Shown here: positions 1 through 64,000 of the stretch, in pieces
Position numbering within the stretch: the first letter of the stretch is position 1
How the letters are laid out: every line of letters begins with the position of its first letter
DNA from: Candidatus Bathyarchaeia archaeon
Lineage (GTDB): Archaea; Thermoproteota; Bathyarchaeia; Bathyarchaeales; Bathycorpusculaceae
DNA length: 64,000 nucleotides
Direction: 5' to 3'
Assembly: GCA_038882535.1 (NCBI GenBank)
Contig: JAVZOA010000001.1
Location: forward strand, 731 to 64,730
Notes under the pieces: model-generated
The model's input: the letters and a program-made list of their open reading frames with translations, nothing else
Database searches by the model: none
Told to the model about the DNA's origin: nothing
Translations under genes and position numbers: made by a program

Positions 1-1469
1 AAAACTCTTTTGTTATGGCTGTTTTGGTTTCGATTTTGGATGTGGCTGCTGGCATTCCGATGGCTTGGCTCATAGCCCGAAGCAAATCAAAATGGATAAA
101 CATTTTGGACACGCTTGCAGACGTCCCATTCGTCGTGCCAACAGCCGTGCTCGGCTATTCACTCCTACTATTCTGGTATGAGCCAGAAGGAATTTCAGCG
201 ATTTTTGGCGGTTCACTTGTTTCGCCCGGCTGGCTTCTTGTTGCACTTCTTCATTTCACATTTTCATACCCAGTTGCTGTGAGGGTTATCGTTGGTGCTT
301 TATTGGACTACAAGATTGAATACGAACAAGCGTCAAGAACTTTGGGCGCACCACCCTTCACAACAGCCAGAACCGTCACTTTTGGCATAATAAAGCCCTC
401 CTTGATTGCTGCTTTTATTCTAGCATTTGCAAGGTCCATTTCAGAAACTGGAGCCACAATGATGGTTGCTGGTGCCTTCGAAAATGGTCCCGTTTTTATT
501 CAAAACATGAAAAATGCGTTCTCAACTCAACCGCCCTTGGTAAGTCAAGCTGTTTATGAAGGCTCAACGGTTTTTGCAAGCCTCATTCTCATAGTTGCTT
601 CGTGCCTAATTTTTGCTGCGGTACGCGTTCTTGGAGGTAAACTGAAACTGCCGTTTAAAAGGGCTTGGCCAACAGTTGAAAGGAAAATAAGCTATTCTTC
701 GGCGGCTCTAACAAGAAATGGCGTCACCCTCCTAATCTTCTTTATTATTGTGCTGATTCCCTCGGTTTTTGCGGCCCTTCCAGCCTTCAAAGCCGCATCA
801 ACAGACATCTTGCGCAACGCTTTCTTGGGGGTTTATCCGTGGGGGGAGTATTGGCAAAGCCTTGTCCTTTCATATTCCTTGGGAGCCATCGTAACAGTCT
901 TAAATGTTCTTATAGGCTTGCCAATGGCAATAATTGTTGCACGAAAAAGGCTCGGGAAAACTTCGTCAGCCTTAAACGTGCTTGTCGACATCCCTATAAT
1001 CGTGCCTTCAGTGGCTTTGGGTGTTTCTCTTAAATTCTTCTGGAAAGAAACTTTGGCTTTCATACCAGACATATGGCTTCTCATTTTTGCCCATTTAGCT
1101 ATCACATATCCATATTTTGTGAGGTCTATGTCGGCAGCCATTGAGAGAATAAGCATAGAGCTCGAGGAAGCGTCAAGAACCTTAGGGGCAAAGCCATTAG
1201 GCGTATTTAGAACAATCATATTCCCTCTAACCAAATATTCAATGTTTTCCGGCGCCATAATGGTTTTCACGAGAAGCGTCAGCGAGACTGGTGCTACGCT
1301 GGCAGTTACTCATCTTAAAACTGCCCCAGTGGTCCTTGTGAATTGGGTTAAGGGAAAAGTTGTCGTCACGCCTTTGGAAATTGGTTTGGGTTGCGGTTTC
1401 TTAATATTAATCTCTTTCATAATCCTATTAGCCTTAAGGCTTATTGTTAGAGGTAGGAGGAGGTATTAG
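1..1469 (+). CDS. ABC transporter permease with two fused transmembrane domains (5' end probably cut by the window edge)
   Basis: The frame is open from nt 3, so the ATG at 15 is probably internal. There are two permease EAA-type loops (EYEQASRTLGAPPF and ELEEASRTLGAKPL). The protein is hydrophobic throughout and is followed directly by an ABC ATPase. Confidence 0.8.
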   Translation, partial: NSFVMAVLVSILDVAAGIPMAWLIARSKSKWINILDTLADVPFVVPTAVLGYSLLLFWYEPEGISAIFGGSLVSPGWLLVALLHFTFSYPVAVRVIVGALLDYKIEYEQASRTLGAPPFTTARTVTFGIIKPSLIAAFILAFARSISETGATMMVAGAFENGPVFIQNMKNAFSTQPPLVSQAVYEGSTVFASLILIVASCLIFAAVRVLGGKLKLPFKRAWPTVERKISYSSAALTRNGVTLLIFFIIVLIPSVFAALPAFKAASTDILRNAFLGVYPWGEYWQSLVLSYSLGAIVTVLNVLIGLPMAIIVARKRLGKTSSALNVLVDIPIIVPSVALGVSLKFFWKETLAFIPDIWLLIFAHLAITYPYFVRSMSAAIERISIELEEASRTLGAKPLGVFRTIIFPLTKYSMFSGAIMVFTRSVSETGATLAVTHLKTAPVVLVNWVKGKVVVTPLEIGLGCGFLILISFIILLALRLIVRGRRRY

Positions 1470-1470
1470 C

Positions 1471-2574
1471 ATGCCAGATGTGCGCTTGGTTAATGTTACG
1501 AAACGGTTTGGCAAAATTGTGGCTGTTGAAAACGTTAGCCTCCACATAAAGGATAAGGAGTATTTTTCCATTCTTGGACCGAGCGGCTGTGGAAAAACGA
1601 CACTGCTTAGGCTTATTGCTGGATTGATAGAGCCCGATGAGGGAGAAATTTACATTGGCGATAGACTTGTCAACAATGTTCCGCCTGAAGATCGCGACAT
1701 TGGTTTTGTATTCCAAACATTTGCACTTTTTCCCCATATGAATGCTTGGGAAAATGTCATTTATGGTCCAAGGGTTAAGGGCTTTGACATGCAAAAAGCC
1801 GAAAGGATAGGGCATGAAGTTTTGGAAATGGTTAGGCTTCACGAGCGCCTAGACGCTTTTCCAAGCGAGCTAAGTGGTGGAATGATGCAGAGAATAGCCG
1901 TAGCAAGAGCGCTTGCTGCTGGTGCAAAACTGCTACTTTTAGACGAGCCTTTGGGACATTTGGACGCCAAGGTTAGAAACGAGCTTAGGTATGAAATTAG
2001 GCGCATGACGAAGGATTTGGAGTTAACGGCTATACACGTGACCCACGACCAGTCGGAGGCTATGGCAATATCTGACAGAATAGCTGTCATGAAGAAGGGA
2101 AAAGTTCTACAGGTGGGGACGCCTCAAGAGCTTTACATGAACCCGCAAAGCATATTTGTGGCAAACTTTATTGGAGGCTCAAACTTTTTGGAGGGCTTCA
2201 TAGCGGAAACTAAGGGGCGGATGGCAGTTATTGAGCTTCGCGGAGGCTTAAAAGTTCAAGCAGTTAACAAAGGCATAGATAAAGGCAAAAGGGTAGTATT
2301 AGCAATTAGACCGGAAACCTTCATCATCAAAAAGGAGAAGAGCGCAGCTGAAAATGCAGTTTCAGGCGTGGTTGAAAGGTTAGCCTTTGAAGGAACAAAT
2401 GTGAGGTATGAGGTTAGGCTTGAAAATCAGGATTTAGTGGTGGTTGTTACGCCTTCACTGGCTTGCGAGTGGTTTAATATAGGAGAGAAGGTTACCTTAA
2501 GCTTCCCGCTGGAAAACGCCTACTTGTTCGTCTACCCTGAGTTGGGGTTAAGGGAGGAGTTAGCGGTTGAGTGA
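1471..2574 (+). CDS. ABC transporter ATP-binding protein with C-terminal TOBE-like domain
   Basis: Walker A GPSGCGKTT, signature LSGGMMQRIAVARAL, Walker B LLLLDEP, H-loop VTHD. The ATG at 1471 is preceded by GGAGGAGG; the longest ORF starts at 1444. Confidence 0.9.
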   Translation: MPDVRLVNVTKRFGKIVAVENVSLHIKDKEYFSILGPSGCGKTTLLRLIAGLIEPDEGEIYIGDRLVNNVPPEDRDIGFVFQTFALFPHMNAWENVIYGPRVKGFDMQKAERIGHEVLEMVRLHERLDAFPSELSGGMMQRIAVARALAAGAKLLLLDEPLGHLDAKVRNELRYEIRRMTKDLELTAIHVTHDQSEAMAISDRIAVMKKGKVLQVGTPQELYMNPQSIFVANFIGGSNFLEGFIAETKGRMAVIELRGGLKVQAVNKGIDKGKRVVLAIRPETFIIKKEKSAAENAVSGVVERLAFEGTNVRYEVRLENQDLVVVVTPSLACEWFNIGEKVTLSFPLENAYLFVYPELGLREELAVE

Positions 2575-3226
2575 ACTGATAAAATGGTTTGAAAAGCGGA
2601 GGGAAACAAAAGCCTTAACAATGATACAGCAGCACCTTGCAATAACAACCAGCATAGTTGAGGATTTGGAAAAAGCCGTTAAGGCAGCGGTGAACGGCGA
2701 CGTGAAAGTGATGCAAAACTGTGTGGAAAGAATTGCCAGCGGCGAAAGAGAAGCGGACAGCCTACGCCGAAAAGTTATGGATGAGGTCTCTAAGGGGGAA
2801 CTCCCGCCAACAGCTAGAGAAGACATAATGCACCTTGTTAAAAGAGTTGATATGGTTGCAGACTGGAGCAGAGAATCCACAAGGGTTTTGATGGCTACGC
2901 CTATGGAGCATGTGCCAGCCTCCATCAAGAAAGAGTTTGTGGAGATGGCTAAAAGTGTGAAAGAATGCGCGGTACTGCTCCAAAAGTGCATAAACAAAAT
3001 AATAACAAAGCCGGAAGAAGCCCTTCAAGCAGCAGACGCCGTGGAGAGGGAAGAAGAGAAGGTGGATGAGTTGCACGAGGAGGCAAGAACATTGTTGGGA
3101 AAAGAGAACCTTCAGAGGGCTGGGGTCGCCGTCCTAGTTGGTCAGCTTTTCGAAGCGATGGAAATGATTGCAGACGCATGTGAAGATGCATGTGACCACG
3201 TTAGAATTATAATGGTGAGAAAGTAA
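2567..3226 (+). CDS. PhoU-related / DUF47-like helical protein
   Basis: All-helical 219 aa. N-terminus, length and acidic helices resemble DUF47 (PhoU-like) proteins. The TTG start overlaps the stop of the ATPase gene. Confidence 0.45.
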   Translation: MSELIKWFEKRRETKALTMIQQHLAITTSIVEDLEKAVKAAVNGDVKVMQNCVERIASGEREADSLRRKVMDEVSKGELPPTAREDIMHLVKRVDMVADWSRESTRVLMATPMEHVPASIKKEFVEMAKSVKECAVLLQKCINKIITKPEEALQAADAVEREEEKVDELHEEARTLLGKENLQRAGVAVLVGQLFEAMEMIADACEDACDHVRIIMVRK

Positions 3227-3249
3227 ACAATAATGGAGGCGAAAATGAA

Positions 3250-3528
3250 ATGGCTGAAATAAAAATTGACGTGTCTGAACTTAAGGCTGAAGGCGGAGAT
3301 ATTAGGAGCGAGCTTGCAGAATTTTTGAAAGAGAAGACAAATGCCGAAGTGAAAACGCTAACAAACGAAATCGTTGTAAAGGGCGAAGAGAAAAGCCTTT
3401 CAAAACAGTATTTGAGGGTTCTCCTGAAAAAGTTTCTACACAAAAGCGAGCTTAAGGACCATTATAAGGTTATAAGTGGGAAAGAAGGCGCCTTAAAGGT
3501 TAAGGAGCGAAAACTGCCCGAAGAATAA
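3250..3528 (+). CDS. ribosomal protein eL22-like
   Basis: The C-terminal half LSKQYLRVLLKKFLHKSELKDHYKVISGKEGALKVKE aligns by eye with the conserved eL22 segment [37 protein letters not shown] (recalled human RPL22). The 92-aa size is appropriate. Confidence 0.6.
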   Translation: MAEIKIDVSELKAEGGDIRSELAEFLKEKTNAEVKTLTNEIVVKGEEKSLSKQYLRVLLKKFLHKSELKDHYKVISGKEGALKVKERKLPEE

Positions 3529-3529
3529 C

Positions 3530-3925
3530 CTACTTCGCCTTCAAGCGTTCACGCTTTTTCTTTGCGAGATTCTCTTCAACGGCGAAAACGCAGTGTCTCG
3601 CCCCATAAACATCTTTATATGCGTCCAAAACCTTGCCACTTACCAAAAGCCTTTTAGCATCATCCAACAAACTGTGAACTTCAGCCAAAACGTTGTGGAT
3701 ATCATCCTTTTTTATGTCTGGGTTTGGCTTCCATTTGGATTTGTCAACATTCTCTTCTTGAAAAGTTAGGGAAAACATGAAAAGGGCGTATTCCAGCTCA
3801 GCGGCCACATGCCAAAAATGTTCTGTAAAAGAGTTTTCATCTCCGCTGCTCAATGCTGAAATCGATTTTGTCAAGTAGTTGGCTGCGGATTCCAAAGCCT
3901 TCAATATTTTGTCGTTGAACGCCAT
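3530..3925 (-). CDS. hypothetical helical protein
   Basis: 131-aa ORF with no competing frame and no motif I recognise. Confidence 0.45.
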   Translation of the reverse strand: MAFNDKILKALESAANYLTKSISALSSGDENSFTEHFWHVAAELEYALFMFSLTFQEENVDKSKWKPNPDIKKDDIHNVLAEVHSLLDDAKRLLVSGKVLDAYKDVYGARHCVFAVEENLAKKKRERLKAK

Positions 3926-3988
3926 AGGATTTCAGCTCGCTTTCTGCACAATATATTATGAAGCTTTTTATCTGTTTCGTAAAAGCTT

Positions 3989-4892
3989 TCAACTTTTCCC
4001 TCTAGAAACGAACACTATTCCAGCTAATGTTAATGCGGTTCCTACAATAAAGATTGGAATGGGCAATTCACCGAACAGCACTATGCCTAAGACTGTTGCC
4101 CCTAAAGGCTCAAGTAAAGCCATAGTTGCAGTTTCAAAGGATTTCAGATTTGACAGAGAAGAAAATGCCAAAGTGCGAGCCACCGCCGTTGGCAAAACGC
4201 CCAACCCAATCAGCGGGAGAAGGCTTTCCATAGTTGTTGGCAACCCTAAAGTTTTGTTTATAAAGGCTAATCCTAAGACGCTCACGATCATCGCTGCTAG
4301 AAAATATATGGGAAGCATTGTGGAGATCGTGTCCATTTGACTCCTTATCTTCCTTCCGTAAGTAAGGAACAAGGCTTCAAGCACAGCGGGCCAATGTGGC
4401 TTCTAAATCCCCCTTTAGTCTGGGAGAAAAGCTATTCAACGAAGCACCAGTCATTTGAGTTTCAGCGTAAGCAATAACGCATACGCCGATAAAGGCTAAT
4501 GTTATGCCTAAAACGGCAAGGCTTGAAGGCTTAACATTATAGAATAGGCTTGAGAAAAATAGGGAAAAAATTGGAGTTGTGTTGACAAGAACTGTTGCAT
4601 TTAAAATTGACGTATCCTTCACAGCTGATATGAAAAATATGAAGTGTAAGCTGAGGAAAAAGCTTAGAACTAAGAGATTTCCCAAATTCTTTTTAACAAG
4701 GTTAAAGCTGAAAACTTTTCTAGGCAAAAAGAGCACCAGAGCCAACACACTGCAGGCAATGATTAAGCGCCAGAAAGCTATAGAAAAAGCATCAAAATTT
4801 TGAAGATACCTTATGAAGATGGCTGAAGTTCCAAAAAGGGTGCCAGCGGTTACACCTTCTATAATGGCTAGTTTTCTTGTTTTAACATGCAT
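3989..4892 (-). pseudogene. EamA/DMT-family transporter split by a frameshift (ORFs 4377..4892 and 3989..4384)
   Basis: The two adjacent ORFs are the two EamA halves, about 5 TM helices each. The break falls at GDLEATLARCA* / LEALFLTYGRKI. A 1-nt shift near 4385-4400 restores a continuous protein. Confidence 0.6.
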
Positions 4893-5008
4893 GATGTATG
4901 CTCTTCTTCAAATCACATTTATACATTTTCGCCTACTAAAAGGGAAAGAATAAATGAAGTTTCAGTAAACGAATTGTCAATATTCCAAGCTGAAAGAAGG
5001 GTTTAACA

Positions 5009-5905
5009 ATGAAGCTTGTCCGCTACTTTGACGGAGAAAAGGAAAGTTACGGTGTTTTATCCAGCGACGAGAAAAGAATAATTTGTTTGCCAAGCCTCGC
5101 CAAAACCATGCATAGACGACTTCCAAATAGAATGGAAGCCTTCGTGACAGAGGGAGAAAGAGCCATTAAAACTGCAGAAAAGCTCCTTAAGGAAGCCTCA
5201 AAACGTGCTATTGAGAAAAACTCGGTGCCAGTTAGTAGGATAAGGCTTCTGGCGTCCATAGCCCACCCGCCAAAAATTATATGCTTAGGGCTAAACTATA
5301 GAGACCATGCCGCAGAACAAAACGCTCAGATACCAGAGGAGCCAATAATCTTTCTTAAGCCCCACACAACTATAATTGGACCAAACGAGAACATCGTTAA
5401 GCCAAAAATTGTCAAAGAACTCGACTACGAAGCGGAACTAGCCATAGTGATAGGGCAAAAAGGTAAAAACATTCCAGTTTCAGAGACGCGAAAGCACATT
5501 TTTGGATACACAATTTTAAACGATGTTTCAGCAAGGGACATCCAGTTCAAAGATAGGCAGTGGACAAGGGGCAAAAGCTTCGACACCTTCGCGCCTATCG
5601 GACCATGCATAACAACAGAAAACCAAATGCGTGACACATCTAATCTCCGCATCAGAACATGGGTTGATGGAGAACTCCGCCAAGACTCAACAACAAGAAA
5701 CATGGTTTTCAACGTTTATGAGATAGTTCACCATCTAAGCAGAGTTATGACCTTGGAGCCATGCGACATAATTGCCACTGGGACACCCGCCGGTGTTGGC
5801 TTCGCCATAAAGCCGGAACCAAAATTTCTGAAACCCGGAAGCACTGTGAGAATAGAGATTGAGGGGATAGGCATTTTAGAAAACAGAGTTGTTGAAGAAG
5901 GCTAG
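5009..5905 (+). CDS. fumarylacetoacetate hydrolase (FAH) family protein
   Basis: FAH-family blocks ICLGLNYRDHAAE, EPIIFLKP, DYEAELAIVIG, GYTILNDVSARDIQ and GKSFDTFAPIGPCI. Confidence 0.85.
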   Translation: MKLVRYFDGEKESYGVLSSDEKRIICLPSLAKTMHRRLPNRMEAFVTEGERAIKTAEKLLKEASKRAIEKNSVPVSRIRLLASIAHPPKIICLGLNYRDHAAEQNAQIPEEPIIFLKPHTTIIGPNENIVKPKIVKELDYEAELAIVIGQKGKNIPVSETRKHIFGYTILNDVSARDIQFKDRQWTRGKSFDTFAPIGPCITTENQMRDTSNLRIRTWVDGELRQDSTTRNMVFNVYEIVHHLSRVMTLEPCDIIATGTPAGVGFAIKPEPKFLKPGSTVRIEIEGIGILENRVVEEG

Positions 5906-5911
5906 CCTAGG

Positions 5912-7999
5912 CTACTTTTCGACTGATATTTTGCTTTCCCCAGCCTCCTTCTCCACTCTTATAACGTGTTCGGCTTTTTCGGCGAAAGCTTCGCTGTGGG
6001 TTACAGCGATTATTTGCTCCACAGCTTTAAACCTTGAGATGGCTTCTGCCAAGCGGTCGATTGAGCCGTCTTCCCTTCCAAGGCTTTCAGTGGGCTCGTC
6101 AAGCAGTAGTAGGCTTAAACCATGACCAGTTCTGGACTGCATTATTAGTTGACCAAGCCCTAGGCGGTATGCGAAGGCTATTAGGGTGCGCTCCCCACCA
6201 GAAAGGTTTGAAACTTCTCTTTCCACGCCAGTCTCGCTTATCACATACGGCGTATAAGTCTCATCTATCGTAATGTTTATGGGCGCTCCTTCTTCGCCTA
6301 CTAGGCTGTCTAGGATTTGCTGGACAAAGTTCTTCAAGACTTTTACAAATTCGCTTCGCAGTTTTGGCTGAATGCTTCTATAGGCGTCACGTATGCTACT
6401 TATAACGCCCAAAAGCTTGTCAAGCTTCTCCATCTCCTCAAACTTTTTCTGGGCTTGGTCTACGCGCTCCTTAATTTCATCCAACCGCTGCATCATGTCC
6501 TTCTTGCGGTTTTCCTTAGTTCGCAAGTCAGCCTCAAGCTTATAATACTGCTGGAAAGCCTGTTCTCTAAGCCTTCTGGCAGTTTCAAGCTGGGACATGT
6601 CAAATCTGGCAATTTCCGCCCGTAGGCTTTCAAGCTGAACTCTCAACGTGTTTTCCATTTTCTGCTTTTCTTCAAATTCCGTTGAAAGCTCAGCTAAAGC
6701 ATTGGACTCCTCGTTTAAGCGGGTTTTCAAGTCTTCAATCCTCGGCAGCAAAGCCTGAAGGTTGGATATGGCGGAGTTGGCTTTCTCCCTTATCTGCTGC
6801 AGTTCCTCGATGTCTTTTTGAAGCTGGCTTATGGTCATTTGCCTCTCGCTGTTTTCCTTTTGGATGCGTTCCACTAAGCTATTCTTGTAATCGGCAGTTA
6901 GAGGCTGGAGACAGAGCGGACACCGGTTTTCAGCTGAAAGCGATGAAAGCCTTCGCTGGTCTGCTTGGAGATTTCTAAGAATAGCTTCCTGTTCTGCTTT
7001 TAGGCTTGCGATTTGCTCGTCGAAGGCTGAAAGGTGTTGCCTCAAGGTTTCGATGGGCTGGTCTGCTGGAACCCCAACCGCTTTAAGCGTTTCCTTGTAG
7101 GTGTTTGCTTGCGACTCCATAGCGTTGATGCGCTGCTTCAAATTCTCAATTATTGCTTTTTTCCCTTCAAATTTCTCAGCCAACGAGGCCAAAGAATCTT
7201 CAAGGCTTGCTAGGCTGGCTTGTATCTGGGCTTCCCTGCGTTTGAGATTCTCTACGGATGTTCTAAGTTCCTCAAGTTTTTGGAGTTTTAGGTCTGCCTC
7301 TTCCAAAGCCTTTTTGGCTTCACCCAGTTTTCTCGCGTCTTCTTGGATGTCAACCTCTAGCTGGGCGAAGTCTCTGGCTAGGCTGTTGTAATCCTCATTA
7401 AGCTTTTTAATTCCAACGATGTCCGGGTCCTTTTCGTATGCTCTTTTTTCGCCCTCGTATTCTTTCTGGTAACCAGCCATATTGCTCCATGCAGTTTCGT
7501 ATCCTGACAAACCGAAGAGTTCGTCTAGGCGTTTTTGCCGCTCTCTTGGCGGGGCGTCCAAAAGCTCTTTTAGGTGTTCTTGGCGAACCCAAACTATTTC
7601 TCGGAAAAGCTCCTTCTCCAAGCCAGTGATAGCCTTCAATTGTTCTGCGACGGCGTCGGTTTTCACACTTGCGATTAGAGTTTCGCCTTCAAAGAGTTTA
7701 AGCTCGTCAAAGTCTTGGCTTATGCCCTTCCCACGCCTCTTCAAACCCCTTGATATAGTGTAGCTTTTGCCGTTGTGGGTGAACTGGACAACAACTTTTC
7801 CGGTTTCAGCGCCATCCCGCAAGAGGTAGTCGTAGCTCCTTCCAAGGGGGTCTCCGAAGAGGGCGAAGTCTATGGCGTAAAGTATGCTGGATTTTCCACA
7901 GCCCAAGCCGCCGACAAGGCAGTTGAAGCCTCTTGCAAATGGAACTGTGGACTTCGCGTGGGAGCGGATATTCTCTAACTGGACAACTTCTATTTTCAT
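5912..7999 (-). CDS. rad50: DNA double-strand break repair ATPase Rad50
   Basis: N-terminal Walker A GGLGCGKSS, long coiled coil with central zinc hook CPLC, C-terminal signature LSGGERTLIAFAYRL and Walker B LLLLDEPT. Overlaps mre11 by 4 nt. Confidence 0.9.
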   Translation of the reverse strand: MKIEVVQLENIRSHAKSTVPFARGFNCLVGGLGCGKSSILYAIDFALFGDPLGRSYDYLLRDGAETGKVVVQFTHNGKSYTISRGLKRRGKGISQDFDELKLFEGETLIASVKTDAVAEQLKAITGLEKELFREIVWVRQEHLKELLDAPPRERQKRLDELFGLSGYETAWSNMAGYQKEYEGEKRAYEKDPDIVGIKKLNEDYNSLARDFAQLEVDIQEDARKLGEAKKALEEADLKLQKLEELRTSVENLKRREAQIQASLASLEDSLASLAEKFEGKKAIIENLKQRINAMESQANTYKETLKAVGVPADQPIETLRQHLSAFDEQIASLKAEQEAILRNLQADQRRLSSLSAENRCPLCLQPLTADYKNSLVERIQKENSERQMTISQLQKDIEELQQIREKANSAISNLQALLPRIEDLKTRLNEESNALAELSTEFEEKQKMENTLRVQLESLRAEIARFDMSQLETARRLREQAFQQYYKLEADLRTKENRKKDMMQRLDEIKERVDQAQKKFEEMEKLDKLLGVISSIRDAYRSIQPKLRSEFVKVLKNFVQQILDSLVGEEGAPINITIDETYTPYVISETGVEREVSNLSGGERTLIAFAYRLGLGQLIMQSRTGHGLSLLLLDEPTESLGREDGSIDRLAEAISRFKAVEQIIAVTHSEAFAEKAEHVIRVEKEAGESKISVEK

Positions 8000-9201
8000 T
8001 GGAGAAGCTCCTCCAGAATCTGCCGAACCTTTTCGTCTTGCTTTTTGGTTAGCGGCTCAATTAGGTGGACAGCAGCCTTGGCAATTTTTTCAGCCTCTTC
8101 CGGACTGTAGCGTTCAGAGAAGATTTGCAAAAAGTATTCGAAGCTTTTCGTTTTCAAATCCTTGATTTCACTTTCGAATATGGAGCGAACAACAGCCTCT
8201 GGAACTTCGCTCTCCCGCAGCAAAATAACCGGATGGACAAGCAAAGCCTTTTCGGCGGCGCCACGGATTTGGGCGACATCAACCTCTGCACGGCTAGCCT
8301 CAACCGGCAAAACACCCCGCAAAACTGGAATTAAAACAGCTCCTTCTTCGTCGGCGCCCTTCACGAGTTGCACAGCGAGTTCAGTGATTTTAGATGCTGT
8401 AACGCCAGTGAAATCCTGCTCCAAAATGACAAACTTGCGGGGAGACTCTAATTTTATGAACTGTGGGTTAGCCTCCCCCTTTTCGTTCACTTCCACATAG
8501 TAGAAGCCCTTCTCATTCCCAGCCTCATCATAGTTTATCGTTTCAGTGCTTCCGGGGTAAACCAGCAACCCAGTTTTGAACTTTTCCATGTAGGGTTTGT
8601 GAACGTGTCCAGCAGCATAGTAGTTGAAGCTTTCTGGTATGAGCTCAACAGAGGCTTCAGCCTCTATGTAGGGCGGATTAACCTCCGGAATGTCCAGTGC
8701 CATGTGGAAGACGAAAATGTTGAAAAGTGAAGGGTCAGGTGTTGGCTTGTTCTGCTCCATAAAAGCTGGAAGCATTTCCTCGGTTTTACGTCTAGTCCGA
8801 TAGTTGGGCACTCCGTAAACGTAGCAGCATTCTGGTTTCCGCCAGCACGCCCCTTCATGCCGTGGCAGATAGTAGATAAGCCCAGCACTGTCCAACGGGT
8901 TAAGAATTGTGCTAGTGACAACGTTTGGCGCCGAGTCGTGAGAACCATCAACGACAAGCACTGGAATGCCAGCCTCCCGCAATCGACTAAAGTTTTTTAT
9001 TGCGTTCTCTAGCGTGACGTTGGATGGTCGTGCATTATGGAAAAGGTCTCCGGCAATTATTAGGAATGCTGGTTTTAGCTCAAGAGTTTTATCAACAAGC
9101 TCTTTGAACGCTTTGTCAAAGTCTTCGCGCCTAACCTCTAAACCGTACTGTGAATAGCCCAAGTGCAAGTCTGCGGCGTGAACGAAACTGAAAGCCTTCA
9201 C
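7996..9201 (-). CDS. mre11: DNA double-strand break repair nuclease Mre11
   Basis: Calcineurin-type phosphoesterase motifs HAADLHLG, IAGDLFH, DGSHD and AGHVH. Lies upstream of and is translationally coupled to rad50. Confidence 0.9.
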   Translation of the reverse strand: MKAFSFVHAADLHLGYSQYGLEVRREDFDKAFKELVDKTLELKPAFLIIAGDLFHNARPSNVTLENAIKNFSRLREAGIPVLVVDGSHDSAPNVVTSTILNPLDSAGLIYYLPRHEGACWRKPECCYVYGVPNYRTRRKTEEMLPAFMEQNKPTPDPSLFNIFVFHMALDIPEVNPPYIEAEASVELIPESFNYYAAGHVHKPYMEKFKTGLLVYPGSTETINYDEAGNEKGFYYVEVNEKGEANPQFIKLESPRKFVILEQDFTGVTASKITELAVQLVKGADEEGAVLIPVLRGVLPVEASRAEVDVAQIRGAAEKALLVHPVILLRESEVPEAVVRSIFESEIKDLKTKSFEYFLQIFSERYSPEEAEKIAKAAVHLIEPLTKKQDEKVRQILEELLQ

Positions 9202-9318
9202 GCTTTCTCCACCCTTTCAAATTAACTTGACGTGTACGCCTATTAACGTTTAACCCAGCACGAACAGAAACATATAAAGAGCAAAAAGCCATTTTAAACG
9301 GTTAAAAGGCGCCTCAAA

Positions 9319-10128
9319 ATGAAGTGTCAAAAGTGTGGAGCAGAAACATTTCTGCCTTTTAGGTGTCCTTATTGTGGGGGATATTTCTGCGCTGAGCATC
9401 GCCTACCGGAAAATCATGAATGCCCAAAAATTGAATCGGCGCGAGCACCGGCAGAGAAAGAAAAAGCGCAATTCTCCCAAACATGGAAACCGCTCGAGTA
9501 TACAATCACATACATTCCAATAGAGACTAAACGGAAAATTCACTTTAGCACTAAAGAGGTTACGCATTTGACGGCGGCAGCGCTACTTGTTTTGGGCATA
9601 GGACTATCCCTAGGAATGTCGCCAGAAATAATTCAAAATATTGGAGGCATTCCCATGTTGTTCATATTTGGAGTTTTAGTAACGGCTTCATTCCTAATCC
9701 ATGAATTGGCCCACAAATTCGCAGCTCAAAGAAGCGGTTTATGGGCGGAATTCAGAATAATGCTTTTTGGCTTAATATTAACAGCCATATCCATTGTTTC
9801 TCCACGCTTTAAGATTATATCACCAGGAGCGGTGGTTATATCAGGATTAACTAGCAAAAGAAATATCGGGAAAATCTCCATAGCCGGTCCATTAACAAAT
9901 ATATTATTGTCCATAGGATTTCTCTTGGTGGCGCTTTCTATCCCGGTGAGCAACTTTGCATATCTGCTCCTTCTAGGTTTCGCGATAAATGGTTGGATAG
10001 CCTTCCTCAACCTCATCCCCTTCGGAATACTTGACGGCTTCAAAGTCTTCTTTTGGAACAAAATAGTTTGGGCTTTAGCCTTCACCATAAGTCTAATACT
10101 AACCATAGCCTCTTATATGCTCCTGTAA
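9319..10128 (+). CDS. AN1-type zinc finger fused to an M50-like membrane metalloprotease
   Basis: N-terminus CQKCGAETFLPFRCPYCGGYFCAEHRLPENHEC (AN1-like Cys/His pattern), then HELAHKF (HExxH) inside a multi-TM region. Confidence 0.7.
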   Translation: MKCQKCGAETFLPFRCPYCGGYFCAEHRLPENHECPKIESARAPAEKEKAQFSQTWKPLEYTITYIPIETKRKIHFSTKEVTHLTAAALLVLGIGLSLGMSPEIIQNIGGIPMLFIFGVLVTASFLIHELAHKFAAQRSGLWAEFRIMLFGLILTAISIVSPRFKIISPGAVVISGLTSKRNIGKISIAGPLTNILLSIGFLLVALSIPVSNFAYLLLLGFAINGWIAFLNLIPFGILDGFKVFFWNKIVWALAFTISLILTIASYMLL

Positions 10129-10161
10129 TCTATTTCCAAACGTTAAGGAGAGATATTTTAA

Positions 10162-10428
10162 ATGAAAAATTTAGGTAAGCGAGATAGACACGATATTGTT
10201 GTTGAAATTCTCGAAAAAGCGAAATCTGGGAAAAAGAAAACGGAATTGATGAGAAGCGTTGGACTCTCACATTCGCAATCAAAACAGTATTTAACAATTC
10301 TGCTAAAGAAGGGATTGTTGGAAATCAACGAGAACAACCTATTTACAACATCTAAGAAAGGATTAGAATTTTTGGAAAAATGTGGAGAATGCTTATTATT
10401 CGATTGGACTGCAAAAAGGAAACCCTAA
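10162..10428 (+). CDS. small winged-helix DNA-binding protein
   Basis: 88 aa. ELMRSVGLSHSQSKQYLTILLKKGLLEI is a typical wHTH recognition segment. Confidence 0.6.
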   Translation: MKNLGKRDRHDIVVEILEKAKSGKKKTELMRSVGLSHSQSKQYLTILLKKGLLEINENNLFTTSKKGLEFLEKCGECLLFDWTAKRKP

Positions 10429-10442
10429 ACGTCCCAAAGACT

Positions 10443-10751
10443 CTAGAGAAGTTCTATTGTCACGTGAACTTCTTCAGGGACACGAATGCGCATAATCCGC
10501 CTCATGGCGCGTTCTTCAGCGTCAATGTCCACTAGGCGTTTGTGAATGCGCAACTCCCATTTGTCCCATGTCGCTGTTCCCTCGCCACATGGAGACTTCA
10601 AAACTGGAACCTTAAGCCTCTTAGTTGGCAACGGAATAGGCCCTGTCATTTTCACCCCTGTTTTTTCAGCTATCGCCTTAAGTTCTTGACATACTTCCTC
10701 AAGCTTCTTGTAGTCTGTGCTTGTTAAGCGTATCCGCGCCTTCCTAACCAT
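10443..10751 (-). CDS. rps10: 30S ribosomal protein uS10
   Basis: [17 protein letters not shown]...[18 protein letters not shown]...[12 protein letters not shown] is the conserved S10 pattern, and 102 aa is the expected size. Confidence 0.9.
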
Positions 10752-10874
10752 AGCCTAATGCTCCAAACCCTCAACCTTTTATATCTTCTAGTGGGTATCC
10801 TTTTAGACAATAAACCATAGAATAAAAACTTATCGAAATAAAAGGCACGGCGAACAAACAAAAGAGGCTGAAGA

Positions 10875-11525
10875 ATGAAGCTGAAAGTTAAGGGAATAAT
10901 CATAGACTTGGACGGCACACTTGTGGATTCGAGAGAAGCCTACTGTGAAGCCCTAGCAGAAGCTCTGGAAAAGCTTGGCATGAAAGAGTTCGACCACTAT
11001 TTGATTTTGGAGATTCCGAGGAGATTAGAGCAAAACCTACCAATAAAGGACTTATTGCCAAAAATAAACATTGAAAAATTCTTAGAAGCCTATCTTAAGG
11101 CTTATTATAGGCTTGCTGAAGACGAGGCAAACGTTTTGCCAAACATGCAGAAAACTCTCGAAAGGCTTTCAAGAAAGGCTAGGCTTGCACTGCTAACTAT
11201 GCGTTACGTTCCATGCGAAAACATTGTAAAGTGGCTGGAGAAGGTGGACTTAGCCAAATATTTCCAATGTGTCGTAACTGCGTTAAACACGCAGTTTCCA
11301 AAGCCTTCTCCAAAAGCGCTGGTTGACTGTGCCAAGCGGTTAGGCGTTGAAGTTGGCGAATGTGCCATTGTAGGCGATTCCGTCACAGACATTAAAGCCG
11401 GAAAGAATGCCGGAGCTAAAACAGTAGCCGTTCTATCTGGAATCTTCACGAAGGAAGAGTTAGAGAAGGAGAAACCCGATCTAATCATTAAGGACATCGG
11501 CGAGCTTCTAGGTTTTCTTGGTTAA
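10875..11525 (+). CDS. HAD-superfamily hydrolase (phosphatase)
   Basis: Motif I IIIDLDGTLVDS and motif IV IVGDSVTDIKAGKNAGAKTV. Confidence 0.8.
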   Translation: MKLKVKGIIIDLDGTLVDSREAYCEALAEALEKLGMKEFDHYLILEIPRRLEQNLPIKDLLPKINIEKFLEAYLKAYYRLAEDEANVLPNMQKTLERLSRKARLALLTMRYVPCENIVKWLEKVDLAKYFQCVVTALNTQFPKPSPKALVDCAKRLGVEVGECAIVGDSVTDIKAGKNAGAKTVAVLSGIFTKEELEKEKPDLIIKDIGELLGFLG

Positions 11526-11646
11526 AGAATATTACGGAGCATGCAATATAGTTGAAAATTACTTAAGAATGTTATAGAAGCAACCATAAATAAAGCTTAA
11601 TTAAAACATTAATTATAGTATTAGAGCGGAGAGGGTTTCGAAAACG

Positions 11647-12261
11647 ATGAATTTCATTGAGGCATTGCTGTCTGAAAAACTGAAAAGCAAAAATCCAATG
11701 CTGGATATTTTTGGCGCTGACCGAAAGGTTCTGCAAATAGCATGCCAAGACTTCACCAACTACTTGAAGGTTTACTGGAACTTGGTGGGCAGAGAGGCAA
11801 ACGAATGTGAACTCGCCGACAAGCTAGAAGAATTTTATCAGAAAGAGCCTAAAGAGCTTGAAGAGTTCATAGACTTATGGACTGGCATATGGCTGAAAAA
11901 GTGGGGTGAAAGGGTAAAACTCCTGATAGGCAACGAGGAAGCCCAAAGATGGAACAAGGTGACAAAAATCCTAAACAACGCTGAACCCATATGGAGAAGG
12001 CTCACCAACCGCCGAGAAATGCAAGAAGTCGTCGTGTCAACGCTCATCAAGAACGGCGAAATATGCGGCACGTCAATTTTGGCTGAAAACCTCCTGAAAA
12101 TGGAACTGGGCGAAAACAAGAAGAAATATACAAGCGACCAAGAACAAGTGTTAAATGTTGTAAACAACACGTTGCGTAAGGCTAGAGAACTGACAAGAAG
12201 CAAGGGACCGCTTATATTCGTCAGAATTGATAAGGGCTACTACAACAATAACGAGTTTTAA
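11647..12261 (+). CDS. hypothetical protein
   Basis: 204-aa ORF with coding-like composition and no recognised motif. Confidence 0.45.
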
Positions 12262-12455
12262 CGGATTCTCTCCCTGTTAAGGTTCTTAGTTTGCCAGGAA
12301 TAACGCTTAATACTTGCTGACGCCCCATAACCGCAAGCAGCACATCGCTTTTTAGAAACGTTATAGGCTCTCCTTCCACAACGCCTACAGCGTATGTGAA
12401 GCGTTTTTCCGGCGCGTTTTCCAAAGGAGGGCGTTCCTTTTCCCAAATTCTTCAC
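12258..12455 (-). CDS. rpl37e: 50S ribosomal protein eL37
   Basis: [10 protein letters not shown]...[25 protein letters not shown] zinc-ribbon pattern of L37e. Coupled to the upstream LSm gene. Confidence 0.9.
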
Positions 12456-12700
12456 CTAGGCGGCGGTGATATTAGGACGACATTGTCACCACGGACAATT
12501 ATTAAGCCAAGCTTCTTCGCGTTTTCAGCATCTGTCGTGTCCTCAGTCTCCTCGAGAACAAGGTTTAAGTGTTGGTCAAAGCCCTTCAGCCTACCCCTGA
12601 GGCTTTTTCCACCCTTCAACCTTACAAGCACTATTTTCCCAAGGTTCTGCTCAAGGATTTCAGTTGTCATTTCACTCATTCGCAGACCTCGAATAGACAT
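12452..12700 (-). CDS. Sm-like (LSm/SmAP) RNA-binding protein
   Basis: Sm1/Sm2 motifs [27 protein letters not shown] and [13 protein letters not shown]. The start may be one of the internal Met codons. Confidence 0.85.
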
Positions 12701-12762
12701 TTATCCTTTTTATACTTAAACTTATACCATTTAAACCTATCCTAGGCGAGAAGCGAAAACCC

Positions 12763-13269
12763 ATGTCTAAAAGGTTTAAGAGGCATTTCCTAAAGGATAA
12801 AGAGGCAAAGAAGCTTTTAGAAAACGTCTCAAAAAGGCTGAAAATACCTTTAGAAAAATGCTTCGTTAGCGTGCCAAAGGTGGAGATTGTTGAAGCGGAC
12901 TTCGGCGAAGTATACCTCATAAACGGTGAGCCAGCACTTTTCAAGAGTGAAGAAAACGTTTACCCAACCCTACTTTTTAAAGAAGTTTTCGGTTTTTTGC
13001 CAAAAGTTGTTGTGGACATGGGAGCTCTTCCCCACATTTGTAATGGTGCAGATGTGATGGCTCCGGGAATTTTACGCTTTGAAGGAGCATTTGCAAAAGG
13101 CGACATGGTTTTGGTTGTGGATGAGAAATATGGCAAGCCTATTGCAGTAGGCGAAATCTTTTGCAGTTCAGAGGAAGCGGTTGGGGTTAAGCATGGCGTT
13201 ATGGTTAAGAATGTTCATCACGTAGGCGACAAAATTTGGAAAACCATAAAGGAGTTGGCAAGCGCATAA
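12763..13269 (+). CDS. PUA-domain RNA-binding protein (MCT-1/Tma20-like)
   Basis: C-terminal PUA pattern VVDMGALPHICNGADVMAPGI...GDMVLVVDEKYGKPIAVG. Confidence 0.7.
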   Translation: MSKRFKRHFLKDKEAKKLLENVSKRLKIPLEKCFVSVPKVEIVEADFGEVYLINGEPALFKSEENVYPTLLFKEVFGFLPKVVVDMGALPHICNGADVMAPGILRFEGAFAKGDMVLVVDEKYGKPIAVGEIFCSSEEAVGVKHGVMVKNVHHVGDKIWKTIKELASA

Positions 13270-13416
13270 GCAAAAGTAAGCCCAAATCCATATTCTAGAT
13301 TCATAAACCTATTAACACTAATCTGTATTTTAGGTTCAGAGCACAGCTCAATAAGGAAACGCTTAAACTCTCAAAAGGGGTAATAAGGTATAAAGGGTTT
13401 AATAGAGAGGAGAAGT

Positions 13417-13788
13417 TTGCCGGGTCTAGGTGAACTCTTCCGCAAATACAAGAAAGAGGAAAAGGCGGAAACGCCGAAAGCAGAAGCAAAGGAGAAGCCC
13501 GGCAAAACCTTCTTGAAGGCTATGCCCCTCCGAGACTTATCCGACTTGGACGTTGTTAAGAAGGAAGTGCGCTCCGGAAACATCCTAATTCTCAGAATAA
13601 CTCCCCTGGCAAATAAGAGTGTAGACGATGTTAAACGGGCTGTCAACGAGTTATGCGAATTCGTCGAGTCTGTTGGTGGGGATATCGCCCGCTTGGGCGA
13701 AGAACGTGTGGTTATTTGCCCGCCTAATGTGAAAATTTGGAGAGAGAAAACGCCGGTGGCAAGTGAGCCTATACCTACAGCAGCCTAA
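13417..13788 (+). CDS. sepF: cell division protein SepF-like
   Basis: LRDLSDLDVVKKEVRSGNILILRITPLANKSVDDVKRAVNEL...GGDIARLGEERVVICP matches the SepF/DUF552 core. TTG start. Confidence 0.7.
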   Translation: MPGLGELFRKYKKEEKAETPKAEAKEKPGKTFLKAMPLRDLSDLDVVKKEVRSGNILILRITPLANKSVDDVKRAVNELCEFVESVGGDIARLGEERVVICPPNVKIWREKTPVASEPIPTAA

Positions 13789-15694
13789 TGGTTTCCATAA
13801 CCGCTGGCGCGAAGCTCTGGATTCCACACTTTTTCTCTATAAAATTGGATATGCTGGCTATTTTGGCTCTTTCACCGTGGCAAACTATAACCCGTTCTGG
13901 TCTAGGCTTTAAATGTGTCAAATAATTTATTATTTGCCGCCTGTCAGAATGCCCTGAAAAGCCTTCTATGGATTCTACTCGCATCTTGACTTTTACAACA
14001 CTCATTTTGCCCTCGCTGTCAATCATTGCCACCTCATTTATGCCCTTTTGAACCCTTCTGCCCAAAGTGCCCTCAATTTGGTAGCTTACAAAGATTATTG
14101 AGTTTCTCTCGTCCTCTGCTAGGCTCTTGAAGTATTCTATTACTGGTCCGCCTTCAAGCATGCCAGATGTAGCCATAATTATGCACGGTTCCCCTTCAAT
14201 AACGTTTTGCCTAACACTTGGATGCTCAACAACAGTAAAGTAGTCTGACTCGAAGGGGTTTACCCCGTCATGGAGGATGCTGTTTCTGACCTCTCTGCCC
14301 AAATATTCTGGATAAGCTGTGTGAATTGCCGTAGCCTCGGAAATCATGCCTTCGATAAAGACTGGAGCCTCCTTCATAAGCCCACGCTTCATGTAGCCGT
14401 CCAAAACAAGCATTATTTCCTGGGCTCTGCCGACCGCCGGCACTGGAATTAAGACTTTGCCTCTCTTCTCTAGGGTTTCGTTTATTATTTTTGTTAGGCG
14501 TTCTTCAGCCTCAACCCTTGATGGCATCATGTCCTCTGGACCGCCATAAGTGCTTTCAGTTATAATGGTTTCAGCTCTTGGGAATTCAGCTGTTGCCGCC
14601 TCCAGAAGCATGGTTCGCGCATACTTGTAATCGCCTGTATAAACGATATTGTGTAAGCCTTCGCCTATGTGCAAATGCATTATTGAAGAGCCTAAAATGT
14701 GCCCGGCATTGTGCAGTGTCAGCCGCACGTCTGGAGCTATGTCAGTTACAACGCCGTAACGGAGTGGAATCGTGTGGAGAACGCATTCCCGAACATCCTT
14801 CTGGTCGTAGGGCGGAATTATGCCTTGCTTGCTAGCTACATCCAAATAGTCGAGCTGAAGCAAAGTCATAAGGTTAGACGTTGGCGCAGAACAGTAGACT
14901 GGACCTTCATAGCCATACTTGTAAAGAAAAGGCACCAAGCCGCAGTGGTCTAGGTGGGCGTGACTTACAATAACGGCGTCCAGCGAGTCTATTTCGAAGG
15001 CTGGATGGTCAAACCTTGGAAAAACCTCAAAGGGCTTCGAAGAACCCGGATTTATGCCGCAATCCAAAAGAATGTTGCTTTCCCTTGTCTGTACAAGGAA
15101 GGCTGAACGCCCAACCTCCTGAACGCCGCCCAAAGGCGTAATTCGGACGTCCCCAACTTCAAAGACTTTTGGTCTGAAGATTCTCTCTCCAAAGGTGCGG
15201 AGGTTCCGCTCCCTCTCCTTGCTTTCGGAGTGAAGGTAGTGGCGCATATGCGCAATAATTTTGGAGCGCAGTGGTGGGCTTCTCAAAACGTGGGGACGCC
15301 ACTTTGTCTTCCTTATAATCTCTTGAAGAACAGTGCCATTTTTCCCTATGACAAGCCCGGGTTTTTTAGCTTCGATAATGATTTCGCCTAAGCTTGGGTC
15401 AAAGTATACGTCAGTAACTTCAGCCTCTGGCGGGATTATTTCGCGAGCTAATTTTTCTGCTTCCTTTTCCGGAAGCCTCACAGACGGATCGGAGCGGACG
15501 ACGATTCTTTTTCTGATGACGTTTACTATGTCCGCTATCAGGCTGCTCTGCTCCACAAGGATTTCAGGTCTTTTTGCGTAGACTGCCAGCGTTGGACCTT
15601 CATATTCTACCCTTGTGACTTCAGCCTCTTTTGGAACATGTTCAAGTATGTATTTGCTTATTTCGATTTTCTCCCTTTCAGTGTTGGGCGCCAA
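13775..15694 (-). CDS. KH-domain beta-CASP ribonuclease aCPSF1 (archaeal termination factor family)
   Basis: Two N-terminal KH-like segments, metallo-beta-lactamase motif VSHAHLDHCG and beta-CASP region. The 639-aa size is typical of aCPSF1. Confidence 0.9.
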   Translation of the reverse strand: MAPNTEREKIEISKYILEHVPKEAEVTRVEYEGPTLAVYAKRPEILVEQSSLIADIVNVIRKRIVVRSDPSVRLPEKEAEKLAREIIPPEAEVTDVYFDPSLGEIIIEAKKPGLVIGKNGTVLQEIIRKTKWRPHVLRSPPLRSKIIAHMRHYLHSESKERERNLRTFGERIFRPKVFEVGDVRITPLGGVQEVGRSAFLVQTRESNILLDCGINPGSSKPFEVFPRFDHPAFEIDSLDAVIVSHAHLDHCGLVPFLYKYGYEGPVYCSAPTSNLMTLLQLDYLDVASKQGIIPPYDQKDVRECVLHTIPLRYGVVTDIAPDVRLTLHNAGHILGSSIMHLHIGEGLHNIVYTGDYKYARTMLLEAATAEFPRAETIITESTYGGPEDMMPSRVEAEERLTKIINETLEKRGKVLIPVPAVGRAQEIMLVLDGYMKRGLMKEAPVFIEGMISEATAIHTAYPEYLGREVRNSILHDGVNPFESDYFTVVEHPSVRQNVIEGEPCIIMATSGMLEGGPVIEYFKSLAEDERNSIIFVSYQIEGTLGRRVQKGINEVAMIDSEGKMSVVKVKMRVESIEGFSGHSDRRQIINYLTHLKPRPERVIVCHGERAKIASISNFIEKKCGIQSFAPAVMETIRLL

Positions 15695-15710
15695 CTTTTA
15701 GACTTCCCTT

Positions 15711-16370
15711 TTAATTTGCAGCTAAAAGTTTCTTCTTCTCCTCATTGGTTAGCTCTCTATAACCGTTAGCGTCCACAACAGCCACGTTGAAGCTGTCTCC
15801 GCTGGCTGTATCTCTTTTCATAGCTGAGTCAACAGCCCTAACAATTATGGGTAAAGCCTCAGCCACCGACATGCCCTCACGGAACTTGTCTTCTAAAACT
15901 CCATAAGCTATCGGAGAACCGGAACCAGTGGCAACGCATTTCTCCTCTGTTAGGCTTCCGAAAAGGTCTATGGAATAAACATGGGGACCGGTGTCGTCAA
16001 CTCCCCCGATAAGAACTTGGGTTGCCAGCGGTATGTATCTGGCTGAGAATAGAAGGTTTGCAATAAGCCTTGCCGCTGAGCTAATGGGCATTGGTCTTCC
16101 CATGTTTATTTTGTAAAGCTGGGCGTTAGCCGTTAAAATGTCCACTGTTCTTTGGGCGTCAGCAACCGTTCCAGCAATGGTCATTGCCATGTGGTCGTCT
16201 ATCTTGTAAATTTTCTTCCCATGTTTGTGGGCTACATAGAATCCCATGGTCACACGAGTGTCTGAGGCTAGGATTACCCCGTCTTTACAGACAACCCCTA
16301 CGGTTGTCGTTCCCTTCAACGTCAACTTGTCAACTACGTTGCTGTTTGACATTTTACGCATTTCTCCCAA
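15711..16370 (-). CDS. psmB: proteasome subunit beta
   Basis: Propeptide followed by the catalytic LKG/TTTVGVVCKDGVILASDTR. Length fits; the start could be an internal Met. Confidence 0.9.
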   Translation of the reverse strand: MGEMRKMSNSNVVDKLTLKGTTTVGVVCKDGVILASDTRVTMGFYVAHKHGKKIYKIDDHMAMTIAGTVADAQRTVDILTANAQLYKINMGRPMPISSAARLIANLLFSARYIPLATQVLIGGVDDTGPHVYSIDLFGSLTEEKCVATGSGSPIAYGVLEDKFREGMSVAEALPIIVRAVDSAMKRDTASGDSFNVAVVDANGYRELTNEEKKKLLAAN

Positions 16371-16485
16371 AACCTAAACACATCGCCAAATTACTTCGCT
16401 AGGAAGTAGCATCATGTAATCACGCCATGAAGCTTATTAATATTACGCTTCGACAAATGCAATTCATCTATGAACCTTTACGCTT

Positions 16486-16647
16486 CTAGACTATGTTTTC
16501 TTCTTTTGTTAGCTCGTCCTCCTCTGCCCAATAGCACTCTTCGTAGAAACCATCAAACTCTTCATATTCATCCTTGGATATTTCCCCGCCGCACCTTATA
16601 CAGTAACGTTTACATTTTCCCTTCTCAATCGTCACCCTATCAGACAT
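16486..16647 (-). CDS. possible small Cys-containing protein (53 aa)
   Basis: ATG-initiated ORF MSDRVTIEKGKCKRYCIRCGGEISKDEYEEF...; not in the supplied track because it is under 60 aa. The only support is the open frame and a CxxxCxxC pattern. Confidence 0.25.
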   Translation of the reverse strand: MSDRVTIEKGKCKRYCIRCGGEISKDEYEEFDGFYEECYWAEEDELTKEENIV

Positions 16648-16815
16648 GATGATAGGGTTTAAATTCTGGATTCTTATCGGTTATGAAACTAAAATTCATA
16701 GTTAAAATACCAAGCTGAAGCGTTGCTTTGAAAAAGGGTTTTAAGAGTCACACTTCATATCATTTAAGAGGAAAAGTCTCAGCAAGTGATTTGTTTGCCT
16801 TTAAAACGCCACTGG

Positions 16816-17850
16816 ATGCAGCTTCCAAGAGAGGTTATTGTTGGAGAGGGCGTAATAGAACGGGTTGCAGAAATATTCAGAAGGCTGGGCTTCACAGAAT
16901 CCGCATTAATAATTACTGGGCAGAAAACCCACGATGTCGCGGGAAGAGTTGTTGAGGAAATCCTTGAAAAAGAAGGCGTAGAAGCCAAAACTCACATTGT
17001 AGGGTCAGCAACAATAAAAGACGTGGAAGCTGTTGAGGAAAAAATTAGGGTTCTAAAGCCTCAAGTGGTTTTCGGCGTGGGCGGGGGAACAAAAATTGAC
17101 GTGGCAAAGTTAAGCTCTGCTCGGCAAAATGTGCCTTTTATTAGTGTTCCAACAACAGCTTCCCATGACGGAATTGCAAGTCCACTTTCATCAGTTAAGG
17201 GTCTTGAAAAACCCTTTTCAGTTATGGCTCAAGCGCCCATAGCCATAATAGCCGACACAAACATAATTGCACAGACACCCCACCGTTTTATTGCAAGTGG
17301 ATGCGGCGACGTTATTGCAAAGTTTACAGCCGTAAGGGACTGGAAATTAGCACATATGGATAGAAATGAGTATTATGGGGAGTACGCCGCAAGCCTAGCC
17401 CTTATGAGTGCAAGACTTGTGATGCGGAATGCTAGCCTCATAAAACCGCAGAACGAGGAGGGACTGCGAGTGCTCCTCGAAGCCCTAATAAGTTGTGGCG
17501 TAGCCATGAGCATTGCTGGAAGCAGTCGACCATGCAGCGGTGCGGAACACTTGTTCAGCCACGCTCTAGACGTGATAAAGCCGAATAACGCTCTTCACGG
17601 CGAGCAGTGCGGTGTTGGAACAATTGTCATGGCTTATCTGCACGGTGCAAACTGGAAACACATAAGAGAAACACTAAAGACTGTTGGGGCACCAACTAAC
17701 GCCTACGAACTGGGATTAGCAAAAGACGATGTGGTTAAAGCCTTGTTTATGGCATTTTCCATAAGACCTGAACGCTATACGATCCTCAACAAGCTAGACC
17801 TAAGCCTTGAAGAATGCGAAAGAATCGCAAAAATAACCGGAGTTGCTTAG
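16816..17850 (+). CDS. egsA: glycerol-1-phosphate dehydrogenase [NAD(P)+]
   Basis: MQLPREVIVGEGV start typical of G1PDH; GGGTKIDVAK and TTASHDGIASP blocks; iron-type alcohol dehydrogenase-like fold. The longest ORF begins at 16786. Confidence 0.85.
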   Translation: MQLPREVIVGEGVIERVAEIFRRLGFTESALIITGQKTHDVAGRVVEEILEKEGVEAKTHIVGSATIKDVEAVEEKIRVLKPQVVFGVGGGTKIDVAKLSSARQNVPFISVPTTASHDGIASPLSSVKGLEKPFSVMAQAPIAIIADTNIIAQTPHRFIASGCGDVIAKFTAVRDWKLAHMDRNEYYGEYAASLALMSARLVMRNASLIKPQNEEGLRVLLEALISCGVAMSIAGSSRPCSGAEHLFSHALDVIKPNNALHGEQCGVGTIVMAYLHGANWKHIRETLKTVGAPTNAYELGLAKDDVVKALFMAFSIRPERYTILNKLDLSLEECERIAKITGVA

Positions 17851-18548
17851 GCTTTTGCCTTTGGTTCCGCCTTAAAGGTTTCTGTGAACTTGACCGTTGT
17901 TATTTCTGGGAAAAACTTCTGTACGTCCAAAGCTATGCCACGCTTTGCAACTTGAATCCCTTCCAAGTAGAAAGCCTCTTCAGGCATTTCTATGCTAACA
18001 TTTTTCGCCTTAATGGTGAATTTGAACTTTTCAGCCTCAACTGTTGGTATTCTGCGGTGAATTAGGGCGGCTATCTTCTCTTCAGGTGTTTCAAGCTTCT
18101 TTTTGACCGTAACCTCGTAAACAAGGGTCTTTCCAGCCAATGGGGGATTGAAGTCTAAAAGGACACGCCCAGCGCCAATAGCCCTAACAATTGCCATTTT
18201 GCCGTCATATTCAAGGCGCATCCCAAGAGTTGGGGTTATGCCCTTAGCCGTCAAGTGCCTAAGGGGAACCCGCCTAACCTTTTCCGGGTCTCTGGCTCCA
18301 AAGGCTTTTTCTGGGGGTATTTCCACAGTTCCGGTTTTTCCGACTTCCATGTTTGTTAGGCTTTCATCCAAAGCCTTAAGGACCCAACCTTCGCCTACAA
18401 CAACCAGTTTTGGCTCGTAAATTTCGCCCTCCTTGTATAGGCGCTCTTTTTTGGCAACCTCCTCAATCGTGGTGTCGAAGACTTCTCCTGTCTCTTTCAC
18501 CTTTGCCACGTAATCTAACAGTATGAAGTCGCCCTTTTGCAAAGCCAT
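17847..18548 (-). CDS. FKBP-type peptidyl-prolyl cis-trans isomerase (long archaeal type)
   Basis: GDFILLDYVAKVKETGEVFDTT, an insert-in-flap region, and the NPPLAGKTLVYEVTV C-terminal FKBP strand. Confidence 0.8.
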   Translation of the reverse strand: MALQKGDFILLDYVAKVKETGEVFDTTIEEVAKKERLYKEGEIYEPKLVVVGEGWVLKALDESLTNMEVGKTGTVEIPPEKAFGARDPEKVRRVPLRHLTAKGITPTLGMRLEYDGKMAIVRAIGAGRVLLDFNPPLAGKTLVYEVTVKKKLETPEEKIAALIHRRIPTVEAEKFKFTIKAKNVSIEMPEEAFYLEGIQVAKRGIALDVQKFFPEITTVKFTETFKAEPKAKA

Positions 18549-18699
18549 TTCACATCATCTTCTAAGCATTTGCCAAACTAAACCTAGCGCACCAATAAAA
18601 GCTTTATCTATATTAATCACGGTTAAGATTGACACCTTACTGCAACTCAATAAACGCGTATTTCCTAAATTTTATAATTATTAGAATACTAAAGGGTGT

Positions 18700-19017
18700 G
18701 TGGAAAGGGGAATATTGCGAATGTTGAAAGAGGCGCAAGGAACTGTTAAGAGGATTTCCTACGAAACCCACAAAAAGGAGGTTTTCACATCAAGTTTTTT
18801 CATAGCGCTGTTAGCGGAACAGGTGGGACAAGTTGCGGAAAAATACATGGCTGGCGGCAGACACGCCAAAGAAATAGAAGTGGACATTGCAGACATTATT
18901 GTGGTTAGCTTAGCCTATCTAAACTGGCTTGAGAAGGACGCCACAGAAGCCTTCAAAAAAGCCCTTGAAAAACATGAAAAGGCAATAAGAAAGTTCGCTG
19001 AAAAAGGCAAGAAGTGA
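18700..19017 (+). CDS. MazG-like nucleotide pyrophosphohydrolase domain protein
   Basis: Small helical protein with LAEQVGQVAEK...EVDIADIIVVSLAYLN resembling the MazG EExxE/D helices. Confidence 0.45.
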   Translation: MERGILRMLKEAQGTVKRISYETHKKEVFTSSFFIALLAEQVGQVAEKYMAGGRHAKEIEVDIADIIVVSLAYLNWLEKDATEAFKKALEKHEKAIRKFAEKGKK

Positions 19018-19493
19018 AAGCAGAAATGGAAAACACCGCAAAGGACAAAATGTATAGCGAATGCCTTAAAGCAATAAAGGAAAGTTTGAGGGGAAAATCC
19101 CTAAATGAAAAAATGACTGTTACATGCGATATTTTGAAAGCAGAAATCCCATACTATTTCTGGGTTGGATTCTACATCCCAAAAGAGGAGTGGCTGGAAC
19201 TCGGACCATCAAAAGGACCACCAGCATGTGCTAGAATAGCCTACACTGGTGTTTGCGGAAAATGCGCTAGAACCAGAAAAACCATCATTGTGCCAAACGT
19301 TCACGAGTTTCCGGGACACATCGTATGTGACCCACGTTCAAGGTCTGAAATTGCCGTGCCAGTCTTTGACGAGAAAGGTAATGTTGTGGCTGTTCTTGAC
19401 GTTGACAGCGAGGAATACGGCAGTTTTGACGAGAAGGATAGGGAATGGCTTGAGAAGATAACGAAACTCTTAACTTCGCCTAGCATTGAATAA
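19014..19493 (+). CDS. GAF-domain protein (free methionine-(R)-sulfoxide reductase-like)
   Basis: YFWVGFY...GPSKGPPACARIAYTGVCGKC...VPNVHEFPGHIVCDPRSRSEIAVPV...AVLDVDS matches the fRMsr/GAF pattern. Confidence 0.7.
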   Translation: MKAEMENTAKDKMYSECLKAIKESLRGKSLNEKMTVTCDILKAEIPYYFWVGFYIPKEEWLELGPSKGPPACARIAYTGVCGKCARTRKTIIVPNVHEFPGHIVCDPRSRSEIAVPVFDEKGNVVAVLDVDSEEYGSFDEKDREWLEKITKLLTSPSIE

Positions 19494-19519
19494 AGGGCTG
19501 TTTAAGCAGGAAGCCTTAA

Positions 19520-20713
19520 ATGAAACATGGCTTAGTAAACGCGAAAAATGCCTACGTGGCTATTCTCCTTCTTGGAATAGTAAGCCTCATGGGAGACATA
19601 GTCTATGAGGGTTCGCGGGGAGTTGTTACACCATACCTAGAGTTTCTTGGAGCCTCCGCCTTTGCCATAGCCTTTTTCGGCAGATTTGGAGAGTTTTTAG
19701 GATATGCCTTAAGGCTTGTAAGCGGGAGACTTGCAGACACCACGAGGGCTTACTGGCTTTTCATATTTTTGGGATACGGGCTTATCGCATCAATACCACT
19801 ATTGGGGATTACAAGAATTTGGGAAATAGCAATAATATTGGTGCTTCTGGAAAGAATTGGAAAAGCCATAAGATCGCCAGCGAGAGACGCTGTGCTATCA
19901 ATTGTAAGCCGAGGGGTTGGCGCTGGAAAAGCCTTTGGAATCCATGAACTCTTGGACCAAATAGGAGCAATTTTAGGTCCCCTTATTGTGGCGGGCTTAA
20001 TGTTCTACACCAACAACAATTACAATCTAACCTTCAGCCTTCTAGCATTGCCCTTCCTCATGCTTGTGGCATTCCTAGCCTACACGTTTAGGAAGGTTGG
20101 CTGGAGAAAAGCTGCCGAGCCAGAGGAGGCTAAGCTGGAAAAGGGCGAAGAAAAACTTGGGAAAGCCTTCTATGTTTACACTTTGGCTGTTTTACTGAAC
20201 ACCGTTGGGCTTATACCCTTCGAGCTTATACTTTTTAAGGCAACGGAGATCCTGAAGCCGACAAACCAGTTGTGGATTGTCCCTCTAATTTATACGCTGA
20301 TACAAGGGGTTGATGCGCCGACGGCGCTTTTTGCTGGATTTGCCTACGACAGGTTTAAGATTAGGGTTTTGATGTTGCCCTTCATTCTTTCAGTTGTTCC
20401 AACGTTTTTTGCCATGGCTAATGCAGACTTAACAATGCTCATTGTTGCTGCAGCATTTTTCGGTCTAGTTTTGGGAATGCAGGAGTCCATTTACCGTGCG
20501 GCTGTTTCAGGTTTTGCCCCAATTTCTTTGCGTGGAACAGCTTATGGCATATTTAACACGGCTTATGGTGTCGGCATGTTAACCGGTGGAGCCATATACG
20601 GGATAATGGCGGAATTGAAAATTCCATACGTGGCGGTGATAGTCTATGTCCTTTTAACACAAGCCGCCGCGGTGGTTCTGCTCATTAACGCCTACTCAAA
20701 AACTAAAACGTGA
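19520..20713 (+). CDS. MFS-type transporter
   Basis: 397 aa with about 12 hydrophobic helices in a 6+6 layout and a charged central loop (KAAEPEEAKLEKGEEK). Confidence 0.7.
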   Translation: MKHGLVNAKNAYVAILLLGIVSLMGDIVYEGSRGVVTPYLEFLGASAFAIAFFGRFGEFLGYALRLVSGRLADTTRAYWLFIFLGYGLIASIPLLGITRIWEIAIILVLLERIGKAIRSPARDAVLSIVSRGVGAGKAFGIHELLDQIGAILGPLIVAGLMFYTNNNYNLTFSLLALPFLMLVAFLAYTFRKVGWRKAAEPEEAKLEKGEEKLGKAFYVYTLAVLLNTVGLIPFELILFKATEILKPTNQLWIVPLIYTLIQGVDAPTALFAGFAYDRFKIRVLMLPFILSVVPTFFAMANADLTMLIVAAAFFGLVLGMQESIYRAAVSGFAPISLRGTAYGIFNTAYGVGMLTGGAIYGIMAELKIPYVAVIVYVLLTQAAAVVLLINAYSKTKT

Positions 20714-20753
20714 AGAGAGAAAGGGTTTAAAGCCTATAAAGGAGATTTTAACG

Positions 20754-21701
20754 GTGGCGATTAAATTGGCAGCTAATGATGAATCTAGGGTTTTGGATGT
20801 TCTGGAGAAGATTAGCAAGTGTGTTGTTAACATTAGCACAATTAAGCTAATTCAAGACATATTCTACCAGGTCTTCCCGGTCAAGGGTATGGGTTCTGGA
20901 ACAATAATTGACAGCGAAGGTCACATATTGACGAACAACCATGTGGTTCAAGGCGCAGAACGCATAGCTGTCACGCTTTGGAATGGCGAGGTTTTGAATG
21001 GGCGTCTTCTTGGAACATGCACAATCCACGACATAGCCGTCGTCAAAGTGGACAAGAAAGGCTTGCCCTACGCAGAGCTTGGAGACTCCGACAAATTGAG
21101 GATTGGACAGCGCGTCTACGCCATAGGCAACCCCTTCGGCTTGGCTGGCGGACCAACAATAACTTCCGGGGTTATAAGTGCCCTAAACCGCACAATAGAA
21201 TCCAAAAATGAACTTTTGGAAAATCTTGTCCAGACGGATGCAGCCATAAATCCAGGAAACAGCGGCGGCCCACTGGTTGATGTTAATGGCAAGGTTGTTG
21301 CTATAAGCACTGCGATTATCCCCTATGCTCATGGAATTGGATTCGCCATTCCCATAAACTCGGCTAAGAAATGCGCAGTAGAAATCGTATCAAAGGGTGT
21401 GCACACACGCCCGTGGCTTGGGATAATGGGGTTAAGCCTTACAAAGGAGATTTCCCGCTATTATGGAATACCAGTGGACGAAGGCGTTTTGGTGACAAGG
21501 GTCGTGGAGGGAAGCCCAGCGTATGAGGCTGGCATAGTGGCTGGCGACATAATACTGGCTTTGGATGACGTACCAATAACACGGATAGAGAAGCTTCTAG
21601 GCGAAATCCACAAGAAAAGGGCTGGCGAAAAAGTCAACTTAACAGTTTATCGGGATAAGTTTGAGTATTCTGTTGAGGTTGTTTTAGCAGAAGCGCCCTA
21701 A
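20754..21701 (+). CDS. HtrA/DegP-type serine protease with PDZ domain
   Basis: Catalytic blocks ILTNNHVV, HDIAVVKV and TDAAINPGNSGGPLV; C-terminal PDZ-like GVLVTRVVEGSPAYEAGIVAGDIILALD. Confidence 0.85.
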   Translation: MAIKLAANDESRVLDVLEKISKCVVNISTIKLIQDIFYQVFPVKGMGSGTIIDSEGHILTNNHVVQGAERIAVTLWNGEVLNGRLLGTCTIHDIAVVKVDKKGLPYAELGDSDKLRIGQRVYAIGNPFGLAGGPTITSGVISALNRTIESKNELLENLVQTDAAINPGNSGGPLVDVNGKVVAISTAIIPYAHGIGFAIPINSAKKCAVEIVSKGVHTRPWLGIMGLSLTKEISRYYGIPVDEGVLVTRVVEGSPAYEAGIVAGDIILALDDVPITRIEKLLGEIHKKRAGEKVNLTVYRDKFEYSVEVVLAEAP

Positions 21702-21813
21702 AACGTTTTGTTAAATGCTTTCGGTTTTCGAGCGGAAATTATAAATTTGGAAGGAAAGAATAAGATGTAGACGCTTTGGAATTTAACTAGTCCTTGTGTA
21801 TGGGGGAGGGCTG

Positions 21814-22548
21814 ATGAGCACACATGCAGAAGAGTTGAAACTGCGCTTAATGACTATAGAGCTTCTTAGAACAGCCAAATATAAGCGGAACATCACGTAT
21901 CGCGAGTTGTCAGCGAAGACTGGCTTGCCAGTAACGGTTCTAAGCAGATACGCTAAAGGGCATGTTTTGCCTAACACCGCCAGAGCAAAGCAGCTCTGGA
22001 AGGTCTTGTCAAAGTTTGTTGGTTTGGAGAACGAACTTCGCAACAGGATAAGGTTTAATGAGGATGGTTATTTTGATAACACTGAGATCATTGGCGATTT
22101 CAACATCCTCCAGCAGGCGGCTAATCATGCCCTTGCAAATTTCGCTGGAAAACGCGTTACAAAAGTGTTTACGGCGGCTGTTGATGGGATTCCTTTGGCG
22201 ACTATGGTGGCAAACGCCCTAGGCGTAAACCTTGTTATAGCCAAAAGAAGCAAGGAGGTCGGCGTAAAAGAGTTCCTTGAGGAAACTTATGTGCTTAGGG
22301 ATTCCGGCGTGACTATGACGCTTTATGTTCCGAAAGACGCCATCAAAAAGCGAGACAGCGTTCTAATAGTTGATGACATGATTAAAACCGGCGAAACACA
22401 GGCAGCTCTCGTCAACCTAGTTCGTAAGGCGAAGGCTGAAATTTCAGGAGTTTTCTCCCTCATAGCCGTAGGTGATGAATGGCGAAAGCGATTGAAGCTT
22501 CCGGAAGAGTGCCCAATAGAAGTTGTAACTTACGTTAAGCCTCCATAG
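21814..22548 (+). CDS. HTH domain fused to a phosphoribosyltransferase (PyrE-like regulator type)
   Basis: N-terminal HTH (ITYRELSAKTGLPVTVLSRYAKG) and PRPP-binding loop VLIVDDMIKTGETQ. The ATG at 21814 is preceded by GGGGGAGGG. Confidence 0.7.
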   Translation: MSTHAEELKLRLMTIELLRTAKYKRNITYRELSAKTGLPVTVLSRYAKGHVLPNTARAKQLWKVLSKFVGLENELRNRIRFNEDGYFDNTEIIGDFNILQQAANHALANFAGKRVTKVFTAAVDGIPLATMVANALGVNLVIAKRSKEVGVKEFLEETYVLRDSGVTMTLYVPKDAIKKRDSVLIVDDMIKTGETQAALVNLVRKAKAEISGVFSLIAVGDEWRKRLKLPEECPIEVVTYVKPP

Positions 22549-23245
22549 CGTGGCATTTACAGTCCGCCTTAACCGGGCAAGCGATGCACTTTTCCTTTCT
22601 ACAATAGTTCTTGCCTAGGCGAAGCAGTGCAGTTTCAAAGTTTATGAAGGACATGCCGGAGACAGCGTTATCAGCCCAAAAATCTTCAAGTTGCCGCAAA
22701 ACATCCTTTGGAGATTTCTCATCAATTATTCCAAGGTTTTTAGCTGCCATTACAACGAGGCTTGTTGGTTTTGGTTTGACTTTTTCCCAAATGTCGCGCA
22801 GTTCCCTTAGGAATATGCCCACTGTTACGTCGCCGACGCCCTTCCCTAAACCTTTAAGCTTCTCTTCCAAATCTGCGTGGTCATGGGCTTCTTCGTAAAT
22901 GGTGGTTAGTTTTCCGCTATACTTTTCTATTAAGTTTCGCATAACTTCAAGAAGCTTATCAGCCGTTTTGAAGTCGTAACGTGTGTAGCTGCCTTCGTCG
23001 AGAATCTGCACTAAGCCGTCCCAGCCGGTTTCCAAAATCTTTTGGGGAGTTAAGACGCCGCGCTTTTCGAAGCACTTGTAGGTTTTTATGACGGAAGTTT
23101 CGGTTATGGGCGCGCCGAAAAGTATGGAGGTCAAAAACCATTTGAAAATTTCCTCTTCCTCTCGGCTTTTTAGGTCTATGCCTAAGATTTCGGAATAGCG
23201 CGTTCCAAGCTTTTCAACGAGGGTTTGGAGGCTTTCCCTCTTCAA
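22535..23245 (-). CDS. HhH-GPD superfamily DNA glycosylase with C-terminal Fe-S cluster loop
   Basis: Helix-hairpin-helix LKGLGKGVGDVTVGIFL and terminal Cys cluster CRKEKCIACPVKADCKC. Confidence 0.6.
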   Translation of the reverse strand: MKRESLQTLVEKLGTRYSEILGIDLKSREEEEIFKWFLTSILFGAPITETSVIKTYKCFEKRGVLTPQKILETGWDGLVQILDEGSYTRYDFKTADKLLEVMRNLIEKYSGKLTTIYEEAHDHADLEEKLKGLGKGVGDVTVGIFLRELRDIWEKVKPKPTSLVVMAAKNLGIIDEKSPKDVLRQLEDFWADNAVSGMSFINFETALLRLGKNYCRKEKCIACPVKADCKCHAMEA

Positions 23246-23335
23246 AACTTTTCACTATCCCCTCTCACATGTGTCTAACAAGATTTATACCCATACCGGC
23301 ATAAACGGTTAGCGGGCAAGGAGGGGGGATGCCGG

Positions 23336-24355
23336 ATGCGAACCATAATGTGGCGCAACGGAACAGTCATAACAATAGACCAGACGAAGCTCCCTCACAA
23401 AACAGAGTTTCTAAAGCTGAAAAATTGTAGTGAAGTGGCTGAAGCCATAAAAACCATGAAGATTAGGGGCGCTCCACTAATTGGGGTTGCCGCAGCCTAC
23501 GCCTTGGCGCTGACAGCTTACCAATCAAAGGCACGGCGGAAAGAAGAGCTTATCCATGGATTGGAGGAGGCGGCAAAAACATTACGGAAGACCAGACCGA
23601 CAGGGGTTAACCTCTTCTGGGCGGTTGACAGGATTTTAAACAAGGCTAGGGCTTTCCAAGGAAATGTTGAGGATTTAGTCGTCTTCGTCGTTGAAGAAGC
23701 GAATAGAATAGCTGACGAGGATGCCGCAGCAAACCGTTCGATGGGAAAGTATGGAGCCGCCCTAATCAATGATGGAGACACCGTACTGACGCACTGCAAC
23801 GCTGGAGCGCTAGCCACAGTTGACTATGGAACAGCCCTAGGCGTTATTAGGGCAGCCACTGAACAAGGCAGGAAAGTAAGGGTTATCGCCACCGAAACAA
23901 GACCAAAGCTGCAGGGCGCCCGCCTAACAACCTACGAGCTTAAACGGGACGGCATACCAGTCACCCTGATAAGCGACACCATGGTGGGATATGTCATGTA
24001 TAAGCGGATGGTGGATAAGGTTATTGTTGGAGCCGATAGAATAGTGCTGGACGCCATCATCAACAAAATTGGAACTTACCAGATAGCAGTTTTAGCCAAA
24101 GAACATGGCGTACCGTTTTATGTGGCGGCTCCAAAATCAACCTTTGACCTAGCCCACACAGCGGCAGACATAACAATAGAAGAGCGAAGCCCAGAAGAGG
24201 TGACATGTGTAGGCTCCGAGCGGATAGCCCCAGAAGGCGTGCCAGTCCTAAATCCAGCCTTTGACATTACGCCAATAAAATATGTGACAGCAATCATCTG
24301 CGAGGAAGGCATCCTATATAAGGATGATTTGGCAAAAATAAGCCAGCACGGTTAA
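23336..24355 (+). CDS. methylthioribose-1-phosphate isomerase / aIF-2B-family sugar-phosphate isomerase
   Basis: N-terminus VITIDQTKLPHKTEFLKL...AIKTMKIRGAPLIGVAAAYALAL and TRPKLQGARLT are typical of the MtnA/e2B2 family. Confidence 0.8.
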   Translation: MRTIMWRNGTVITIDQTKLPHKTEFLKLKNCSEVAEAIKTMKIRGAPLIGVAAAYALALTAYQSKARRKEELIHGLEEAAKTLRKTRPTGVNLFWAVDRILNKARAFQGNVEDLVVFVVEEANRIADEDAAANRSMGKYGAALINDGDTVLTHCNAGALATVDYGTALGVIRAATEQGRKVRVIATETRPKLQGARLTTYELKRDGIPVTLISDTMVGYVMYKRMVDKVIVGADRIVLDAIINKIGTYQIAVLAKEHGVPFYVAAPKSTFDLAHTAADITIEERSPEEVTCVGSERIAPEGVPVLNPAFDITPIKYVTAIICEEGILYKDDLAKISQHG

Positions 24356-24359
24356 GCCC

Positions 24360-24914
24360 ATGAGCGAAACCAAAGAGCAGATGCCTCGCCAAGAAACAAA
24401 AATCGAGGGAGCATTAACTGAAAAGGGAGTGAAAATAGCCAGCAAACAGAGAATAGAGGAGCTTAAAGCAAAAGGCTACGGCGTAGAAGAAAACGGCGGG
24501 CTTCTCCTAAACTTTTACGAGGCGCTCTACCTCCTAGATAAGAGCATAGTTTTAGTTAAAAACGAGAAAGGCGAGGAAATAGACTTCCAACAACTCTTGC
24601 AAGCCGCTGAAAAAACAGACGAGAACGCTTGGGCTAAGTACCTTGTTTACAGAGACCTAAGAAGCCGCGGATACGTTGTCCGCGAAGGCTTCGGCATGGG
24701 CGTAGACTTCAGGGTCTACGAAAGAGGCGAATATGGAAAGGACACAGCCAAATACCTAATCCTAAGCCTCCAAGAGGGCAAACCAATAACAATGAAGGAG
24801 CTAACCCAAATAATGAGACAGTGTCAAAGCCTAAAAAAGGAGCTTATTTTGGCTGTCATGAGCAGAAGAGGCGAAATAGTTTACTATTCCGTCTCACAAT
24901 TAACCCTACCATAA
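24360..24914 (+). CDS. endA: tRNA-splicing endonuclease
   Basis: YLVYRDLRSRGYVVREGFGMGVDFRVY catalytic-domain pattern; 184 aa as in homotetramer-type EndA. Confidence 0.8.
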   Translation: MSETKEQMPRQETKIEGALTEKGVKIASKQRIEELKAKGYGVEENGGLLLNFYEALYLLDKSIVLVKNEKGEEIDFQQLLQAAEKTDENAWAKYLVYRDLRSRGYVVREGFGMGVDFRVYERGEYGKDTAKYLILSLQEGKPITMKELTQIMRQCQSLKKELILAVMSRRGEIVYYSVSQLTLP

Positions 24915-24943
24915 AAGCGTAAACACATAAAACGTGAACAGCT

Positions 24944-26242
24944 ATGAGTGCCTACAAAACAGTCCGTGGAATGAGGGACTTCCTGCCAGAAGAAGCCAAA
25001 ATAATGCGTTTTATAGATGAAAAAGCCAGAAAAACAGCCAAACTATACGGATATAAGGAAATAATAACACCAGTTGTAGAGTCTTACGAGCTTGTGGCGG
25101 CAAAGGCAGGCGAAGAAGCCCGCGCCAGAATGTATGCCTTTGAAGATTTGGGTGGGCGGAAAGTCGCCCTAAGACCGGAATTCACGGCTTCTGTCGCAAG
25201 GCTTGTCGCAACAACGATGCGAAACGAACCCAAACCATTGAGGCTATTCTGCATTGGAAGCCTCTACAGATATGACGAACCACAAAAAGGGCGCTTTAGA
25301 GAGTTTTGGCAGTCAAACTTTGAGCTTATGGGCTCTGAAAAACCAGAAGCCGACGCCGAAGTACTACTACTAACAAACACTTTAATGAGGTCTGTTGGTC
25401 TGAAAAACTACACCTTCAAAGTTGGACACGTCGGCGTTTTAAGGGGCATTCTAAGCCGAGGAGGACTGGAAGAGGAAACACAAAACCGCGTCATGCAACT
25501 CATGGACAAAAAACAGTACGAGGAAGCGCTAGGAATCGTAAAGGAAGCCGGCGTATCAGAAAAGTGCCTGAAAACGCTTCAGAGAATGGTTGATTTAAGG
25601 GGGAGCAACGCTGCAAGCATTCTGGAAGAAATGGAAAAACTCGTGAAAGATTACAAAAGTGCTTCTGAAGCTGTGAAAAACCTTAAAGAAATCCTTGAAT
25701 TAGTCGAAGAATCAGAAAAAGGGCTGAACATAATTTTAGACGCTGGTTTCGCCCGCGGACTGGAATACTATACTGGAATGATTTTTGAGGTTTACGCTCC
25801 AAAGCTGGACATTGCACTGGCTGGCGGGGGAAGATATGACAAACTCGTGGAGCTTTTTGGAGGAGAGCCAACACCAGCCGTTGGGGTCGCTCATGGAATA
25901 GACAGAATAATGCTCGCCATGCAAGAACAGAAAACAAGTCTACCAGCCGAAGAGGAAAGGCGAGTTATGGTTATTCCAGTTAATGAAAACTTGAACAATG
26001 AAGCTTTGAGGATTTCAGAAATGCTTAGAAAAGAAGGGATAGCCGTTGAAACAGAAGTCATGAGGCGAAAAGTTACAAAGGCTTTGGAGGATGCAGATAG
26101 GAGGGGCATAAGCCACGTAGTAATAGTTGGCGAAAGAGAACTAAGCGAAGGAGCAGTCATCCTAAGAGACATGCAGAAAAAGGAACAAAGCAAGGTCAAA
26201 ATTGAGGAACTACCCAACAAAATAAAATCTAGGGAAGTTTAG
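24944..26242 (+). CDS. hisS: histidine--tRNA ligase
   Basis: Class II motifs (VRGMRDFLP, ALRPEFTASVAR, FCIGSLYRYDEPQKGRFREFWQ, GGGRYD) and a C-terminal anticodon-binding domain. Confidence 0.9.
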   Translation: MSAYKTVRGMRDFLPEEAKIMRFIDEKARKTAKLYGYKEIITPVVESYELVAAKAGEEARARMYAFEDLGGRKVALRPEFTASVARLVATTMRNEPKPLRLFCIGSLYRYDEPQKGRFREFWQSNFELMGSEKPEADAEVLLLTNTLMRSVGLKNYTFKVGHVGVLRGILSRGGLEEETQNRVMQLMDKKQYEEALGIVKEAGVSEKCLKTLQRMVDLRGSNAASILEEMEKLVKDYKSASEAVKNLKEILELVEESEKGLNIILDAGFARGLEYYTGMIFEVYAPKLDIALAGGGRYDKLVELFGGEPTPAVGVAHGIDRIMLAMQEQKTSLPAEEERRVMVIPVNENLNNEALRISEMLRKEGIAVETEVMRRKVTKALEDADRRGISHVVIVGERELSEGAVILRDMQKKEQSKVKIEELPNKIKSREV

Positions 26243-26246
26243 GTCT

Positions 26247-26729
26247 CTAAAATTCTGTGTTTCGCTCCCTTCTTAGGAAATCTCCAACATCCAAAATGTT
26301 TTTGACGACTACGCCACTTTTCGCCTTGTCTAAGTCCCTTTCTATTTTGCCAAAGCCGAGGCACTCACCATAACTATTAAAAACCAATGTGTAGGCGCCC
26401 TTGCTTCTAGAGCCATAAGCCTCCAATACCCCATCCTTAAATATGTCTCTGCCGCAGACGAAAAGCCAAGCCGCCCTATCATTAACAACCACCCTATTTT
26501 GGGCTTGGTCTGCAATCATAGAGAGCAGAAGAAAACTTGGAAAGAACTTGCCATTCTCAACTTTGCCAAGATAGGTGCCGGCAAAAAGCCAGTCTCCGCC
26601 TTTCTCAACTAACTTCTTCAAATTCGGGCTGAGCAAGAAAAATTTACCCTTCTTCTTAGCAACTAGGCTTTTGTCCAAGCTAAGCCTTGCACCAAACAGT
26701 TTAGCAAGATCCTCTATAGGCTTCGCCAT
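26247..26729 (-). CDS. Nip7-like PUA-domain protein
   Basis: C-terminal PUA-like GVVVKNILDVGDFLR. Lies immediately downstream of the NOP2/Sun methyltransferase. ATG at 26729 chosen; the longest ORF starts at 26771. Confidence 0.55.
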   Translation of the reverse strand: MAKPIEDLAKLFGARLSLDKSLVAKKKGKFFLLSPNLKKLVEKGGDWLFAGTYLGKVENGKFFPSFLLLSMIADQAQNRVVVNDRAAWLFVCGRDIFKDGVLEAYGSRSKGAYTLVFNSYGECLGFGKIERDLDKAKSGVVVKNILDVGDFLRRERNTEF

Positions 26730-26736
26730 AACCGTT

Positions 26737-27624
26737 TCACCTGTACTTGCGCTTTTTAAGTTTGCAGACAAAGAAGCCTTGAGTTTCGCCAGGCCATATA
26801 CGTCGGCAATTCCTTACAGAATCATCCAGCCTTCTGCCGAAAATTTCTGTTGGCGCTTCCTCTCCATAACATTCTACATCCACAGTTTCAAGACTGAGGC
26901 TCTTCACTGCCCAGTCAATGTTTAATTCGTCTTCTTCCGGCTCTAGGGAGCATGTGGCATAAACTATTTCACCGTCTTCTTTTAGAACCTTAGCAGCTTC
27001 TGCAAGAATTTCCCTTTGAAGCCTAGCGTTTCGCTTAACATCATCCAGTGTTCTCCGCCTAAACCAGTCCTTATCAGTAGCAAAGTTGCCAGAGCATGGA
27101 ACATCAAGCAGTATCCTATCAAACTTTAAACCTAACGTAGAAACTTTTCGCGCATCCAACCTATAGACAATGGTGTTTTTTACGCGGCACCGCTCCAGTT
27201 GATTCGCCAAGGCGTTAAGCCTCCGCTCATCAACATCTAAAGCCACAATAACACCAGTATTCTCCATTAAATCAGCCAACTGAACAGTTTTGCCGCCTGG
27301 AGCAGCACAAGCATCCAAGACAGTTTTACCCTTTAAATCTGTAAAAAGAGCAGCTGGAATTTGTGCGGCAGCCTCCTGAATGGAATAAAAGCCCAAAAGA
27401 TATTCTACCGTGGCGCCAACAGAAAACTCTGAACGCTTAATCCAGTAACCGCCACGCAGAAAGGGGATTTCCTCAAGCTCAACACCTAAACCCTTAAGCC
27501 TCTCCAAAATGTTGATGTCCTTAACATTCATGAAATTAACTCTAATGGCTTGTTTCAGCGTAACATTTCTAAACTCCCAGCCCAACAGCCGATAACGATT
27601 AACAAAAAATTCCTTACCAGACAT
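26737..27624 (-). CDS. NOL1/NOP2/Sun-family RNA cytosine-C5 methyltransferase
   Basis: SAM motif VLDACAAPGGKT and catalytic Cys motifs LLDVPCSG and YATCSLEPEEDE. ATG at 27624; the longer ORF to 27783 adds only a hydrophobic junk-like leader. Confidence 0.85.
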   Translation of the reverse strand: MSGKEFFVNRYRLLGWEFRNVTLKQAIRVNFMNVKDINILERLKGLGVELEEIPFLRGGYWIKRSEFSVGATVEYLLGFYSIQEAAAQIPAALFTDLKGKTVLDACAAPGGKTVQLADLMENTGVIVALDVDERRLNALANQLERCRVKNTIVYRLDARKVSTLGLKFDRILLDVPCSGNFATDKDWFRRRTLDDVKRNARLQREILAEAAKVLKEDGEIVYATCSLEPEEDELNIDWAVKSLSLETVDVECYGEEAPTEIFGRRLDDSVRNCRRIWPGETQGFFVCKLKKRKYR

Positions 27625-27831
27625 CAAAAACACAAATGTGAATAAGAGAATAAAAATTTGGTGATAAAAAGCAAAATTATAGAGGGGATGAGGTAGCGAA
27701 AATAACCGATAAAACCACACCATTTTCCATGTCTTACATAGCGCCGAAAACAAGCACGCATTGACATCCGCAAAATTGAACATAACGCTTTTTAGGAAAA
27801 TAACGATAAGAGGATAACCAGAAATTATTGA

Positions 27832-27909
27832 GCGGCCGTAGTCTAGCCTGGACTAGGACATCAGCCTGCCACGCTGACGACCCGGGTTCAAATCCCGGCG
27901 GCCGCACCA
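27832..27909 (+). tRNA. tRNA-Gly (anticodon GCC), CCA encoded
   Basis: Hand-folded cloverleaf: 7-bp acceptor GCGGCCG/CGGCCGC, D stem GTCT/GGAC, anticodon stem TCAGC/GCTGA with loop CTGCCAC, T arm CCGGG-TTCAAAT-CCCGG, discriminator A, then CCA. Confidence 0.9.
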
Positions 27910-27911
27910 CA
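27863..27911 (+). repeat. attL core (49-bp perfect direct repeat, 3' half of tRNA-Gly)
   Basis: agcctgccacgctgacgacccgggttcaaatcccggcggccgcaccaca is identical at 63647..63695. Confidence 0.9.
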
Positions 27912-28907
27912 AAACTTTCTCTTTTTGGGAAAAGAGAACCTTTACTAAGAGAAAATTGTGGGCTGCTTGGTTTTCAGGGTGTTTCTGCTGGAAGCGGTGT
28001 TAATTTGGCTCCGAGTTGGGGTTCTGCGGGTTGTGGGACGGTCCTGGGACGGTCCCAGCCGTTGGTTTGGGACGGCCCCGTTATTGATTATTGGGTTCTG
28101 CGGGATGGGTTTGTGGCTTTCCTTGAAAGCCGAAGGTTTAACGGGCGGTATGTTAAATGTATGCTGAGCTATTTGGATAAGTATGTTTCAGTGATTAGGG
28201 GTCCAATGGATGTTGTTAGGGTTTTCGCTGGTTTGACAGAGGGGCAGCAGCACAATTTGAGTAGGGGGCTTCGCAATCTCTTTAATTTCTTGGAGGCGCA
28301 GGGCTTTGATAAGGGGTATCTTGACGTTTTGCGAAGGAACATTCCGAAGGATAATTGTGGTTTTGATGTTCATATACCGTCTGAGGATGAAATCATAGCA
28401 AGTTTGAGGGTTATAGCTGATGGTTGTTTCAAGTATAGGGTTGTTTATGAGCTTATCCTTGACAGCGGCTTAAGGCTTGAGGAAGCTTGCAGGTTCATTA
28501 ACGCATTTAGCCGAGCTCAAGTTGAAGAGTTTGAAGGCTTTTGTGTTGCGCCCCTTGGATATTTTAGAAGGTCAAAATTTGCCTACTTCGCCTTCTTCAC
28601 GGACGAAACATTTAGGCTTCTCAAGCAGTTAAAGGAAAAAGTTGACCCCATAAGCGCTGTAACTTACCGGAGGAAAAAGCCTGGTCTTGTAGCCTTCAAG
28701 TATTTGCGGAAATTCGTCAATGACACCATGACAAGCGATGAACTCAACATACCAGAAAGCGTGGCAGACTTCATCCAAGGACGGACTCCAAAATCTATTG
28801 GCGCAAAACATTACATGAAGCTTAAGCGGAAAGCCATACAGTTCTACCCAAGATATGCAGAATACGTTTCAGGGTTAAGGCAAAAGGCTAAATTAATAAA
28901 AGCCTAA
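27863..28907 (+). CDS. SSV-type tyrosine integrase, C-terminal fragment Int(C)
   Basis: The ORF reads out of the att core without its own plausible start. The catalytic region has SGLRLEEA (Arg), FIQGR and GAKHY (Tyr). The att-encoded peptide [16 protein letters not shown] is shared in frame with the ORF at 63486. Confidence 0.8.
28019..28104 (+). repeat. nested short direct repeats inside the integrase linker region
   Basis: GGGTTCTGCGGG at 28019-28030 and 28093-28104 flanks three TGGGACGG(T/C)CC units at 28034, 28045 and 28068. Each unit contains GGACnGTCC. Confidence 0.7.
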
Positions 28908-28999
28908 AAAATCCCTTTTTCTGTTATCGCTAACACGGATGAATCGCCAAGGGGGATTGGAGGCTAATTTAATATTTTGCTTAGTCTTGTTATTTCTTT

Positions 29000-29356
29000 G
29001 TGAGAGATCCAAATTTTAAGGTTAAGATTTCGAATGTTGAGGAGCCTGTTAAGTTTGTTTTTGTTGATCTACCTGTTGATGTTGGCTTTCCTGTTAGCGT
29101 AGTGCCTTCGCATAAGTTAATGGAGATTGGAGTTAAGCCCATCGACAAAATTAAACTTTCATTGGCTGATGGCAAGGAAGCCATCAGAGATATTGGTGTG
29201 GTGTTTTTTGAGTTGATGGGGCGGAGGACCGTCGGCCCTGTTGTGTTTGGTGAGGAGAAAGATAAAAGCGTTTTAGGTGTTACTGTTCTCAAAACTTTGG
29301 GGTTTATGTTTGACCCCCAAACGGGCAAGTTAAAGCCTAAGAGAATACGCTTTTAA
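29000..29356 (+). CDS. retropepsin-like (clan AA) small aspartic protease paralog, DVGF variant
   Basis: Aligns with the 46736..47200 product: PVDVGFPVSVVPSHKLMEIGV vs LVDTGASGCAIGKELAEKLGL, and SVLGVTVLKTLG vs PILGLDVMRVLG. Confidence 0.6.
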   Translation: MRDPNFKVKISNVEEPVKFVFVDLPVDVGFPVSVVPSHKLMEIGVKPIDKIKLSLADGKEAIRDIGVVFFELMGRRTVGPVVFGEEKDKSVLGVTVLKTLGFMFDPQTGKLKPKRIRF

Positions 29357-29640
29357 CATATCTCCTCAGCTTCTACAATTATTCTGAAGCAAAATTTCGC
29401 AATCGGTCGTTGAAGCATCCTCTCATAAACCTGTTTTGGAATTATATCATCAAAACTTATGATTTCGGGTTTCTCCTTCCTCTTTTCCACAAGTTGTTTT
29501 AGAAGCTCTTGGAACCACCTTTTCATGGGCTCGTGTCCCTTTCCCTCTTCTCTGAGATAGTATGCTGGCTCTTTCTCGAGGCATGATGTTTCATAGTAAG
29601 AGACGAAGTAACCCTCAAAAACCGTCTCTTTCCTAAACAT
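29353..29640 (-). CDS. hypothetical protein
   Basis: 95-aa ORF at the end of the minus-strand late operon. Confidence 0.4.
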   Translation of the reverse strand: MFRKETVFEGYFVSYYETSCLEKEPAYYLREEGKGHEPMKRWFQELLKQLVEKRKEKPEIISFDDIIPKQVYERMLQRPIAKFCFRIIVEAEEIC

Positions 29641-29650
29641 TTCTACACCT

Positions 29651-30016
29651 CTATTTAGTAATGGGCCTTGTATGGATGAGGATGATGGACGCTCCCATCA
29701 TAAGGCATAAGAATGCAAACAGATTCGGATTCACAAAAATGATAGTGTAGGCGCCCACCATTATCATAAGGATCCCTAAAAACACGTCGTAGGCAAACAG
29801 AAACTTCCAATATTTAACTCCCTTCTTCAATGGAAATTGGAACTCTCTCAACAAGAATGAGTAGCCTAAAAAAGAAAGTGAAGATTCCGGTGAGATTAGG
29901 ATTTCTGGAATTGAATAGCCGAGAATGTAGGAGACAAAGGCAAAGGCCAACACGGCAAACCAAAACAGAAAAACTGCATATCCAGTCAACAACAAAACAT
30001 TCTTAAGGTTAGACAT
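29651..30016 (-). CDS. small membrane protein (about 4 TM helices)
   Basis: 121 aa consisting almost entirely of four hydrophobic segments. Confidence 0.55.
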   Translation of the reverse strand: MSNLKNVLLLTGYAVFLFWFAVLAFAFVSYILGYSIPEILISPESSLSFLGYSFLLREFQFPLKKGVKYWKFLFAYDVFLGILMIMVGAYTIIFVNPNLFAFLCLMMGASIILIHTRPITK

Positions 30017-30179
30017 GGGGTCTCACACGCCTCGTCGTCAAATAAAAGTGTCAAAATTCTCGTATAAACATAAAGGCGGTTCGTTTTCCTACGTTTTCTC
30101 TTTGAAATTTAACGAAAAACGGCGAAGAAGCTAAGAACAAGCAAAATTTACATTTTCAAAGCAAAATTACGAAACAATA

Positions 30180-31658
30180 TTATTTCTTCCAGAAAAGATA
30201 AACCTTAGTCTGTGATAGGAGGCCGCAAATTTTAATTAAGTGTGCAAGCCTTGAAAGGCTTGCTTTTTTAACTTCTTTATTGTAGGTTTGCTTTTTTCCG
30301 AATGGCATGTGACAAAAGAAGTATTTCATAAACCGTGCGTGGCTATACTTAATGAAGGCTTCTCTAACCGTTTGAATTTCTTTTTCGTTTAGGCTTTGAA
30401 GCCTGTTTAAAATGTATCTTTCGCTCCCAAGCAGGTGAATGTTGAAGCCCAGTTTCCGTAAAACCTCTGCAATTTTTAGAGCTTGTTTTGGCGGAGGCTG
30501 CTCAACTATTTTTTGCATTCCTGCTTTTTCTGCGAAGGGATTGTATTTTGCCATGACTGCTGGCATTTCCACGTAAGGCGTTCCCACTAAATGTAGTGTT
30601 TCTCTGACAAGTTTTGCCCCTAAACCAATAGTGCGATATTTCGGGTGCACAACAACACGGCTGATTATGCTCAGTTTTTCGTTAAGCTCTTTCATGCTCA
30701 TTTTTGGCAGGACAAGTCTTCTTCCGAAGCATGTCGGCGGCGGGTGGGCATACACGATCACTCCACAAAGCTCGTCGCCTCTTTTTAGACTGAAGATTTT
30801 TCGTGGACCAGCTATTTTGTGACTTCTATAATGGAATTCAGCGAGCTTATGCCAATCTTGAACCGTGCCTTCCTTTATGCGCATCTCTTTGACGAGGCTG
30901 CACTCTTTTGCTGGTTGGTTGGGGTAATAGTTTACGGTTATTTCTTTTCCGAACAGTTTATGGATGTGGACGCTTGGGTTTAAGTCTTCAAAAAGGTCTG
31001 TGTGGGTTGTCGCAGCTAAAACTGCTTTGCCCTGCTGCCTTGCCAGTTTCTGAAGGTTGTAGGCGACTATTTTTGCCGTGTCCCTGTCGAGTGTAGCTGC
31101 GAACTCGTCCATTATCCAGAATTGCGCTTGGCTTTCAATCATTTTGGCTATTTTGTAGCGGTATTTCTGGCCGTCTGAAAGTTGCTCGTAAGTGCGTAGG
31201 AATAGGAAAGCGTCGTTTAAACCGACTCGGCTTAAAAGCTCCAAAGCCTCTTCAAGGCTTTTACCAAGGGTTTCCACGAGAGGCTTGTCGCGGATTATTT
31301 GCTTTTCGACTTCAGCGATGTTTATGCAGGTCCAGTTGGTGTCCCGCCTTATGTCCTCTTCTAATGCCTTTAAAAGGACGCTTTTTCCGCTGCCTGAATC
31401 GCCTGTTATGTAAACGATGTCCGTCGGCCCAATTTTTAACTCAATGTTGTCGTAAATGACAAATTTCTGCCATTTGTCAAGGCCTAAACCGAAAGCTTCA
31501 GCTACTCCAACCACGCGGTCAGTAGGCTCTGGGGCTGCCGTTTCGTAGGCTATGTTGATGATAAACTTGCCTGACTTAACGTCGAATCTGCGTATGTGCT
31601 GCTTGATGACGAAATGTTCAGGCTTGGAAGTTGGCGGCTGCAAGGCTGTCTCCCACAT
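30180..31658 (-). CDS. ABC-type ATPase fused to a GNAT acetyltransferase domain
   Basis: Walker A GDSGSGKS, signature LSDGQ, Walker B FWIMDEF, H-loop TTHTD, then GNAT motif A ISRVVVHPKYRTIGLGAKLV. ATG at 31658 chosen; the longest ORF starts at 31724. Confidence 0.75.
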   Translation of the reverse strand: MWETALQPPTSKPEHFVIKQHIRRFDVKSGKFIINIAYETAAPEPTDRVVGVAEAFGLGLDKWQKFVIYDNIELKIGPTDIVYITGDSGSGKSVLLKALEEDIRRDTNWTCINIAEVEKQIIRDKPLVETLGKSLEEALELLSRVGLNDAFLFLRTYEQLSDGQKYRYKIAKMIESQAQFWIMDEFAATLDRDTAKIVAYNLQKLARQQGKAVLAATTHTDLFEDLNPSVHIHKLFGKEITVNYYPNQPAKECSLVKEMRIKEGTVQDWHKLAEFHYRSHKIAGPRKIFSLKRGDELCGVIVYAHPPPTCFGRRLVLPKMSMKELNEKLSIISRVVVHPKYRTIGLGAKLVRETLHLVGTPYVEMPAVMAKYNPFAEKAGMQKIVEQPPPKQALKIAEVLRKLGFNIHLLGSERYILNRLQSLNEKEIQTVREAFIKYSHARFMKYFFCHMPFGKKQTYNKEVKKASLSRLAHLIKICGLLSQTKVYLFWKK

Positions 31659-32739
31659 TATATTGTTGGGCTGAAGGCGGGGTTGGAGGCGTGAAAGTGA
31701 CTTGTAAAGCCAAAGCGTCAACATAGGCTGTTTCTTTGGATTTTACCGCTGGAACTGGCAGCTCATCCATAAACTGAGCCATAGAATAGCCGTGCTTCTT
31801 TAGGAATACAAAATCGCTTGGGTGAAACTCTTCAAGGCTTAGGAGGGCGTCTGCCCTCTCTAATATGACGTTGTAGGCTTTCGCTTTTCTTATGTGAAGC
31901 TCGGCTCTTTGTATGGGGACATTGACTATTTTATCGCTTAATCGTGTGAGTTTGCATGGTAGCCAAACCCTGTTGCCGTTTCGCAACTGCTCCCAAATCT
32001 GCTTTGACGTCATCTGGGTGTATTCGCTCTCTTTTAGCCCTTCAATCCAGACCCGGTGGGGATGCTCTGCTGTAAACGTGAAATGGGCTTGGTAAGCGAA
32101 CATTTCATTAGTTGCTTTGCTGCGCTTGTAGTGTGGTAGAATGTGAAGCGTTACCCACTCCTCGCCTTCGCTGCACCTAACCTCTTTAACTCTTGCAAAG
32201 CCGAAAATGCCTTCTTCAGCCAAGTAGGCGTGAAGTAAGTCGCCAGCTTTGACCTCTTTTACGTTAACGAACTCTTTTTGGTTGTCTTCCGTGAGCCTTA
32301 TGAAGTAGGTGTTTTCGGAATAGCATCCACCCGTAGCCGATTCTTTCATTTTTATTCTGCAATCCGCGTTGTTGAGCTTGTTCAAGTCCCAGCTCGATTC
32401 GTAGCTTGTTATGTCATACCAGTCCCAAGTTAGGGATGTCCTGTTTGGGCATTGAAGTTCGTGTGCTGCTCCTCCAGAGTCAATATATCTCAAAACTGTG
32501 TAATGATTGTAGCCAGACGGGTTCACTTCATAATGCTTTACACCGACCTTGACAGCCGTTATGACGCTGCCCGGCGGGATGTCGTTTTCAGTGAAGCCCC
32601 ACCCGCCATATTTCACTTCAGAACCGTCTATGCTTGAAGACGTGTAAACGCCATCTTCGGTGTAAGCGTTTTCAGGGCTAACCCATCCTGACACGATTAC
32701 TTGATTTGTGGACGGATTTTTAGTCACCACTTGACTCAT
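31618..32739 (-). CDS. putative tail fibre/receptor-binding protein containing a Hint-like module
   Basis: Last large gene of the tail module. The N-terminus looks like a beta-sandwich. The internal CYSENTYFIRL...VKAGDLL...FTFTAEHPHRVW resembles intein/Hint blocks A and B. The ATG at 32739 overlaps the upstream stop (TAATG). Confidence 0.5.
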   Translation of the reverse strand: MSQVVTKNPSTNQVIVSGWVSPENAYTEDGVYTSSSIDGSEVKYGGWGFTENDIPPGSVITAVKVGVKHYEVNPSGYNHYTVLRYIDSGGAAHELQCPNRTSLTWDWYDITSYESSWDLNKLNNADCRIKMKESATGGCYSENTYFIRLTEDNQKEFVNVKEVKAGDLLHAYLAEEGIFGFARVKEVRCSEGEEWVTLHILPHYKRSKATNEMFAYQAHFTFTAEHPHRVWIEGLKESEYTQMTSKQIWEQLRNGNRVWLPCKLTRLSDKIVNVPIQRAELHIRKAKAYNVILERADALLSLEEFHPSDFVFLKKHGYSMAQFMDELPVPAVKSKETAYVDALALQVTFTPPTPPSAQQYNVGDSLAAANFQA

Positions 32740-33209
32740 TAAGCCTGCACAGCCCCTATACAATAATCAACTGTTCCAGCAGCATCCAAATACAGCACAA
32801 GCGAGTCTCCAGCATTAGACTGCCAAGGTCTCACAAAGCTCTTAACCACGCCAGTTTTAGGCGCGAGCTTTCCTTTGAAAATGTTTTTTCCAGAAGTGCC
32901 AAAATGGAGGCGAACTCCAACATCGGCTGAACCGCTGTTCCATAGGCTTATGTCGTAAACGCGTACGACTTTCTCAGAAACAGGCGAGATTATTGTTGTG
33001 CTGCCTGCAGCCGTCGGCGAGTATGTCCCACTAACCTGATGAGCATCTAAAATGCGGTCCTCAGGCGTTAATTGAAGCTGCCCTTCCAGCATAGCGACTT
33101 TAAGGTTTCCCGCCGACGTGAGTGAGACTGGAAGCTGTTCTGAAACTATTTTGACGGTTTCGTCTTCTTTTGTTTTTACTGGAAGTGTAGTTACAACCTC
33201 TGCTGACAT
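32739..33209 (-). CDS. putative tail tip/baseplate-associated protein
   Basis: 156-aa ORF between the hub-like and fibre-like genes, beta-rich. The call rests on position only. Confidence 0.4.
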   Translation of the reverse strand: MSAEVVTTLPVKTKEDETVKIVSEQLPVSLTSAGNLKVAMLEGQLQLTPEDRILDAHQVSGTYSPTAAGSTTIISPVSEKVVRVYDISLWNSGSADVGVRLHFGTSGKNIFKGKLAPKTGVVKSFVRPWQSNAGDSLVLYLDAAGTVDYCIGAVQA

Positions 33210-33213
33210 TTTA

Positions 33214-34893
33214 TCATGCTCTTTTTAGGGTTGAAACTGCGCCTCTTCCGAGTTTGGTTCTGGAAAGTTTTTCAACGGTTACCGTTGTGCTGCGTAAACC
33301 ATAAAGATAGTCAGCCAATAATGGCGGAGCCTTGCCAAGTTCTAATACAACTTCCAAGGTTTGATTTTTCCCATCAACAACATATTCAACGCTTTCAATG
33401 CGGAAATAACCTGAAACACCCTCGTTAGGCAGTGAAACATAGATTTTGTCCCCCGGAAGTACAGGTGTGTTGCCATAGTCAAGAACTGTGGTTCGCACCA
33501 CAATGTAGTCTGCTGGGTCTTTTAGGTGGTTCAGTAAAGCCCTTGCCCTTAAAAGGCATTCATAGTCGCTGTAGAGTTCCTCGTCTGTTTCGGTTAGCTC
33601 TCTCAAACCATAGAGGTTTTGGCTGTTGGTGTCTTCAACGGTGGCGGAGTATCTGCAGTTTTCAAAGAGTATGTGGTCAACATACATCATTGCGTATTCG
33701 CCGAGTCCGCCTGACTCTGGAAACTGCATGTAGAGGCCTATACGGTTAATGTTGTTCCAGTCCGGGCTGCCGTAAGGCGCCCAATACTCTTCAAGGCTTA
33801 ACTCAATCTTTTTCCAAGTGTTCGGCGAGTCAACAAGGTCGTAAAGCAGTTCCCGATAATAATAGTTGTTTGCGTCTTTGTGAAGCCGCACTTGAATGGT
33901 TGAAGGGTTTACTCCGCTTCTGAAAGGTTGCCATTTAATCCAGAACCGCAGCTTCTTGAAGCCGTCAGGCTCTCTGGCTTTAATTGTGCTTGGCAAAATT
34001 CGGTAAAAGCCAATTCTGTCTTTGGTTGTGGAGTTATAAACCCAGTTAACCCTAATGGAATTGCTGTCTGTGTAAATTTTCTCCCCGTCCTTGGAAACAT
34101 GATCTGGTATGTCGACAACATCATGGTCGTCATAATACGGATACCAATTGTCACGGGTCTCTGTTAAGCCATCTTCGTTATCATCTGAGGGTAGCTTCTT
34201 TTCCAAAGAGCCTAAAACTTTGATTTTGTTGCGAATCCTGAAAATGTCCCTTTGATATTCACTGGCTTCAATTCTGTCTGTAAGGCTTACGGGTGATGTT
34301 TTACTGTTTTTGGGGAAAAATTCAAACTTGCCGTCTGGAGCCACTCTGAAGTCGAAGCCTACAACGCCGTTTTTGTCAGCGGACTCCGCAATATACTTGA
34401 TAATGTCCCAAACAGGCGTGTTCTCATATTCCAGCCACGTATAAGTTGTATCCGTGTTTTCAACAAGTTCTGTGGAATCCCTAACGTGGCTTAATCCTAC
34501 ATAATAATCCAAGAGGTATTTAACGATGGCTTCACCTTTCATGTTTTCAAAGGCACCAGTGAATACTCGGCGGAAAAGGCGTTCTCCCCAGCATCTGCCG
34601 CTGACCAGTGTGTAATGTTCGTTTGGCGTGGATTCATGTTTAATGGATTCAATGCGACAAGTTATTATCTGCGGAACATTAGAGCCTCTGCCAATAAAAA
34701 TGGAGCCGTCCATTCCAACAGCAAGCGGAACAGAACCGTTTGGGCTGTATTTACCGTCCCAATTCTGAAGTAGCAGTTCAAAACTGCTAACCTCTTTTGT
34801 GCAGCCTAAATGCACACGGCACTCGATTACATCGCTTTGCGGAATCCCATAACCGCCGAAGGCTAAAGCCATTTTTGGAGTTTCAACACTCAC
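33214..34893 (-). CDS. putative tail hub / distal tail protein
   Basis: 559 aa, directly downstream of the tape-measure-like gene with a 4-nt overlap. The N-terminus (VIECRVHLGCTKEVSSFELLLQNWDGKYS) resembles gpD/gp27-type hub N-domains. Confidence 0.5.
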   Translation of the reverse strand: MSVETPKMALAFGGYGIPQSDVIECRVHLGCTKEVSSFELLLQNWDGKYSPNGSVPLAVGMDGSIFIGRGSNVPQIITCRIESIKHESTPNEHYTLVSGRCWGERLFRRVFTGAFENMKGEAIVKYLLDYYVGLSHVRDSTELVENTDTTYTWLEYENTPVWDIIKYIAESADKNGVVGFDFRVAPDGKFEFFPKNSKTSPVSLTDRIEASEYQRDIFRIRNKIKVLGSLEKKLPSDDNEDGLTETRDNWYPYYDDHDVVDIPDHVSKDGEKIYTDSNSIRVNWVYNSTTKDRIGFYRILPSTIKAREPDGFKKLRFWIKWQPFRSGVNPSTIQVRLHKDANNYYYRELLYDLVDSPNTWKKIELSLEEYWAPYGSPDWNNINRIGLYMQFPESGGLGEYAMMYVDHILFENCRYSATVEDTNSQNLYGLRELTETDEELYSDYECLLRARALLNHLKDPADYIVVRTTVLDYGNTPVLPGDKIYVSLPNEGVSGYFRIESVEYVVDGKNQTLEVVLELGKAPPLLADYLYGLRSTTVTVEKLSRTKLGRGAVSTLKRA

Positions 34894-35591
34894 GGCTCAA
34901 CACCACGCCTATACATTTCTTCGCCAGCCCGCACAACAGTTCTAACATGCACTGTTCTTCCAGCCATCTCGCTGACAGCTGCATTATATTCCTTGACAGA
35001 TTCCGTGGCGGTGTTCATTTGACTGGCAAACATAGCCATCGCAGCAGCGGCAGCCATAATAACGCCTATACCAACACCCGTCAAAGCCAGAAAAGTGGCG
35101 TGGCTAATGTTTAGGGCGTTTTGAGCGTGAACTGCAAGCCATGTGGCGGCAGCCTTAACCTTATGGGCTGCGGCTACGAGAAGGCTGCTTGAGGCGTTAG
35201 CTGTCTGCATCGTCGTGTTTGTAGCTACGGCTGCCGTGTGTGTCGATGTCAAAACTGTTATGTAATGTTGAACCCTTACGAAAATGCCGAGCAATGTTAT
35301 AACATGCGTTATTGTGCGCATCCACTTGGCGCTTTCACGGTCAATAAGCCCAAAATCAGCAGCTAAAGTAATTAAATGTGAGCCTAACATTCCAATGCTG
35401 CTTATTCCACGGGCAACCGTTAACAGGCTAATGTTACAAGATTCCGCGTGAGCCTTCATCTCGTCAAAGGCTGTTGCAGAGGCTCGGACTTGGCTTCCCA
35501 TGCGTGCAGCGTCGCTGCTAACAGCCTCAAATGTTGGAGTAGCCTCGTTCACGGCTCTTATGGTTACGGCTATTTCGCCGACGCTGCTCAA
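34890..35591 (-). CDS. putative tape measure protein (short, 233 aa)
   Basis: Ala/Thr/Ser-rich helical protein with hydrophobic segments. Sits between the chaperone/gp10-like genes and the hub gene. Confidence 0.5.
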   Translation of the reverse strand: MSSVGEIAVTIRAVNEATPTFEAVSSDAARMGSQVRASATAFDEMKAHAESCNISLLTVARGISSIGMLGSHLITLAADFGLIDRESAKWMRTITHVITLLGIFVRVQHYITVLTSTHTAAVATNTTMQTANASSSLLVAAAHKVKAAATWLAVHAQNALNISHATFLALTGVGIGVIMAAAAAMAMFASQMNTATESVKEYNAAVSEMAGRTVHVRTVVRAGEEMYRRGVEP

Positions 35592-35956
35592 ATTCCAGAA
35601 ACCTCACTTAATGCGTATTGCAAGTTTAAACCCACAGCAGCCAAAAACTGTGATGTGGCTTCTTGAAGGGCTCGTGTCAAAAAGTAGCGTGGTTGAATAT
35701 AGCGGGTTCCAAACTCTTGATAAAGGGCGTAGGGAACGTAACAGCCAACTTTAAAATTGTATTCGTCTACCATTTGCACGTTGATGCTTTGCATAAGCCT
35801 TCCAGTTTTAACAGGCGCCAGTTGTCTCGCACGAGCTTGCACCATTTGAGCTGTCTGTTGTAAGCCTTGCTGAACCCACTTGCTAACTGATCCTGGAAGC
35901 CTCTCCATCCTCCGCCTAAAATCTGCATCTTCAACGGTAACTTCAAACTCTATCAT
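35588..35956 (-). CDS. HK97 gp10-family tail component
   Basis: LAPVKTGRLMQSI ... VPYALYQEFGTRYIQPRYFL matches the gp10-family pattern (PV.TG.L..SI ... YA..vEfGT). Confidence 0.6.
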   Translation of the reverse strand: MIEFEVTVEDADFRRRMERLPGSVSKWVQQGLQQTAQMVQARARQLAPVKTGRLMQSINVQMVDEYNFKVGCYVPYALYQEFGTRYIQPRYFLTRALQEATSQFLAAVGLNLQYALSEVSGI

Positions 35957-36488
35957 CGAAGTTTCACTTCACGTTTAGCTTTCTCCATTTCTTCCATCGT
36001 CTGCCTGTCAATTTCTTCCAAAATAATGAGGAGCTGTTCAATCGCTTTGGCTGGCTGTCTGTCGATCTGGTTTATTGTCCACCCGAACTCTTTTGCAAGC
36101 CTGTAAACCGTGAGGGCAGGATGCGGCTTTCCCCTTCTGATGGCTCGGATAAAAAAGCTGCTTCTTCACGGCTAACGGTGCAAAGCTCGTTGGCAACGCG
36201 GCTGAACAGCTCACCAAGCCCAATTGGAATGCCGTTTTCAGGGTCTTCACTTAACAGCTTATCCAAGGTTATGGGTTTGTTGGGCGGCTGCTCTTTAAGA
36301 GAAGCCCATATTGTTTCTGCTTGAATTGCTGTGTAATCGCTTGCAACCACCTGTCCGGTTATGGGATGGTATTTTGTATATTTTTGGATTATGCGTGTTC
36401 TTTTAGCCCATGTAATCTCTTGGAAGACATATCTGCCTTTGTATTCCTCGCCGTATTCGTCTCCAACATCAACTATTTTCGTTTTCAT
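35953..36488 (-). CDS. tail assembly chaperone, predicted -1 frameshift product (gpGT-like, about 178 aa)
   Basis: The -1 frame is open for 65 codons from the heptamer at 36150-36156 to a TGA at 35953-35955, which overlaps the ATG of the next gene (ATGA). Confidence 0.55.
36072..36488 (-). CDS. tail assembly chaperone, zero-frame product (gpG-like)
   Basis: 138-aa ORF immediately after the tail tube gene. It contains a slippery heptamer 26 codons before its stop. Confidence 0.6.
   Translation of the reverse strand: MKTKIVDVGDEYGEEYKGRYVFQEITWAKRTRIIQKYTKYHPITGQVVASDYTAIQAETIWASLKEQPPNKPITLDKLLSEDPENGIPIGLGELFSRVANELCTVSREEAAFLSEPSEGESRILPSRFTGLQKSSGGQ
36150..36156 (-). other. -1 programmed ribosomal frameshift slippery site U UUU UUA
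   Basis: The minus strand reads GCT TTT TTA in the zero frame (X XXY YYZ = T TTT TTA), inside the overlap of the two chaperone frames. Confidence 0.6.
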
Positions 36489-37348
36489 TACGCTATCACC
36501 ACGTCTCTTGCCACGAATTTGGCTTTGCAGCTTACAATGTCCTCAATTTTCGCTTGAGTTTTCACCCCGTCCCATTTACAGTATTTGAATAGGACGTATC
36601 CGCCGCCCATGACAAATTTTAGGCTGAACTCTGAATCAGCTAACACTTCGTCAAACTCTGTTTTATCCTCAAACTCAAAGTTTACCTCGCCTTCAAGCTC
36701 TCTGTGGCGGGCAACAAGATATTTCAACAAATAGGGCGTTGTGGCTCTCTGAACAGGAACAGCCTTCAAATTATTTTCTATGGAAAACTTCCAGTCTAAA
36801 ACTCGCTCAACAGTTGCTAAGCCGCTGCCGTCAGCAGCTCCTTTCTGAACATAACAGTCTATGGATGTAAGCCCACCTGCATAATCCATGTATGAACCTG
36901 TTTTAGCTGTGCCTGTCGCCAAGTTTTGTCCAATCAATTCGACGGTTGCTTTTACGACCTCTTCAAGGCTGCATTCCACGCTTAACTTGTTGATTCGCAT
37001 ACCGCTATACGTTAAAGTTAAGACATCTGTTGGCGAACTGAAAAGTCCCTTATAATAGACTGTTTGAAGGCTTAAGCTGTTCAATGTATAGGCGTGCTGA
37101 ATAAAGGCTACTGGAGCATCAGCTGGCAAAACATGCCCCAATTTTACCGTTGGATCGCGCACGCCAAGTTTCAAAGCTGCCAAATCTCTGCTTCCAACAG
37201 TCCGCACCTTAATAAGGTTAGGGCTTAACGCTGGCTCAACGCTTTCCGCTGGAATCCCAATCCAAGAAGGGTTGGCTGGCGTCTGACCATAGGTGGATTC
37301 TTGGACGAAATAGACGCGGCATTCATGTGCTCCATATGTTTCAGGCAT
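36488..37348 (-). CDS. putative major tail (tube) protein
   Basis: 286-aa beta-rich protein directly upstream of the chaperone/frameshift pair, which is the canonical position of the tail tube gene. Confidence 0.55.
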   Translation of the reverse strand: MPETYGAHECRVYFVQESTYGQTPANPSWIGIPAESVEPALSPNLIKVRTVGSRDLAALKLGVRDPTVKLGHVLPADAPVAFIQHAYTLNSLSLQTVYYKGLFSSPTDVLTLTYSGMRINKLSVECSLEEVVKATVELIGQNLATGTAKTGSYMDYAGGLTSIDCYVQKGAADGSGLATVERVLDWKFSIENNLKAVPVQRATTPYLLKYLVARHRELEGEVNFEFEDKTEFDEVLADSEFSLKFVMGGGYVLFKYCKWDGVKTQAKIEDIVSCKAKFVARDVVIA

Positions 37349-37365
37349 TTTTCATCCTTACCTTT

Positions 37366-38373
37366 TTAGAAGATTCCTCCAACGTCTTCAAAGAACCATG
37401 ATTTCAAGGTGAACTCGGTTCGGTAAATGAAGGGTTTAACATCCACACGGTCAGCGTCTCGAAAACTAACAACATCCAAATATGTTATGCCATTAACCGT
37501 GACTGTGCAATTACAAAAGTCACAATATATCACGGCTGCTGTAGAGCCGTTGCTCGGGTTGGTTGTCCTTGCCAGAAGCCAGCAGTAGCCATTATCATCA
37601 ATGTAGTTTGCTATGTTCTCTGTTAATGTTATGGTTAACGTCTCATCCGTCTCGTCTGTCCCGGATTGAGCATTTTGCCACTGTTGAGCCGCATGGTTCC
37701 AAACTTTTATGGTTACGCCGTTTCCGCCAGAAGCAGTGCCGTAACCTTCAAAGGCTAAAACAATTTTCTTAACGGTTTTCTCTTTGCTTTCAATTTTGAA
37801 ACGGAAAAGCATGAGAGCATACTCGCCGTTTACACCGGTGCTTTTAGAATATCGTTGGTCATCGCTATACCAGATTTTGGAATAATCATCTGCGGTTAGC
37901 TCTATCCAACCGGCAGCTGCAGGAGACGGCTCGCTTGAAGCTCCGCCATGAAAAGCCTTATGCGGGTCACCTTCCGGATAGCCCAAGCCAACATAATCAT
38001 ATTCTGTAATGTTTGGGCGATTGCGGTTCTGATGAACTATCCGATTGACTTCCTCAACAATTTTCTGACGCATCAGCCTTCCAGAATCTACAACGTTAGG
38101 CTTGTCTATCGCCCAGACATTTACTCTTAAATTGGCTATTCTTCGACGTATCCGCCCAGATATTTCCACTTTTGAGTCGCGGCTTTCAGCCAAGCCAACA
38201 GTTATTTGCCCATCAACATTTTTGAAAAGCTCACGGTCCAGCCACTCTCTACTGACAGCAATTTTTGCTAAGCTGCCATCTTCCTTTACGACACGCATGT
38301 TTTTGCCTAAAAGGCGGACGACCGTGTCAACAGGATTTTCCATTTCACTCATTGACTGATAAGCCTCCGACAA
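37366..38373 (-). CDS. putative neck/tail-terminator protein with C-terminal beta-sandwich (CBM/Ig-like) domain
   Basis: 335 aa between the adaptor and tube genes. The C-terminal half (VLAFEGYGTASGGNGVTIKVWNH...) looks like a display or sugar-binding domain. The call rests on position. Confidence 0.35.
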   Translation of the reverse strand: MSEAYQSMSEMENPVDTVVRLLGKNMRVVKEDGSLAKIAVSREWLDRELFKNVDGQITVGLAESRDSKVEISGRIRRRIANLRVNVWAIDKPNVVDSGRLMRQKIVEEVNRIVHQNRNRPNITEYDYVGLGYPEGDPHKAFHGGASSEPSPAAAGWIELTADDYSKIWYSDDQRYSKSTGVNGEYALMLFRFKIESKEKTVKKIVLAFEGYGTASGGNGVTIKVWNHAAQQWQNAQSGTDETDETLTITLTENIANYIDDNGYCWLLARTTNPSNGSTAAVIYCDFCNCTVTVNGITYLDVVSFRDADRVDVKPFIYRTEFTLKSWFFEDVGGIF

Positions 38374-39749
38374 ACACTCTTGTAGTAGGCTGGCTCACCG
38401 TTCAAATCGTAACGCTGCACAGTTAAAACCTCATAATCCACGCCTGCACGCCTAACCTTATCTCGGACACGGAGGGGCAGAAACGTGTAAACCGTAATGT
38501 GGTCTGTTAAAACATAGCCTGGTTCAATAACTATTTCTCCAGCCAAGCCCAAAGTGACTTGTCCCTTCATGGTTAAAGGCTCGCCGTAACTCACTTTTTC
38601 TTCGGCTTCTCGGACAGAGTATAAAGTTAAGGTTTCACCTTGCAAATCCAATATGCGTGTAAAATCTGTAACTGGGTCTTGATAGTTGAGGAAAAATTGG
38701 GCGAGCCATGAAACGGTAACCGTGCTCCACTTATTCTCTATTGGGGTGTAATCGTCAAATTTTAGTCCCCAAAACATGAAGTCTTCAGCATGTTTCTCGA
38801 TAACTTTCATGCTTAATGCGAGGCTTGGCTTGTCATATACAGCTCTAATTCGCCATAGGATTCCAGCAGTTACGCCGTCATAGAAAGAGCAAGCTGGAAA
38901 ACGGGTTATAACATCTATGTAGCCAGCCCAACAGATGGCTGGGTTATAAGCTGGATATTGGGCGGAAGCCTTAATCGTGTTTACAAAATTATAGACTTGC
39001 TGGCAAGTTTTGCTCCAGCCCTCATACTTATACAAGCCAAGCAAGGCATAAGCGATATTGTCATCGTAAACCTCATTTTCAGACAAGCCTATTCTATGCC
39101 ATTCGCCGTCTGAAGGGTCAAACCAAAGCCAAAGGTTTTCCAAGCCTTCCCGCAGGAAACTGACAGCTTTACTCATCATATTTTGGTAGGTGCTTGCGTT
39201 TGCAGCATCATAGGTTTCAGCCAGCATTTTCAAGCCTATAAGCCCATAGAGACAGTCAACGTCAAGCTGTAAACTCCAATTATTGTTAATGTCAACAGCC
39301 CTTGCAAAGCCACCGTAATTGGGCTGTTGGTCCTGCATGTTTTTAAGGAAGGTTTTGCCGGCAAGTTTAGTAGCGTTCAAATAATAATTATTGCTTGTCA
39401 GCTCGTAAGCTTTGAGAAGGGCTGGGATAACACGGCAGGCGTCAATACTCCAATACTGTGTGCTGTTTTCGCTGCTTTTGAAGCCGCCGTAAGCCTTCTT
39501 ATTCGAGTCTGTGCACTGTTGGGTTAGAATCCAGTCGGCAAGGCTTACAACCTTATTATAGATGGCTGTTTTGCGGTCGCTGAACTGCTCAGCATTATAA
39601 GCTTGGCACAGAAAGTCTAAAGCGAAGGCTGCCGCCATAACCGCCCTTTCATTTGGGCTTGGACCAGAGCCTGGAACCACATAAGGGTATGGCGCATAAT
39701 CCATTATGAAGTTGTAATAGGCTTCGGGAACATGCACTTTTAAAATCAC
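38349..39749 (-). CDS. alpha/alpha-toroid domain fused to a head-tail adaptor domain
   Basis: N-terminal ~350 aa have repeated helical hairpins with WILTQQ...AYGGF and MQDQQPNYGGF (prenyltransferase/terpene-cyclase-like Q..GGF repeats). The C-terminal ~100 aa (RVRDKVRRAGVDYEVLTVQRYDLNGEPAYYKSVC) resemble HK97 gp9-type adaptors. Confidence 0.5.
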   Translation of the reverse strand: MILKVHVPEAYYNFIMDYAPYPYVVPGSGPSPNERAVMAAAFALDFLCQAYNAEQFSDRKTAIYNKVVSLADWILTQQCTDSNKKAYGGFKSSENSTQYWSIDACRVIPALLKAYELTSNNYYLNATKLAGKTFLKNMQDQQPNYGGFARAVDINNNWSLQLDVDCLYGLIGLKMLAETYDAANASTYQNMMSKAVSFLREGLENLWLWFDPSDGEWHRIGLSENEVYDDNIAYALLGLYKYEGWSKTCQQVYNFVNTIKASAQYPAYNPAICWAGYIDVITRFPACSFYDGVTAGILWRIRAVYDKPSLALSMKVIEKHAEDFMFWGLKFDDYTPIENKWSTVTVSWLAQFFLNYQDPVTDFTRILDLQGETLTLYSVREAEEKVSYGEPLTMKGQVTLGLAGEIVIEPGYVLTDHITVYTFLPLRVRDKVRRAGVDYEVLTVQRYDLNGEPAYYKSVCRRLISQ

Positions 39750-39819
39750 CTTCCAGTTCCAGCGACTTTTCTGCGTGCAACCTTTCTTCTAACGCGGTTA
39801 AGCCTGCTTTCTCCCATGC

Positions 39820-40308
39820 TCATGGGTTAATTATCCCACCTCGATAAGTTGGAACTTCATCTTTCGTTGATGCTTCTGCAGCCACAACAGGCTTTGCAAA
39901 ATTAGCCATAGCCCTTAACAAGTCGTTACGTAATCCTTCAACAGTCTTTTCAAAGGCTAAACGCCCAATGCTTGCCCTTGTAACGTACAAGTCTCCCAGC
40001 CTATAATCGAAAGCCCCTGTTAACATTCCACCGCTGGCAGCCACCAGGACACGGAGACAAGCCAAATTAACAGCCACAAGCTTCGCCCAGCCATAACGCG
40101 GGTCACTTTCGTCTAAATCCATGCCTACAATGGCGTTAGCGTAAATGTTCGCATAATCTACATGAGCCTGAAAGCTGGCTTCGGCGACTGGCAAACCGTA
40201 AACCGTGTAAACATGGTTTGCACTATCGTAAGACGCGTTTAAAGCAGCAACAACATCTGAAATTGACACATATTGTATAGTCAAATCTAACCAACCTAAC
40301 TTCAGCAA
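39820..40308 (-). CDS. putative head-tail connector (gp6-like)
   Basis: 162-aa helical protein between the capsid and adaptor genes. The call rests on position. Confidence 0.4.
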   Translation of the reverse strand: MLKLGWLDLTIQYVSISDVVAALNASYDSANHVYTVYGLPVAEASFQAHVDYANIYANAIVGMDLDESDPRYGWAKLVAVNLACLRVLVAASGGMLTGAFDYRLGDLYVTRASIGRLAFEKTVEGLRNDLLRAMANFAKPVVAAEASTKDEVPTYRGGIINP

Positions 40309-40330
40309 AATCTATGTAGGACGCTGGGCT

Positions 40331-40624
40331 TTAACGAGCGGAGTCAATGAGTTTCTGAAGCCAAACAGTTATGGCTGTTGGGCCTGCAAGAGCTGTGTAA
40401 ACATCGAAAGTCATTCCAGCCATGTCCAAACCTAAAGCGCTGAAAGCGGCTATCGCAACTGTCCTTAGAAACTTTTTCCAGTCAAAAGGCTTGTCTTGTG
40501 CAGAGTAGCCCAACATAGCGTAGATTATGCCCGCCCCTATTCCCAACAACACATGCAATATGTTCATGCTTCTTTCACTTTGTTTTACAGTTTTGTTCCG
40601 CCAGCCACGCATGTTGGCTGGCAA
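40331..40624 (-). CDS. small membrane protein (2-3 TM)
   Basis: Hydrophobic segments ILHVLLGIGAGIIYAMLGY, VAIAAFSALGLDMAGM and ALAGPTAITVWL. Confidence 0.45.
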   Translation of the reverse strand: MPANMRGWRNKTVKQSERSMNILHVLLGIGAGIIYAMLGYSAQDKPFDWKKFLRTVAIAAFSALGLDMAGMTFDVYTALAGPTAITVWLQKLIDSAR

Positions 40625-40668
40625 TGGAACAGAAAAACGACGGAAAATGGGTAAAGGCTATTATCCGT

Positions 40669-41562
40669 TTAGCTTGTGCTCAGGCCTGTAACCTTGACGA
40701 TGGCTTCTCCACAAGTGACTACTGGTGCATACCTCGTTGTTAAAGTAACATCAACAGCGTCAACATCCTTTTTGATTTCAACGTCTGTTGTTAAAGGTCT
40801 CTTGATGACGAAAAATCCGAGAGGTGCGTAAGCCGCTGACACGTTTTGTCCAGTGCTGAGGATGTAGGCTTTGCCTGCGTCTACCACTGGGCTTACGTAA
40901 ACGTTCATGCCGTAAATTGTGCCAATCGCCCCTGTTTGGATGACTTCCTCGCCGTAGTAGGCGTATAAGCTGAACTGTGGCAGGTAGTAGACGTCTCTCG
41001 CGTTTATCGGGTTAAGCAGTATCGTGTCCGGTATGAAGCTGTAGCCTTCAATTGTTGCTTTTGCCTTTAGAATGTCTTTTGTTCCAAGTCCGCCTGAAAT
41101 GGTGAACTCTGTGCCTGTGGCTGAAAGGCTTGTTCCAGTAGCCGTGATGGAATTGGCAGCTGCTTGATCTATGACTGTTAGGCAGTCTTTGTCGATGGTA
41201 TAGGCCATTCTTCGGGCAAGCCTTCGCAGTTGCTGCTCTATTACTGGGATGTAAAGGTCTTCAATCATTTCTCTGGTTACTCTTTCCCTCAAGCCCTTCT
41301 TGTAAGGAGTGACTGTGACGGTTCCCAGAGGCGTGAAGTCCATTGGAATTTCGCTTCCTTCCGCTATTTCGGTGATGGCGGCTGATCGGCTGCCAACTTC
41401 TTTGGCAAATGTTGCTGTTTTACCCGCCACTAACGGAAACTCTGGAAACAGCCTTTTCACGACAAGGGCTGGCATTGTCAACTCGATTATTTTCTTGTGC
41501 AAAGCTGGATAGGCTATCGCGCCGGTGTCAACCCATGTGAAGGCATCTCTAAACATGGCCAT
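40669..41562 (-). CDS. major capsid protein (HK97 fold predicted)
   Basis: 297 aa downstream of the protease-scaffold and decoration genes. Sequence character and position are typical of HK97-type MCPs. Confidence 0.7.
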   Translation of the reverse strand: MAMFRDAFTWVDTGAIAYPALHKKIIELTMPALVVKRLFPEFPLVAGKTATFAKEVGSRSAAITEIAEGSEIPMDFTPLGTVTVTPYKKGLRERVTREMIEDLYIPVIEQQLRRLARRMAYTIDKDCLTVIDQAAANSITATGTSLSATGTEFTISGGLGTKDILKAKATIEGYSFIPDTILLNPINARDVYYLPQFSLYAYYGEEVIQTGAIGTIYGMNVYVSPVVDAGKAYILSTGQNVSAAYAPLGFFVIKRPLTTDVEIKKDVDAVDVTLTTRYAPVVTCGEAIVKVTGLSTS

Positions 41563-41576
41563 ACGGTTTCACCTCT

Positions 41577-41969
41577 CTAATACACGTGCGGGTTCAAAGC
41601 AACAAGTATCACTTGACCAGCGGCTGTTGCAGCTTCGAGTGCGAAACCAACAGCCTTGTTGCCAGCAGTAGCTACAGAAACAACGTTACCGCCTGTGCCT
41701 GCGCCTACAGCGGCTCCAACGGATATGGCGCCGCCGGATGTTGCATAAACTATTGGGCAGCCAACAACAACTGGGACTTTTTGGCCTAAAGAGGCTGAAG
41801 CTGCAGCTATGCCTACAACGGCGTCTGTTGCAGCTGAAGCTGGCTGAACAGTCATGCTGTCGGTTATTTTGACGACTTGCCCCTTTGTTATGTTGGCGCC
41901 TGCGGTAAAATTGACTATGTGGCCGGCATCGGCGAAAATGTTTCCTGCTACACGAGCCTCAAACGACAT
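41577..41969 (-). CDS. DUF2190-like head decoration/cement protein
   Basis: 130-aa Gly/Ala/Val-rich protein (GQVVKITD...DAVVGIAA...GQKVPVVVGCPIV...VGFALEAA...VILVAL) immediately upstream of the MCP gene. Confidence 0.55.
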   Translation of the reverse strand: MSFEARVAGNIFADAGHIVNFTAGANITKGQVVKITDSMTVQPASAATDAVVGIAAASASLGQKVPVVVGCPIVYATSGGAISVGAAVGAGTGGNVVSVATAGNKAVGFALEAATAAGQVILVALNPHVY

Positions 41970-41988
41970 AAAAAAGTTAGTCCTCCTT

Positions 41989-43107
41989 TTACTTAAAGCC
42001 TACAAGTTTGCTGTGGGCTTTAAGCAGGTCTTTAAACCAGTCGTAGTTGGCGAAAACGTCTTGCTGGACAACGTCAACGGCAACGATGCCTTTGCCAGCA
42101 ACCCTCTTTGCTTCTTCAGTCTTTTTAGCCTCACTTACTGGAGTTGGCGCTTTAGCCTCTTCTGCCTCTTCTGCTTCTTCACCTTTCTTTTTAGCTAATT
42201 CAGCCAGCTTCTTTCCGGCTTCTGAACCCTCAATAGACCTTTTAACAGACTCAAGCTCAGCTGAAAGTCTTTTAATTTGATCAGACAGCTGCTCCAACTT
42301 CTTTGAGAAGTCTTCATATTCCACTTGTTTAGGTGCCTGCTCGCCTGGAGCCACATTTACAATGGCTTGAGCCACTTGCGGAGAAGCCTCCTTTTTGGCG
42401 TCCAATTCGGACATGGGAGACTTCACCTCGCTTTTTGGGACAACCGTTTTTGTTTCAGGAGTTTGCAAGCCTCTGGGGGCTTTAACTCCCACATTATCAT
42501 CTCGGTTAAGAGATGACCGTGAAAGGTTGCTTTCTAAAACATTGTTTTTGACAAGGGTTTCAATTATAGCGCTCCATTGCGCATCGTTCATGGCTGCATA
42601 GAAGCCAACTGGCTGGAACTCTGTGTTTTCATAGGCTGGGCTTGCCACTATGCTTAGTTCTCGGACACGTGGCTTATGGACTACTTCCCATGCGCCTGGA
42701 CATAGGTGGATAAGCTGTCCTTCACGGCGTGTAGACCTCTTACATTTGCTGCATTCAACCTCGTCGCTGTCAACTTGAATGCTCACGTAGCGTACATAAT
42801 CACGGATAATTTTCTCTATGAGTTTTTCGTCGCCTACTTCAGCACGGAAAAACACTCGGTCTCCGTCAAGCCAAGCGTCAACAACTTTGCCGACAACCAT
42901 TAATGCGCTTTCAGCGTGGTCAACGCGGAGCTGTGCGCCTTTTAGGGTTTCAACGATGTATTGGAGGTCTTCGCGGGGAACTTGCCACTTGTTTTTGTTG
43001 ACGCTTGTGTCTATTGCTACGCCTTCAATGTTGATGAGCTTCTCTTTCAGGGCATATTCTGCTTTTTTGTCCTCAGCCTTGAACTGGACATAATATCTTA
43101 GTTGCAT
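41989..43107 (-). CDS. prohead protease fused to scaffolding domain
   Basis: N-terminal HK97-type protease-like region, a Cys/His insert (CSKCKRS...HLCPG), then a long charged coiled coil (EEAEEAEEAKAP...). Lies upstream of the MCP gene. Confidence 0.6.
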   Translation of the reverse strand: MQLRYYVQFKAEDKKAEYALKEKLINIEGVAIDTSVNKNKWQVPREDLQYIVETLKGAQLRVDHAESALMVVGKVVDAWLDGDRVFFRAEVGDEKLIEKIIRDYVRYVSIQVDSDEVECSKCKRSTRREGQLIHLCPGAWEVVHKPRVRELSIVASPAYENTEFQPVGFYAAMNDAQWSAIIETLVKNNVLESNLSRSSLNRDDNVGVKAPRGLQTPETKTVVPKSEVKSPMSELDAKKEASPQVAQAIVNVAPGEQAPKQVEYEDFSKKLEQLSDQIKRLSAELESVKRSIEGSEAGKKLAELAKKKGEEAEEAEEAKAPTPVSEAKKTEEAKRVAGKGIVAVDVVQQDVFANYDWFKDLLKAHSKLVGFK

Positions 43108-43119
43108 GGTTCCCGAGCC

Positions 43120-43434
43120 TTAAAACTGTAAGTTTGCAACTTCTAAGAAGGCCCTTAAAACGCGTCTGCGATACTCGTTCCAAGCCTTATAGTCAAGCAT
43201 GCTCTTAACTTCTTTGCGTAAATGCTGTTCAAGCCATTTGCGGGCTTTCTCTTTGGTTTTGAAAACCTTCTTTTCAAGCATGTAGTTTTGGATTTCCCAG
43301 CGGTCTGTTCCCTTAACGCGACCCAAAGTGATCTTTACGCCTTTTCCGAGTTCTTTGACACGGAATTTGTCGAATTTTTCTGGGTCTTGAATGCGGTAGC
43401 GCCAAACAGTTTCGCCTTCCTCAAGTCCTGGCAA
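43120..43434 (-). CDS. hypothetical protein
   Basis: 104-aa basic ORF in the head module. Confidence 0.45.
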   Translation of the reverse strand: MPGLEEGETVWRYRIQDPEKFDKFRVKELGKGVKITLGRVKGTDRWEIQNYMLEKKVFKTKEKARKWLEQHLRKEVKSMLDYKAWNEYRRRVLRAFLEVANLQF

Positions 43435-43438
43435 ATGG

Positions 43439-43696
43439 TTACACCTCTTCCCGGTTAACGTCTACAAGTTCAAGCCAGCAGCGGCAGTTGAGATGCACAT
43501 TCGCCCTCCAACTATCCAGCTCTTCATCCCAAATTTCGGCATAAGGAAAATAACGCGTCAAATCTTCACCTTCTTCACACACAAACTCGTGATTTTCAAG
43601 GCTGGCGCACTCATCGCAAACTTTCTCATCTGCTTGTGTGCGGAATGCATAAATGCGCTGTTCGCCGTGTCTTGGAAGACCCCAGAAAGCTGTCAT
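43439..43696 (-). CDS. head morphogenesis protein, Mu gpF/SPP1 gp7-like C-terminal domain only
   Basis: ADEKVCDECASLENHEF ... NVHLNCRCWLE matches the conserved D..vC..C ... H.nCRC motif of that family. Directly after the portal gene. Confidence 0.55.
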   Translation of the reverse strand: MTAFWGLPRHGEQRIYAFRTQADEKVCDECASLENHEFVCEEGEDLTRYFPYAEIWDEELDSWRANVHLNCRCWLELVDVNREEV

Positions 43697-45036
43697 GGTT
43701 TAATGCCGTTCCGCCTTAAAACGGCTTGAAGCTCTTCTGGTGTTGATATTGGATATTCTTCCGGGAAGCCTAATTGCATCCTCGCTTCCTTGGGTAAAAT
43801 AATGCCTTTGTCAACAAGTTCGCCGAGCACTTTAGCCTTGTCTTGGAACGACGGTTCCCAGATAGGTTTCCATTTTATATGTGGGATTTCTACGCCTTCG
43901 CCGAACTCGGCTTTGACAAGCTCTCTGAACAAGACTGTTTCAAGCTGATCGCCTATAATCTCCTGCATCATGCGCAAACGTGTAACGTATTCCTGCATTA
44001 CAACTTCCGCAGTCGCCCTGTTTGTCCCTTCGCTTTTTCCCATGAAGATTTTAGGCACGCCTAAAACGGCTTCACGTTGCGTGTAAAGGTAATCCAGCCA
44101 CCAAGTAATGTTCACATCTTTCGTAAGGCTTGGAACGACTTCAACTTCTACGTCACCCCTCACAAATACGTCGGTGGCTGGCCTGCGATCTCTAAAAGCT
44201 TCGACAAGCTCGGCTAACTGCTGATCGCTAAAGGGTCTTTCAGGCGTTCCGGCCCTAACAACAAGCATAGGCTTGGCGTAGGTGTGCACGATTATAGCCA
44301 TGTCTTCTTCAAGCTGGTCGATTAGGGCTTGAATTTTTAAGAGTGGGCGGAGAAGGCTCGTTCCGTAGCTATATTCATACCACCAGCTTTTGGCTCCCCA
44401 TTTGAAATGGACAATCTCATTTGATGCGAAAACTACCGGCGGGAAAGTTAGCAGCTGTATATAGCCTAAAACTTGCCCGTAAGCGTCTCGGCGGACACGC
44501 ATATGAACCGGGTCTAAAGGTTTAAGCCATGTTATCCTGCCCGTCTCCTCTCGGCACATTTCTAAATATGCGTTTCCAAAAACAAGCATGTCCGTGGCGA
44601 TTATGCGGAGTGTTTGGAGGATATCCTGTTCGTCAAGCCAATTTGTAAGCCATTGGCGGACGCTGTCTTCTCCGCCTTCAAGTTCAAAACCGTTTGAAAT
44701 AGCCAAGTTTACTGTAACGTCTATGGCAGCCTTAATGTATGGTGTGAAGTTATAGAGATCCTTGTACTTTGGCAGATCTTCTATTGGCTGGGCTCCCCAG
44801 AGGCGCTCCCAAAAAGCTGTATAAGGTGGAACAACAAAGCCCGCGCCGCTGCCTTTCAAATAGTATTTTTGCACGAAGCCCCACAATACATTGTCAGCTT
44901 TCCAACCGAGAGGAATTTCCTCTTCAATCTGTCTTTTGCTAATTTGTGGCGGATAAACACGCTGGGCAATAAAGTTGCCAATAGCCTTCCTAAGTGAATC
45001 AAAGCCCTTTCGAATTTTCTTGGCGGCAAAACTCAT
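43693..45036 (-). CDS. portal protein
   Basis: 447 aa, immediately downstream of TerL and upstream of the MuF-like gene. Size and order are canonical. Confidence 0.7.
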   Translation of the reverse strand: MSFAAKKIRKGFDSLRKAIGNFIAQRVYPPQISKRQIEEEIPLGWKADNVLWGFVQKYYLKGSGAGFVVPPYTAFWERLWGAQPIEDLPKYKDLYNFTPYIKAAIDVTVNLAISNGFELEGGEDSVRQWLTNWLDEQDILQTLRIIATDMLVFGNAYLEMCREETGRITWLKPLDPVHMRVRRDAYGQVLGYIQLLTFPPVVFASNEIVHFKWGAKSWWYEYSYGTSLLRPLLKIQALIDQLEEDMAIIVHTYAKPMLVVRAGTPERPFSDQQLAELVEAFRDRRPATDVFVRGDVEVEVVPSLTKDVNITWWLDYLYTQREAVLGVPKIFMGKSEGTNRATAEVVMQEYVTRLRMMQEIIGDQLETVLFRELVKAEFGEGVEIPHIKWKPIWEPSFQDKAKVLGELVDKGIILPKEARMQLGFPEEYPISTPEELQAVLRRNGIKP

Positions 45037-45039
45037 AAC

Positions 45040-46428
45040 TTAATCACTTTGATGAGGAATTAAAACGACACCTTTTCCAGAAGGCGGGACGGCTTTTGTA
45101 GCGTAAACTGCAAGGGCTAAAGCCCACAGCCTGTCGTCATGTGTACCCTCTGGGTGGCTGAACTGGATTTGCCCGCTTTTCAAAACTTCATATTTTTCCA
45201 CGTTTATTTCTGCAATTAAGTCGCGGTCGTATGGAATTTTCAGCTTTCCAGCCTGCATTTGCTGGCGTAAAAAGCCTAAAATATCCTGTTTTGTTGGAAT
45301 TGTCAGCGTTATGCCAGTTGTGTTGGCTATTCCGCTTTTTATCATATCTTCAACGATGTATTCGCCGACGCCTGTTTGATCCGCGTAAACGCCGAGTATG
45401 GTGTGCCACCTATCCCAGAGGCTTTTAATGTATCCTATCACGCTCACGTATGGAGTGCCAAGCGGAAAGGTCTGCCAATCCGTTATGTGCACAAGTTTAA
45501 GCATGTCGCCTTCTCTCTGCACAACAGCTACGGCGCTGTAATCCTGTTTTTTGCCAAAGTCCACGCCTATGTAAAATTCGCCTTCAGGCGTATCGTGAAA
45601 GTCATAATAGTCCAGTTCGCCGTCAATACATTGGGTTATCAGAGACAATGGGAAATAGCTGCTTTCGTCTTCAACCCAGACAGCTTCCATTTCACGTTGC
45701 CAACGCCAGGGATCCGCACTGTACTGCAGACGGATTTCTTCAAGCATTTCTCGTTTTAACGGTCCACTGGGCTCGACGGCTTCCCGCCATGTTATGTGGT
45801 GTTTGGCGTATTTTTCAAAGGCTTTGTCGTTGAAGATTTTCCAGAAGAGGCTGTCGTTGCTGCCCGGCGTGCTGCTGCAGATAAATTTGCCGGCGGTTGT
45901 GCCAAGCGTGAAGAGTATGGCGTCATATAGGTCGGCGTCGTTAGGTATGAAGTTCATTTCGTCGCAGTATATCACGTGGAAAGTGAAGCCCCTAATGGTT
46001 TCTGGGTTGTTTGGAAAAGCCTCAATAACGCTTCCGTTTTTTAGGGAAACCTTAGTTTTTTGCGGTTTGTTGTAAACGTGTTTTGGCAGCCTTGTTAAAA
46101 AGGCGTTTATTACGCTGATTATCTTTTTAGTCTGCCTCCAAGATGGACCGACAACGGCTATGTGAATATTTGGGTTACGTAGTGCATACCAGAGGAGCAT
46201 GGCGCTGACAATATGGGTTTTTCCACTTTGGCGGCACCATCGCAGGGCAATCCAACGGTTTTCTTTGAAAGAAGCGATGAACTGTTGTTGATAAAGGGTT
46301 GGCGTAAACCCCAAAATTTTGTGGCAAAAAATGTTTGGATCTTCTGGAATTTCGATCTTTGTTTGCTCTTGGTCAAGTGACTGGAGTTCCTGTTCCAGCT
46401 TGTCCAACTCGCTTTTTAGCCGCTTCAA
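45040..46428 (-). CDS. terminase large subunit
   Basis: Walker A-like CRQSGKTH, Walker B-like HVIYCDEMNF, and a C-terminal RNase H-like nuclease region (IGVDFGKKQDYSAVAV ... HDDRLWALALA). Confidence 0.85.
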   Translation of the reverse strand: MKRLKSELDKLEQELQSLDQEQTKIEIPEDPNIFCHKILGFTPTLYQQQFIASFKENRWIALRWCRQSGKTHIVSAMLLWYALRNPNIHIAVVGPSWRQTKKIISVINAFLTRLPKHVYNKPQKTKVSLKNGSVIEAFPNNPETIRGFTFHVIYCDEMNFIPNDADLYDAILFTLGTTAGKFICSSTPGSNDSLFWKIFNDKAFEKYAKHHITWREAVEPSGPLKREMLEEIRLQYSADPWRWQREMEAVWVEDESSYFPLSLITQCIDGELDYYDFHDTPEGEFYIGVDFGKKQDYSAVAVVQREGDMLKLVHITDWQTFPLGTPYVSVIGYIKSLWDRWHTILGVYADQTGVGEYIVEDMIKSGIANTTGITLTIPTKQDILGFLRQQMQAGKLKIPYDRDLIAEINVEKYEVLKSGQIQFSHPEGTHDDRLWALALAVYATKAVPPSGKGVVLIPHQSD

Positions 46429-46702
46429 TAAGTTCCCTCAATCTTCTCAACTGCTCGTTTAAGCGGACTTCGTCGTAGCTGCTGGCAAGACTGTTTATCA
46501 CCTGAGCTATGTAACCAGCCACTTTCACCCAGTCCTCAGAGTTTACCGTGTGCTCTGACTCAGAAATCCTTGAAACTCTATCAAACATTCTCTCCAACTG
46601 CGCGATAAGTTTAACACGCAAATCCTGAGTTTTTAATTCACAGATTTTTTGAGCGCTATTAAGCAGTTTTTCAATCGCATTTATGCGCTTAATTCTCGCC
46701 AA
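46373..46702 (-). CDS. hypothetical helical protein (position compatible with small terminase)
   Basis: 109 aa. Overlaps the TerL start by 56 nt. No recognised motif. Confidence 0.35.
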   Translation of the reverse strand: MARIKRINAIEKLLNSAQKICELKTQDLRVKLIAQLERMFDRVSRISESEHTVNSEDWVKVAGYIAQVINSLASSYDEVRLNEQLRRLRELIEAAKKRVGQAGTGTPVT

Positions 46703-46735
46703 TACAGACCTACCCCTCCCCCTCTCCGCAATATT

Positions 46736-47200
46736 TTATGTCCTCGTAAAGGGGCAAACAACCGTTGGCATGTTCGTTGTAAGCCTTACCTTACGCAGCT
46801 TCAATCGCCTATACGGGATTAGCACCTTCTTTTCAGGCACGTCTATGTGCACGCCTAAAACTCGCATAACATCCAAACCCAATATGGGCGCGAAACCTTC
46901 ATCATAAATTGTCCAAGTGTAAAGTTTTCTGCCTGCTATTTCGATGACTATGTAGGCGGCTTTAACCCGTTTAACGCTGCCATCCGCTAAGCCAGCCTCC
47001 ACAACGCCAGCCTGCTCCAAGCCAAGCTTTTCAGCCAACTCTTTGCCGATGGCACAGCCACTCGCCCCGGTATCCACAAGAAACTCGATTTTCTCAACCT
47101 TTTTAGGCTCCAGTGGGTTAGCTATTTTAGCGTCTATGAAAATGTAGTCTTCGTTTTCAACACGGCGGATATGCCACTTCTTTAAGCCGAATAAATTCAT
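46736..47200 (-). CDS. retropepsin-like (clan AA) aspartic protease
   Basis: Catalytic FLVDTGASGCAI and flap/C-terminal ILGLDVMRVLG pattern. Confidence 0.7.
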   Translation of the reverse strand: MNLFGLKKWHIRRVENEDYIFIDAKIANPLEPKKVEKIEFLVDTGASGCAIGKELAEKLGLEQAGVVEAGLADGSVKRVKAAYIVIEIAGRKLYTWTIYDEGFAPILGLDVMRVLGVHIDVPEKKVLIPYRRLKLRKVRLTTNMPTVVCPFTRT

Positions 47201-47201
47201 T

Positions 47202-47450
47202 TTAATTGAACACTTCCCTGAGAAAGTTTAGGGCAGCGGTCAAGCAGGCTATTACCAGCGTGATTGTAACAACTTGGCTTGTCTGAAAGCCAATTATCAA
47301 ACCGCTTATAAACCCAATAGCGGCAGACTGACAAGCCCTTTTGAGGCTCCTTTTTGCATAAAGCTTGAACCATCGCCTTCGCTGAATAAGGCGGAACCTA
47401 AAAGCCCTAAACAGGCTTTTTCTGAAAGCTGCCAGTCCCCCTCGTGTCAA
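47202..47450 (-). CDS. small membrane protein
   Basis: 82 aa with a basic N-terminus and two hydrophobic helices. Confidence 0.4.
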   Translation of the reverse strand: MTRGGLAAFRKSLFRAFRFRLIQRRRWFKLYAKRSLKRACQSAAIGFISGLIIGFQTSQVVTITLVIACLTAALNFLREVFN

Positions 47451-47691
47451 CTAAAACCTCGCCCCGCTCAACGTTTGGCACAAGATTTAGGCTGAAGCCT
47501 TCAAAATTCAGCAAGCCCAAAACATCCAGCCGTGAAAGCCGCGAAACAACCTCGCCCCTAAACCTATCCAGATAGGCGTGACGGAAAATCAACCCCCGCA
47601 CAACCCTATATTGAAGCCTATCAAAACAACGCTTATGAGGCATAAATATGGCCTCCGCTAAACGCCACTCAAAGGCGGCGAGCAAACTCAA
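47407..47691 (-). CDS. hypothetical protein
   Basis: 94-aa ORF overlapping the downstream gene by 44 nt. Confidence 0.35.
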   Translation of the reverse strand: MSLLAAFEWRLAEAIFMPHKRCFDRLQYRVVRGLIFRHAYLDRFRGEVVSRLSRLDVLGLLNFEGFSLNLVPNVERGEVLVDTRGTGSFQKKPV

Positions 47692-47763
47692 CCATGCAGA
47701 AACACTTTTAAAACCAAATGTTGAACGGTAACTATGTAGGCACTTATGTAGGTTAAAGGGCTT

Positions 47764-47928
47764 ATGCGGAGGAAAAGCTGGGTTAAAGTCTATCTAAGCC
47801 AAGAACAGAAACATTTGTTGGAGCGCATAGCAAAGAGCCTCGGCATAGGCGAAAGCGAAGTCCTGCGCCAAGCCTTCATGGAATACGCAAAAAGCATAAG
47901 CCTCATAACAGAAAAAGTCCACAGCTGA
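47764..47928 (+). CDS. ribbon-helix-helix (CopG/Arc-type) protein, 54 aa
   Basis: MRRKSWVKVYLSQEQKHLLERIAKSLGIGESEVLRQAFMEY follows the beta-strand/helix/helix RHH pattern. Not in the track because it is under 60 aa. Confidence 0.55.
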   Translation: MRRKSWVKVYLSQEQKHLLERIAKSLGIGESEVLRQAFMEYAKSISLITEKVHS

Positions 47929-47950
47929 AGAGCTCAGAAAAATGTAGAGA

Positions 47951-50900
47951 TTATGGTGTGTGTTTTCTTTTTGTTTTTCGTTTTATTGTTATGAAGGTTG
48001 CTGTTAGGATTGTTAGTAATGCGATATATGGGGCGACTGGTCTTGTTTCGGTTGATAGTTGTATTGGGATTGAGTATCCTCCGACTGGGACAGTTGCAAC
48101 TGTTATGCGGGCTGCTTCGGATTGGACCGTTTTGCCTTTAGCGTCTATTATTTTTAGATGCACATAGTATATGCCGGCTGTTGTTGGCGTAAAAATCCAT
48201 GTGGCTGAGGCGGCTCCTGAGACTGGAGCGTTATTAAGATACCATTGATAAGTGTAGGGCGGGTAACCTCCAGATACTGTTGAAGTGAAGGTTACTGATT
48301 GACCTACGAGTATTGAGACTGAAAGCGGGCTTATAGAAATTGATAGCGGTGGTGGAGGAGGCGAGTATATGAATACTGCTTTCAGCGTGTGGTTTTTATC
48401 CATTAAAACTGTGTATGGGTTTGCTGAGCCGACATTTATTGTGTCGAGTTCCCAGTGGTCGAAAATGTAGTTTGTATCCGGAATTGCTGTGACTTGAACT
48501 GAGGAATTGGCCAGATAAATGTATGTTTCAGGGGTTGGGTCTGTTGTGCCGCCAATTGTTGTAATTATTGTTAAGGCGTATTTTGGAAGCTCTCCACCGC
48601 CAGTTCCTGTCACGCCTGACACAACGTAGTATTCTGTGCCATTGTAGTATGTGGTGGTTACTGTGATTCCGTTTATAGTTTCTCCGACATGAATAATCAT
48701 GTCAGCGTTTTCTAAGCTGACTTCTTCAAGTGATTTGGCGTTGAAGCATAAGTAAATTGCTCCTGCACCAGTAGATGGTATGTATAGAGTTTTGGATTTC
48801 TCGATCACCTCTGGCCATGAAGGCATATAGAAGAATGCTTTCCTTTCCACAATGTTTACATCAGCCATAAAAGCGGAAAGATCAATATTTTCGGTAGCGT
48901 TCTCAAAGTGCACCCCAAACTCTACTATGGGTGTTTCGGGTGAGGCTATTTTTGTGATAAGAACTGTTTCAAAAGTATTTTGTCCGTCTCCTCCCTCAGT
49001 TACACTAACACCTCTACCTGTTGAAACAGCTCGGAAATTCTCAGGAAGCCTACAAATATAATGCATTGGATTAAGCTCACCGCTTACAAATATACGATAG
49101 TCATATAAATGAACCCCTGAACCTTGAGGGGTGTATACTATTAAACTTAATCTGTATACTCCTGCGTAATCATATGAATGCAGAGGGTCATCCGCTCCAG
49201 TTTTTAATGATAAGTCCCCATAACCTTCCAAGGTTTCTCCATCTCCGAAATTCCATACGTAATAATAGTAGGAACTTAAACCAGTATTGGGTGGAACAAT
49301 TGTTAGCTCCACTACCTTTCTTTCACTTCGACGACCGGTTGCAAAATCAATAGTGTAAGCCATAAAATGAATATCTTGATTGTTTGATGGATTTCCAGGG
49401 CTTAATGTAAAGAAAAGACTTAAGCCAGGGTCGCTGCCAGCAACTCCCTCAAACGTATTATAGTTCACGATTGCTTGTCCATTCACCTTCACTAATCTGA
49501 TGATCTCCGTAGATTCTTGATAAACAGCTTCTGTCTCTACCACATGTTGAGCCATCGCGGAACTTGAAATCCAATTTACGTGTGTATGCCCACCGAAATC
49601 ATATATAGTAATCTTGTTATCTTTGCGGAGCCTTTCAAAGTAATCCACATACTCATTAGGACAAACGAAACCTCCTTCAAGAGAGAGTGGGTGATGACAA
49701 AAAACGACAACATTTCTTCCTTTATTTTCGTTAAGAAAATCATTAAGCCACGTAGTGGTATCACCGAATAATTGAACAAGTGCTCCCAACTTTGACCCTG
49801 GATATGCCATAGATGGATCTCGTGGGTTAAAATCTAAGCAAACAAAATTCATGTCGCCAAAACTAAATTTGTAGTTCTGCAAATACGGAGCACTACTGTG
49901 TAATTGCCTTTTCCAGGAACTGCCGAAAAGGCGAGTGATCAGGTCGCGGTTATTTTTGCTCTCTTGGTCTTCCCAAAAGACTTTTTGGAAAAATCTGTCT
50001 CCGAGGGAATCGGGATTGTAGCCAACTTTGCTTACGGCAGCGGCAATGTATCCTTCATCTCGTTTATCAGGGTCTGTTCCTTGTTGCATGGTGTATGGCC
50101 AGATATCGTGATTTCCTATGATTGGTATGTAGGGGATTCCGTCAGATGTGTCTCCGTCTCCGTTTGGGTCATTCAATTTGTTCAGTATTTCCCTTGCCTT
50201 TAGGAACTCTGACTTCTCGGCTGTGTCAGCTATATCGCCAAGGACAACCACAAACTTGATATTCTGTGCATCTTTCAGCTGGATTATTCTTTCAACAACT
50301 TTTTCTAACCTACTGGTCAGCCAATAATCTTGAGCTGCCTCCAAATTCGCATCATCATAGCCCGAGTCGCCATAGTCGCAATAACCCCAGCCAATATGTA
50401 TGTCAGTTATGATCGCGAATGACCATTCTCCAAGCTGAGAAACTTCGAGTGTGATATCTATAGTGTGAGCTGTGGTTCCACTGGTTCCAGTTACAGTCAA
50501 GCTATAACTTCCCGTTTTGGCAGTGGTGTCAACTGAAATTGTCAGCTTTGATGTAGTCGAACCATCTGGCGGCGGCGTAACAATTTCAGGGGTGATGGCC
50601 GCTCTGACTCCTGACGGTGCCCCAGAAACAGATAGTAAAACGGGTTGGTTGAAGCCATTTAGCGACATAACAGTTATGGTTAATGTATCTAAATCACCTT
50701 GCTGGATTGTTAAGAAGGTTGAAGAAGGTGTAATTGAAAAATCTGCGGTAGGTGGTGGTAGTGTTGTTAGTGGTAGGTAGTTGTTTATTCTTGAGCTTGT
50801 GTTTATGAAGAATTCGTATTGTTGACTGTTGTAAGTTATTAGGGCTTCTACTTCATAGTGTCCGTTGTTTATTGGTTTGATGGCGTTTAATATTTTTCCT

Positions 50901-52483
50901 TGGAAGGTGTATGTGTTTGGTGCTGTTTGGCTATAAGTGAACTGGCTTAAATCTACAATTTGCCGGACATGCTCCTTGTCCAGTCCATCGGTTGCTATTA
51001 AATAAACTGTGGGAATCTGGCTTGGAACCTGCCCGCCAAGGCTTACTTCACCGCTAATAAGCAAGTCTGAGTTGGATAAGGTTGCGGTTCCGTGAATGTG
51101 ACCATTACCTTCAGCCGTGACGTAGTTGTCATCTAAGTTATACTGGAAATCTGTGTCAAAAGACCATTCTTGAACAAGGCTCCAAGGATTCATGAGTGGG
51201 TATCTGTCTCTGTTATTCTCGTCAATGACGTATGGTGTATCACCTATCCCATCACTTCCAGGCTGATCCTGATTAGGACCGCCTTTCTCATCAACGCCAG
51301 CATAGTCGCTCCAGTAGTTTCCGCCAGAAGGATAACCATCATCCCAAACGTTAGTTGAAGCAAAACTACTCAATGTGTGTCTTGTATTGTTAATGAAGTT
51401 GTTATGGTAAATAACGTTGTTCGAAGATTTCCAGAGATGAATGCCACCCGCATTGATGTCATACCCATTGTTTGTTATGTTGTTTCCAAAAACGATGTTA
51501 TAATAAGAATGCACGAGAAGAACACCATACTCGACGTTTGCTGCTATATTGTTATTTGTTATTCTCGTGTTGTTTGTCATCCATAGTTCTATACCGATGT
51601 CTGTGCGAGTGAGGTTGAGATTCTCCAAGACAATACCATCACAGTTTACAAGAATCACCTCCCCTGCATCTTCAACCGTGAGGTATGACACTCCCTCAAG
51701 ATAGATAAGTGGCTTGCCATTCACCAAATTATCCTTAATAACGTTATCATAAGAATCCCATACAAATAAACCATCATCAGTAAACATGTTTCCAGATATG
51801 CTGTTGTTAGAAGAATAATCGAGACCAATGCCCTCCCAGCTGTTTGCTGTTATGTTGTTTCCAGAAATGCTGTTATAAGAAGAATAACTGAGCCAGAGGC
51901 CATACCCATTGTTTGTTATGTTGTTCCTGCAAACAATATTGTTGTCAGAAACATAAATCATAATGCCCTCCCAGCTGTTTGCTGTTATGTTGTTTCCAGA
52001 AATGCTGTTATAAGAAGAATAACTGAGCCAGAGGCCACACCCATTGTTTGTTATGTCGTCTCCATGAATGTCGATACCTGAAGAATAGTTTAGGTGGATA
52101 CCAAAAGTGAATCCTGAGATTTTTATATTTTTGATGATGACGTCCCTTCTTTCGGTCAGATCTATTCCTGTAGATTCATAAACTATGCCTACTCCTTGAA
52201 GCATGTGGCCAGCGCCATCCAGCACTATGTCGTTCCTGTTAATGACTATTGCACTCATACGCGCGCCTTCTGGAACCTCTATGACAATATCGTCAGTAAA
52301 GGTGTAAGTCACATAATCAACCGTTGAAATGGGAGCATCTGTAGGCACAACGCGTCCATCAGCAAGAATATAAATCGTTCCTCCATAAGTATAACTGGAC
52401 TTGACTGGTTGAACTTTGAGCACCGCTGTCAACACACTAATTACAAGCAGAGCCAACATTAGAGCAGAAACAATTTTCTTCAT
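47951..52483 (-). CDS. giant secreted multidomain protein: beta-helix repeats + metallophosphoesterase + PKD/Ig-like domains + C-terminal TM anchor
   Basis: Signal/anchor MKKIVSALMLALLVISVLTAV. Repeated NNITNNGYGLWLSYSSYNSISGNNITAN (parallel beta-helix). Phosphoesterase motifs ITDIHIG, LGDIAD, IIGNHD, CHHP and GGHTHVNW. PKD-like WNFGDGE...YAGVYRLSL. C-terminal hydrophobic helix plus KRKTKRKH. Confidence 0.8.
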   Translation of the reverse strand: MKKIVSALMLALLVISVLTAVLKVQPVKSSYTYGGTIYILADGRVVPTDAPISTVDYVTYTFTDDIVIEVPEGARMSAIVINRNDIVLDGAGHMLQGVGIVYESTGIDLTERRDVIIKNIKISGFTFGIHLNYSSGIDIHGDDITNNGCGLWLSYSSYNSISGNNITANSWEGIMIYVSDNNIVCRNNITNNGYGLWLSYSSYNSISGNNITANSWEGIGLDYSSNNSISGNMFTDDGLFVWDSYDNVIKDNLVNGKPLIYLEGVSYLTVEDAGEVILVNCDGIVLENLNLTRTDIGIELWMTNNTRITNNNIAANVEYGVLLVHSYYNIVFGNNITNNGYDINAGGIHLWKSSNNVIYHNNFINNTRHTLSSFASTNVWDDGYPSGGNYWSDYAGVDEKGGPNQDQPGSDGIGDTPYVIDENNRDRYPLMNPWSLVQEWSFDTDFQYNLDDNYVTAEGNGHIHGTATLSNSDLLISGEVSLGGQVPSQIPTVYLIATDGLDKEHVRQIVDLSQFTYSQTAPNTYTFQGKILNAIKPINNGHYEVEALITYNSQQYEFFINTSSRINNYLPLTTLPPPTADFSITPSSTFLTIQQGDLDTLTITVMSLNGFNQPVLLSVSGAPSGVRAAITPEIVTPPPDGSTTSKLTISVDTTAKTGSYSLTVTGTSGTTAHTIDITLEVSQLGEWSFAIITDIHIGWGYCDYGDSGYDDANLEAAQDYWLTSRLEKVVERIIQLKDAQNIKFVVVLGDIADTAEKSEFLKAREILNKLNDPNGDGDTSDGIPYIPIIGNHDIWPYTMQQGTDPDKRDEGYIAAAVSKVGYNPDSLGDRFFQKVFWEDQESKNNRDLITRLFGSSWKRQLHSSAPYLQNYKFSFGDMNFVCLDFNPRDPSMAYPGSKLGALVQLFGDTTTWLNDFLNENKGRNVVVFCHHPLSLEGGFVCPNEYVDYFERLRKDNKITIYDFGGHTHVNWISSSAMAQHVVETEAVYQESTEIIRLVKVNGQAIVNYNTFEGVAGSDPGLSLFFTLSPGNPSNNQDIHFMAYTIDFATGRRSERKVVELTIVPPNTGLSSYYYYVWNFGDGETLEGYGDLSLKTGADDPLHSYDYAGVYRLSLIVYTPQGSGVHLYDYRIFVSGELNPMHYICRLPENFRAVSTGRGVSVTEGGDGQNTFETVLITKIASPETPIVEFGVHFENATENIDLSAFMADVNIVERKAFFYMPSWPEVIEKSKTLYIPSTGAGAIYLCFNAKSLEEVSLENADMIIHVGETINGITVTTTYYNGTEYYVVSGVTGTGGGELPKYALTIITTIGGTTDPTPETYIYLANSSVQVTAIPDTNYIFDHWELDTINVGSANPYTVLMDKNHTLKAVFIYSPPPPPLSISISPLSVSILVGQSVTFTSTVSGGYPPYTYQWYLNNAPVSGAASATWIFTPTTAGIYYVHLKIIDAKGKTVQSEAARITVATVPVGGYSIPIQLSTETRPVAPYIALLTILTATFITIKRKTKRKHTP
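51827..52057. repeat. near-perfect 96-bp tandem-type duplication (135-bp period) inside the beta-helix region
   Basis: 51827-51922 and 51962-52057 differ at one position. Both encode SWEGI...NNITNNG(Y/C)GLWLSYSSYNSISGNNITAN. Confidence 0.85.
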
Positions 52484-52585
52484 TTTCCTTTCTCCTTTGT
52501 TCGGCAAAAAATATTATAATGTTGAATTTTTGCTTAAATTTTACGGAAAAATCTTCTATAACGGTTGTCTACATCACTTTCGGTT

Positions 52586-52610
52586 TGTGTGTGCGTGTGT
52601 GCGTGCACGC
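52586..52610. repeat. 25-nt perfectly alternating pyrimidine-purine tract
   Basis: tgtgtgtgcgtgtgtgcgtgcacgc. A 13-nt stretch (52587-52599) is the reverse complement of 52767-52779. Confidence 0.8.
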
Positions 52611-52764
52611 TTCCGCCTACACTAATAGTCTCTCTGTTTCTTTAAGAATCAGGCATTCTTCTTCTATGGTTAAATAATAGCCTCTCCGCTAACCAACTCT
52701 ATGTTTGTTTCATCCTTTTCTCTTTCTTCAGGTGAGCGTGTTTAGTCTCTCTTTAGGGCTTCTC

Positions 52765-52779
52765 TGCACACGCACACAC
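52765..52779. repeat. 15-nt alternating pyrimidine-purine tract, inverted partner of 52587-52599
   Basis: tgcacacgcacacac, at the 3' end of ORF 52779..53126. Confidence 0.8.
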
Positions 52780-53126
52780 TAAATTTTTTCAGTTTTCACC
52801 TCCTTTACCTCTTCATTCTGTTTCAGTCTTATGTCGGTCAGCTTTAATTGTTTCAGCTTTTCTTTCAAGTGTTCTGTGACGAACTGTTCTATGGCTTCAA
52901 CGTCTATCCTGTAAATGACTACGCCCAAGGGATTCTTTGTTGCAGTCTTTAGAAACCCTAAATCTTCCGTTAGCATCCGCATATACTTTTGAACTGTTCT
53001 TTTGTCTGCTCCTACGCTTATCTTGATTAGTCTTTCAACTTCTGTGGATGGTATTTGCAGCCTGTAGCCTCTCTCAAGCATTTCTTCGACAAGTTCTATG
53101 CATTTGCGGAAGGCCTTACTAACCAT
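52779..53126 (-). CDS. putative winged-helix DNA-binding protein
   Basis: 115 aa. ADKRTVQKYMRMLTEDLGFLK resembles a wHTH recognition helix, followed by a charged C-terminal tail. Confidence 0.4.
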   Translation of the reverse strand: MVSKAFRKCIELVEEMLERGYRLQIPSTEVERLIKISVGADKRTVQKYMRMLTEDLGFLKTATKNPLGVVIYRIDVEAIEQFVTEHLKEKLKQLKLTDIRLKQNEEVKEVKTEKI

Positions 53127-53140
53127 CGCCTATTCGCCTT

Positions 53141-53635
53141 TTATTCTGGTTTTAGGGGTTTCCTTCTCCATTGGGGTTCAAAGCCAACTATGAAGTCGTG
53201 GAGGCAAACGTTTGGTTTGGCGCCCGCTGTCCAGCCAACGTCTCCTCGCAACCATCTTGTTAGCTTGTCGCTGAGCTGGAAAGCCTCATCTAAAACCTTC
53301 ACGTGTCCATGGTCTTCAGGAGCCCAAGCGTAGTATCGCCTCTTAAAGATGGGGCTTTCGTTTAGCAAGTCAGCCGTCAAGTCGCTTTCCATGAATATTG
53401 GGAATACGCCCCATCCGTTTCCGCTTCGCTTCGCCTTCACAAGCCCCCAGCGGAATGGCGGTTTCTTAGCGTACGTAAACTTTCTGTAAAGGATTATTGG
53501 TAGCGGTTGATCAATAGGCCATGCTTCAAGCTGTTTTATGAGGGCTTCTGCGTCGCCGTTGTAGGCTATTTCTGCGCCCAAATGGAAGTAGCCCTCAAAG
53601 CGACATATCAGGTATATCCACCCCAAGAAACCCAA
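53141..53635 (-). CDS. hypothetical protein
   Basis: 164-aa ORF in the early-region operon. No recognised motif. Confidence 0.45.
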   Translation of the reverse strand: MGFLGWIYLICRFEGYFHLGAEIAYNGDAEALIKQLEAWPIDQPLPIILYRKFTYAKKPPFRWGLVKAKRSGNGWGVFPIFMESDLTADLLNESPIFKRRYYAWAPEDHGHVKVLDEAFQLSDKLTRWLRGDVGWTAGAKPNVCLHDFIVGFEPQWRRKPLKPE

Positions 53636-53648
53636 TGAGCTTTTCGCC

Positions 53649-53924
53649 TTACTGGATTATTTTTAGGATTCCCTGTTCCGCGTTATAGCTCACTTCTTTG
53701 ACCTTGTAGCCGCAAGCCCTTATGATTTTGGCGTTTTCCTCAGTTATTTCGCCTATGTAGGCTAATTTTTTGGCTCCGCTGAAGTAAACTGCCTCAACAA
53801 TGTTTCCGTTTTCGTCTTCTCTGTAGAATACTTTTCCGCCGTTTTTGGCTCCAGCCTCCATATAACTTTCGAAGAGTTTCCAGTCTTTGACCTCGCCTTC
53901 CAATCTAAAACTCAAGGCACCCAC
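53649..53924 (-). CDS. hypothetical protein
   Basis: 91-aa ORF in the operon. Confidence 0.45.
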   Translation of the reverse strand: MGALSFRLEGEVKDWKLFESYMEAGAKNGGKVFYREDENGNIVEAVYFSGAKKLAYIGEITEENAKIIRACGYKVKEVSYNAEQGILKIIQ

Positions 53925-54190
53925 GCTCCTTCCGTTGAACCTAAAGGCTTAGCGTATTTCTCCACAAGCCTTCCATACTCTCTTTGAAGCTGTTCGGTTT
54001 CCGCGAACGGGCTGGCTTTCTGCGTTTCATAAATGAGCACGTGCCCATTATGCTTGTCTATGCCGTAGATGCGGAAAACAAGCCTATGGATAAAGCCTCC
54101 CTTGGCAATAATCGTGCCCGAATGGTGCATCGGCTTAGCCCTGTCAGCCCTCTCCTTGAACTCTTCAAAGTTGCGGATTATCTCCCTCAT
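53912..54190 (-). CDS. hypothetical protein
   Basis: 92-aa ORF overlapping its neighbours by a few nt on each side. Confidence 0.45.
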   Translation of the reverse strand: MREIIRNFEEFKERADRAKPMHHSGTIIAKGGFIHRLVFRIYGIDKHNGHVLIYETQKASPFAETEQLQREYGRLVEKYAKPLGSTEGAWVP

Positions 54191-54828
54191 TGGACGCGCC
54201 CCCGAACAATGGCTCTTTCAAGAGGCGAAAGCTCCCAAGTGGCTAAAACTCCGAAAAGGTTGGCTGTCAAACGCTTAAGCAGAACTGGGTCTTTCGGCGG
54301 GACAGGCTTCCACTCCTCAACTTCCCAAAGCAAGTGATAGTTTCTGAGCCTATGCCTAACTTCTTCAACAAGAATTTTAGCCGGAATTATGGGCGCTGGG
54401 CATTGAACCAGCTGGTTCTTAATGTTGTATGCGCTTAAGGGGCGTGATGGGTCTATTGGCTGCCACTGAAATGTTCCGGCGGGCAACTTAACTTCGGCAT
54501 AGGTTTTTCTGGGCTCCCGCTGCCAACGGTCAAGCCTCTCCATGCTGAATATGGCGCCTCCATCCTCAATCTTTAGGCAATAGCACTGTTTAGCGTCTGC
54601 ACGGCAAACCGCCAGCCTCGGGTCGCCTTCCCCGTTTAGCCCAGCCCTTTTGAAGCTTTCGTATATGTCAATGATTTTGCCATGGTGGCGCAGATGCCCG
54701 TAAACAGCCATCAGCTCGCGGCGGATCTCCTCTCTGCGCAGTTGGGCGTGGAGGCGAAAAGCCTCTTTAAGGGCTTTAAGCTCGGCTTCAGCCTGCTCCT
54801 TTGGAATTACAAGCTCCTCAACTTCCAT
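54187..54828 (-). CDS. hypothetical protein
   Basis: The ATG at 54828 (MEVEELVIPKEQ) lies 4 nt after the stop of the upstream RHH gene. The longest ORF reaches 54927. Confidence 0.5.
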   Translation of the reverse strand: MEVEELVIPKEQAEAELKALKEAFRLHAQLRREEIRRELMAVYGHLRHHGKIIDIYESFKRAGLNGEGDPRLAVCRADAKQCYCLKIEDGGAIFSMERLDRWQREPRKTYAEVKLPAGTFQWQPIDPSRPLSAYNIKNQLVQCPAPIIPAKILVEEVRHRLRNYHLLWEVEEWKPVPPKDPVLLKRLTANLFGVLATWELSPLERAIVRGRVQ

Positions 54829-54832
54829 GGGC

Positions 54833-55024
54833 TTATTCCTCCTTTGAAATGTTGTATTGCTGGAAAAGCCTCCGCACAGCCTCCTTAACAACCTCTGAGC
54901 GGCTAACAAAGCCATACTTGCCGACAAAATTGTCTATTTCATCCACAAGCGTTTTCGGCAGCTTTATGGTGACATATTTGCCGCCCATAGGCTTTTTCCA
55001 CCTGCAGATTCCTATTTTCGGCAT
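54833..55024 (-). CDS. ribbon-helix-helix (CopG-type) regulator
   Basis: YVTIKLPKTLVDEIDNFVGKYGFVSRSEVVKEAVRRL. The start is at either 55024 or the internal Met at 54988. Confidence 0.7.
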   Translation of the reverse strand: MPKIGICRWKKPMGGKYVTIKLPKTLVDEIDNFVGKYGFVSRSEVVKEAVRRLFQQYNISKEE

Positions 55025-55136
55025 GGTCTAAGTATTTAAATTTGATGTAATTAATTAGTAATAAGTTACACTTGCATGGCTATGGATTTTTGACAGAAAA
55101 TTTTATACAGCCAAATTAACCATATATGGCTAACGG
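55025..55136. promoter_or_regulatory. divergent promoter/operator region between two RHH genes
   Basis: AT-rich 112-bp spacer with TATA-like ATTTAAAT (55034-55041) and AAAATTTTATAC (55097-55108), plus direct ATGGCTA repeats at 55076 and 55125. Confidence 0.4.
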
Positions 55137-55562
55137 ATGAGTAAAATGAGCAAGCCAAAACCAGGCTCAGATCACATAACAATAAAACTTCCAAAAGAGC
55201 TTGTCGAAGAAATGGACAGGCTTATAGGCGTAAAAGGCTTCAGAAGCAGAGGAGAAATAGCAAAAGAAGCCATACGCCAACTCCTAAGCCAATATAAAGA
55301 AAGCTTAATAACGCCGCCGTTGCCGCCCCTCGAACACTTCAACATAAGCGAAAACGGAGTCCGCATCCTCGACAGAACACTGGCAAACGGATACTCAAGA
55401 GGCCGCATTGTAGACGTATATTTTAAGCCAGATCGCATAATATGCGAATACTGCGGAACAGACAACTGCCGCCATGTACAATTCGCCCTTGCCATACCAA
55501 AAGTGAGAGAAATTCTCGCCCAAAAAGACTGGCCAATAAGTAAAAGAATCGGGGAAGAATAA
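55137..55562 (+). CDS. RHH domain fused to a SWIM-like zinc-finger domain
   Basis: HITIKLPKELVEEMDRLIGVKGFRSRGEIAKEAIRQLL (RHH) and C-terminal CEYCGTDNCRH (CxxC...CxH). Confidence 0.65.
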   Translation: MSKMSKPKPGSDHITIKLPKELVEEMDRLIGVKGFRSRGEIAKEAIRQLLSQYKESLITPPLPPLEHFNISENGVRILDRTLANGYSRGRIVDVYFKPDRIICEYCGTDNCRHVQFALAIPKVREILAQKDWPISKRIGEE

Positions 55563-55565
55563 ACC

Positions 55566-55667
55566 ATGAAAACAATCAGAATATCAGATGAAACCCACAA
55601 AAAACTAACCGAAATCCTCGGAAAACTCACAGCCGAAACAGGCAAAATGCAAACATATGAAAAGTAA
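55566..55667 (+). CDS. possible mini RHH-like peptide (33 aa)
   Basis: MKTIRISDETHKKLTEILGKLTAETGKMQTYEK starts 4 nt after the previous stop. Its N-terminal strand/helix resembles an RHH. Too short for confidence. Confidence 0.3.
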   Translation: MKTIRISDETHKKLTEILGKLTAETGKMQTYEK

Positions 55668-55699
55668 TAACAGCTCTACAATCCTTAGGGTAAATGATT

Positions 55700-55714
55700 T
55701 TAAACTTTAAATGT
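55700..55714 (+). repeat. 15-bp sequence ttaaactttaaatgt, perfect inverted copy at 63016..63030; also BRE/TATA-like
   Basis: Exact reverse-complement match. Lies at the left edge of the low-G+C block, about 26 nt upstream of the ATG at 55736. Confidence 0.7.
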
Positions 55715-55735
55715 TTGTCTTGCTTATTTGCATCT

Positions 55736-56548
55736 ATGTATTTAGACATAGTTATGCCTATTACTCTTTTCGGGATTACACTGACATCCGTTATATTGAG
55801 CGAAAAAATTGAAGATAAGTTTACAATATTTTTAAAAGAAAAACAAATCACGAGTAAAGAAACAGCTTTGCTTATAATTCTAATGATTGTTCTAATAACA
55901 TTAGTTGCAATGAGTTCTCGATATGGTATTATAAATCCATTGATAGTGCTTTTTCTCTTTTCGTTCTCAGCATTGCTTTTTACTTTTTCTTATATCCTAT
56001 TAAACGAAAAATGGTATTTAGCAATAGTGCCGCCAACAATTTTCATATCGCTTTACTGGCTTTTGAAAGACACAATAATTTGGTCGTTATATTTAGCAAA
56101 TATTTATGCTATCGTTTTCGCTATTCTAATAACCCTTTATCTGGGGACGCTTTTTACTTGGAAAACAACATGGATATTCGCTATTCTAATCACCATAGTT
56201 GATGCTACTATGGTTTTTGTGACAAAGTTTATGATTGAAGCCGCGGAAGTTGGTTTAGCCCTAAAATTACCTATAGCGTTAATATTGCCAATTTTTCCTT
56301 CATTCAAGGGCCTAATGATGTTAGGATTAGGCGACCTATTCCTTGCAGGACTCTTAGCTATTCAGCTAAGCAAAAAATTTGGCAAAAATTCTGCATTAAT
56401 CTCGATAATAACCATCACGCTTGCATTTTTCCTTTTTGAATGTTATTCTTTAAACTATTACACTCAACCATTTCCAGCAACTTTAATAGTGATTGCGGGA
56501 TGGTTGCCAGTTGCAATATTAAAGGGTAAACTAAAATGTCAAAAGTAA
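55736..56548 (+). CDS. presenilin/signal-peptide-peptidase-like intramembrane aspartyl protease (GxGD type)
   Basis: IVDATMVFVTKFMIEAAE parallels the archaeal presenilin homolog YDAISVYRTKHMITLAE. Has GLGDLFLAGLL (GxGD) and a late FPATL (PAL-like), and is multi-TM. The longest ORF starts at 55694. Confidence 0.7.
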   Translation: MYLDIVMPITLFGITLTSVILSEKIEDKFTIFLKEKQITSKETALLIILMIVLITLVAMSSRYGIINPLIVLFLFSFSALLFTFSYILLNEKWYLAIVPPTIFISLYWLLKDTIIWSLYLANIYAIVFAILITLYLGTLFTWKTTWIFAILITIVDATMVFVTKFMIEAAEVGLALKLPIALILPIFPSFKGLMMLGLGDLFLAGLLAIQLSKKFGKNSALISIITITLAFFLFECYSLNYYTQPFPATLIVIAGWLPVAILKGKLKCQK

Positions 56549-56632
56549 TTACAAGGTGAGGAAGGCAGAAGTATGAAACACGATAGCTGCAGACAAACTT
56601 AAATCCTCTTATCGTTCATTTATTAATATGCT

Positions 56633-56758
56633 ATGGAAGAAAAATGCAAAAAATGCGGCAAGATAGTTTCACTATGGGAATTAAAACGTTATAATGGTAT
56701 TTGTTCAACCTGTTTTTCGATTGAAATCAATCGTAAAAAACGGAAGCCTTTGTTATAA
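56633..56758 (+). CDS. possible small zinc-ribbon protein (41 aa)
   Basis: MEEKCKKCGKIVSLWELKRYNGICSTCFSIEINRKKRKPLL has two CxxC pairs. Not in the track because it is under 60 aa. Confidence 0.35.
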   Translation: MEEKCKKCGKIVSLWELKRYNGICSTCFSIEINRKKRKPLL

Positions 56759-56845
56759 TATGAGTTGTTTACCGATAAGCAAACTTTGGTGTTTTCGCCG
56801 GTGCAAAACTATAAATATCCCTTTTAATGCTACAATAACAATAGA

Positions 56846-57058
56846 ATGGTTGAAAAAGACCTTTCACAAAAAATAATTACCTTATTAAAAAGTAATCCAG
56901 GACAAACGATAAAGGAAATAGCCATCCAACTTAAAGTCAATAGAACTTTTCTTTCAGGCTACCTCAGAGCACTTGAAGATAAAGGTTTTATCAAATCTAA
57001 AGAAGTAGGATCGGCGAGAGTTTATTTTGCGAGGGTTTCAGATGATGTTACAAAATAA
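56846..57058 (+). CDS. winged-helix transcriptional regulator (MarR/ArsR-like)
   Basis: QTIKEIAIQLKVNRTFLSGYLRALEDKGFIKSKEVGSARVYF. The 3' end overlaps the methyltransferase start. Confidence 0.65.
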   Translation: MVEKDLSQKIITLLKSNPGQTIKEIAIQLKVNRTFLSGYLRALEDKGFIKSKEVGSARVYFARVSDDVTK

Positions 57059-59039
57059 TCGTTTTTCACCCGGTGAGAAGTTATGTATTTGTAAGCTAAA
57101 ACATGATATCAGGGTTGAAAGTAAGATAGATCTTGCGAGAGAAGAAATTAAAGTATCTATCGGTGTAGAGCCTGAAACTGTTTATTCGTTGCCTCTTTTA
57201 ATTAAAAAGGAACCCATTGTCACCAAGCTTCACGATAAAGTCTTGCACAGAATGATGAGATTGCTTTATCTTGGCAAAGCTCAAGGATTTATATTTAAAG
57301 AGTTTGATATTACCAATTTAAAAAAATTAGCAAAACGCGCAACTTACCTGCGCGAATTTTATGTAATTCTGAAGATACCAAAGTATGATATAATTAATTT
57401 AGTTAATGAGCTGGATTATAAATGTAATCCTATCGAACTACAAAAAACTGAACAATTCATAGATATCTCGCCAAACCTTCAAGTATTCAACCAACAATTA
57501 AATGCGGAATATTATCTCGCAACTTTAATATTTATTCCATGCCAAACAATCCTTGAGTACTGCTCTGAAATTCTTAAGTTACCTTATGTAACCTTCACAA
57601 AACAGTTTACAAATCTTTCCGAAAGAATTAAAGTAATGGAAAAAGGTGTTGAAAAAGGAATAGATGAACTTTTTGATCATTTAAATCATGAATTTGATAG
57701 AATGCCTTGGCTTGGACTTTTCAAAGAGCATATCGGGGACTATGTTGATTGGGCTTTTTCAGATTTTAGAACGTGGGGTCTACATTTTATTCATAAGCAT
57801 GAAGGAAAGGCTGATCCATGGTTAGCTCGATCTGCATTGAATCTGTTAGGTGTTGAGGAAGGCTGCAAGGTTTTAGATCCTTTTTGCGGCTCCGGTAGTT
57901 TTATAGCAGACGCGCCTCTTATGAATATTAATGCATACGGGGTAGACATAAACCCGCTTTCAACATTGATTGCAAGGGTAAAATGTAGTCTTACCGAACT
58001 TCCACTAATTGAATTGAAAGAAACAATGCTAAAAATTCATGATAAAGCTTTGGCCAATGACCTTTCTGTAGGCAAGATAAAATTTCAACAACTAATAAAA
58101 GACTTAGGCGTCAGGGAAATACATGAGTTATCCCATAAGCAGAAGTTATTTGAAAAAATATTATCGATAAAGGAGAGCATAGATGCTTACGCACATAATG
58201 AATTAGTAAAAGACTTCCTATATACAATTTTAAGCCGATCCATAATTGATGTTTCTGAGAAAAAGAAAATTAATATTTGGTACAATTTTATCTCGGATTT
58301 TATAAATTTCTATCTTTTAGCTTATGCAACTCAACAAGCCTTGCGCAAATTAAACGTAGAATCTAAAGGTTGCTGTAAAATAATAACGGGTGATTCGCAC
58401 AGTATCCAAGAGTTATTAGGATATGAAAAAGTGGATGGAATTGTATGTTCGCCGCCATACTTTGATGCATTGGATTACGTAAGCTTCTCGATGTTGCCTA
58501 TACTTATTCTTGGATTACATGACGAAGCAAAAGAACTTTATATCAATACTATAGGGTCAAAAGCAAGAACTGCAAACTTAGACAAAGATTGTATATTAAC
58601 ATTGCCCGAGTCGAGCAGACATTTGATAAATGAACTTCTAAATCATAAGAGGCAGAAAAAAGCTCAGGTGGTGCTGAAATATTTATTAGATATGAGAGAT
58701 TGCCTAACCGAATTTTCTAAGATTGTTAAACAAGGGTCACGTGTTATATTTGTCGTAGGGAGATATCACCATTGGAAATTTGGTGCAAGTGAAATGCAAG
58801 TTGATGGAGCCCAAGTGTTAATTGACCTGGGAGAAAGCGCAGGGCTCGTATTAGAAGATGAATTATCTCATAACATTTCAAAGATAGAGGCTGGCAAAAG
58901 GATTAAGGAGGAGTCCGTCATAATCTGGAAAAAGGATAACATTCCGAGTAAGAGGAATTTGGAACGTTCTAAAAATGTGATTAAATTTTATCAAGAAAAA
59001 AGTAGGATTAAAGGATTAGATGCATGGTTAGGGACTTAA
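57042..59039 (+). CDS. DNA (amino) methyltransferase with about 280-aa unknown N-terminal region
   Basis: Motif I VLDPFCGSGSFI and motif IV IVCSPPYFD about 195 aa later. The SPPY tetrapeptide is typical of N4-cytosine/N6-adenine MTases. Confidence 0.75.
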   Translation: MMLQNNRFSPGEKLCICKLKHDIRVESKIDLAREEIKVSIGVEPETVYSLPLLIKKEPIVTKLHDKVLHRMMRLLYLGKAQGFIFKEFDITNLKKLAKRATYLREFYVILKIPKYDIINLVNELDYKCNPIELQKTEQFIDISPNLQVFNQQLNAEYYLATLIFIPCQTILEYCSEILKLPYVTFTKQFTNLSERIKVMEKGVEKGIDELFDHLNHEFDRMPWLGLFKEHIGDYVDWAFSDFRTWGLHFIHKHEGKADPWLARSALNLLGVEEGCKVLDPFCGSGSFIADAPLMNINAYGVDINPLSTLIARVKCSLTELPLIELKETMLKIHDKALANDLSVGKIKFQQLIKDLGVREIHELSHKQKLFEKILSIKESIDAYAHNELVKDFLYTILSRSIIDVSEKKKINIWYNFISDFINFYLLAYATQQALRKLNVESKGCCKIITGDSHSIQELLGYEKVDGIVCSPPYFDALDYVSFSMLPILILGLHDEAKELYINTIGSKARTANLDKDCILTLPESSRHLINELLNHKRQKKAQVVLKYLLDMRDCLTEFSKIVKQGSRVIFVVGRYHHWKFGASEMQVDGAQVLIDLGESAGLVLEDELSHNISKIEAGKRIKEESVIIWKKDNIPSKRNLERSKNVIKFYQEKSRIKGLDAWLGT

Positions 59040-59043
59040 CTTC

Positions 59044-60315
59044 TTAAGATAAGCCTTCTACAAGTGCTGGTAAGCCCTCTATTATTGGATATAATGGAAC
59101 AACCTCACCGCGTTGAATCCCAGAATCCTCTTTGTAAAGACATTTTAGATGCACTATTTTTTTATTAGTTCTGTTGCTTGCGAAGTTCATGATCTCCGTA
59201 GATACTGCTGCGTCTGGGCACTCCTTCACTTTATCTTCGCCACAGATATTAACACAAGTTAAATTTTGCGGCTCCATTTTATCGAATTTCAAATCGCCTT
59301 CAACTTCTCGTTCAATGAACGTCTTGCACATGATAAAACTTCTATAGCACCTATTACATTTAAAGCCAAAGTCAAACCATGACCCTATTTTCTTATTGCC
59401 TATTAGCACGTTTATCTGTGTTGTAGGAATTGCACAAGCCCCTGAAAATGTTGCCACCAGTTCTGCCTTTCGAGTTCTGAAGAAGGCTCTTTCTCTTCCC
59501 ACTTCAATTCCCATTACTTTACCGCCCTTTATGATTAAGAAATCTGGGGTCGGAACCATCGGAACCCCGTTACGGTTTGAGAGGAAATTTCTCAGTCCCT
59601 TAAAAATTCGTTGATACAATAATGTTGGAATAACAAAACCGATATTTTCAAATACCAATTTTTGCCACACAAAGAGCTCTTTAGCTAAACCTGTGTTCTT
59701 GATTAGAAAAGGTGGAGTTGTTTCCGGAAGAAATTTTTCCTTTATTTTGTCTTCCAGAACCTCGAGAGATAACGCTCCATAACCTAAAATTTGTTCAATT
59801 TTTCGTTTTAAAATAGGATTTGAAAAAATTAAATTTGCATAATGGCTTGCAATAACGGATCTCATTTCATTTTGTGCATCCTTATATGTTCTTGGGAAAG
59901 GAACAGTGCTGGGATGAAATGGTTCATGGTCTTTATGCGTTTCACTCGGAGGATGAATATTCGTTAACAATAGATAATTTATAAAGTAAAGAAGATACTT
60001 TTGAGCTTGTTTCATGCCTTCTTTATCATCCGTACCAATACAATTCGCAATATACATAGTCAAACGGGAAGTTAAAAGAAATTCAATGATATCAGCTGCG
60101 TTCCAAACGCCTATACTTCCCCAATCACAAAACGTTTTTTTAATTTCCTGCCGTTTGCTCAATGAAGAGAACGCATTTTCCAGTTCGCCAATTTTATTTT
60201 TTGCAGTGGGCGGAAAAAGTTTTTCCATATCATCTGATTTCCATACCTTATCAAATTCTCTTAAAAATAACAAAACATCTTCTATCGATTCACATAAATC
60301 TTTAATCATAATCAA
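59044..60315 (-). CDS. nuclease-like protein (PD-(D/E)xK-like core plus Cys cluster), candidate restriction or defence component
   Basis: TPDFLIIKGGKVMGIEVGRE resembles a PD...E core, but the Lys is not in the canonical place. It is followed by CNRC...C and C..C...C. Convergent with the MTase, 4 nt apart. Confidence 0.4.
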   Translation of the reverse strand: MIMIKDLCESIEDVLLFLREFDKVWKSDDMEKLFPPTAKNKIGELENAFSSLSKRQEIKKTFCDWGSIGVWNAADIIEFLLTSRLTMYIANCIGTDDKEGMKQAQKYLLYFINYLLLTNIHPPSETHKDHEPFHPSTVPFPRTYKDAQNEMRSVIASHYANLIFSNPILKRKIEQILGYGALSLEVLEDKIKEKFLPETTPPFLIKNTGLAKELFVWQKLVFENIGFVIPTLLYQRIFKGLRNFLSNRNGVPMVPTPDFLIIKGGKVMGIEVGRERAFFRTRKAELVATFSGACAIPTTQINVLIGNKKIGSWFDFGFKCNRCYRSFIMCKTFIEREVEGDLKFDKMEPQNLTCVNICGEDKVKECPDAAVSTEIMNFASNRTNKKIVHLKCLYKEDSGIQRGEVVPLYPIIEGLPALVEGLS

Positions 60316-60428
60316 ATTTCCCCTCTTCGATTGTATTATATATCAAGTATCACTAATAAACTCAGATAAAATTTTTGTCATTGATTATACCATAAGCTAT
60401 AATAAGTTGTTAAAAAACATTGATCTCG

Positions 60429-61085
60429 ATGAGCGAAAAAGAAACTTTAGATAAGATACGAGTTTATAGAGAAATCATCGCCAGAGTTCTTGAAGCTTTT
60501 AAGGGAGTATCATTCCCCATAGTGGTAGAAGTTGCAACAAATACTAAAGTGGAACCTTTCAATTTAAAGAACAAAGAAGATGCAAAACTTGTTGAAGAGC
60601 TTTCCATGTTAGCAGATATAGTAATAAGAAAATTTTACAGTAAGCCTATAAAAATAAAAAGAATAAATGAAGTAAGTAATTTTCTCGAAAAAGAATTGCC
60701 AAAAGTATTCATTGAAGAAAAGAACAAATTCAACGTCATTAAAAAGTTTGAACACCTCGGTGGAGTAGGATATCCCGACGAGGAGATCCAAGATATCTAT
60801 GGAAGAACAACTTATATTGATATAAAAGGAACAACAAGACCAGAAACAGGCTCGGCCAGAGATTTTTACTTTACACCAGGTGCAGAAACAAGGAAAAAGA
60901 TTAAGGCAGATGCAAGACACGCATTATTAAGTTTTATAATAAGCGGAAGCCCAAATGAGTTCGCAACTAATGGTTGGATACTTGTAGATCTGTCAAAAAT
61001 TTCTGTCAGCATGAAACCTGAATTTAATGCTGACAATACAGAATTGTACCGGAAAGAAACTATAATAGCGGAAGGGCATATATAG
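60429..61085 (+). CDS. type II restriction endonuclease-like protein (PD-(D/E)xK)
   Basis: GYPDEEIQDIYGRTTYIDIKGT gives PD-x15-DIK. A TATA-like CTATAATAAG lies about 25 nt upstream of the ATG at 60429. Confidence 0.55.
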   Translation: MSEKETLDKIRVYREIIARVLEAFKGVSFPIVVEVATNTKVEPFNLKNKEDAKLVEELSMLADIVIRKFYSKPIKIKRINEVSNFLEKELPKVFIEEKNKFNVIKKFEHLGGVGYPDEEIQDIYGRTTYIDIKGTTRPETGSARDFYFTPGAETRKKIKADARHALLSFIISGSPNEFATNGWILVDLSKISVSMKPEFNADNTELYRKETIIAEGHI

Positions 61086-61155
61086 CAACTTTCACTTTTA
61101 CTGATGTTTAAATTTTAAATATCAATAGTGAAATATTGTTGTAATGTGATCTTTT

Positions 61156-61341
61156 ATGGTTCAGTGTCCCAAATGTAAAAGCGAATTAAAAAAGCCTTAC
61201 AAAATTTGGAAATACGGACGTTTTGATGCTGAAGGCTACATATGTGATAATTGTGGAGCAAAATTCAGAATATATTCCAAAAATGGAAAACACAGTTTCA
61301 CGTTGATGCTAAAAAATGGAAAGTACCGAAAAGTAGAATAG
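61156..61341 (+). CDS. small zinc-ribbon protein
   Basis: CPKC ... CDNC pairs in 61 aa. Confidence 0.5.
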   Translation: MVQCPKCKSELKKPYKIWKYGRFDAEGYICDNCGAKFRIYSKNGKHSFTLMLKNGKYRKVE

Positions 61342-61658
61342 CTCTTACAGTTTGGGCAAATTTTTAACAAGCGTTCAGGATGCAATAAAATCCGCAAAAC
61401 TACAGTAGTTAGCGTCAAAAGGAACATGTTTTCCACATCTTGGACAAATTAAGAATTGCCTTGGCAAAGGAGGCGGAATAAGAATCCAAACTCCAACGCC
61501 CAAGCAACGCATACAATCTCTAAATAAGAGAATTTTATCTCATATTCCTTTTTATTGCACTACGAGCGCGCCGAAAGCGGCTTGACTGAGTGAGAATTCA
61601 TATTTTTGGTTCATAAGTGATATCTGAATTTTCCAAATCTACAAAATTTTGATGTGCC

Positions 61659-61838
61659 TTGTCGGAAGCGGACGTAATAACTGTTAGAAAAAAGGCTGTT
61701 TGCCCAAGCTGCGGCATGACAATTGAAAAGGGCGCAGAAATGTTTCGAAGCCTCAAAATGCCAAACAAGTATGTATGCTTAACATGCGCCATCAGAGAAC
61801 AAGAAGAAATAAAGAGAAAGAGGATTGCAAAGGTTTAA
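61659..61838 (+). CDS. possible small zinc-ribbon protein (59 aa, TTG start)
   Basis: CPSC ... CLTC pairs. Its stop overlaps the ATG of the next ORF (TAATG). Not in the track. Confidence 0.3.
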   Translation: MSEADVITVRKKAVCPSCGMTIEKGAEMFRSLKMPNKYVCLTCAIREQEEIKRKRIAKV

Positions 61839-62002
61839 TGACTAAAATGCATAAGTGCCGAGAATGCCGTTTCATAGACTATTTCTCAAGCGAGGATAAA
61901 TACTGGTGCCACCATCACCGCAGATACGCTAACCCCGAAGAAAACGCCTGCGAAAACTTCAAACCAAAAATAAAAGGACCATTAGACAAATACATATGGT
62001 AA
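61838..62002 (+). CDS. small Cys/His-rich protein
   Basis: MTKMHKCRECRFIDYFSSEDKYWCHHHRRYANPEENACENF. The longest ORF starts at 61775. Confidence 0.4.
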   Translation: MTKMHKCRECRFIDYFSSEDKYWCHHHRRYANPEENACENFKPKIKGPLDKYIW

Positions 62003-62080
62003 CAGTTGGTGAAAAATCTACGTGAAAACTTAAACTTTTTAAATCTGTAAACTGAATGAAATACGAATTGGTGATTTGGA

Positions 62081-62323
62081 ATGGTGGAAGCCTTTGTGCT
62101 TGTTCGTGTTGGTTCAAGTGAAACCCTGAACTTCATTAAAACTGTTAAGGAGGAGGTCTCCAAGATTAGGGGAGTTAAAGAGATTCATGGCGTGTTTGGG
62201 CGCTACGACTTTATCATAAGGGTGGAAACCAAGACACTTGAGGAATTAGGCAATCTTGTCACAGACAAAATAAGGGGAATCCAAGGCGTATTAACCACCG
62301 AAACCCTTGTAATAGGATTCTAA
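62081..62323 (+). CDS. stand-alone Lrp/AsnC-type ligand-binding (RAM) domain protein
   Basis: VEAFVLVRV...VKEIHGVFGRYDFIIRVETKTLEELGNLVTDKIRGIQGVLTTETLV is the typical RAM-domain pattern. Confidence 0.7.
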   Translation: MVEAFVLVRVGSSETLNFIKTVKEEVSKIRGVKEIHGVFGRYDFIIRVETKTLEELGNLVTDKIRGIQGVLTTETLVIGF

Positions 62324-62433
62324 ACATGAAGGGCGCCAACAAGGTTTTGCTTTCATTTTTCTAACGATTTCTATGGCTCGTGTTTGGGCCTTCTAACGCT
62401 TAACGATTCTACTTATGAAAAAAGAGGGGATTG

Positions 62434-62736
62434 TTATTTTCGTTTTAACATAGAAATAAAATTGTCTATCGGTATGGCTGGCATGCTTGTAATCTTCACA
62501 GTTCCGCGGGATCCAAGCTCAACAGAAATTCTTGCAACAGTCTCATTATCAGGTGCCTCTACAATATTTACAAAGTCGTAGGGTCCTAAAACCGCCCATT
62601 GATGAATAACCTTAGCGCCAAAAGCCTCAACCTCCTTATTAACCTCTTTAATCCTTTCAGGTCTCTCCTTAATTGTCTTCCTACCCTCAGCCGTTAGCTC
62701 AGAAAGAAGAATATAGGTTGGCAGAATCTCACCCAA
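62434..62736 (-). CDS. GYD-family protein
   Basis: PTYILLSELTAEG...VLGPYDFVNIVEAPDNETVARISVELGSRG has the GYD-type signature. TTG start with TATA-like TTAAAAT about 27 nt upstream. Confidence 0.65.
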   Translation of the reverse strand: MGEILPTYILLSELTAEGRKTIKERPERIKEVNKEVEAFGAKVIHQWAVLGPYDFVNIVEAPDNETVARISVELGSRGTVKITSMPAIPIDNFISMLKRK

Positions 62737-63015
62737 AATTTACTTGACCTCAACGAATTTTAACTTTTCTGTCATACAAAACACGTCGGCGCATCATCAA
62801 CAAAGAAAAAATTTAGATAAAAATGTATAAATTTATTGATAGTTCCAGTAAAGTTTTTATATTGGTGCAAATCACTCTTCTTTTTCCGGAAGGAGATGAA
62901 AGCCCAAAACGGGTTCGGGTGAAATCGTTCTATTTTTGTCCTTCTCTCCTTTCTCCCCTCTTTCGGATCACCCGGACCCGTGGGAAACAACCCAAATTTA
63001 TTACGCCAAAAACAG

Positions 63016-63030
63016 ACATTTAAAGTTTAA
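63016..63030 (-). repeat. inverted copy of the 15-bp sequence at 55700..55714
   Basis: acatttaaagtttaa is the reverse complement of ttaaactttaaatgt. Lies near the right edge of the low-G+C block. Confidence 0.7.
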
Positions 63031-63130
63031 GAAAAAATCTTCTATTACAATTTTCTATAACTATTCCTCATTTCGCATTCTATAATCAAACTTAGATTTC
63101 CAAATTCCATAACTTACCTTGTAAAAGCTT

Positions 63131-63364
63131 CTACTCTATTGGGATTGTTTCCCAGACGCCTCCACGCCTTCTCGGAAACCTGATTCTTATTTGTCCTTCC
63201 CTAAACTCTACTTTAAGGTCCTCTTTCTTAACATCCCTCGGAATTCTCAAAGTCAAAATTACCTCGTCAGCCGTTCTATCCACATCCACCAAGCCGAACT
63301 CCCACCATTCAGGCATCCAGAAGCCAAAGCCAAAGGGTCCAAACCTATAATAATGGTGAGGCAA
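63131..63364 (-). CDS. truncated Hsp20/alpha-crystallin-like protein
   Basis: VDVDRTADEVILTLRIPRDVKKEDLKVEFREGQIRIRF resembles the first strands of the alpha-crystallin domain. At only 77 aa it is incomplete relative to sHSPs. Confidence 0.45.
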   Translation of the reverse strand: MPHHYYRFGPFGFGFWMPEWWEFGLVDVDRTADEVILTLRIPRDVKKEDLKVEFREGQIRIRFPRRRGGVWETIPIE

Positions 63365-63456
63365 ACCACCACCTCCAAAAACAAAACCAAAACGGGAAAA
63401 TAAAAACTTACACCCGCAAAAATGCGGAGACCATTAAAAGAAAAATTTTACTGCCA

Positions 63457-63463
63457 TTTAAAA
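63457..63463 (+). promoter_or_regulatory. TATA-like box upstream of Int(N)
   Basis: TTTAAAA centred about 26 nt upstream of the ATG at 63486, consistent with a leaderless archaeal transcript. Confidence 0.3.
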
Positions 63464-63485
63464 GCCAGAAACAACAAAATAATAT

Positions 63486-63704
63486 ATGCGAAAGAAAGGG
63501 TGGAAAAGAAGAATGCCTAAACCCGGAATGACTGGAATAAGTCTCAAAAAAGAAGTCGCCGATTTACTAAGAGCCAAAGCAAAAGCCTCCAAAATGGGAA
63601 TAAACGATTTTCTAAGGTTAATTTTAGAAAAGGAGCCTTTAAATCAAGCCTGCCACGCTGACGACCCGGGTTCAAATCCCGGCGGCCGCACCACAGACTT
63701 TTAA
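63486..63704 (+). CDS. SSV-type integrase N-terminal fragment Int(N), RHH-like
   Basis: [33 protein letters not shown] (strand-helix-helix), then reads into attR as [16 protein letters not shown], the same frame and peptide as Int(C). It terminates 9 nt after the repeat. Confidence 0.75.
63647..63695 (+). repeat. attR core (49-bp perfect direct repeat)
   Basis: Identical to 27863..27911. It is a tRNA 3' half without a 5' half. Confidence 0.9.
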
Positions 63705-63746
63705 CTTGAAACGGTTACAATTATCAACCGTAAGGAGTTGGCGGGT

Positions 63747-63944
63747 ATGCCTATAGTTCATGTGTATGTTTGGGAAGGGTTTGGGAAAGACCGAGTTAAA
63801 ACATTGATTAGGGAGATAACTAGAGTGTTTGGAGGTTTGGGTGTTCCTGAAAGTGCTGTTGAAGTGGTTGTGCATGAAGTTCCGAAGACGCATTGGGGTA
63901 TCGGTGGGGAACCAGCCTCTGAAAAGTTTAAGGATAAGCCTTAG
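63747..63944 (+). CDS. 4-oxalocrotonate tautomerase family protein
   Basis: MPIVHVYVWEG... with Pro directly after the initiator Met. About 65 aa. AAGGAG lies upstream. Confidence 0.75.
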   Translation: MPIVHVYVWEGFGKDRVKTLIREITRVFGGLGVPESAVEVVVHEVPKTHWGIGGEPASEKFKDKP

Positions 63945-64000
63945 TGGGCTATGGCTGCCATGGCGGTTATGGTGAAGGGCGCAGCCATTGTTAGGATGAA

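Follow-up and report, generated by a model that had tools for sequence, protein, structure and literature searches.

Described tailed viruses of Bathyarchaeia and suicidal integrases

Tailed viruses and proviruses of Bathyarchaeia are already known from published work (PMC10848311; PMC11705971; PMC13573593). Fuxivirus is a hot-spring Bathyarchaeia virus of 31,982 bp for which the name 'Fuxiviridae' has been proposed (PMC10848311), and BATPV1/2 and others, by description, resemble the element reported here in being head-tailed Bathyarchaeia MAG proviruses with an integrase, a tRNA, direct repeats, and defence genes (PMC11705971; PMC13573593). Neither of the latter two papers mentions SSV-type or split integrases. 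Integrases of the SSV1 type, in which attP lies within the int ORF, have been described for SSV1/SSV2, pTN3, and pT26-2 (PMC8371274; PMC7253208). The att sites of these suicidal integrases are quoted as 40-50 bp, and PF16795 is the domain of the suicidal families (PMC8371274).

Here we analyzed a 64,000-nucleotide stretch of DNA (the window), in which positions 27912-63695 very likely represent a temperate head-tailed virus (Caudoviricetes) in integrated form, with an SSV1-type suicidal integrase. All close homologues and loci of the element come from Bathyarchaeia, and the host is a Bathyarchaeia archaeon. As in the SSV1-type systems, the integrase has a PF16795 catalytic domain with the R/K/KxxR/R/Y positions of SSV1 Int conserved, its att of 49 bp fits the quoted range and is identical in sequence to the 3' portion of a tRNA gene, and int(N) and int(C) lie at opposite ends of the element. 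It departs from these systems in being carried by a head-tailed virus instead of a spindle-shaped virus or plasmid, in a host from Bathyarchaeia and not from Sulfolobales, Thermococcales, or Archaeoglobales, and in having an RHH-looking N-terminal fragment and tandem GGGACSGTCC linker repeats.

The element shares with Fuxivirus its host class, genome size class, and T4-type TerL, and the head genes of the two, compared by order and size, are nearly the same (TerL, portal, 84/85-aa MuF-like protein, 103/104-aa protein, 375/372-aa protease, 130-aa DUF2190 protein, and MCP). Both also encode tail genes of the siphovirus type and a gp10-like protein, but the tail module here differs in its 286-aa tube protein, 466-aa barrel protein, and short tape measure candidate. 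Whereas Fuxivirus encodes a type IV-B CRISPR-Cas cluster and Cas4, with no integrase mentioned (PMC10848311), our element encodes an integrase, and none of the ORFs scanned matched a Cas gene. Among the deposited phage and archaeal-virus genome records searched, the nearest is Halogranum tailed virus 1 (HGTV-1; MCP tblastn, E=6e-8, 23.6% identity across 91% of the query), which has an HK97-type MCP and is also the best match of the Fuxivirus TerL, but is a very distant relative with a 144-kb genome, recorded from a haloarchaeal host (Halogranum). In IMG/VR, the MCP has more than 100 relatives at 68-91% identity, and Fuxivirus is absent from the best 80 of them. Given these relatives and the published Bathyarchaeia proviruses, the original view of archaeal tailed proviruses outside haloarchaea and methanogens as sparsely characterised no longer holds for this group.

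Insertion site and split integrase gene

Exact search of the window found the 49-bp direct repeat at the two att positions (Table 1), and 100 shuffles of the sequence gave no match. Allowing shorter cores and up to three mismatches revealed no third or degenerate att copy. In agreement with the original prediction, the repeat is perfect and comprises the 3' part of tRNA-Gly(GCC), from 5 nt 5' of the anticodon (GCC, 27868-27870) to 2 nt beyond the CCA, and the second copy lacks a tRNA 5' half: Rfam (RF00005) detected a tRNA at 27832-27906 (64.7 bits) but none at 63647-63695.

A related Bathyarchaeia genome (L007, JAVZNT010000003.1), colinear with the left flank of the window over more than 10 kb, carries the empty site. 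There, an RsmB-like gene, a tRNA-Gly(GCC) identical to that of the window, the sequence ACCACA followed directly by GA, and a tautomerase gene adjoin one another. Because the flanks are directly joined in L007, 27912-63695 (35,784 bp) is an insertion; the roughly 36-kb block is missing there from otherwise colinear flanks and is not shared by all related genomes. The genes outside the repeats are housekeeping genes, as had been predicted. Those on the left, named via the orthologous locus, encode an eIF-2B family protein, tRNA-intron endonuclease, HisRS, a UPF0113 protein, and an RsmB-like methyltransferase, and a 4-oxalocrotonate tautomerase family gene lies on the right, where the window includes only 305 bp of flank. 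The same site holds different related elements in L001, L010, and L013, and related elements were also found at other tRNAs.

The integrase, missing from the earlier gene list, was recognised in two parts. int(C) matched PF16795 (2.6e-27) and the SSV1 Int catalytic-domain structures 3UXU/3VCF/4DKS (E=6e-26), and int(N), which probably starts with Met at 63513, gave a weak match to RHH_1 (E=0.055). Joining 63486-63695 to 27912-28907 yields a single stop-free ORF of 401 codons, in which att, derived from the tRNA, separates an RHH-like N-terminal part from the catalytic domain (residues 225-387). R258, K292, K333xxR336, R361, and Y371 are invariant in the alignment with the SSV1 Int structures. 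Both partial ORFs translate att in identical phase, and the int linker contains no stop in the integrase frame versus four and eight in the other two frames. In two homologues, P0051 and P0039, the gene is unsplit, with RHH, tRNA-like att, and catalytic domain in one ORF, and the tRNA targets differ; the P0051 ORF includes the 3' half of tRNA-Leu(UAA). Eight stand-alone Int(N) fragments occur in other Bathyarchaeia (best, 98% identical), and all eight end just past the translated tRNA segment. Translated tRNA T-arm sequence is likewise present at the start of many int homologues. The protein collection searched contained no close full-length integrase, and neither attP-junction nor Int(N)-att patterns, which would indicate a circular or episomal form, matched metagenome contigs exactly. 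These features place the integrase in the SSV1 family and indicate that the int gene itself contains the attachment site and was split by integration. The tandem repeats in the int linker are candidate arm-type or regulatory sites; among 129 loci, the motif was found only beside the tRNA-Gly(GCC) att sites of L001, L010, and L012.

Virion and accessory genes

Terminase, portal, and HK97-capsid profiles all found matches in the element (Table 1), and these hallmarks, together with the empty site in L007, support the predicted tailed-virus provirus in an archaeal tRNA-Gly(GCC). Of the structural genes originally listed, TerL, portal, decoration, MCP, and tube were confirmed by Pfam, and the frameshifted chaperone is supported by its slippery site. 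The MuF-like match was weak; protease-scaffold, adaptor, and tape measure obtained no profile confirmation and are suggested by position or weak matches, and the hub label is likewise tentative.

Table 1. Features of the element and its insertion site (positions in the window).
Feature	Position	Strand	Evidence
tRNA-Gly(GCC), intact; 3' part regenerated by att copy of element	27832..27909	+	ARAGORN
attL, left copy of 49-bp direct repeat	27863..27911	+	Exact match, 0 expected by chance
int(C), C-terminal 347 codons of split SSV-type integrase, reading open through tRNA-derived att	27864..28907	+	PF16795, SSV1 Int structures
Two tandem GGGACGGTCC repeats and degenerate third copy, inside int linker	28035..28078	+	3 matches (both strands) vs 0.07 expected
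ABC-type ATPase, 514 aa, weak GNAT-like region; cargo/accessory	30180..31724	-	PF00005 9e-13, PF00583 3e-4, phrog_293 4e-37
Distal tail/baseplate-like genes (381, 156, 559 aa)	31618..34893	-	559 aa, profiles; other two, position only
Hydrophobic protein, 233 aa, possible short tape measure	34890..35591	-	phrog_339 E=1e-3 only; weak
HK97 gp10-like tail-completion protein	35588..35956	-	PF04883 8e-12, phrog_5 2e-17
Tail assembly chaperone G (36072-36488) and -1 frameshift product GT	35953..36488	-	Slippery site, frame
Tail tube protein	36488..37348	-	PF18906 1.9e-15
466-aa protein, (alpha/alpha)6-barrel glycan-enzyme-like fold and C-terminal beta-sandwich (predicted)	38349..39749	-	AF2 model, Foldseek
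Major capsid protein (MCP), HK97-type	40669..41562	-	PF25209 7e-14
Capsid cement/decoration protein (DUF2190)	41577..41969	-	PF09956 9.5e-11
Putative capsid maturation protease, 372 aa, scaffold-like acidic coiled-coil tail	41989..43107	-	Position and size
MuF/SPP1 gp7-like minor head protein fragment, 85 aa	43439..43696	-	PF04233 2.6e-5 (under curated cut-off), phrog_4728 9e-4
Portal protein	43693..45036	-	PF04860 1.8e-15
Large terminase subunit (TerL), T4-type	45040..46428	-	PF03237 1.4e-20, PF17289 7.8e-7
NosD/beta-helix and PKD/Ig protein, 1518 aa, secreted, membrane-anchored (predicted)	47951..52507	-	PF05048 5.8e-40, PF13229, PKD, Ig
Divergent RHH (CopG) regulator pair	54833-55024, 55137-55562	-, +	PF01402 6e-6 and 5e-7
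Low-GC island (about 35%): wHTH regulator, type II R-M genes, 423-aa protein	56846..61085		GC profile, PADLOC
int(N), N-terminal RHH-like fragment of split integrase, through attR, stop 9 nt past attR	63486..63704	+	Phase, homologues
attR, right copy of 49-bp repeat, without tRNA 5' half	63647..63695	+	Exact repeat; ARAGORN, Rfam

The putative protease corresponds in position and size to Fuxivirus_32 'Peptidase_S78' (375 aa; Table S4, PMC10848311); searches of Pfam, PHROGs, NCBIfam, and PDB gave no match, and modelling lent no support. In the chaperone gene, the minus strand carries a canonical -1 heptamer, T_TTT_TTA, in the correct phase at 36150-36156, with the -1 frame becoming open a short way upstream of it and encoding a 65-aa protein-like extension; the match to Pfam TAC_5 was marginal (E=0.2). 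The 559-aa protein is YqbQ-like (PF24032, 9e-8; phrog_400 'tail', 2e-8), and the tail is probably non-contractile. The 466-aa protein, which has 938 homologues in many Bathyarchaeia genomes (62-78% identity), is not a sheath. Its AF2 model (pLDDT 75.6, pTM 0.82) predicts a glycan-enzyme-like barrel, for which Foldseek gave GH76, GH8, and cellobiose 2-epimerase as matches at E about 1e-6.

Among the accessory genes, the 514-aa ATPase is kept in related proviruses (78-82% identical in L001 and L124-L127). The translation of the 1518-aa protein has a signal-like N-terminus and a hydrophobic C-terminal segment; this large surface protein is a candidate cargo or host-interaction protein. The divergent arrangement of the RHH pair suggests a likely lysogeny switch. 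PADLOC identified a type II DNA methyltransferase at 57027-59039 (MTase_II, 5.8e-32) and a type II restriction enzyme at 60420-61085 (REase_II, 1.3e-22). Profile searches of the element's ORFs recognised no replication gene.

Proposed history and alternative readings

We propose that the virus genome was circular and encoded a tyrosine integrase of the SSV1 type ('type I', 'suicidal') in a gene about 392-401 codons long. Between the RHH-like and catalytic parts of this gene would have lain attP, whose 49 bp duplicate the 3' part of tRNA-Gly(GCC) in the host. Recombination of attP with the tRNA gene, presumably by this very integrase, would have integrated the virus and restored the tRNA while cutting int, leaving int(C) at attL, beside the tRNA, and int(N) at attR, the opposite end.

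In a classical arrangement, a small RHH gene (regulator- or excisionase-like) would end just past attP and a separate int of about 300 aa would follow downstream, so that att would be intergenic and the frame continuity coincidental. Most database int homologues are indeed annotated at about 300 aa and match no more than the C-terminal 68-74% of the rejoined protein, and stand-alone RHH fragment ORFs exist; the linker peptide also looks low-complexity, and GGGACSGTCC as a DNA motif can account for part of its conservation. Yet annotations of this length are the expected gene-caller output on integrated copies, and none of the eight Int(N) fragments stops ahead of the tRNA-derived segment. With the matching phase over 401 stop-free codons, the independent unsplit ORFs of P0051 and P0039 at different tRNAs, and a catalytic domain characteristic of suicidal families (PMC8371274), we regard the classical arrangement as improbable.

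It is quite improbable that a tailed provirus and an independent island (roughly 55.6-63.4 kb, with R-M genes and small, host-like AsnC-type, GYD, and Hsp20-like genes) share the tRNA site as a composite, given only two att copies and integrase halves that lie outermost at both ends and fit each other exactly. GC content does drop from about 45% to about 35% at 55-62 kb, and right-end genes recur beside the same tRNA without structural genes in L010 and L129. In L129, the counterparts of 52.8-53.4 kb and of 61.65 kb lie side by side, which marks 53.4-61.6 kb as variable, but acquisition of an R-M cassette inside one element accounts for this more simply. A trapped, domesticated, or decaying element, now non-viral and, for example, producing tailocin- or GTA-like particles, might be suspected from the split integrase, the lack of a recognised replication gene, the unusually conserved structural proteins, exemplified by the 466-aa protein, and the decayed copy at the same locus in L129. 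This reading is highly improbable: the repeats are perfect, every large ORF is intact, and an integrase is present, while the empty sister site, varied occupants, and varied tRNAs are features of a mobile rather than a vertically fixed element.

The provirus is apparently intact and may still be viable. Its head and tail gene set looks complete, but the original suggestion that it may be inducible needs qualifying because integration split the integrase gene: self-excision is uncertain, and excision would need either a related intact integrase in trans or complementation between fragments. What is unusual, and modestly new, about this element is that a suicidal integrase is paired with a tailed virus. 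Such elements do become trapped and decay, as another MAG (L129) shows: its copy of the site is occupied by a remnant of 4.7 kb whose Int(N) is 98% identical.

Insertion at tRNA-Gly(GCC) and its empty counterpart

The original prediction placed the provirus in a tRNA-Gly(GCC) gene between the two copies of an exact 49-bp direct repeat, and a search of the window upheld this: the 49-mer AGCCTGCCACGCTGACGACCCGGGTTCAAATCCCGGCGGCCGCACCACA occurs exactly twice, in both cases on the plus strand, and found no match in 100 shuffled sequences. Searches with shorter cores and up to 3 mismatches detected neither a third or decayed att copy nor a tandem att in the window. ARAGORN identified a single tRNA, tRNA-Gly(GCC), and Rfam concurred (RF00005, 64.7 bits), with no other Rfam match over the window. 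The repeat starts 5 nt ahead of the anticodon and stops 2 nt beyond the encoded CCA, in agreement with the predicted span from the anticodon stem of an intact tRNA to just past its CCA. The second copy, which had been said to lack the tRNA 5′ half, has no Rfam tRNA match.

We scanned species-representative genomes with the RsmB-like protein encoded immediately left of the tRNA. The scan recovered 30 Bathyarchaeia loci, the closest with 86% protein identity, and tRNA-Gly(GCC) adjoins the RsmB-like gene in six of the closest loci. At locus L007 (MAG DRTY-6_201912_bins_68, JAVZNT010000003.1), tRNA-Gly(GCC) is followed directly by a tautomerase gene orthologous (92% identity) to the right-flank gene of the window, which belongs to the 4-oxalocrotonate tautomerase family, and the left flanks of the two are colinear over more than 10 kb. 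A three-way alignment resolved the junctions (marked by a slash) as ACCACA/GATTTT in L007, ACCACA/GACTTTT at attR and ACCACA/AAACTT at attL. L007 is a clean empty site. Because its flanks are directly joined, 27912-63695 is an insertion of 35,784 bp, one att copy included. With the block missing from L007, the synteny across all relatives that would have refuted the original prediction does not hold. The insertion was site-specific, into the 3′ part of the tRNA gene, and rebuilt the tRNA. All named close homologues of the integrase, of a 466-aa protein and of the flanking genes come from Candidatus Bathyarchaeia or Bathyarchaeota.

In four metagenome contigs (L003-L006), an intact tRNA-Gly(CCC) precedes the tautomerase gene (e.g., L003:6270-6592; compare window 63647-63944 and L007:9501-9829). 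Their tautomerase protein is 100% identical to that of the window, and their upstream genes (PurS, PurM, HTH and NosD-like) differ. These loci prompted us to consider a rearrangement or assembly chimera at the right flank, which we rejected for the window since L007 has tRNA-Gly(GCC) next to the tautomerase gene. The two tRNAs have their 3′ 34 nt in common, and the switch between them ahead of the tautomerase gene resembles the outcome of a chromosomal rearrangement that broke within this shared 3′ stretch. Rearrangements of this kind have been attributed to archaeal integrases or homologous recombination.

An SSV-type integrase split across the two ends

The gene list of the original prediction contained no integrase; we found one of the SSV type, in two parts at the two ends of the element and in frame across att. 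The C-terminal part, Int(C), begins within the tRNA at attL, while the N-terminal fragment, Int(N), has 72 codons, traverses attR and stops 9 nt past it; both ORFs share one phase across the 49 bp of att. When 63486-63695 is joined to 27912-28907, the arrangement of a circular genome, a single ORF of 401 codons without stops results. Residues 225-387 of the rejoined protein match PF16795 'Archaeal phage integrase' (2.6e-27), and the family profile matches the SSV1 Int catalytic-domain structures 3UXU, 3VCF and 4DKS (E=6e-26). Across 13 family sequences R258, K292, K333, R336, R361 and Y371 never vary, nor do the segments GLRL, FRxSK, KYLRKF, FIQGR and HY. These segments align with SSV1 GVRL, RGYK, KYFRKF, QGR and HY, and the aligned Arg, Lys, Lys-x-x-Arg, Arg and Tyr are the catalytic residues. 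A review assigns the PF16795 domain to 'suicidal' integrases of the SSV, pTN3-like and pT26-2-like types, which have attP within their own gene, are split upon integration and use an att of 40-50 bp (PMC8371274). The att of the present element, 49 bp of tRNA gene, lies within that range.

Several lines of evidence indicate that the gene is split and that its two parts do not share a frame by chance. No stop interrupts the integrase frame of the 330-nt linker that connects att to the conserved domain, versus four and eight in the other two frames, and the 95%-identical copy at the related locus L001 has an open linker as well. Integrase homologues (n=293) are mostly about 300 aa long with N-termini that are translated tRNA T-arms ('GFEP', 'GSNP'); gene callers yield such proteins on integrated copies. 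Two homologues are unsplit: P0039 (PF07362 and PF16795) and P0051 each encode, in one unbroken ORF, an RHH-type N-terminus, then a tRNA-like segment and a catalytic domain. P0051 spans 97% of the rejoined protein, and the tRNA-Leu(UAA) sequence within its ORF comprises the anticodon, variable and T arms, the acceptor stem and CCA. Moreover, a search with the 70-aa N-terminal fragment retrieved eight stand-alone Bathyarchaeia proteins of 60-111 aa, every one of which consists of an RHH-like domain, a translated tRNA segment and a few unrelated codons. The best of these, 98% identical, lies at locus L129 (GCA_038870895.1) directly ahead of an att copy and the tautomerase gene. The Int(N) of the window has a weak RHH match of its own in Pfam (E=0.055), and its probable RHH identity rests mainly on these homologues.

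The linker also contains tandem GGGACSGTCC repeats (GGGACGGTCC); from the tRNA-Gly(GCC) att they lie about 125-145 nt downstream. Relatives carry them at L001:10031-10075, L010:4202-4223 and L012:428-449, and the motif is absent from the remainder of the window (expected count 0.07) and from 126 further loci. These DNA repeats account for the peptide 'GTVLGRSQ' being kept between integrases that are only 48% identical, and they could act as a binding site, either arm-type or regulatory. Two IMG/VR proviruses (L126:1-120 and L127:1-130) have an 18-nt insertion in the T-arm of the tRNA-derived att beside Int(C), GGGATTC[TCGCTTTGTTCTTGTGTT]TCGAGCCC.

Structural and accessory genes

The structural genes lie on the minus strand between about 47.7 and 31.6 kb and form a complete-looking morphogenesis module. 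Terminase, portal and capsid genes were recognized by profile searches, and Pfam matches substantiated the predicted TerL, portal, decoration, MCP and tube genes (see the table). The predicted frameshifted chaperone was likewise borne out by an in-phase T_TTT_TTA and a −1 frame that opens just upstream of this slippery site and continues for 65 protein-like codons. ORF 35588-35956 was considered as the frameshift partner and rejected: it is gp10-like, and the true −1 frame is different.

Features of the provirus, with positions in the window and supporting evidence
Feature	Position (strand)	Evidence
tRNA-Gly(GCC)	27832-27909	ARAGORN, Rfam
attL	27863-27911 (+)	49-mer search
Int(C)	ends 28907	PF16795
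GGGACSGTCC repeats	28035-28078	
ABC-type ATPase, 514 aa	30180-31724 (−)	
Tail chaperone ORF	36488-36072	T_TTT_TTA at 36156-36150, phase right for −1 slippage
Chaperone −1 frame	to 35953	
466-aa protein	38349-39749 (−)	
HK97 gp10-like tail-completion protein		PF04883 8e-12, phrog_5 2e-17
YqbQ-like tail protein		PF24032 9e-8, phrog_400
Tail tube		PF18906 1.9e-15
HK97-type MCP, fold read from profile		PF25209 7e-14, above curated cut-off; tblastn match to HGTV-1 MCP
DUF2190 cement/decoration protein		PF09956 9.5e-11
Portal		PF04860 1.8e-15, PF06074 3e-11
T4-type TerL		PF03237 1.4e-20, PF17289 7.8e-7; ~27% identity to annotated TerL genes
Retropepsin-like aspartyl protease	46736-47200 (−)	PF13650 1e-8, PF13975, DTGA motif
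1518-aa protein	47951-52507 (−)	
Small genes without recognizable function	52.8-54.9 kb	
Divergent CopG/RHH gene pair	54.8-55.6 kb	
Low-GC island	55600-61100	
Type II methyltransferase	57027-59039	PADLOC MTase_II 5.8e-32
Type II restriction enzyme	60420-61085	PADLOC REase_II 1.3e-22
Int(N)	63486-63704	
attR	63647-63695 (+)	49-mer search

Other predicted labels fared less well. The MuF-like gene stands as an 85-aa ORF whose MuF match falls below threshold, and no profile confirmed the labels 'protease-scaffold', 'adaptor' and 'tape measure': the 372-aa ORF bearing the first had no match in Pfam, PHROGs, NCBIfam or PDB and gave a single-sequence AF2 model with pLDDT 41, the 'adaptor' found no support, and the 233-aa 'tape measure' had one match at E=1e-3. 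Fuxivirus, a hot-spring Bathyarchaeia virus, has the gene series TerL, portal, 84-aa MuF-like, 103-aa, 375-aa Peptidase_S78, 130-aa DUF2190 and MCP (PMC10848311 Table S4), and on the gene order and sizes of that table its head module is almost the same as that of the present element. It is plausible that the 372-aa ORF encodes the capsid protease, since its position and size parallel those of the Fuxivirus Peptidase_S78 gene.

A non-contractile tail is probable, because the element has a tube and a G/GT chaperone and no sheath. The 466-aa protein, encoded between the head-completion genes and the tube, was considered as a sheath and rejected because its model has an (alpha/alpha)6-barrel fold. 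It has 938 homologues, nearly all of 461-464 aa; 120 listed are 62-78% identical, and all named ones are from Bathyarchaeia. The model (17-sequence alignment, pLDDT 75.6, pTM 0.82) resembles GH76 mannanases, GH8 and cellobiose 2-epimerases (E ~1e-6, TM ~0.5), followed by a beta-sandwich. A role in degrading or binding glycans, with the protein carried on the virion, is a possibility. Two genes upstream of the terminase lies a gene for a retropepsin-like aspartyl protease, which is unusual in a head-tailed virus.

Adjoining the tail genes is an ABC-type ATPase with a weak GNAT region. Related proviruses that match in integrase and terminase at only 49-54% identity have this gene at 78-82% identity (L001:15431-16888, L124-L127), and in L126 and L127 it directly follows TerL and not the tail genes, which suggests unusually strong conservation or recent exchange. 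A signal-like N-terminus, NosD/beta-helix repeats, PKD/Ig domains, a C-terminal hydrophobic anchor and a basic tail are recognizable in the 1518-aa protein, with weak metallophosphoesterase-like matches in its middle part; it resembles a surface protein of archaea, here borne by a virus. Its beta-helix repeats are the sole tandem-repeat array in the window, in which we found no CRISPR-like array. NosD-like genes also adjoin tRNA-Gly genes in L003 and L010.

A divergent regulator pair is the usual layout of a lysogeny switch, and the CopG/RHH pair is by its divergent layout a candidate for this role. The adjacent island, with about 35% GC versus about 45% in the rest of the element, encodes a membrane protein, a wHTH protein, the methyltransferase, a 423-aa protein and the restriction enzyme, the methyltransferase and endonuclease forming type II R-M cargo in one neighborhood. 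Near attR are small Zn-ribbon, AsnC-type, GYD and Hsp20-like genes. Profile searches recognized no replication protein in the element.

Relatives, states of the site and routes of excision

The tRNA-Gly(GCC) site is a hot spot. Empty in L007, it is followed in L001 (GCA_038856605.1, JAWCGZ010000004.1; 9828-18144) by a 95%-identical Int(C), a Rad51-like gene, DUF8156, a family B DNA polymerase (PolB) and an ABC ATPase up to the contig end. L001 thus joins the same integration module to a replication module that the window element lacks. A reading of it as a wholly different element was softened, as the ABC ATPase is common to both (82% identity). L010 and L013 have cut-down integrase remnants after tRNA-Gly(GCC). 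At the same tRNA-Gly site, L129 (JAVZJH010000085.1, 417-5209) holds a 4.7-kb remnant between att copies. This remnant has Int(N), genes homologous to those at window 52.8-53.4 kb and 61.65-63.7 kb, and a 591-aa CLIPPER-domain gene; it is without Int(C), any structural gene or the R-M island, and the counterpart of 53.4-61.6 kb is missing. It is a decayed relative of the window provirus. The empty, occupied and remnant states fit the trapping and decay described for suicidal-integrase elements. We also considered a gene-transfer-agent-like or domesticated particle locus and rejected it, as an integrase and perfect att are present and the site is empty in L007 and holds other elements in L001, L010, L013 and L129. 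Mobility across genomes is shown as well.

A circular viral genome would have recombined via the att segment inside its integrase gene, and it is for this reason that the lysogen would have no intact integrase. Excision would consequently need an integrase in trans or complementation of the two fragments. An intact related integrase could come from a second element, a rescue discussed for SSV2 and pTN3 (PMC8371274), or Int(N) and Int(C) could complement each other. The original suggestion that the element may be inducible is qualified accordingly. Since the ORFs are intact and the repeats perfect, the sequence argues for a recent and viable insertion. Searches of metagenome contigs with exact attP-junction and Int(N)-att patterns gave no match to an episomal junction, and the protein-collection homologues include no close full-length integrase. 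In 80 IMG/VR relatives no integrase lies within 10 kb of the MCP gene. A scan of IMG/VR with a single integrase protein had no match, and an alignment-based scan found only integrated copies, beginning at Int(C); in one such provirus the second att is absent at the other end of the stored contig. A more far-reaching proposal, which we regard as improbable, is that suicidal SSV-type integrases are in use in a widespread lineage of head-tailed viruses of Bathyarchaeia and that their split is functional: Int(N) would persist as a stand-alone RHH DNA-binding protein, bind the GGGACSGTCC repeats beside att and serve as a regulator or directionality factor built into the element, with self-excision perhaps made possible by its renewed association with Int(C).

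Published head-tailed viruses of Bathyarchaeia include the proposed 'Fuxiviridae', to which Fuxivirus belongs, and 'Kunpengviridae' (PMC10848311) and eight tailed proviruses, BATPV1 and BATPV2 among them (PMC11705971); a survey of 770 archaeal proviruses is also available (PMC13573593). The MCP has 111 relatives in IMG/VR, 80 listed being 68-91% identical, and several IMG/VR proviruses start with a related Int(C). Given these published viruses and the many MCP relatives, the element adds one more example to a group already known. The nearest match in deposited genome records of phages and archaeal viruses is Halogranum tailed virus 1 (HGTV-1), with 23.6% MCP identity. Reviews (PMC8371274 among them) describe suicidal SSV-type integrases from hyperthermophile plasmids and spindle viruses, with hosts in Sulfolobales, Thermococcales, Archaeoglobales and a few Methanosarcinales, and one cryptic thaumarchaeal element with such an integrase has been reported (PMC6563490). 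In the part of the literature that is searchable we found no head-tailed archaeal virus with an SSV-type split integrase and no such integrases in Bathyarchaeia, an absence that is not proof of novelty. A tailed virus and Bathyarchaeia would represent a modest extension of the range of suicidal integrases.

Bathyarchaeia are an abundant class of uncultured archaea. Our analysis confirms the original observation, supports its interpretation, and adds the split SSV-type integrase and the comparative site series. For Bathyarchaeia it provides a cleanly bounded, apparently complete tailed provirus whose boundaries are backed by a natural empty site. Pipelines that seek an intact integrase beside a tRNA will call a truncated integrase in such elements and may misplace the far boundary. 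With one tRNA-Gly site seen empty, with a full provirus, with a related provirus carrying a PolB module and with a decayed remnant, the findings bear on how elements that destroy their own integrase gene upon integration persist and get out.

Follow-up and report, generated by a model that had tools for sequence, protein, structure and literature searches.

The question raised by this locus is whether a head-tailed virus can be inserted into an archaeal chromosome by an integrase whose own gene is cut in two on insertion and, if so, how it would leave again. Self-splitting integrases occur in spindle-shaped, globular, droplet-shaped and pleomorphic archaeal viruses, in plasmids and in a cryptic thaumarchaeal element, mostly from (hyper)thermophilic hosts, and many of their carriers are also episomal and can thus supply an intact integrase. 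Those of SSV1 and SSV2 (Fuselloviridae, Sulfolobales) are the founding 'type I' integrases. The window, i.e., the whole 64-kb stretch of DNA analyzed here, belongs to a member of the Bathyarchaeia, a very abundant lineage of sediments and hot springs, and its features are collected in Table 1.

Table 1. Features of the tRNA-Gly locus and the inserted element (positions in the window).
Feature	Position	Strand	Evidence or remark
RsmB/F-type methyltransferase gene, host left flank	26737-27783	-	Synteny with L002, L079 and L166 (PF01189 called there)
Intact tRNA-Gly(GCC)	27832-27909	+	ARAGORN; 5' part host DNA, 3' part from 27863 att core
attL core, left copy of 49-bp exact direct repeat	27863-27911	+	Repeat search
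Int(C): linker, then core-binding and catalytic domains of SSV-type tyrosine integrase	27912-28907	+	Stop codon 28905-28907
Inverted repeat AAACTTTCTCTTTT / AAAAGAGAACCTTT with T5 tract	27912-27943	+	Directly 3' of tRNA end
Two copies of GGGTTCTGCGGG(T/A)TG	28019-28033 and 28093-28107	+	Flank the triple repeat on both sides
Three copies of TGGGACGGYCCY	28034-28079	+	Start-to-start spacing 11 and 23 nt; middle copy palindromic
Head-tail morphogenesis block	30180-47200	-	Pfam, PHROGs; cargo at low-coordinate end
ABC-ATPase/GNAT fusion	30180-31724	-	Cargo end of block
YQBQ baseplate-like	33214-34893	-	YQBQ
Tape-measure-like (weak)	34890-35591	-
gp10-like	35588-35956	-	HK97-gp10_like
Tail tube	36488-37348	-	Phage_tube_2
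HK97-like capsid	40669-41562	-	Phage_capsid_4
Cement protein	41577-41969	-	Phage_cement_2
Portal	43693-45036	-	Phage_portal, Portal_Mu
TerL (terminase large subunit)	45040-46428	-	Terminase_6N + 6C; 27% identical to annotated phage terminases
Divergent RHH regulator pair	54833-55024; 55137-55562	-; +	RHH_1 6e-06 and 5e-07
Int(N), N-terminal integrase domain	63513-63646	+	Own start codon kept; integrated ORF continues through attR to stop 63702-63704
attR core, right copy of 49-bp repeat	63647-63695	+	Displaced partial tRNA 3' half
4-oxalocrotonate tautomerase gene, host right flank	63738-63944	+	P0125 and P0126 92-95% identical, carry PF01361

Two identical copies of a 49-bp repeat, for which 0 matches are expected by chance, enclose an insertion of 35.8 kb. 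The repeat reaches from the anticodon loop to 2 nt beyond the CCA end of tRNA-Gly(GCC) (tRNA positions 32-78 plus 2 nt); the tRNA gene is intact at attL, no complete tRNA is detected by ARAGORN at attR, and no third copy of the core occurs in the 64-kb window, even at 3 mismatches. The insertion is real because a related genome, L166, has the site empty: both of its flanks show 87% nucleotide identity to the window and are colinear across the junction, where the same tRNA-Gly is directly followed by the right-flank tautomerase gene. The host was assigned by its flanks, which are syntenic with Bathyarchaeia MAGs, and L002, L079 and L166 have the same tRNA in the corresponding place. The predicted attP junction reads …TTTAAATCA, the 49-bp core, AAACTTTCTC…, and the predicted attB junction …GGACATC, the core, GACTTTTAAC…. 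Different elements occupy this tRNA-Gly hot spot in other genomes (L162, L164, L165). At the same site, L079 carries a degraded relative in which Int(C) and the structural genes are missing, which shows that proviruses of such type can become trapped and decay.

Each border of the insertion runs through an open reading frame. The ORF leaving attL (27828-28907) reads through the 3' half of the tRNA, and the ORF entering attR (63486-63704) reads the 49-bp core in the same frame; both translations bear out this shared frame, which had been pointed out in the first-pass annotation together with an uninterrupted joined gene of about 401 codons. Indeed, joining 63486-63695 to 27912-28907 in silico yields 1206 nt and 401 codons, with no stop or frame change. 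The true start is likely the second ATG, at 63513 (M10 of 401; MPKPG...), which would give a protein of 392 aa, because every homologue starts there and a GGTGG Shine-Dalgarno-like box precedes it. It had also been proposed that the attL ORF has no credible start of its own, and this is nearly right. No ATG precedes the conserved domain, the first one being codon 154, within it; however, TTG 28005 and TTG 28062, the only in-frame starts between the att core and that domain, may serve. A GGTG box lies 6 nt upstream of TTG 28005, and in P0001 (95% identical) the NCBI pipeline calls an Int(C)-only protein with a TTG-type start.

The only Pfam domain reported is PF16795 (E 2.6e-27, 96 bits vs. a cut-off of 27). 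The SSV1 Int catalytic-domain structures 3uxu, 3vcf and 4dks are matched at 1e-17 by sequence against the PDB, the top four Foldseek matches are of the SSV1 Int type (TM 0.83-0.88), PHROGs places Int(C) in the integrase family phrog_5127, and AF2 models residues 119-392 with a pLDDT of ~90. In SSV integrases, the catalytic tetrad is defined as R...KxxR...Y, with Lys replacing the usual His (PMC5861418). Here, it corresponds to R258, K333, R336 and Y371 in 401-aa numbering (the Y371 codon being 28812-28814), which lie in SGLRLEE, KYLRKF and GAKHY and align with R211, K278, R281 and Y314 of SSV1; the R, KxxR and Y residues are invariant among 13 homologues. The motifs named in the first-pass annotation (SGLRLEE, FIQGR and GAKHY) are all present, but the alignment to K278 and R281 of SSV1 Int places the second catalytic Arg in KYLRKF and not in FIQGR. 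An affinity with non-partitioning integrases, considered there as the finding that would speak against an SSV-type enzyme, did not emerge: the gene is split, whereas integrases of the pNOB8/XerA type (type II) have att outside int and keep the gene whole on integration, Pfam does not report their PF00589 domain, marked by a Y/HxxR motif, and XerA structures are more distant fold matches in Foldseek. Judged by its catalytic domain, its tetrad, the attP within the ORF and the tRNA core, the rebuilt integrase is a member of the SSV type, and the proposal of a partitioned integrase with attP inside int agrees with PF16795, the SSV1 Int structures and the unsplit relatives described below. Among GTDB species representatives, the best integrase match is at 65%. 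Compared with the copy in L002, whose host flank is only 73% identical, Int(C) has a dN/dS of 0.15, by which measure it is under purifying selection.

The relatives include genes that have escaped the split. L001 (P0051) carries an intact gene of 369 aa, with the tRNA 3' half within a single ORF, and L100 one of 432 aa, also with an embedded tRNA 3' half; neither has a full tRNA. Another candidate for an intact integrase, a 359-aa ORF in L161, was rejected, since its frame merely happens to run on from Int(N) into a host methyltransferase gene. Bathyarchaeia assemblies also contain Int(N) and Int(C) as separate halves, by the dozen: upstream, the Int(C) ORFs continue without a stop into sequence derived from tRNAs, with all three frames and both orientations represented, and 62 short Int(N) ORFs end in a tRNA-derived peptide. 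One MAG contains both halves (Int(N) in P0122 and Int(C) in L017), and a 29.6-kb IMG/VR contig has them at its two ends (L005, L081), with tail and terminase genes between. For most homologues, gene callers predict proteins of ~300 aa.

The tailed-virus backbone suggested in the first-pass annotation is recovered by Pfam: the Caudoviricetes genes (TerL, portal, HK97-fold capsid and tail) are present together, all of them lie between attL and attR, and the hallmark structural ORFs are full length. The divergent RHH pair is a probable lysogeny switch, a role suggested by its divergent arrangement. No replication gene is recognized in the element, no second integrase is present in the 64-kb window, and PHROGs returns almost no matches for ten unassigned structural or cargo ORFs. 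The integrase is linked to homologous head-tail genes (TerL, tube or baseplate) in at least 22 other contigs; the pairing is not unique to this locus but recurs in many Bathyarchaeia contigs. Taken together, the segment from 27912 to 63646, with one of the two 49-bp cores, very probably constitutes a temperate head-tailed (Caudoviricetes-type) provirus of a Bathyarchaeia archaeon, and the enzyme that integrated it into tRNA-Gly(GCC) would be a tyrosine integrase of the SSV type ('type I', 'suicidal'). GC content is low in an island at 56-62 kb, a sign of mosaicism.

In the free circular genome, int would form one ORF of ~392 codons, encoding a short N-domain (probably RHH), a disordered linker of ~75 residues, the core-binding domain and the catalytic domain, and the DNA of the linker would hold a triple repeat as well as attP, which duplicates the 3' half of the tRNA. 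Recombination between attP and its identical counterpart in the host tRNA gene would insert the virus and regenerate an intact tRNA at attL. It would also leave Int(C) beside the tRNA without a start codon, and strand Int(N) at attR, at a distance of 35.8 kb, together with the promoter and start codon; precise excision would rebuild int. By analogy with SSV2, pTN3 and TKV4, excision would most likely need an intact integrase supplied by a relative, either co-resident or superinfecting, a weak TTG-started Int(C) expressed via the tRNA promoter, or homologous recombination across the 49-bp repeat. The need for residual or trans-supplied integrase, named in the first-pass annotation, is likewise drawn from other systems. 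The excised attP junction was searched for as an exact pattern, made up of the core with 6 nt from the Int(N) side and 4 nt from the Int(C) side; there were 0 matches in IMG/VR and 0 in JGI metagenome contigs, a weak negative for so strict a pattern.

The Int(N) domain is probably a ribbon-helix-helix (RHH) domain. Its match to RHH_1 is weak (E=0.055, below the cut-off), its profile has RHH proteins as best PDB matches (AvtR, E 0.029, and Arc, E 0.036), AF2 predicts two helices at low confidence (pLDDT only 53-67), and the homologue P0039 matches CcdA. However, hhalign matches it to an RHH regulator of the element over 11 columns only, with 12% probability, and the RHH assignment therefore stays tentative. 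The 63-aa Int(N) and the intact integrase P0051 align from residue 1 on. Int(N) has stand-alone homologues that are 77-98% identical (P0121-P0124) and 130 metagenome relatives, and is strongly conserved, always at the 5' end of an ORF running into att. Moreover, one Int(N) type is paired with tRNA-Gly, Glu, Arg and Pro cores.

Several DNA repeats accompany the att core. The inverted repeat next to the tRNA may be the tRNA terminator. The triple repeat, 126-160 nt beyond the tRNA 3' end in the linker-coding part of Int(C), consists of a motif found nowhere else in the 64 kb. It is conserved behind the tRNA, its spacing unchanged, both in L002 and at 10 loci that belong to another subfamily. In L081, it tracks the tRNA and not the protein. 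Synonymous divergence is low in this region, whose peptide is predicted by AF2 to be disordered. Among relatives, the consensus is GGGACNGYCC, spaced by 11 and 23 nt at ~62 or 126 nt from the tRNA end, and always on the tRNA-3' side of the core, whichever the orientation of int; members of the coiled-coil subfamily have a conserved in-frame ATG immediately after the third repeat. The three copies are candidate arm-type or operator sites.

It could be speculated that the Bathyarchaeia enzymes are heterobivalent SSV-type integrases, in which the RHH-like N-domain would bind the GGGACNGYCC repeats as arm-type or operator sites and the Int(N) fragment could still assist Int(C), although this appears rather doubtful. 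After integration, the Int(N) fragment, expressed separately, could bind the repeats beside Int(C) and then control or assist its expression or the excision. L001 gives a hint in this direction, since its N-domain is divergent and a different palindromic repeat, GTACTAGTA, occurs twice at the same place. Under this speculative reading only, the architecture would resemble that of lambda Int, a heterobivalent tyrosine integrase with arm-type sites, in having a small N-terminal DNA-binding domain, a flexible linker and core-binding and catalytic domains, as well as site repeats whose distance from the core is fixed; in Foldseek, lambda Int 75-356 aligns with residues 119-392. Nevertheless, the N-domains are unrelated in sequence, the lambda attP lies outside int, and binding by the N-domain is here only proposed.

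One challenge to a gene split by integration is that Int(C) might be self-sufficient, starting at either TTG codon from the tRNA promoter or an internal one, with the attR ORF as a separate small RHH regulator and the shared frame simply tolerated. The ~300-aa proteins called for most homologues, the GGTG box 6 nt before TTG 28005 and the ATG just after the third repeat in the coiled-coil subfamily would suit such an enzyme, and so would two findings given in a review, namely that the Int(C) of SSV is weakly active in vitro and that genetic evidence points to expression of TKV4 Int(C) (PMC8371274). However, the intact relatives carry the N-domain, att core and catalytic part in one ORF, the conserved N-domain keeps its 5' place in the ORF entering att, and the element has no ATG before the conserved domain. 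A matching frame with ~73 stop-free codons is estimated to arise by chance at ~0.5% per locus, but is seen in dozens of loci. A self-sufficient Int(C) seems very improbable. Still more remote, to the point of being hardly credible, is a composite locus, with a tailed provirus and an unrelated small element of the SSV type integrated in tandem or nested, in which the integrase would not belong to the tailed virus. The use of the tRNA-Gly hot spot by different elements (L162, L164, L165) and the low-GC island would be in line with it; against it, there are just two att copies and no other integrase in 64 kb, at least 22 independent contigs have the integrase halves no more than a few kb away from homologues of TerL, tube or baseplate genes, and in the 29.6-kb viral contig the tail and terminase genes are framed by Int(C) at one end and Int(N) at the other. 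Tandem or nested integration was rejected, as neither a third att copy at ≤3 mismatches nor a second integrase was found.

The full length of the hallmark structural ORFs, the identity of the att copies over 49 bp and the dN/dS of 0.15-0.27 of Int(C) and Int(N) vs. copies in other hosts also argue against a dead, trapped remnant, whose open frame would reflect only recent integration. This is unlikely, but far from negligible, given the decay of L079 at the same site, the attP junction without a match in the exact-pattern scan of IMG/VR and JGI metagenome contigs, and the lack of recognized replication genes. It concerns present-day activity and is compatible with the identification of the provirus and its integrase.

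The pairing with a head-tailed virus, described as unusual in the first-pass annotation, is indeed so among GenBank virus genomes: a tblastn search of 50,697 GenBank virus records with the integrase matched 69, from fuselloviruses, guttaviruses, Aeropyrum and Thermococcus viruses and one pleomorphic provirus, and none of the 69 is a tailed virus, judged by organism name. No paper joining SSV-type or suicidal integrases with Caudoviricetes was found among the openly accessible papers searched. A published 10-kb Bathyarchaeia 'head-tailed provirus' has a Phage_integr_3 integrase in a supplementary table, its partition unremarked (PMC11705971). As far as could be found, self-splitting integrases had not been described for tailed viruses; the present one extends a known kind of enzyme to another host class and another virus realm.

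Compared with the SSV1 and SSV2 integrases, the enzyme shares PF16795, the catalytic fold, the R..KxxR..Y tetrad, an attP that consists of a tRNA 3' half and lies within the ORF, close to the N-terminus, and the division upon integration into a short Int(N) (~65-70 aa) and a long Int(C). However, identity is ~30%, in the catalytic domain only, the host belongs to the Bathyarchaeia, the N-domain is probably RHH, and the carrier is a 35.8-kb head-tailed provirus instead of a 15-kb spindle virus that is also episomal; moreover, a triple DNA repeat stands beside the core here, whereas the review PMC8371274 describes no such repeats for SSV integrases. The 'suicidal' integrases of the pT26-2/pTN3 family (plasmids of Thermococcales, Methanococcales and Archaeoglobales, and the TKV4-type virus-like element) also have a partitioned gene, tRNA targets and an att core read in different frames among related integrases, and they shuffle Int(N), att and Int(C) as modules (PMC7253208), as here; in pTN3, Int(C) likewise lies downstream of a tRNA promoter (PMC8371274). 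They differ in belonging to another clade and another host phylum, and their carriers are plasmids or tailless icosahedral virus-like elements, with no head-tail carrier reported. Known Bathyarchaeia tailed proviruses (BATPV1, BATPV2, DSLF01000001_pro and others, PMC11705971; Kunpengvirus, PMC10848311) share the host class, a size of ~38 kb, a GC content of 0.45-0.48, a position beside tRNA genes and tail modules next to which an ABC-ATPase or GNAT gene is found. In contrast, except for the 10-kb element, their integrases are annotated as XerC/XerA-type (Phage_integrase, DNA_BRE_C) and stay intact after integration.

In genome annotation, gene callers and provirus finders turn the split into truncated ~300-aa proteins with artificial starts and orphan 'hypothetical proteins' of 60-70 aa, whereas its recognition gives exact provirus borders and allows the two ends of one provirus to be matched across MAG contigs. 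For the biology of the Bathyarchaeia, the SSV-type module serves a widespread group of head-tailed viruses. Since a tailed virus must exit the chromosome to produce progeny, the question of how elements with a split int are excised becomes sharper; if the heterobivalent reading were true, a lytic tailed virus would have a built-in exit from 'suicidal' integration.

The only tRNA gene that ARAGORN detects in the window, tRNA-Gly(GCC) (27832-27909, + strand), contains most of one copy of a 49-bp exact direct repeat (27863-27911 and 63647-63695; none expected by chance), which spans from the tRNA anticodon loop to 2 nt beyond the CCA end and has no third copy in the window, even at three mismatches. 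ORF 27828-28907 translates the 3' half of the tRNA, ORF 63486-63704 reads the second repeat copy in the same frame, and joining 63486-63695 to 27912-28907 in silico yields 1206 nt, or 401 codons, free of stops. The first-pass annotation had proposed that both ORFs read the att core in one frame and form a single uninterrupted gene of about 401 codons when joined; since the repeat, the shared frame, and the stop-free join are all verified, that observation is exact to the base. Right after the tRNA 3' end and within the integrase frame, an inverted repeat with a T5 tract (27912-27943) may stop tRNA transcription, limiting read-through into Int(C), the integrase part at attL.

The assignment of the rebuilt protein to the SSV-type tyrosine recombinases is likewise sustained, as it matches PF16795 in Pfam ('Archaeal phage integrase', 2.6e-27, residues 225-387), PHROG 5127 (integrase) in PHROGs, and all three solved structures of the SSV1 integrase catalytic domain (~1e-17). 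Its SGLR, KYLR, and GAKHY motifs align on SSV1 R211, K278/R281, and Y314; the R..KxxR..Y tetrad is the signature of SSV-type integrases (PMC5861418), and its residues are invariant across 13 homologues. In the AlphaFold model, computed from the homologue alignment, residues 119-392 are well folded (pLDDT ~90), two helices appear with modest confidence over residues 10-39, and residues 40-113, exactly the stretch that the att core and the adjoining downstream DNA encode, are predicted to be disordered. Among the Foldseek matches, the SSV1 catalytic domain comes first (TM 0.83-0.88), followed by XerA and lambda Int 75-356, matched across the core-binding and catalytic domains. Comparison of Int(C) with its copy in L002, a locus of another genome, gives a dN/dS of 0.15 over the folded domains, indicating purifying selection, which fits a gene that functions between integration episodes.

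The N-terminal piece at attR, Int(N), is, to judge from its alignments, the genuine 5' part of the gene. The homologue P0051 is unsplit (369 aa), comes from a metagenome contig without a full tRNA, and has a tRNA-Leu-like 3' half within its ORF; its alignment with the rebuilt protein pairs its first residue (MPKPGFTAITV...) with residue 10 and extends to the C-terminus. Therefore, the true start is most likely ATG 63513, preceded by a GGTGG box, which gives 392 aa. A search with Int(N) alone retrieves, from other MAGs of Bathyarchaeia, free-standing 60-69-aa ORFs, one of them 98% identical with the same tRNA-Gly read-through, while others, 77% identical, continue into a tRNA-Glu-derived peptide and have host genes downstream. 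One of these ORFs, P0122, shares its MAG with an Int(C) (L017) that directly adjoins an intact tRNA-Glu, which both halves translate in the same frame. Among 82 Int(N) loci, namely the best 80 of the 130 relatives from a JGI metagenome profile scan plus two IMG/VR loci, 62 are short ORFs ending in a tRNA-derived peptide, 18 run off contig ends, and one, L100, encodes an unsplit integrase of 432 aa whose gene includes a tRNA 3' half. One more of the 82, L161, is not an intact integrase and represents chance read-through from Int(N) into a host gene. Int(C) ORFs at 68 GTDB genome loci and on six IMG/VR contigs continue upstream without a stop across tRNA-derived sequence, which is read in each of the three frames and in either orientation (GSNPGG, VQIP, GFKSRP, and reverse GFEPGSSAW), the same att read-through behavior as that of pT26-2-type integrases (Badel et al., PMC7253208).

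The 35.8 kb between the repeats are a genuine insertion. In L166, a contig of a related Bathyarchaeia MAG (GCA_038880555.1) with 87% nucleotide identity to window 21941-27909 and also to 63647-64000, an RsmB/F methyltransferase gene precedes tRNA-Gly(GCC), which a tautomerase gene follows directly, the 35.8 kb are missing, and the attB rebuilt in silico is colinear across the junction (202/231). The same site holds a close relative in L002, whose Int(C) is 93% identical in nucleotides while the host flank reaches just 73%. In L079 (GCA_038870895.1, JAVZJH010000085.1), the tRNA-Gly site retains only a 4.6-kb remnant with Int(N) (98% identical), the AsnC, GYD, and CS-domain genes, and attR, lacking Int(C) and all structural genes, and is thus an example of a trapped element in decay. 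Unrelated elements occupy this site in three JGI metagenome contigs (L162, L164, and L165) from close host relatives, on the tautomerase-proximal side of the locus; therefore, the site is an integration hot spot. Examples are an Eco57I-like RM gene accompanied by a primase, as well as a serine recombinase accompanied by a 315-aa PF00589/PF16795 integrase.

The tailed-virus backbone claimed for the element is borne out by Pfam matches for its terminase, portal, capsid, tube, and baseplate-like proteins (see table), and PHROGs adds weak tail and tape-measure matches. The TerL shares 27% identity with annotated phage terminases. On at least 22 other contigs, head-tail homologues and Int(C) or Int(N) are no more than a few kb apart (identities of ~50-55% for TerL, 54-62% for the tube, and 57-83% for the baseplate); one of them, a 29.6-kb IMG/VR contig, has Int(C) and Int(N), the latter with tRNA-Pro, at opposite ends, and the tail and terminase genes in between. 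Given this recurrent linkage and the finding of no second integrase in the window, the integrase is part of the tailed virus, and their pairing marks a lineage rather than a chance event.

Provirus genes and their positions in the window
Feature	Position	Strand	Match or remark
TerL	between attL and attR		Pfam Terminase_6N and 6C
Portal	between attL and attR		Pfam
Cement protein	between attL and attR		Pfam
HK97-type capsid	between attL and attR		Pfam Phage_capsid_4
Tail tube	between attL and attR		Pfam
HK97 gp10-like protein	between attL and attR		Pfam
YQBQ baseplate-like protein	between attL and attR		Pfam
Retropepsin-like aspartyl-protease ORF	29000-29356	+	matches same L010 region as ORF 46736-47200
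ABC-type ATPase fused to GNAT acetyltransferase	30180-31724	-	78-83% identical across related proviruses
Retropepsin-like aspartyl-protease ORF	46736-47200	-	Pfam matches
1518-aa protein	47951-52507	-	signal-like N-terminal segment, NosD/beta-helix repeats, PKD/Ig domains, C-terminal hydrophobic anchor
Divergent regulator pair	54833-55024, 55137-55562	-, +	RHH_1
MTase	57027-59039	+	PADLOC MTase_II 6e-32
423-aa ORF between MTase and REase	59044-60315	-	no assignment
REase	60420-61085	+	PADLOC REase_II 1e-22
AsnC-type ligand-binding domain	62081-62323		small cargo gene just inside attR
GYD domain	62434-62736		small cargo gene just inside attR
CS/Hsp20-like	63131-63364		small cargo gene just inside attR

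The MTase and REase form a type II restriction-modification pair in a low-GC island of the provirus (56000-62000; 0.34-0.36 vs. ~0.45). The ABC-ATPase/GNAT fusion is far more conserved than TerL (~52%), usually adjoins integrase halves, and gives weak PADLOC matches to mad3 and mad8. The 1518-aa protein, encoded between the morphogenesis and regulatory blocks, could serve in receptor binding, act as a depolymerase, or represent surface cargo. The RHH_1 pair is probably the lysogeny switch, and its homologues (76-78% identity) are found on the L100 contig with the intact integrase. The retropepsin-like ORF nearest attL has no Pfam match; the table relates it to L010, a locus elsewhere. The cargo at 61600-63400 consists of cellular-type genes within the provirus borders, kept in the L079 remnant.

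Excision might proceed by any of three routes. Trans-complementation by a relative is plausible because several related integrase halves co-occur in single MAGs. TKV4 and SSV2 excise once a related intact integrase is supplied (PMC8371274). Residual activity of Int(C) could also serve; SSV Int(C) alone has weak activity at most, multimerisation is mediated by the N-terminus, and pTN3 Int(C) is possibly transcribed from the tRNA promoter (PMC8371274). In the present element, Int(C) follows tRNA-Gly immediately and on the same strand, and its sole possible starts ahead of the conserved domain are TTG 28005 and TTG 28062. The third route would be homologous recombination across the 49-bp repeat. 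Exact-pattern scans of IMG/VR and JGI metagenome contigs did not find the attP junction of the element.

The linker-coding DNA carries TGGGACGGYCCY three times, at 28034, 28045 (a palindromic copy), and 28068, with one GGGTTCTGCGGG on either side of the three (28019-28107), and the TGGGACGGYCCY motif was not found elsewhere in the 64 kb. The triple repeat occurs in window 28019-28107, L002, L014-L033, L081, and L100. In L002 it follows the tRNA 3' end with identical spacing (11 and 23 nt), which is shared by ten loci of a second integrase subfamily targeting tRNA-Glu or tRNA-Arg, where it lies ~62 nt from the tRNA 3' end vs. 126 nt here and its third copy abuts a conserved in-frame ATG. In L081, where int is antisense to the tRNA, the motif again lies just beyond the tRNA 3' end, between Int(N) and the core; therefore, it goes with the att site rather than with the protein. 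Synonymous divergence in the linker is, with small counts, ~4-fold lower than in the folded domains, and the repeat-encoded peptide is predicted to be disordered. L001, with a divergent N-domain, has a different 20-bp palindrome, GTACTAGTA, twice at the corresponding place. The N-domain is probably a ribbon-helix-helix, judging from marginal matches to RHH_1 (E = 0.055) and, by profile, to AvtR and Arc as best PDB hits (E ~0.03). Taken together, these features suggest candidate arm-type or operator sites recognized by the integrase's own N-domain.

Known carriers of partitioned integrases are fuselloviruses and other crenarchaeal elements, pT26-2 and pTN3 plasmids or virus-like elements, and one cryptic thaumarchaeal element, according to a review of archaeal tyrosine recombinases (PMC8371274), Badel et al. 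(PMC7253208), and a thaumarchaeal iMGE survey (PMC6563490). That the SSV type is classically not associated with head-tail viruses, as the first-pass annotation stated, agrees with a tblastn search of the rebuilt integrase against 50,697 GenBank virus genomes, in which none of the 69 matched records is a tailed virus by organism name (57 Sulfolobus, three Thermococcus, two each of Aeropyrum, Sulfolobales, Betaguttavirus, and Betafusellovirus, and one Archaeoglobus pleomorphic provirus). No paper joining SSV-type or suicidal integrases with Caudoviricetes was found in the searchable literature. Tailed proviruses beside tRNA genes have already been published for Bathyarchaeia (PMC11705971, PMC10848311); their integrases are annotated as XerC/XerA-type, and one published 10-kb element bears a 'Phage_integr_3' label in a supplementary table with its partition unremarked. 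Measured against these known carriers and proviruses, the element therefore represents an established integration strategy for which the host class and the virus realm are both new, the mechanism itself not being new.

What the first reader, a model, noticed from the sequence alone, without database searches (positions are those of the whole stretch)
47951..52483. 1,510-aa secreted beta-helix / metallophosphoesterase / PKD protein carried inside the provirus
The gene lies between the early-gene block and the packaging genes, on the late strand. The product has an N-terminal signal or anchor, a long run of parallel beta-helix repeats (NNITNNG.GLWLSYSSYNSISGNNITAN), and a complete calcineurin-type phosphoesterase motif set (DIH, GD, GNHD, HH, GHTH). 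It also has PKD- and Ig-like modules and a C-terminal hydrophobic helix followed by KRKTKRKH, resembling archaeal C-terminal sorting or anchor signals. This looks like a host-surface protein rather than a virion part. It could remodel the lysogen surface (receptor masking, exopolymer or eDNA hydrolysis, adhesion). Beta-helix depolymerase tailspikes do share the repeat type, so a virion role is not excluded. One counted line (51421-51480: 25/60 G+C) is lower in G+C than one counted line of the structural module (41581-41640: 31/60).
Basis: partly seen in the sequence, partly recalled or inferred. Interest (0 to 1): 0.6.

Follow-up and report, generated by a model that had tools for sequence, protein, structure and literature searches.

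The report
Host-type surface enzyme carried by archaeal provirus
A tailed virus integrated in a Bathyarchaeia genome carries, as optional cargo, a 1,510-residue exported, cell-anchored enzyme built from the same modules as the archaeon's own surface proteins, and its phosphodiester-cutting core was not found in the other genomes of the host genus that I searched.

Summary
The ORF is 47951-52483 (-), 1,510 aa. It has a signal peptide, a NosD-type beta-helix, a complete metallophosphoesterase motif set, PKD/Ig modules, and a C-terminal helix followed by KRKTKRKH.

It lies inside a 35.8-kb head-tailed provirus in tRNA-Gly, exactly at the junction between the early and late modules. Relatives that share the early module (78% nt) or the late module (portal 83%, capsid 87%) lack it, so it is optional cargo and not a virion part.

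Its N-terminal signal peptide and its C-terminal tail (VPVGGYS, linker, TM helix, basic tail) are those of hundreds of Bathyarchaeia surface proteins. A similar architecture sits in a plainly chromosomal context elsewhere.

The enzyme core (phosphoesterase, PKD, an unknown beta-sandwich) is closest to GpdQ-type phosphodiesterases. It forms a widespread uncharacterised cassette. It was not found in 12 same-genus or 5 other same-family genomes.

Best reading: a captured, host-addressed surface phosphodiesterase, that is, a lysogenic-conversion or auxiliary gene. This is a new member of a known kind (prophage moron); interest is moderate.

The parts
47951..52483 (-). Whole gene, 1,510 aa plus stop
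52394..52483 (-). Signal peptide (residues 1-30: MKK, hydrophobic core, VQPVKS)
   Evidence: Hydrophobicity scan. The same type of N-terminus occurs in most homologues.
51179..52237 (-). NosD/CASH-type right-handed beta-helix (residues 83-435), with a recent 45-aa tandem duplication
50759..51178 (-). Module 'unk1' (residues 436-575). It has no Pfam hit, is missing in the close relative P0002, and is present in 20 other surface proteins.
50429..50758 (-). Ig-like module (residues 576-685)
   Evidence: Weak Pfam hits only; shared with 11 homologues.
49454..50428 (-). Metallophosphoesterase domain (residues 686-1010), GpdQ/class III phosphodiesterase-like
49094..49453 (-). PKD_4 domain (residues 1011-1130)
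48593..49093 (-). Conserved beta-sandwich 'X' domain (residues 1131-1297). It has no Pfam model and no PDB fold match.
48359..48592 (-). InlB B-repeat (Flg_new_2) module
48089..48358 (-). PKD/Ig module (GGYPPYTYQWYLN type)
47954..48088 (-). C-terminal tripartite signal: VPVGGYSIPI, a 12-aa linker, a TM helix, and KRKTKRKHTP
   Evidence: No curated model matches it.
52484..52560 (-). AT-rich (74%) promoter-like stretch with TATA-like boxes, plus GGAG before the ATG
   Evidence: This is read from the sequence and is not a tested promoter.
52584..52782 (-). Conserved inverted-repeat element that ends the early module. Homology with relative L124 stops right after it, which marks the left edge of the variable segment.
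47764..47928 (+). Small ribbon-helix-helix (CopG) gene convergent with the large gene, inside the variable segment
27863..27911 (+). attL copy of the 49-bp repeat in tRNA-Gly(GCC)
63647..63695 (+). attR copy of the 49-bp repeat

Best explanation
The gene encodes a Sec-exported, C-terminally anchored (possibly archaeosortase-processed) cell-surface enzyme of the kind Bathyarchaeia make in large numbers. It has a glycan-binding or glycan-cutting beta-helix, spacer beta-sandwich and Ig modules, a binuclear-metal phosphodiesterase of the GpdQ/class III type followed by a PKD domain and a conserved unknown beta-sandwich, and a stalk of InlB-repeat and Ig modules ending in the lineage's sorting tail.

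The virus lineage picked it up as optional cargo (a moron) at the junction of its early and late modules. Once made, the host's own export and sorting machinery would place it on the outside of the cell. There it would hydrolyse phosphodiester bonds in an extracellular polymer or small diester, such as glycerophosphodiesters, teichoic-acid-like polymers of bacterial necromass, or nucleic acid. This would give the lysogen an activity that its genus otherwise lacks.

What is shown:
- the domain content and the intact catalytic residues;
- the host-type termini;
- the location inside the provirus;
- the absence from related viruses and from the same-genus genomes searched.

What is inferred:
- surface display;
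- phosphodiesterase activity and its substrate;
- benefit to the lysogen;
- expression during lysogeny.
For: 1. The gene is inside the provirus. TerL, portal, capsid and tail genes are intact.
2. It is optional. L124 shares 3.1 kb of the early module at 78% nt identity down to window 52595 and then diverges. L125-L130 share the late module (portal 82-84%, capsid 87-88%) from the 94-aa ORF onwards. None of them has the gene or any large exported protein.
3. The termini are host-type. About 80 of the 120 best homologues start with the same kind of signal peptide and end in VPVGGYS-linker-TM-KRKTKRKH. In between they carry quite different enzymes (Pfam columns).
4. A beta-helix/unk1/GH25/PKD/Metallophos protein (P0177) lies between the arginyl-tRNA synthetase and Trm56 genes, which is a chromosomal context.
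5. The C-terminal module occurs in 11 of 12 same-genus genomes. Archaeosortase-family genes occur in 9 of 12.
6. Synonymous codon use is host-like (log-likelihood ratio +0.026, at the host mean; all ten structural genes tested are negative). G+C is lower than in the rest of the virus.
7. The phosphoesterase ligands are intact and conserved. A profile search of the PDB gives GpdQ at 1e-10, then a dimetal phosphatase, SMPDL3A and Rv0805. The AlphaFold model has pLDDT 87, and its best folds are GpdQ, Rv0805 and Lmo2642.
8. The enzyme cassette was not found in 12 same-genus and 5 other same-family genomes. It was found in 1 of 29 relatives.
9. A second tailed-virus contig (L134) carries a 629-aa protein with a signal peptide, PKD, three Ig modules and the VPVGGYS anchor. 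It is on the strand opposite to its neck and tail genes.
Against:
- The gene is on the late strand at the head of the late block. The AT-rich stretch upstream could therefore be the late promoter and not a private one.
- The host MAG is only 63% complete and shows no archaeosortase gene.
- The C-terminal tail matches no curated sorting-signal model, so processing is conjecture.
- The closest full homologues (P0002-P0004, 65-75% identity) lie on 3-4 kb contigs whose context cannot be judged.
- The substrate is unknown. The metallophosphoesterase superfamily also contains nucleases and monoesterases.
Confidence: 0.6

Rival explanations
1. The protein is a virus life-cycle enzyme made late in infection. 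It would be exported to the outside of the infected cell to help egress (breaking the S-layer or wall polymers) or to destroy receptors, so that progeny do not stick to debris or the cell is not superinfected.
For: - The gene is on the late strand, directly upstream of TerS/TerL. Lysis genes sit in this position in lambdoid phages (general knowledge).
- Beta-helix folds are typical of depolymerases.
Against: - Relatives with the same packaging and head genes have no counterpart, and no exported enzyme at all, in the available stretches.
- A T5 run 9 nt after the stop and a convergent RHH gene separate the gene from the late genes.
- The architecture and both termini are those of ordinary cellular surface proteins.
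Confidence: 0.2
2. The protein is a virion tailspike or receptor-binding depolymerase.
For: - Parallel beta-helix.
- The Ig module hits PHROG 'Hoc-like decoration' and 'tail protein' families.
- The gene is on the late strand.
Against: - A Sec signal peptide plus a C-terminal TM anchor with a basic tail does not fit a protein that assembles onto tails in the cytoplasm.
- The PHROG hits cover only the generic Ig module at residues 1373-1468.
- No match among 50,697 phage records. The enzyme cassette is not found in IMG/VR contigs.
- It is absent from viruses with 83-88% identical portal and capsid.
- The tail module has its own distal proteins at 31618-34893.
Confidence: 0.07
3. The gene is a host gene that landed in the prophage after integration and has nothing to do with the virus, so it would not be packaged.
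For: - Host-like codon use and lower G+C.
- Absent from related viruses.
- The modules are common in chromosomes.
Against: - No transposase, no flanking direct or inverted repeats of 11 nt or more.
- The provirus is otherwise intact, with perfect att repeats.
- The insertion point coincides with the module junction where virus lineages recombine.
- The enzyme cassette was not found in 12 genomes of the host genus, so the host's own chromosome is an unlikely donor.
Confidence: 0.1

Closest known systems
Prophage morons / lysogenic-conversion surface proteins of bacteria (e.g. lambda Bor and Lom; general knowledge)
   Same: An optional gene inside a prophage, at a module boundary, with deviating composition. 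It encodes an exported envelope protein that related phages lack.
   Different: The host is an archaeon and the protein is very large (1,510 aa, ten modules). It has an enzymatic core and a host-lineage C-terminal sorting tail. Expression in the lysogen is not shown.
GpdQ glycerophosphodiesterase of Enterobacter aerogenes (PDB 3d03, 2dxl, 2zo9) and class III phosphodiesterases Rv0805 and Lmo2642
   Same: Same metallophosphoesterase fold and the same seven metal ligands. These are the best sequence-profile hit (1e-10) and the best Foldseek hits (TM on target 0.68-0.76).
   Different: Only 12-17% identity. The domain here has long inserts (about 325 against 230-274 residues). It is embedded in an extracellular multi-domain protein and is always followed by a PKD domain and the X domain. 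The substrate is unknown.
Adhesin-like / beta-helix surface proteins of archaea (ALPs of Methanobacteriales: PMC11532034, PMC13658579; the Bathyarchaeia NosD-domain proteins named)
   Same: Large, repeat-rich, secreted proteins made of beta-helix, Ig/PKD and stalk modules, in big paralogous families that shuffle modules.
   Different: This one carries a phosphodiesterase cassette and is encoded by a virus. The sorting tail is of the VPVGGYS type.
Archaeosortase-type C-terminal sorting signals (PGF-CTERM/ArtA, PEF-CTERM/ArtC; background in bioRxiv 10.1101/2023.06.07.544157)
   Same: Tripartite layout: a short conserved motif, a TM helix, then a basic cluster at the very C-terminus. It is shared by many otherwise unrelated secreted proteins of one lineage.
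   Different: The motif VPVGGYS lies about 12 residues before the helix. No NCBIfam or Pfam model matches it (best is Loki-CTERM at 11.4 bits against a cut-off of 19.9). No cognate sortase has been identified.

Membership tests
Calcineurin-like metallophosphoesterase superfamily (PF00149) | Score above the Pfam gathering threshold | tested here: met
   53.8 bits against 21.5, E 4.4e-14, when the domain is scanned alone. It was not listed at E <= 0.01 in the whole-protein scan.
Calcineurin-like metallophosphoesterase superfamily (PF00149) | Five motifs that supply the metal ligands (DxH, GD, GNH[DE], H, GHxH) | tested here: met
   D694, H696, D750, N791, H792, H930, H966 and H968 are present. 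They are invariant or nearly invariant in 26 and in 40 homologues.
Calcineurin-like metallophosphoesterase superfamily (PF00149) | Alpha/beta sandwich fold | tested here: met
   AlphaFold model with pLDDT 87. Foldseek gives GpdQ, Rv0805, purple acid phosphatase and Mre11 at probability 1.00.
GpdQ / class III phosphodiesterase branch | Closest relatives by sequence and by fold are diesterases of this branch | tested here: met
   PDB profile search gives GpdQ at 1e-10. Foldseek ranks 1-8 are GpdQ, Rv0805 and Lmo2642.
GpdQ / class III phosphodiesterase branch | Phosphodiesterase activity on glycerophosphodiesters or cyclic nucleotides | not testable with these tools
   This needs an enzyme assay.
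NosD (nitrous-oxide reductase maturation protein, TIGR04247) | Score above the NCBIfam cut-off of 300 bits | tested here: not met
   90.6 bits. Only the generic beta-helix (CASH) domain is shared, so this is not a NosD orthologue.
Right-handed beta-helix / CASH domain proteins (PF13229, PF05048) | Pfam scores above the gathering thresholds | tested here: met
   137.5 and 98.6 bits. There are 6 para_beta_helix repeats.
Archaeosortase/exosortase-type C-terminal sorting signals | Conserved motif, then a TM helix, then a basic cluster at the extreme C-terminus, shared by many proteins of the lineage | tested here: met
Archaeosortase/exosortase-type C-terminal sorting signals | Match to a curated signal model (PGF-, PEF-, VPXXXP-, Loki-CTERM and so on) | tested here: not met
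   Only Loki-CTERM, at 11.4 bits against a cut-off of 19.9, E 0.31. Pfam finds nothing.
Archaeosortase/exosortase-type C-terminal sorting signals | A cognate sortase gene in the genome | tested here: inconclusive
   None in the host MAG, which is 63% complete. PF09721 genes occur in 9 of 12 same-genus genomes. Which signal they serve is unknown.
Prophage moron / lysogenic-conversion gene | Lies inside the prophage and is absent from close relatives of the phage | tested here: met
Prophage moron / lysogenic-conversion gene | Own promoter and terminator; deviating composition | tested here: inconclusive
   The upstream stretch is 74% A+T with TATA-like boxes. A T5 run lies 9 nt after the stop. 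G+C is 41.8% against 46.1%. There is no functional test, and the upstream stretch could be the late promoter.
Prophage moron / lysogenic-conversion gene | Expressed in the lysogen and changes its phenotype | not testable with these tools
Phage tailspike / depolymerase receptor-binding proteins | Conserved among related viruses with the same tail, and no export or anchor signals | tested here: not met
   Absent from L125-L130. A signal peptide and a C-terminal anchor are present. No match in the phage records.

The most novel reading that the evidence does not exclude
Temperate tailed viruses of Bathyarchaeia act as vehicles for the lineage's modular, sortase-addressed surface proteome. This one would deliver a complete extracellular phosphodiesterase that the host genus does not otherwise have. 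The lysogen would then gain a new way to mine organic phosphate or glycerol-phosphate polymers from sediment necromass. That would be a true lysogenic conversion in an uncultured, globally abundant archaeal group. The second virus contig with a VPVGGYS-anchored Ig protein (L134) would be another instance.
Probability: 0.3. Interest if true: 0.6.

Novelty: new member of a known kind. Interest (0 to 1): 0.42.

Why it matters
Bathyarchaeia are among the most abundant archaea in anoxic sediments, yet none of their viruses has been cultured. The main survey of their viruses (PMC10848311) does not use the terms beta-helix, phosphoesterase, PKD or NosD.

A provirus that carries a full-size, host-addressed extracellular enzyme gives a concrete case for asking whether archaeal viruses change what their hosts can degrade.

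The work also singles out three uncharacterised items that can be tested in vitro:
- a widespread phosphoesterase-PKD-X cassette (556 sequence clusters);
- an X domain with no structural relative in the PDB;
- a lineage-wide VPVGGYS C-terminal tail that no curated model covers.

If the gene proves to be only a late-expressed helper or a passenger, the finding is ordinary.

Tried and rejected
- Exact look-up of the protein in public assemblies: not on record.
- Context of the three closest homologues: the contigs are 3-4 kb long. Their neighbours do not match the provirus, and none is a virus gene I could recognise.
- TerL-based search for syntenic relatives. Most relatives have a different gene order (tail, then TerL, then ABC-GNAT). 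The one syntenic contig (L012/L023) ends about 440 nt short of the gene's position.
- Beta-helix genes near relatives L025, L103 and G002. They lie beyond an integrase-sized ORF or at the edge of the provirus call, on the other strand, and have PEF-type tails. I treated them as probable host flank and not as evidence.
- The 336-aa phosphoesterase at the equivalent spot of L125: it is unrelated beyond the superfamily and has no signal peptide.
- PADLOC defence models for the protein and its neighbours: nothing relevant.
- Enzyme cassette in IMG/VR contigs: none. Whole protein in phage records: none. BFVD fold search: only generic phosphoesterases.
- Flanking repeats that would mark a transposition: none of 11 nt or more.
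- Rfam for the conserved inverted-repeat element: no hit.
- Literature on Bathyarchaeia viruses, archaeal proviruses, adhesin-like proteins in archaeal viruses, and archaeosortase signals in Bathyarchaeia: no description of such a gene or tail. Medvedeva et al. 2023 is not held.

Full report
**The observation**

The minus-strand ORF 47951-52483 is real and gives 1,510 residues from an ATG preceded by GGAG. A hydrophobicity scan finds only two strongly hydrophobic stretches, residues 1-27 and 1482-1500. The second is followed by KRKTKRKH.

Pfam places a NosD/Beta_helix region at residues 83-435, an InlB B-repeat at 1302-1372 and a PKD/Ig module at 1381-1452. The metallophosphoesterase domain was not listed at E <= 0.01 for the whole protein. 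It scores 53.8 bits (cut-off 21.5) when residues 686-1015 are scanned alone, and a PKD_4 domain follows it.

The quoted beta-helix repeat occurs twice exactly, as part of a recent 135-nt tandem duplication. The two G+C line counts are exact.

**The setting**

TerL, portal, major capsid and tail proteins are recognisable downstream on the same strand. A tRNA-Gly(GCC) lies at 27832-27909, and a 49-bp perfect direct repeat at 27863 and 63647 bounds a 35.8-kb provirus. Names attached to homologues and related loci show that the host is a Bathyarchaeia MAG. It has 1.05 Mb in 124 contigs and is 63% complete.

Upstream of the gene lies a minus-strand early block (54927-52779). This starts at a divergent pair of RHH genes. 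Downstream come a convergent 54-aa RHH/CopG gene on the plus strand (47764-47928), three small ORFs including a retropepsin-like protease, then a small ORF in the TerS position and TerL.

**Is it part of the virus's conserved gene set? No.**

- Probing with the 164-aa early protein found IMG/VR contig L124. It is 78% identical at the nucleotide level to window 55657-52595 and then diverges completely. Its late module is a different one. A pairwise alignment shows that the homology runs through a conserved inverted-repeat element and stops just after its second arm, at about window 52595.
- Probing with the 154-aa protease found contigs L125-L130. These share the late module: portal 82-84%, capsid 87-88%, and the 94-aa ORF at 47407-47691 at about 48%. 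Their early genes are different.
- None of these contigs encodes anything like the large protein, or any large exported protein at all.

The variable segment is therefore about 52595-47692. It holds the large gene plus the small RHH gene, and it sits exactly at the early/late mosaic junction. There are no flanking repeats of 11 nt or more and no transposase gene.

The 70 nt upstream of the gene are 74% A+T with TATA-like boxes, like the early promoter region (73%) and unlike internal operon junctions (49-61%). A T5 run follows the stop codon by 9 nt. This fits a separate transcription unit, but it does not prove one.

**What kind of protein is it?**

The whole-length search returned 513 proteins. 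The named ones are Bathyarchaeia NosD-, PKD- or InlB-repeat-domain proteins. Listing the termini of the best 120 shows that about 80 begin with the same kind of signal peptide (M-KK-hydrophobic-NIQPVKA) and end with [AT]VPVGGYS[IF]PI, a roughly 12-residue linker, a TM helix and KRKTKRKH. Between these ends they carry very different enzymes, including pectinesterase, GH25, PQQ propellers and solute-binding proteins. A minority end in a PEF-type tail instead, among them the two closest relatives of the enzyme core, P0003 and P0004.

Every module of the protein is shared with other members of this family in other combinations:

- 'unk1' (residues 436-575) is missing in the close relative P0002 but present in 20 others.
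- The last 212 residues are up to 79% identical to proteins with unrelated N-terminal halves.

One protein with a similar layout (P0177: beta-helix, unk1, GH25, PKD, Metallophos) lies between the arginyl-tRNA synthetase, Trm56 and sugar-kinase genes. That is a chromosomal context. The C-terminal module is found in 11 of 12 genomes of the host genus at 41-69% identity. Archaeosortase-family genes (PF09721) are found in 9 of 12, though none is found in the incomplete host MAG. The tail matches no curated sorting-signal model. Synonymous codon use of the gene is host-like and not like the structural genes.

**The enzyme core**

Residues 686-1300 (phosphoesterase, PKD, X) form a cassette with 556 cluster representatives among 1.84 billion, 139 of them below 1e-30. 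The cassette occurs in large secreted proteins of uncultured archaea (Bathyarchaeota, Diapherotrites, Methanophagales) and bacteria (Nealsonbacteria, Gottesmanbacteria, Aminicenantia, Dehalococcoidia). About half of the 119 listed proteins also carry a NosD beta-helix. At least 15 carry a cell-wall hydrolase domain such as M23, SLT, GH25, Amidase_6, 3D or GH18 (my count from the Pfam column).

A profile of 26 phosphoesterase domains hits GpdQ at 1e-10, then a dimetal phosphatase, SMPDL3A, Rv0805 and purple acid phosphatases. An AlphaFold model built on 40 sequences has pLDDT 87 and pTM 0.87. Its best PDB folds are GpdQ, Rv0805 and Lmo2642.

The X domain (1131-1297) is the most conserved part of the cassette. 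It models at pLDDT 94 as a beta-sandwich, yet has no significant PDB match (best E 0.03) and no Pfam family.

The cassette was not found in 12 other genomes of the host genus or in 5 other genomes of its family. It was found in only 1 of 29 relatives. It is also absent from IMG/VR contigs by pattern search and from 50,697 phage records.

**Mechanism I commit to (confidence 0.6)**

A Sec-exported, C-terminally anchored or sorted surface enzyme, captured by the virus lineage as optional cargo. It would act outside the cell on phosphodiester bonds. The beta-helix and the beta-sandwich modules would bind the polymer.

The GpdQ affinity and the frequent company of peptidoglycan hydrolases in homologues make glycerophosphodiesters or teichoic-acid-type polymers of bacterial necromass my first guess for the substrate. 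Nucleic acid is my second guess. This step is inference only.

A second tailed-virus fragment (L134) carries a 629-aa protein with a signal peptide, PKD, three Ig modules and the VPVGGYS anchor. It lies on the strand opposite to its tape-measure, tail and neck genes. So cargo of this kind is not unique to this provirus.

**Rivals**

- A late-expressed exported enzyme for egress or receptor destruction (0.2). This is favoured by the strand and by the position ahead of the terminase. It is weakened by the absence of any counterpart in relatives.
- A virion tailspike (0.07). This is contradicted by the export and anchor signals, by the non-conservation and by the lack of phage matches.
- A post-integration insertion unrelated to the virus (0.1). 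This is weakened by the absence of the cassette from the host genus, the lack of transposition marks and the location at the junction.

**Comparison with the known**

The finding works like a bacterial prophage moron that encodes an envelope protein. The protein is a member of the metallophosphoesterase superfamily (all tested features met) and of the generic beta-helix surface-protein class. It is not a NosD orthologue (90.6 bits against a cut-off of 300). I could not file the tail under any named sorting signal.

I found no paper that describes such cargo in Bathyarchaeia viruses or archaeal proviruses. I rate it a new member of a known kind, of moderate interest. What would lift it is evidence of expression in the lysogen and a measured activity.

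Noticed in passing
window 52584-52782 (minus strand): A 13-bp GU/AC-rich inverted repeat closes a roughly 170-nt element directly after the stop of the 115-aa early gene. MFE is -49.7 kcal/mol and z is -3.4. Both arms are conserved in the related virus contig L124, and the homology ends right after the second arm. There is no Rfam family. It could be a terminator, a small RNA or a recombination hot spot at the module border.
   Followed up: partly
window 47764-47928 (+): A 54-aa ribbon-helix-helix (CopG) gene is convergent with the large gene, with 22 nt between the stops and a TTTTAAAA box upstream. There is a 55% identical homologue on host contig C22 with no toxin gene beside it. Its transcript would run antisense into the large gene.
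   Followed up: partly
window 47954-48088, and the C-termini of P0005-P0120: A lineage-wide C-terminal tail ([AT]VPVGGYS[IF]PI, about 12 aa, a TM helix, KRKTKRKH) ends about 80 of 120 Bathyarchaeia surface proteins. No NCBIfam or Pfam sorting-signal model matches it. A second set of proteins uses a PEF-type tail on the same enzyme cassette.
   Followed up: partly
window 48593-49093: A conserved beta-sandwich 'X' domain nearly always follows the phosphoesterase-PKD pair. It models very confidently (pLDDT 94), but it has no PDB fold match and no Pfam family.
   Followed up: yes
G000 contig C80:1-2235: A second, related virus is present in the same MAG. Its portal gene (83-87% identical to the window's) carries an in-frame insert of about 340 aa between portal residues ~342 and ~340. 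This is a candidate intein.
   Followed up: no
L134:5552-7441 (IMG/VR UViG_3300032173_001370): Another tailed-virus fragment encodes a 629-aa secreted protein with PKD, three Ig modules and the same VPVGGYS anchor. The gene is on the strand opposite to the surrounding tape-measure, tail and neck genes.
   Followed up: partly
L131 (context of P0011, ENA k141_515520): A 1,920-aa surface protein with the same tail is flanked by a type IIG restriction-modification gene, a helicase and an integrase-like gene. This may be another mobile element that carries such a protein.
   Followed up: partly
L013-L015, L025, L103 compared with the window: In most relatives found through TerL, the terminase gene sits after the tail genes and right before the ABC-ATPase/GNAT gene. 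In this provirus TerL sits next to the portal gene. The packaging gene has therefore moved between lineages.
   Followed up: no
window 55024-55137: A divergent pair of RHH genes (54833-55024 on the minus strand, 55137-55562 on the plus strand) lies around a 73% A+T spacer. This looks like the lysis/lysogeny switch of the provirus.
   Followed up: no
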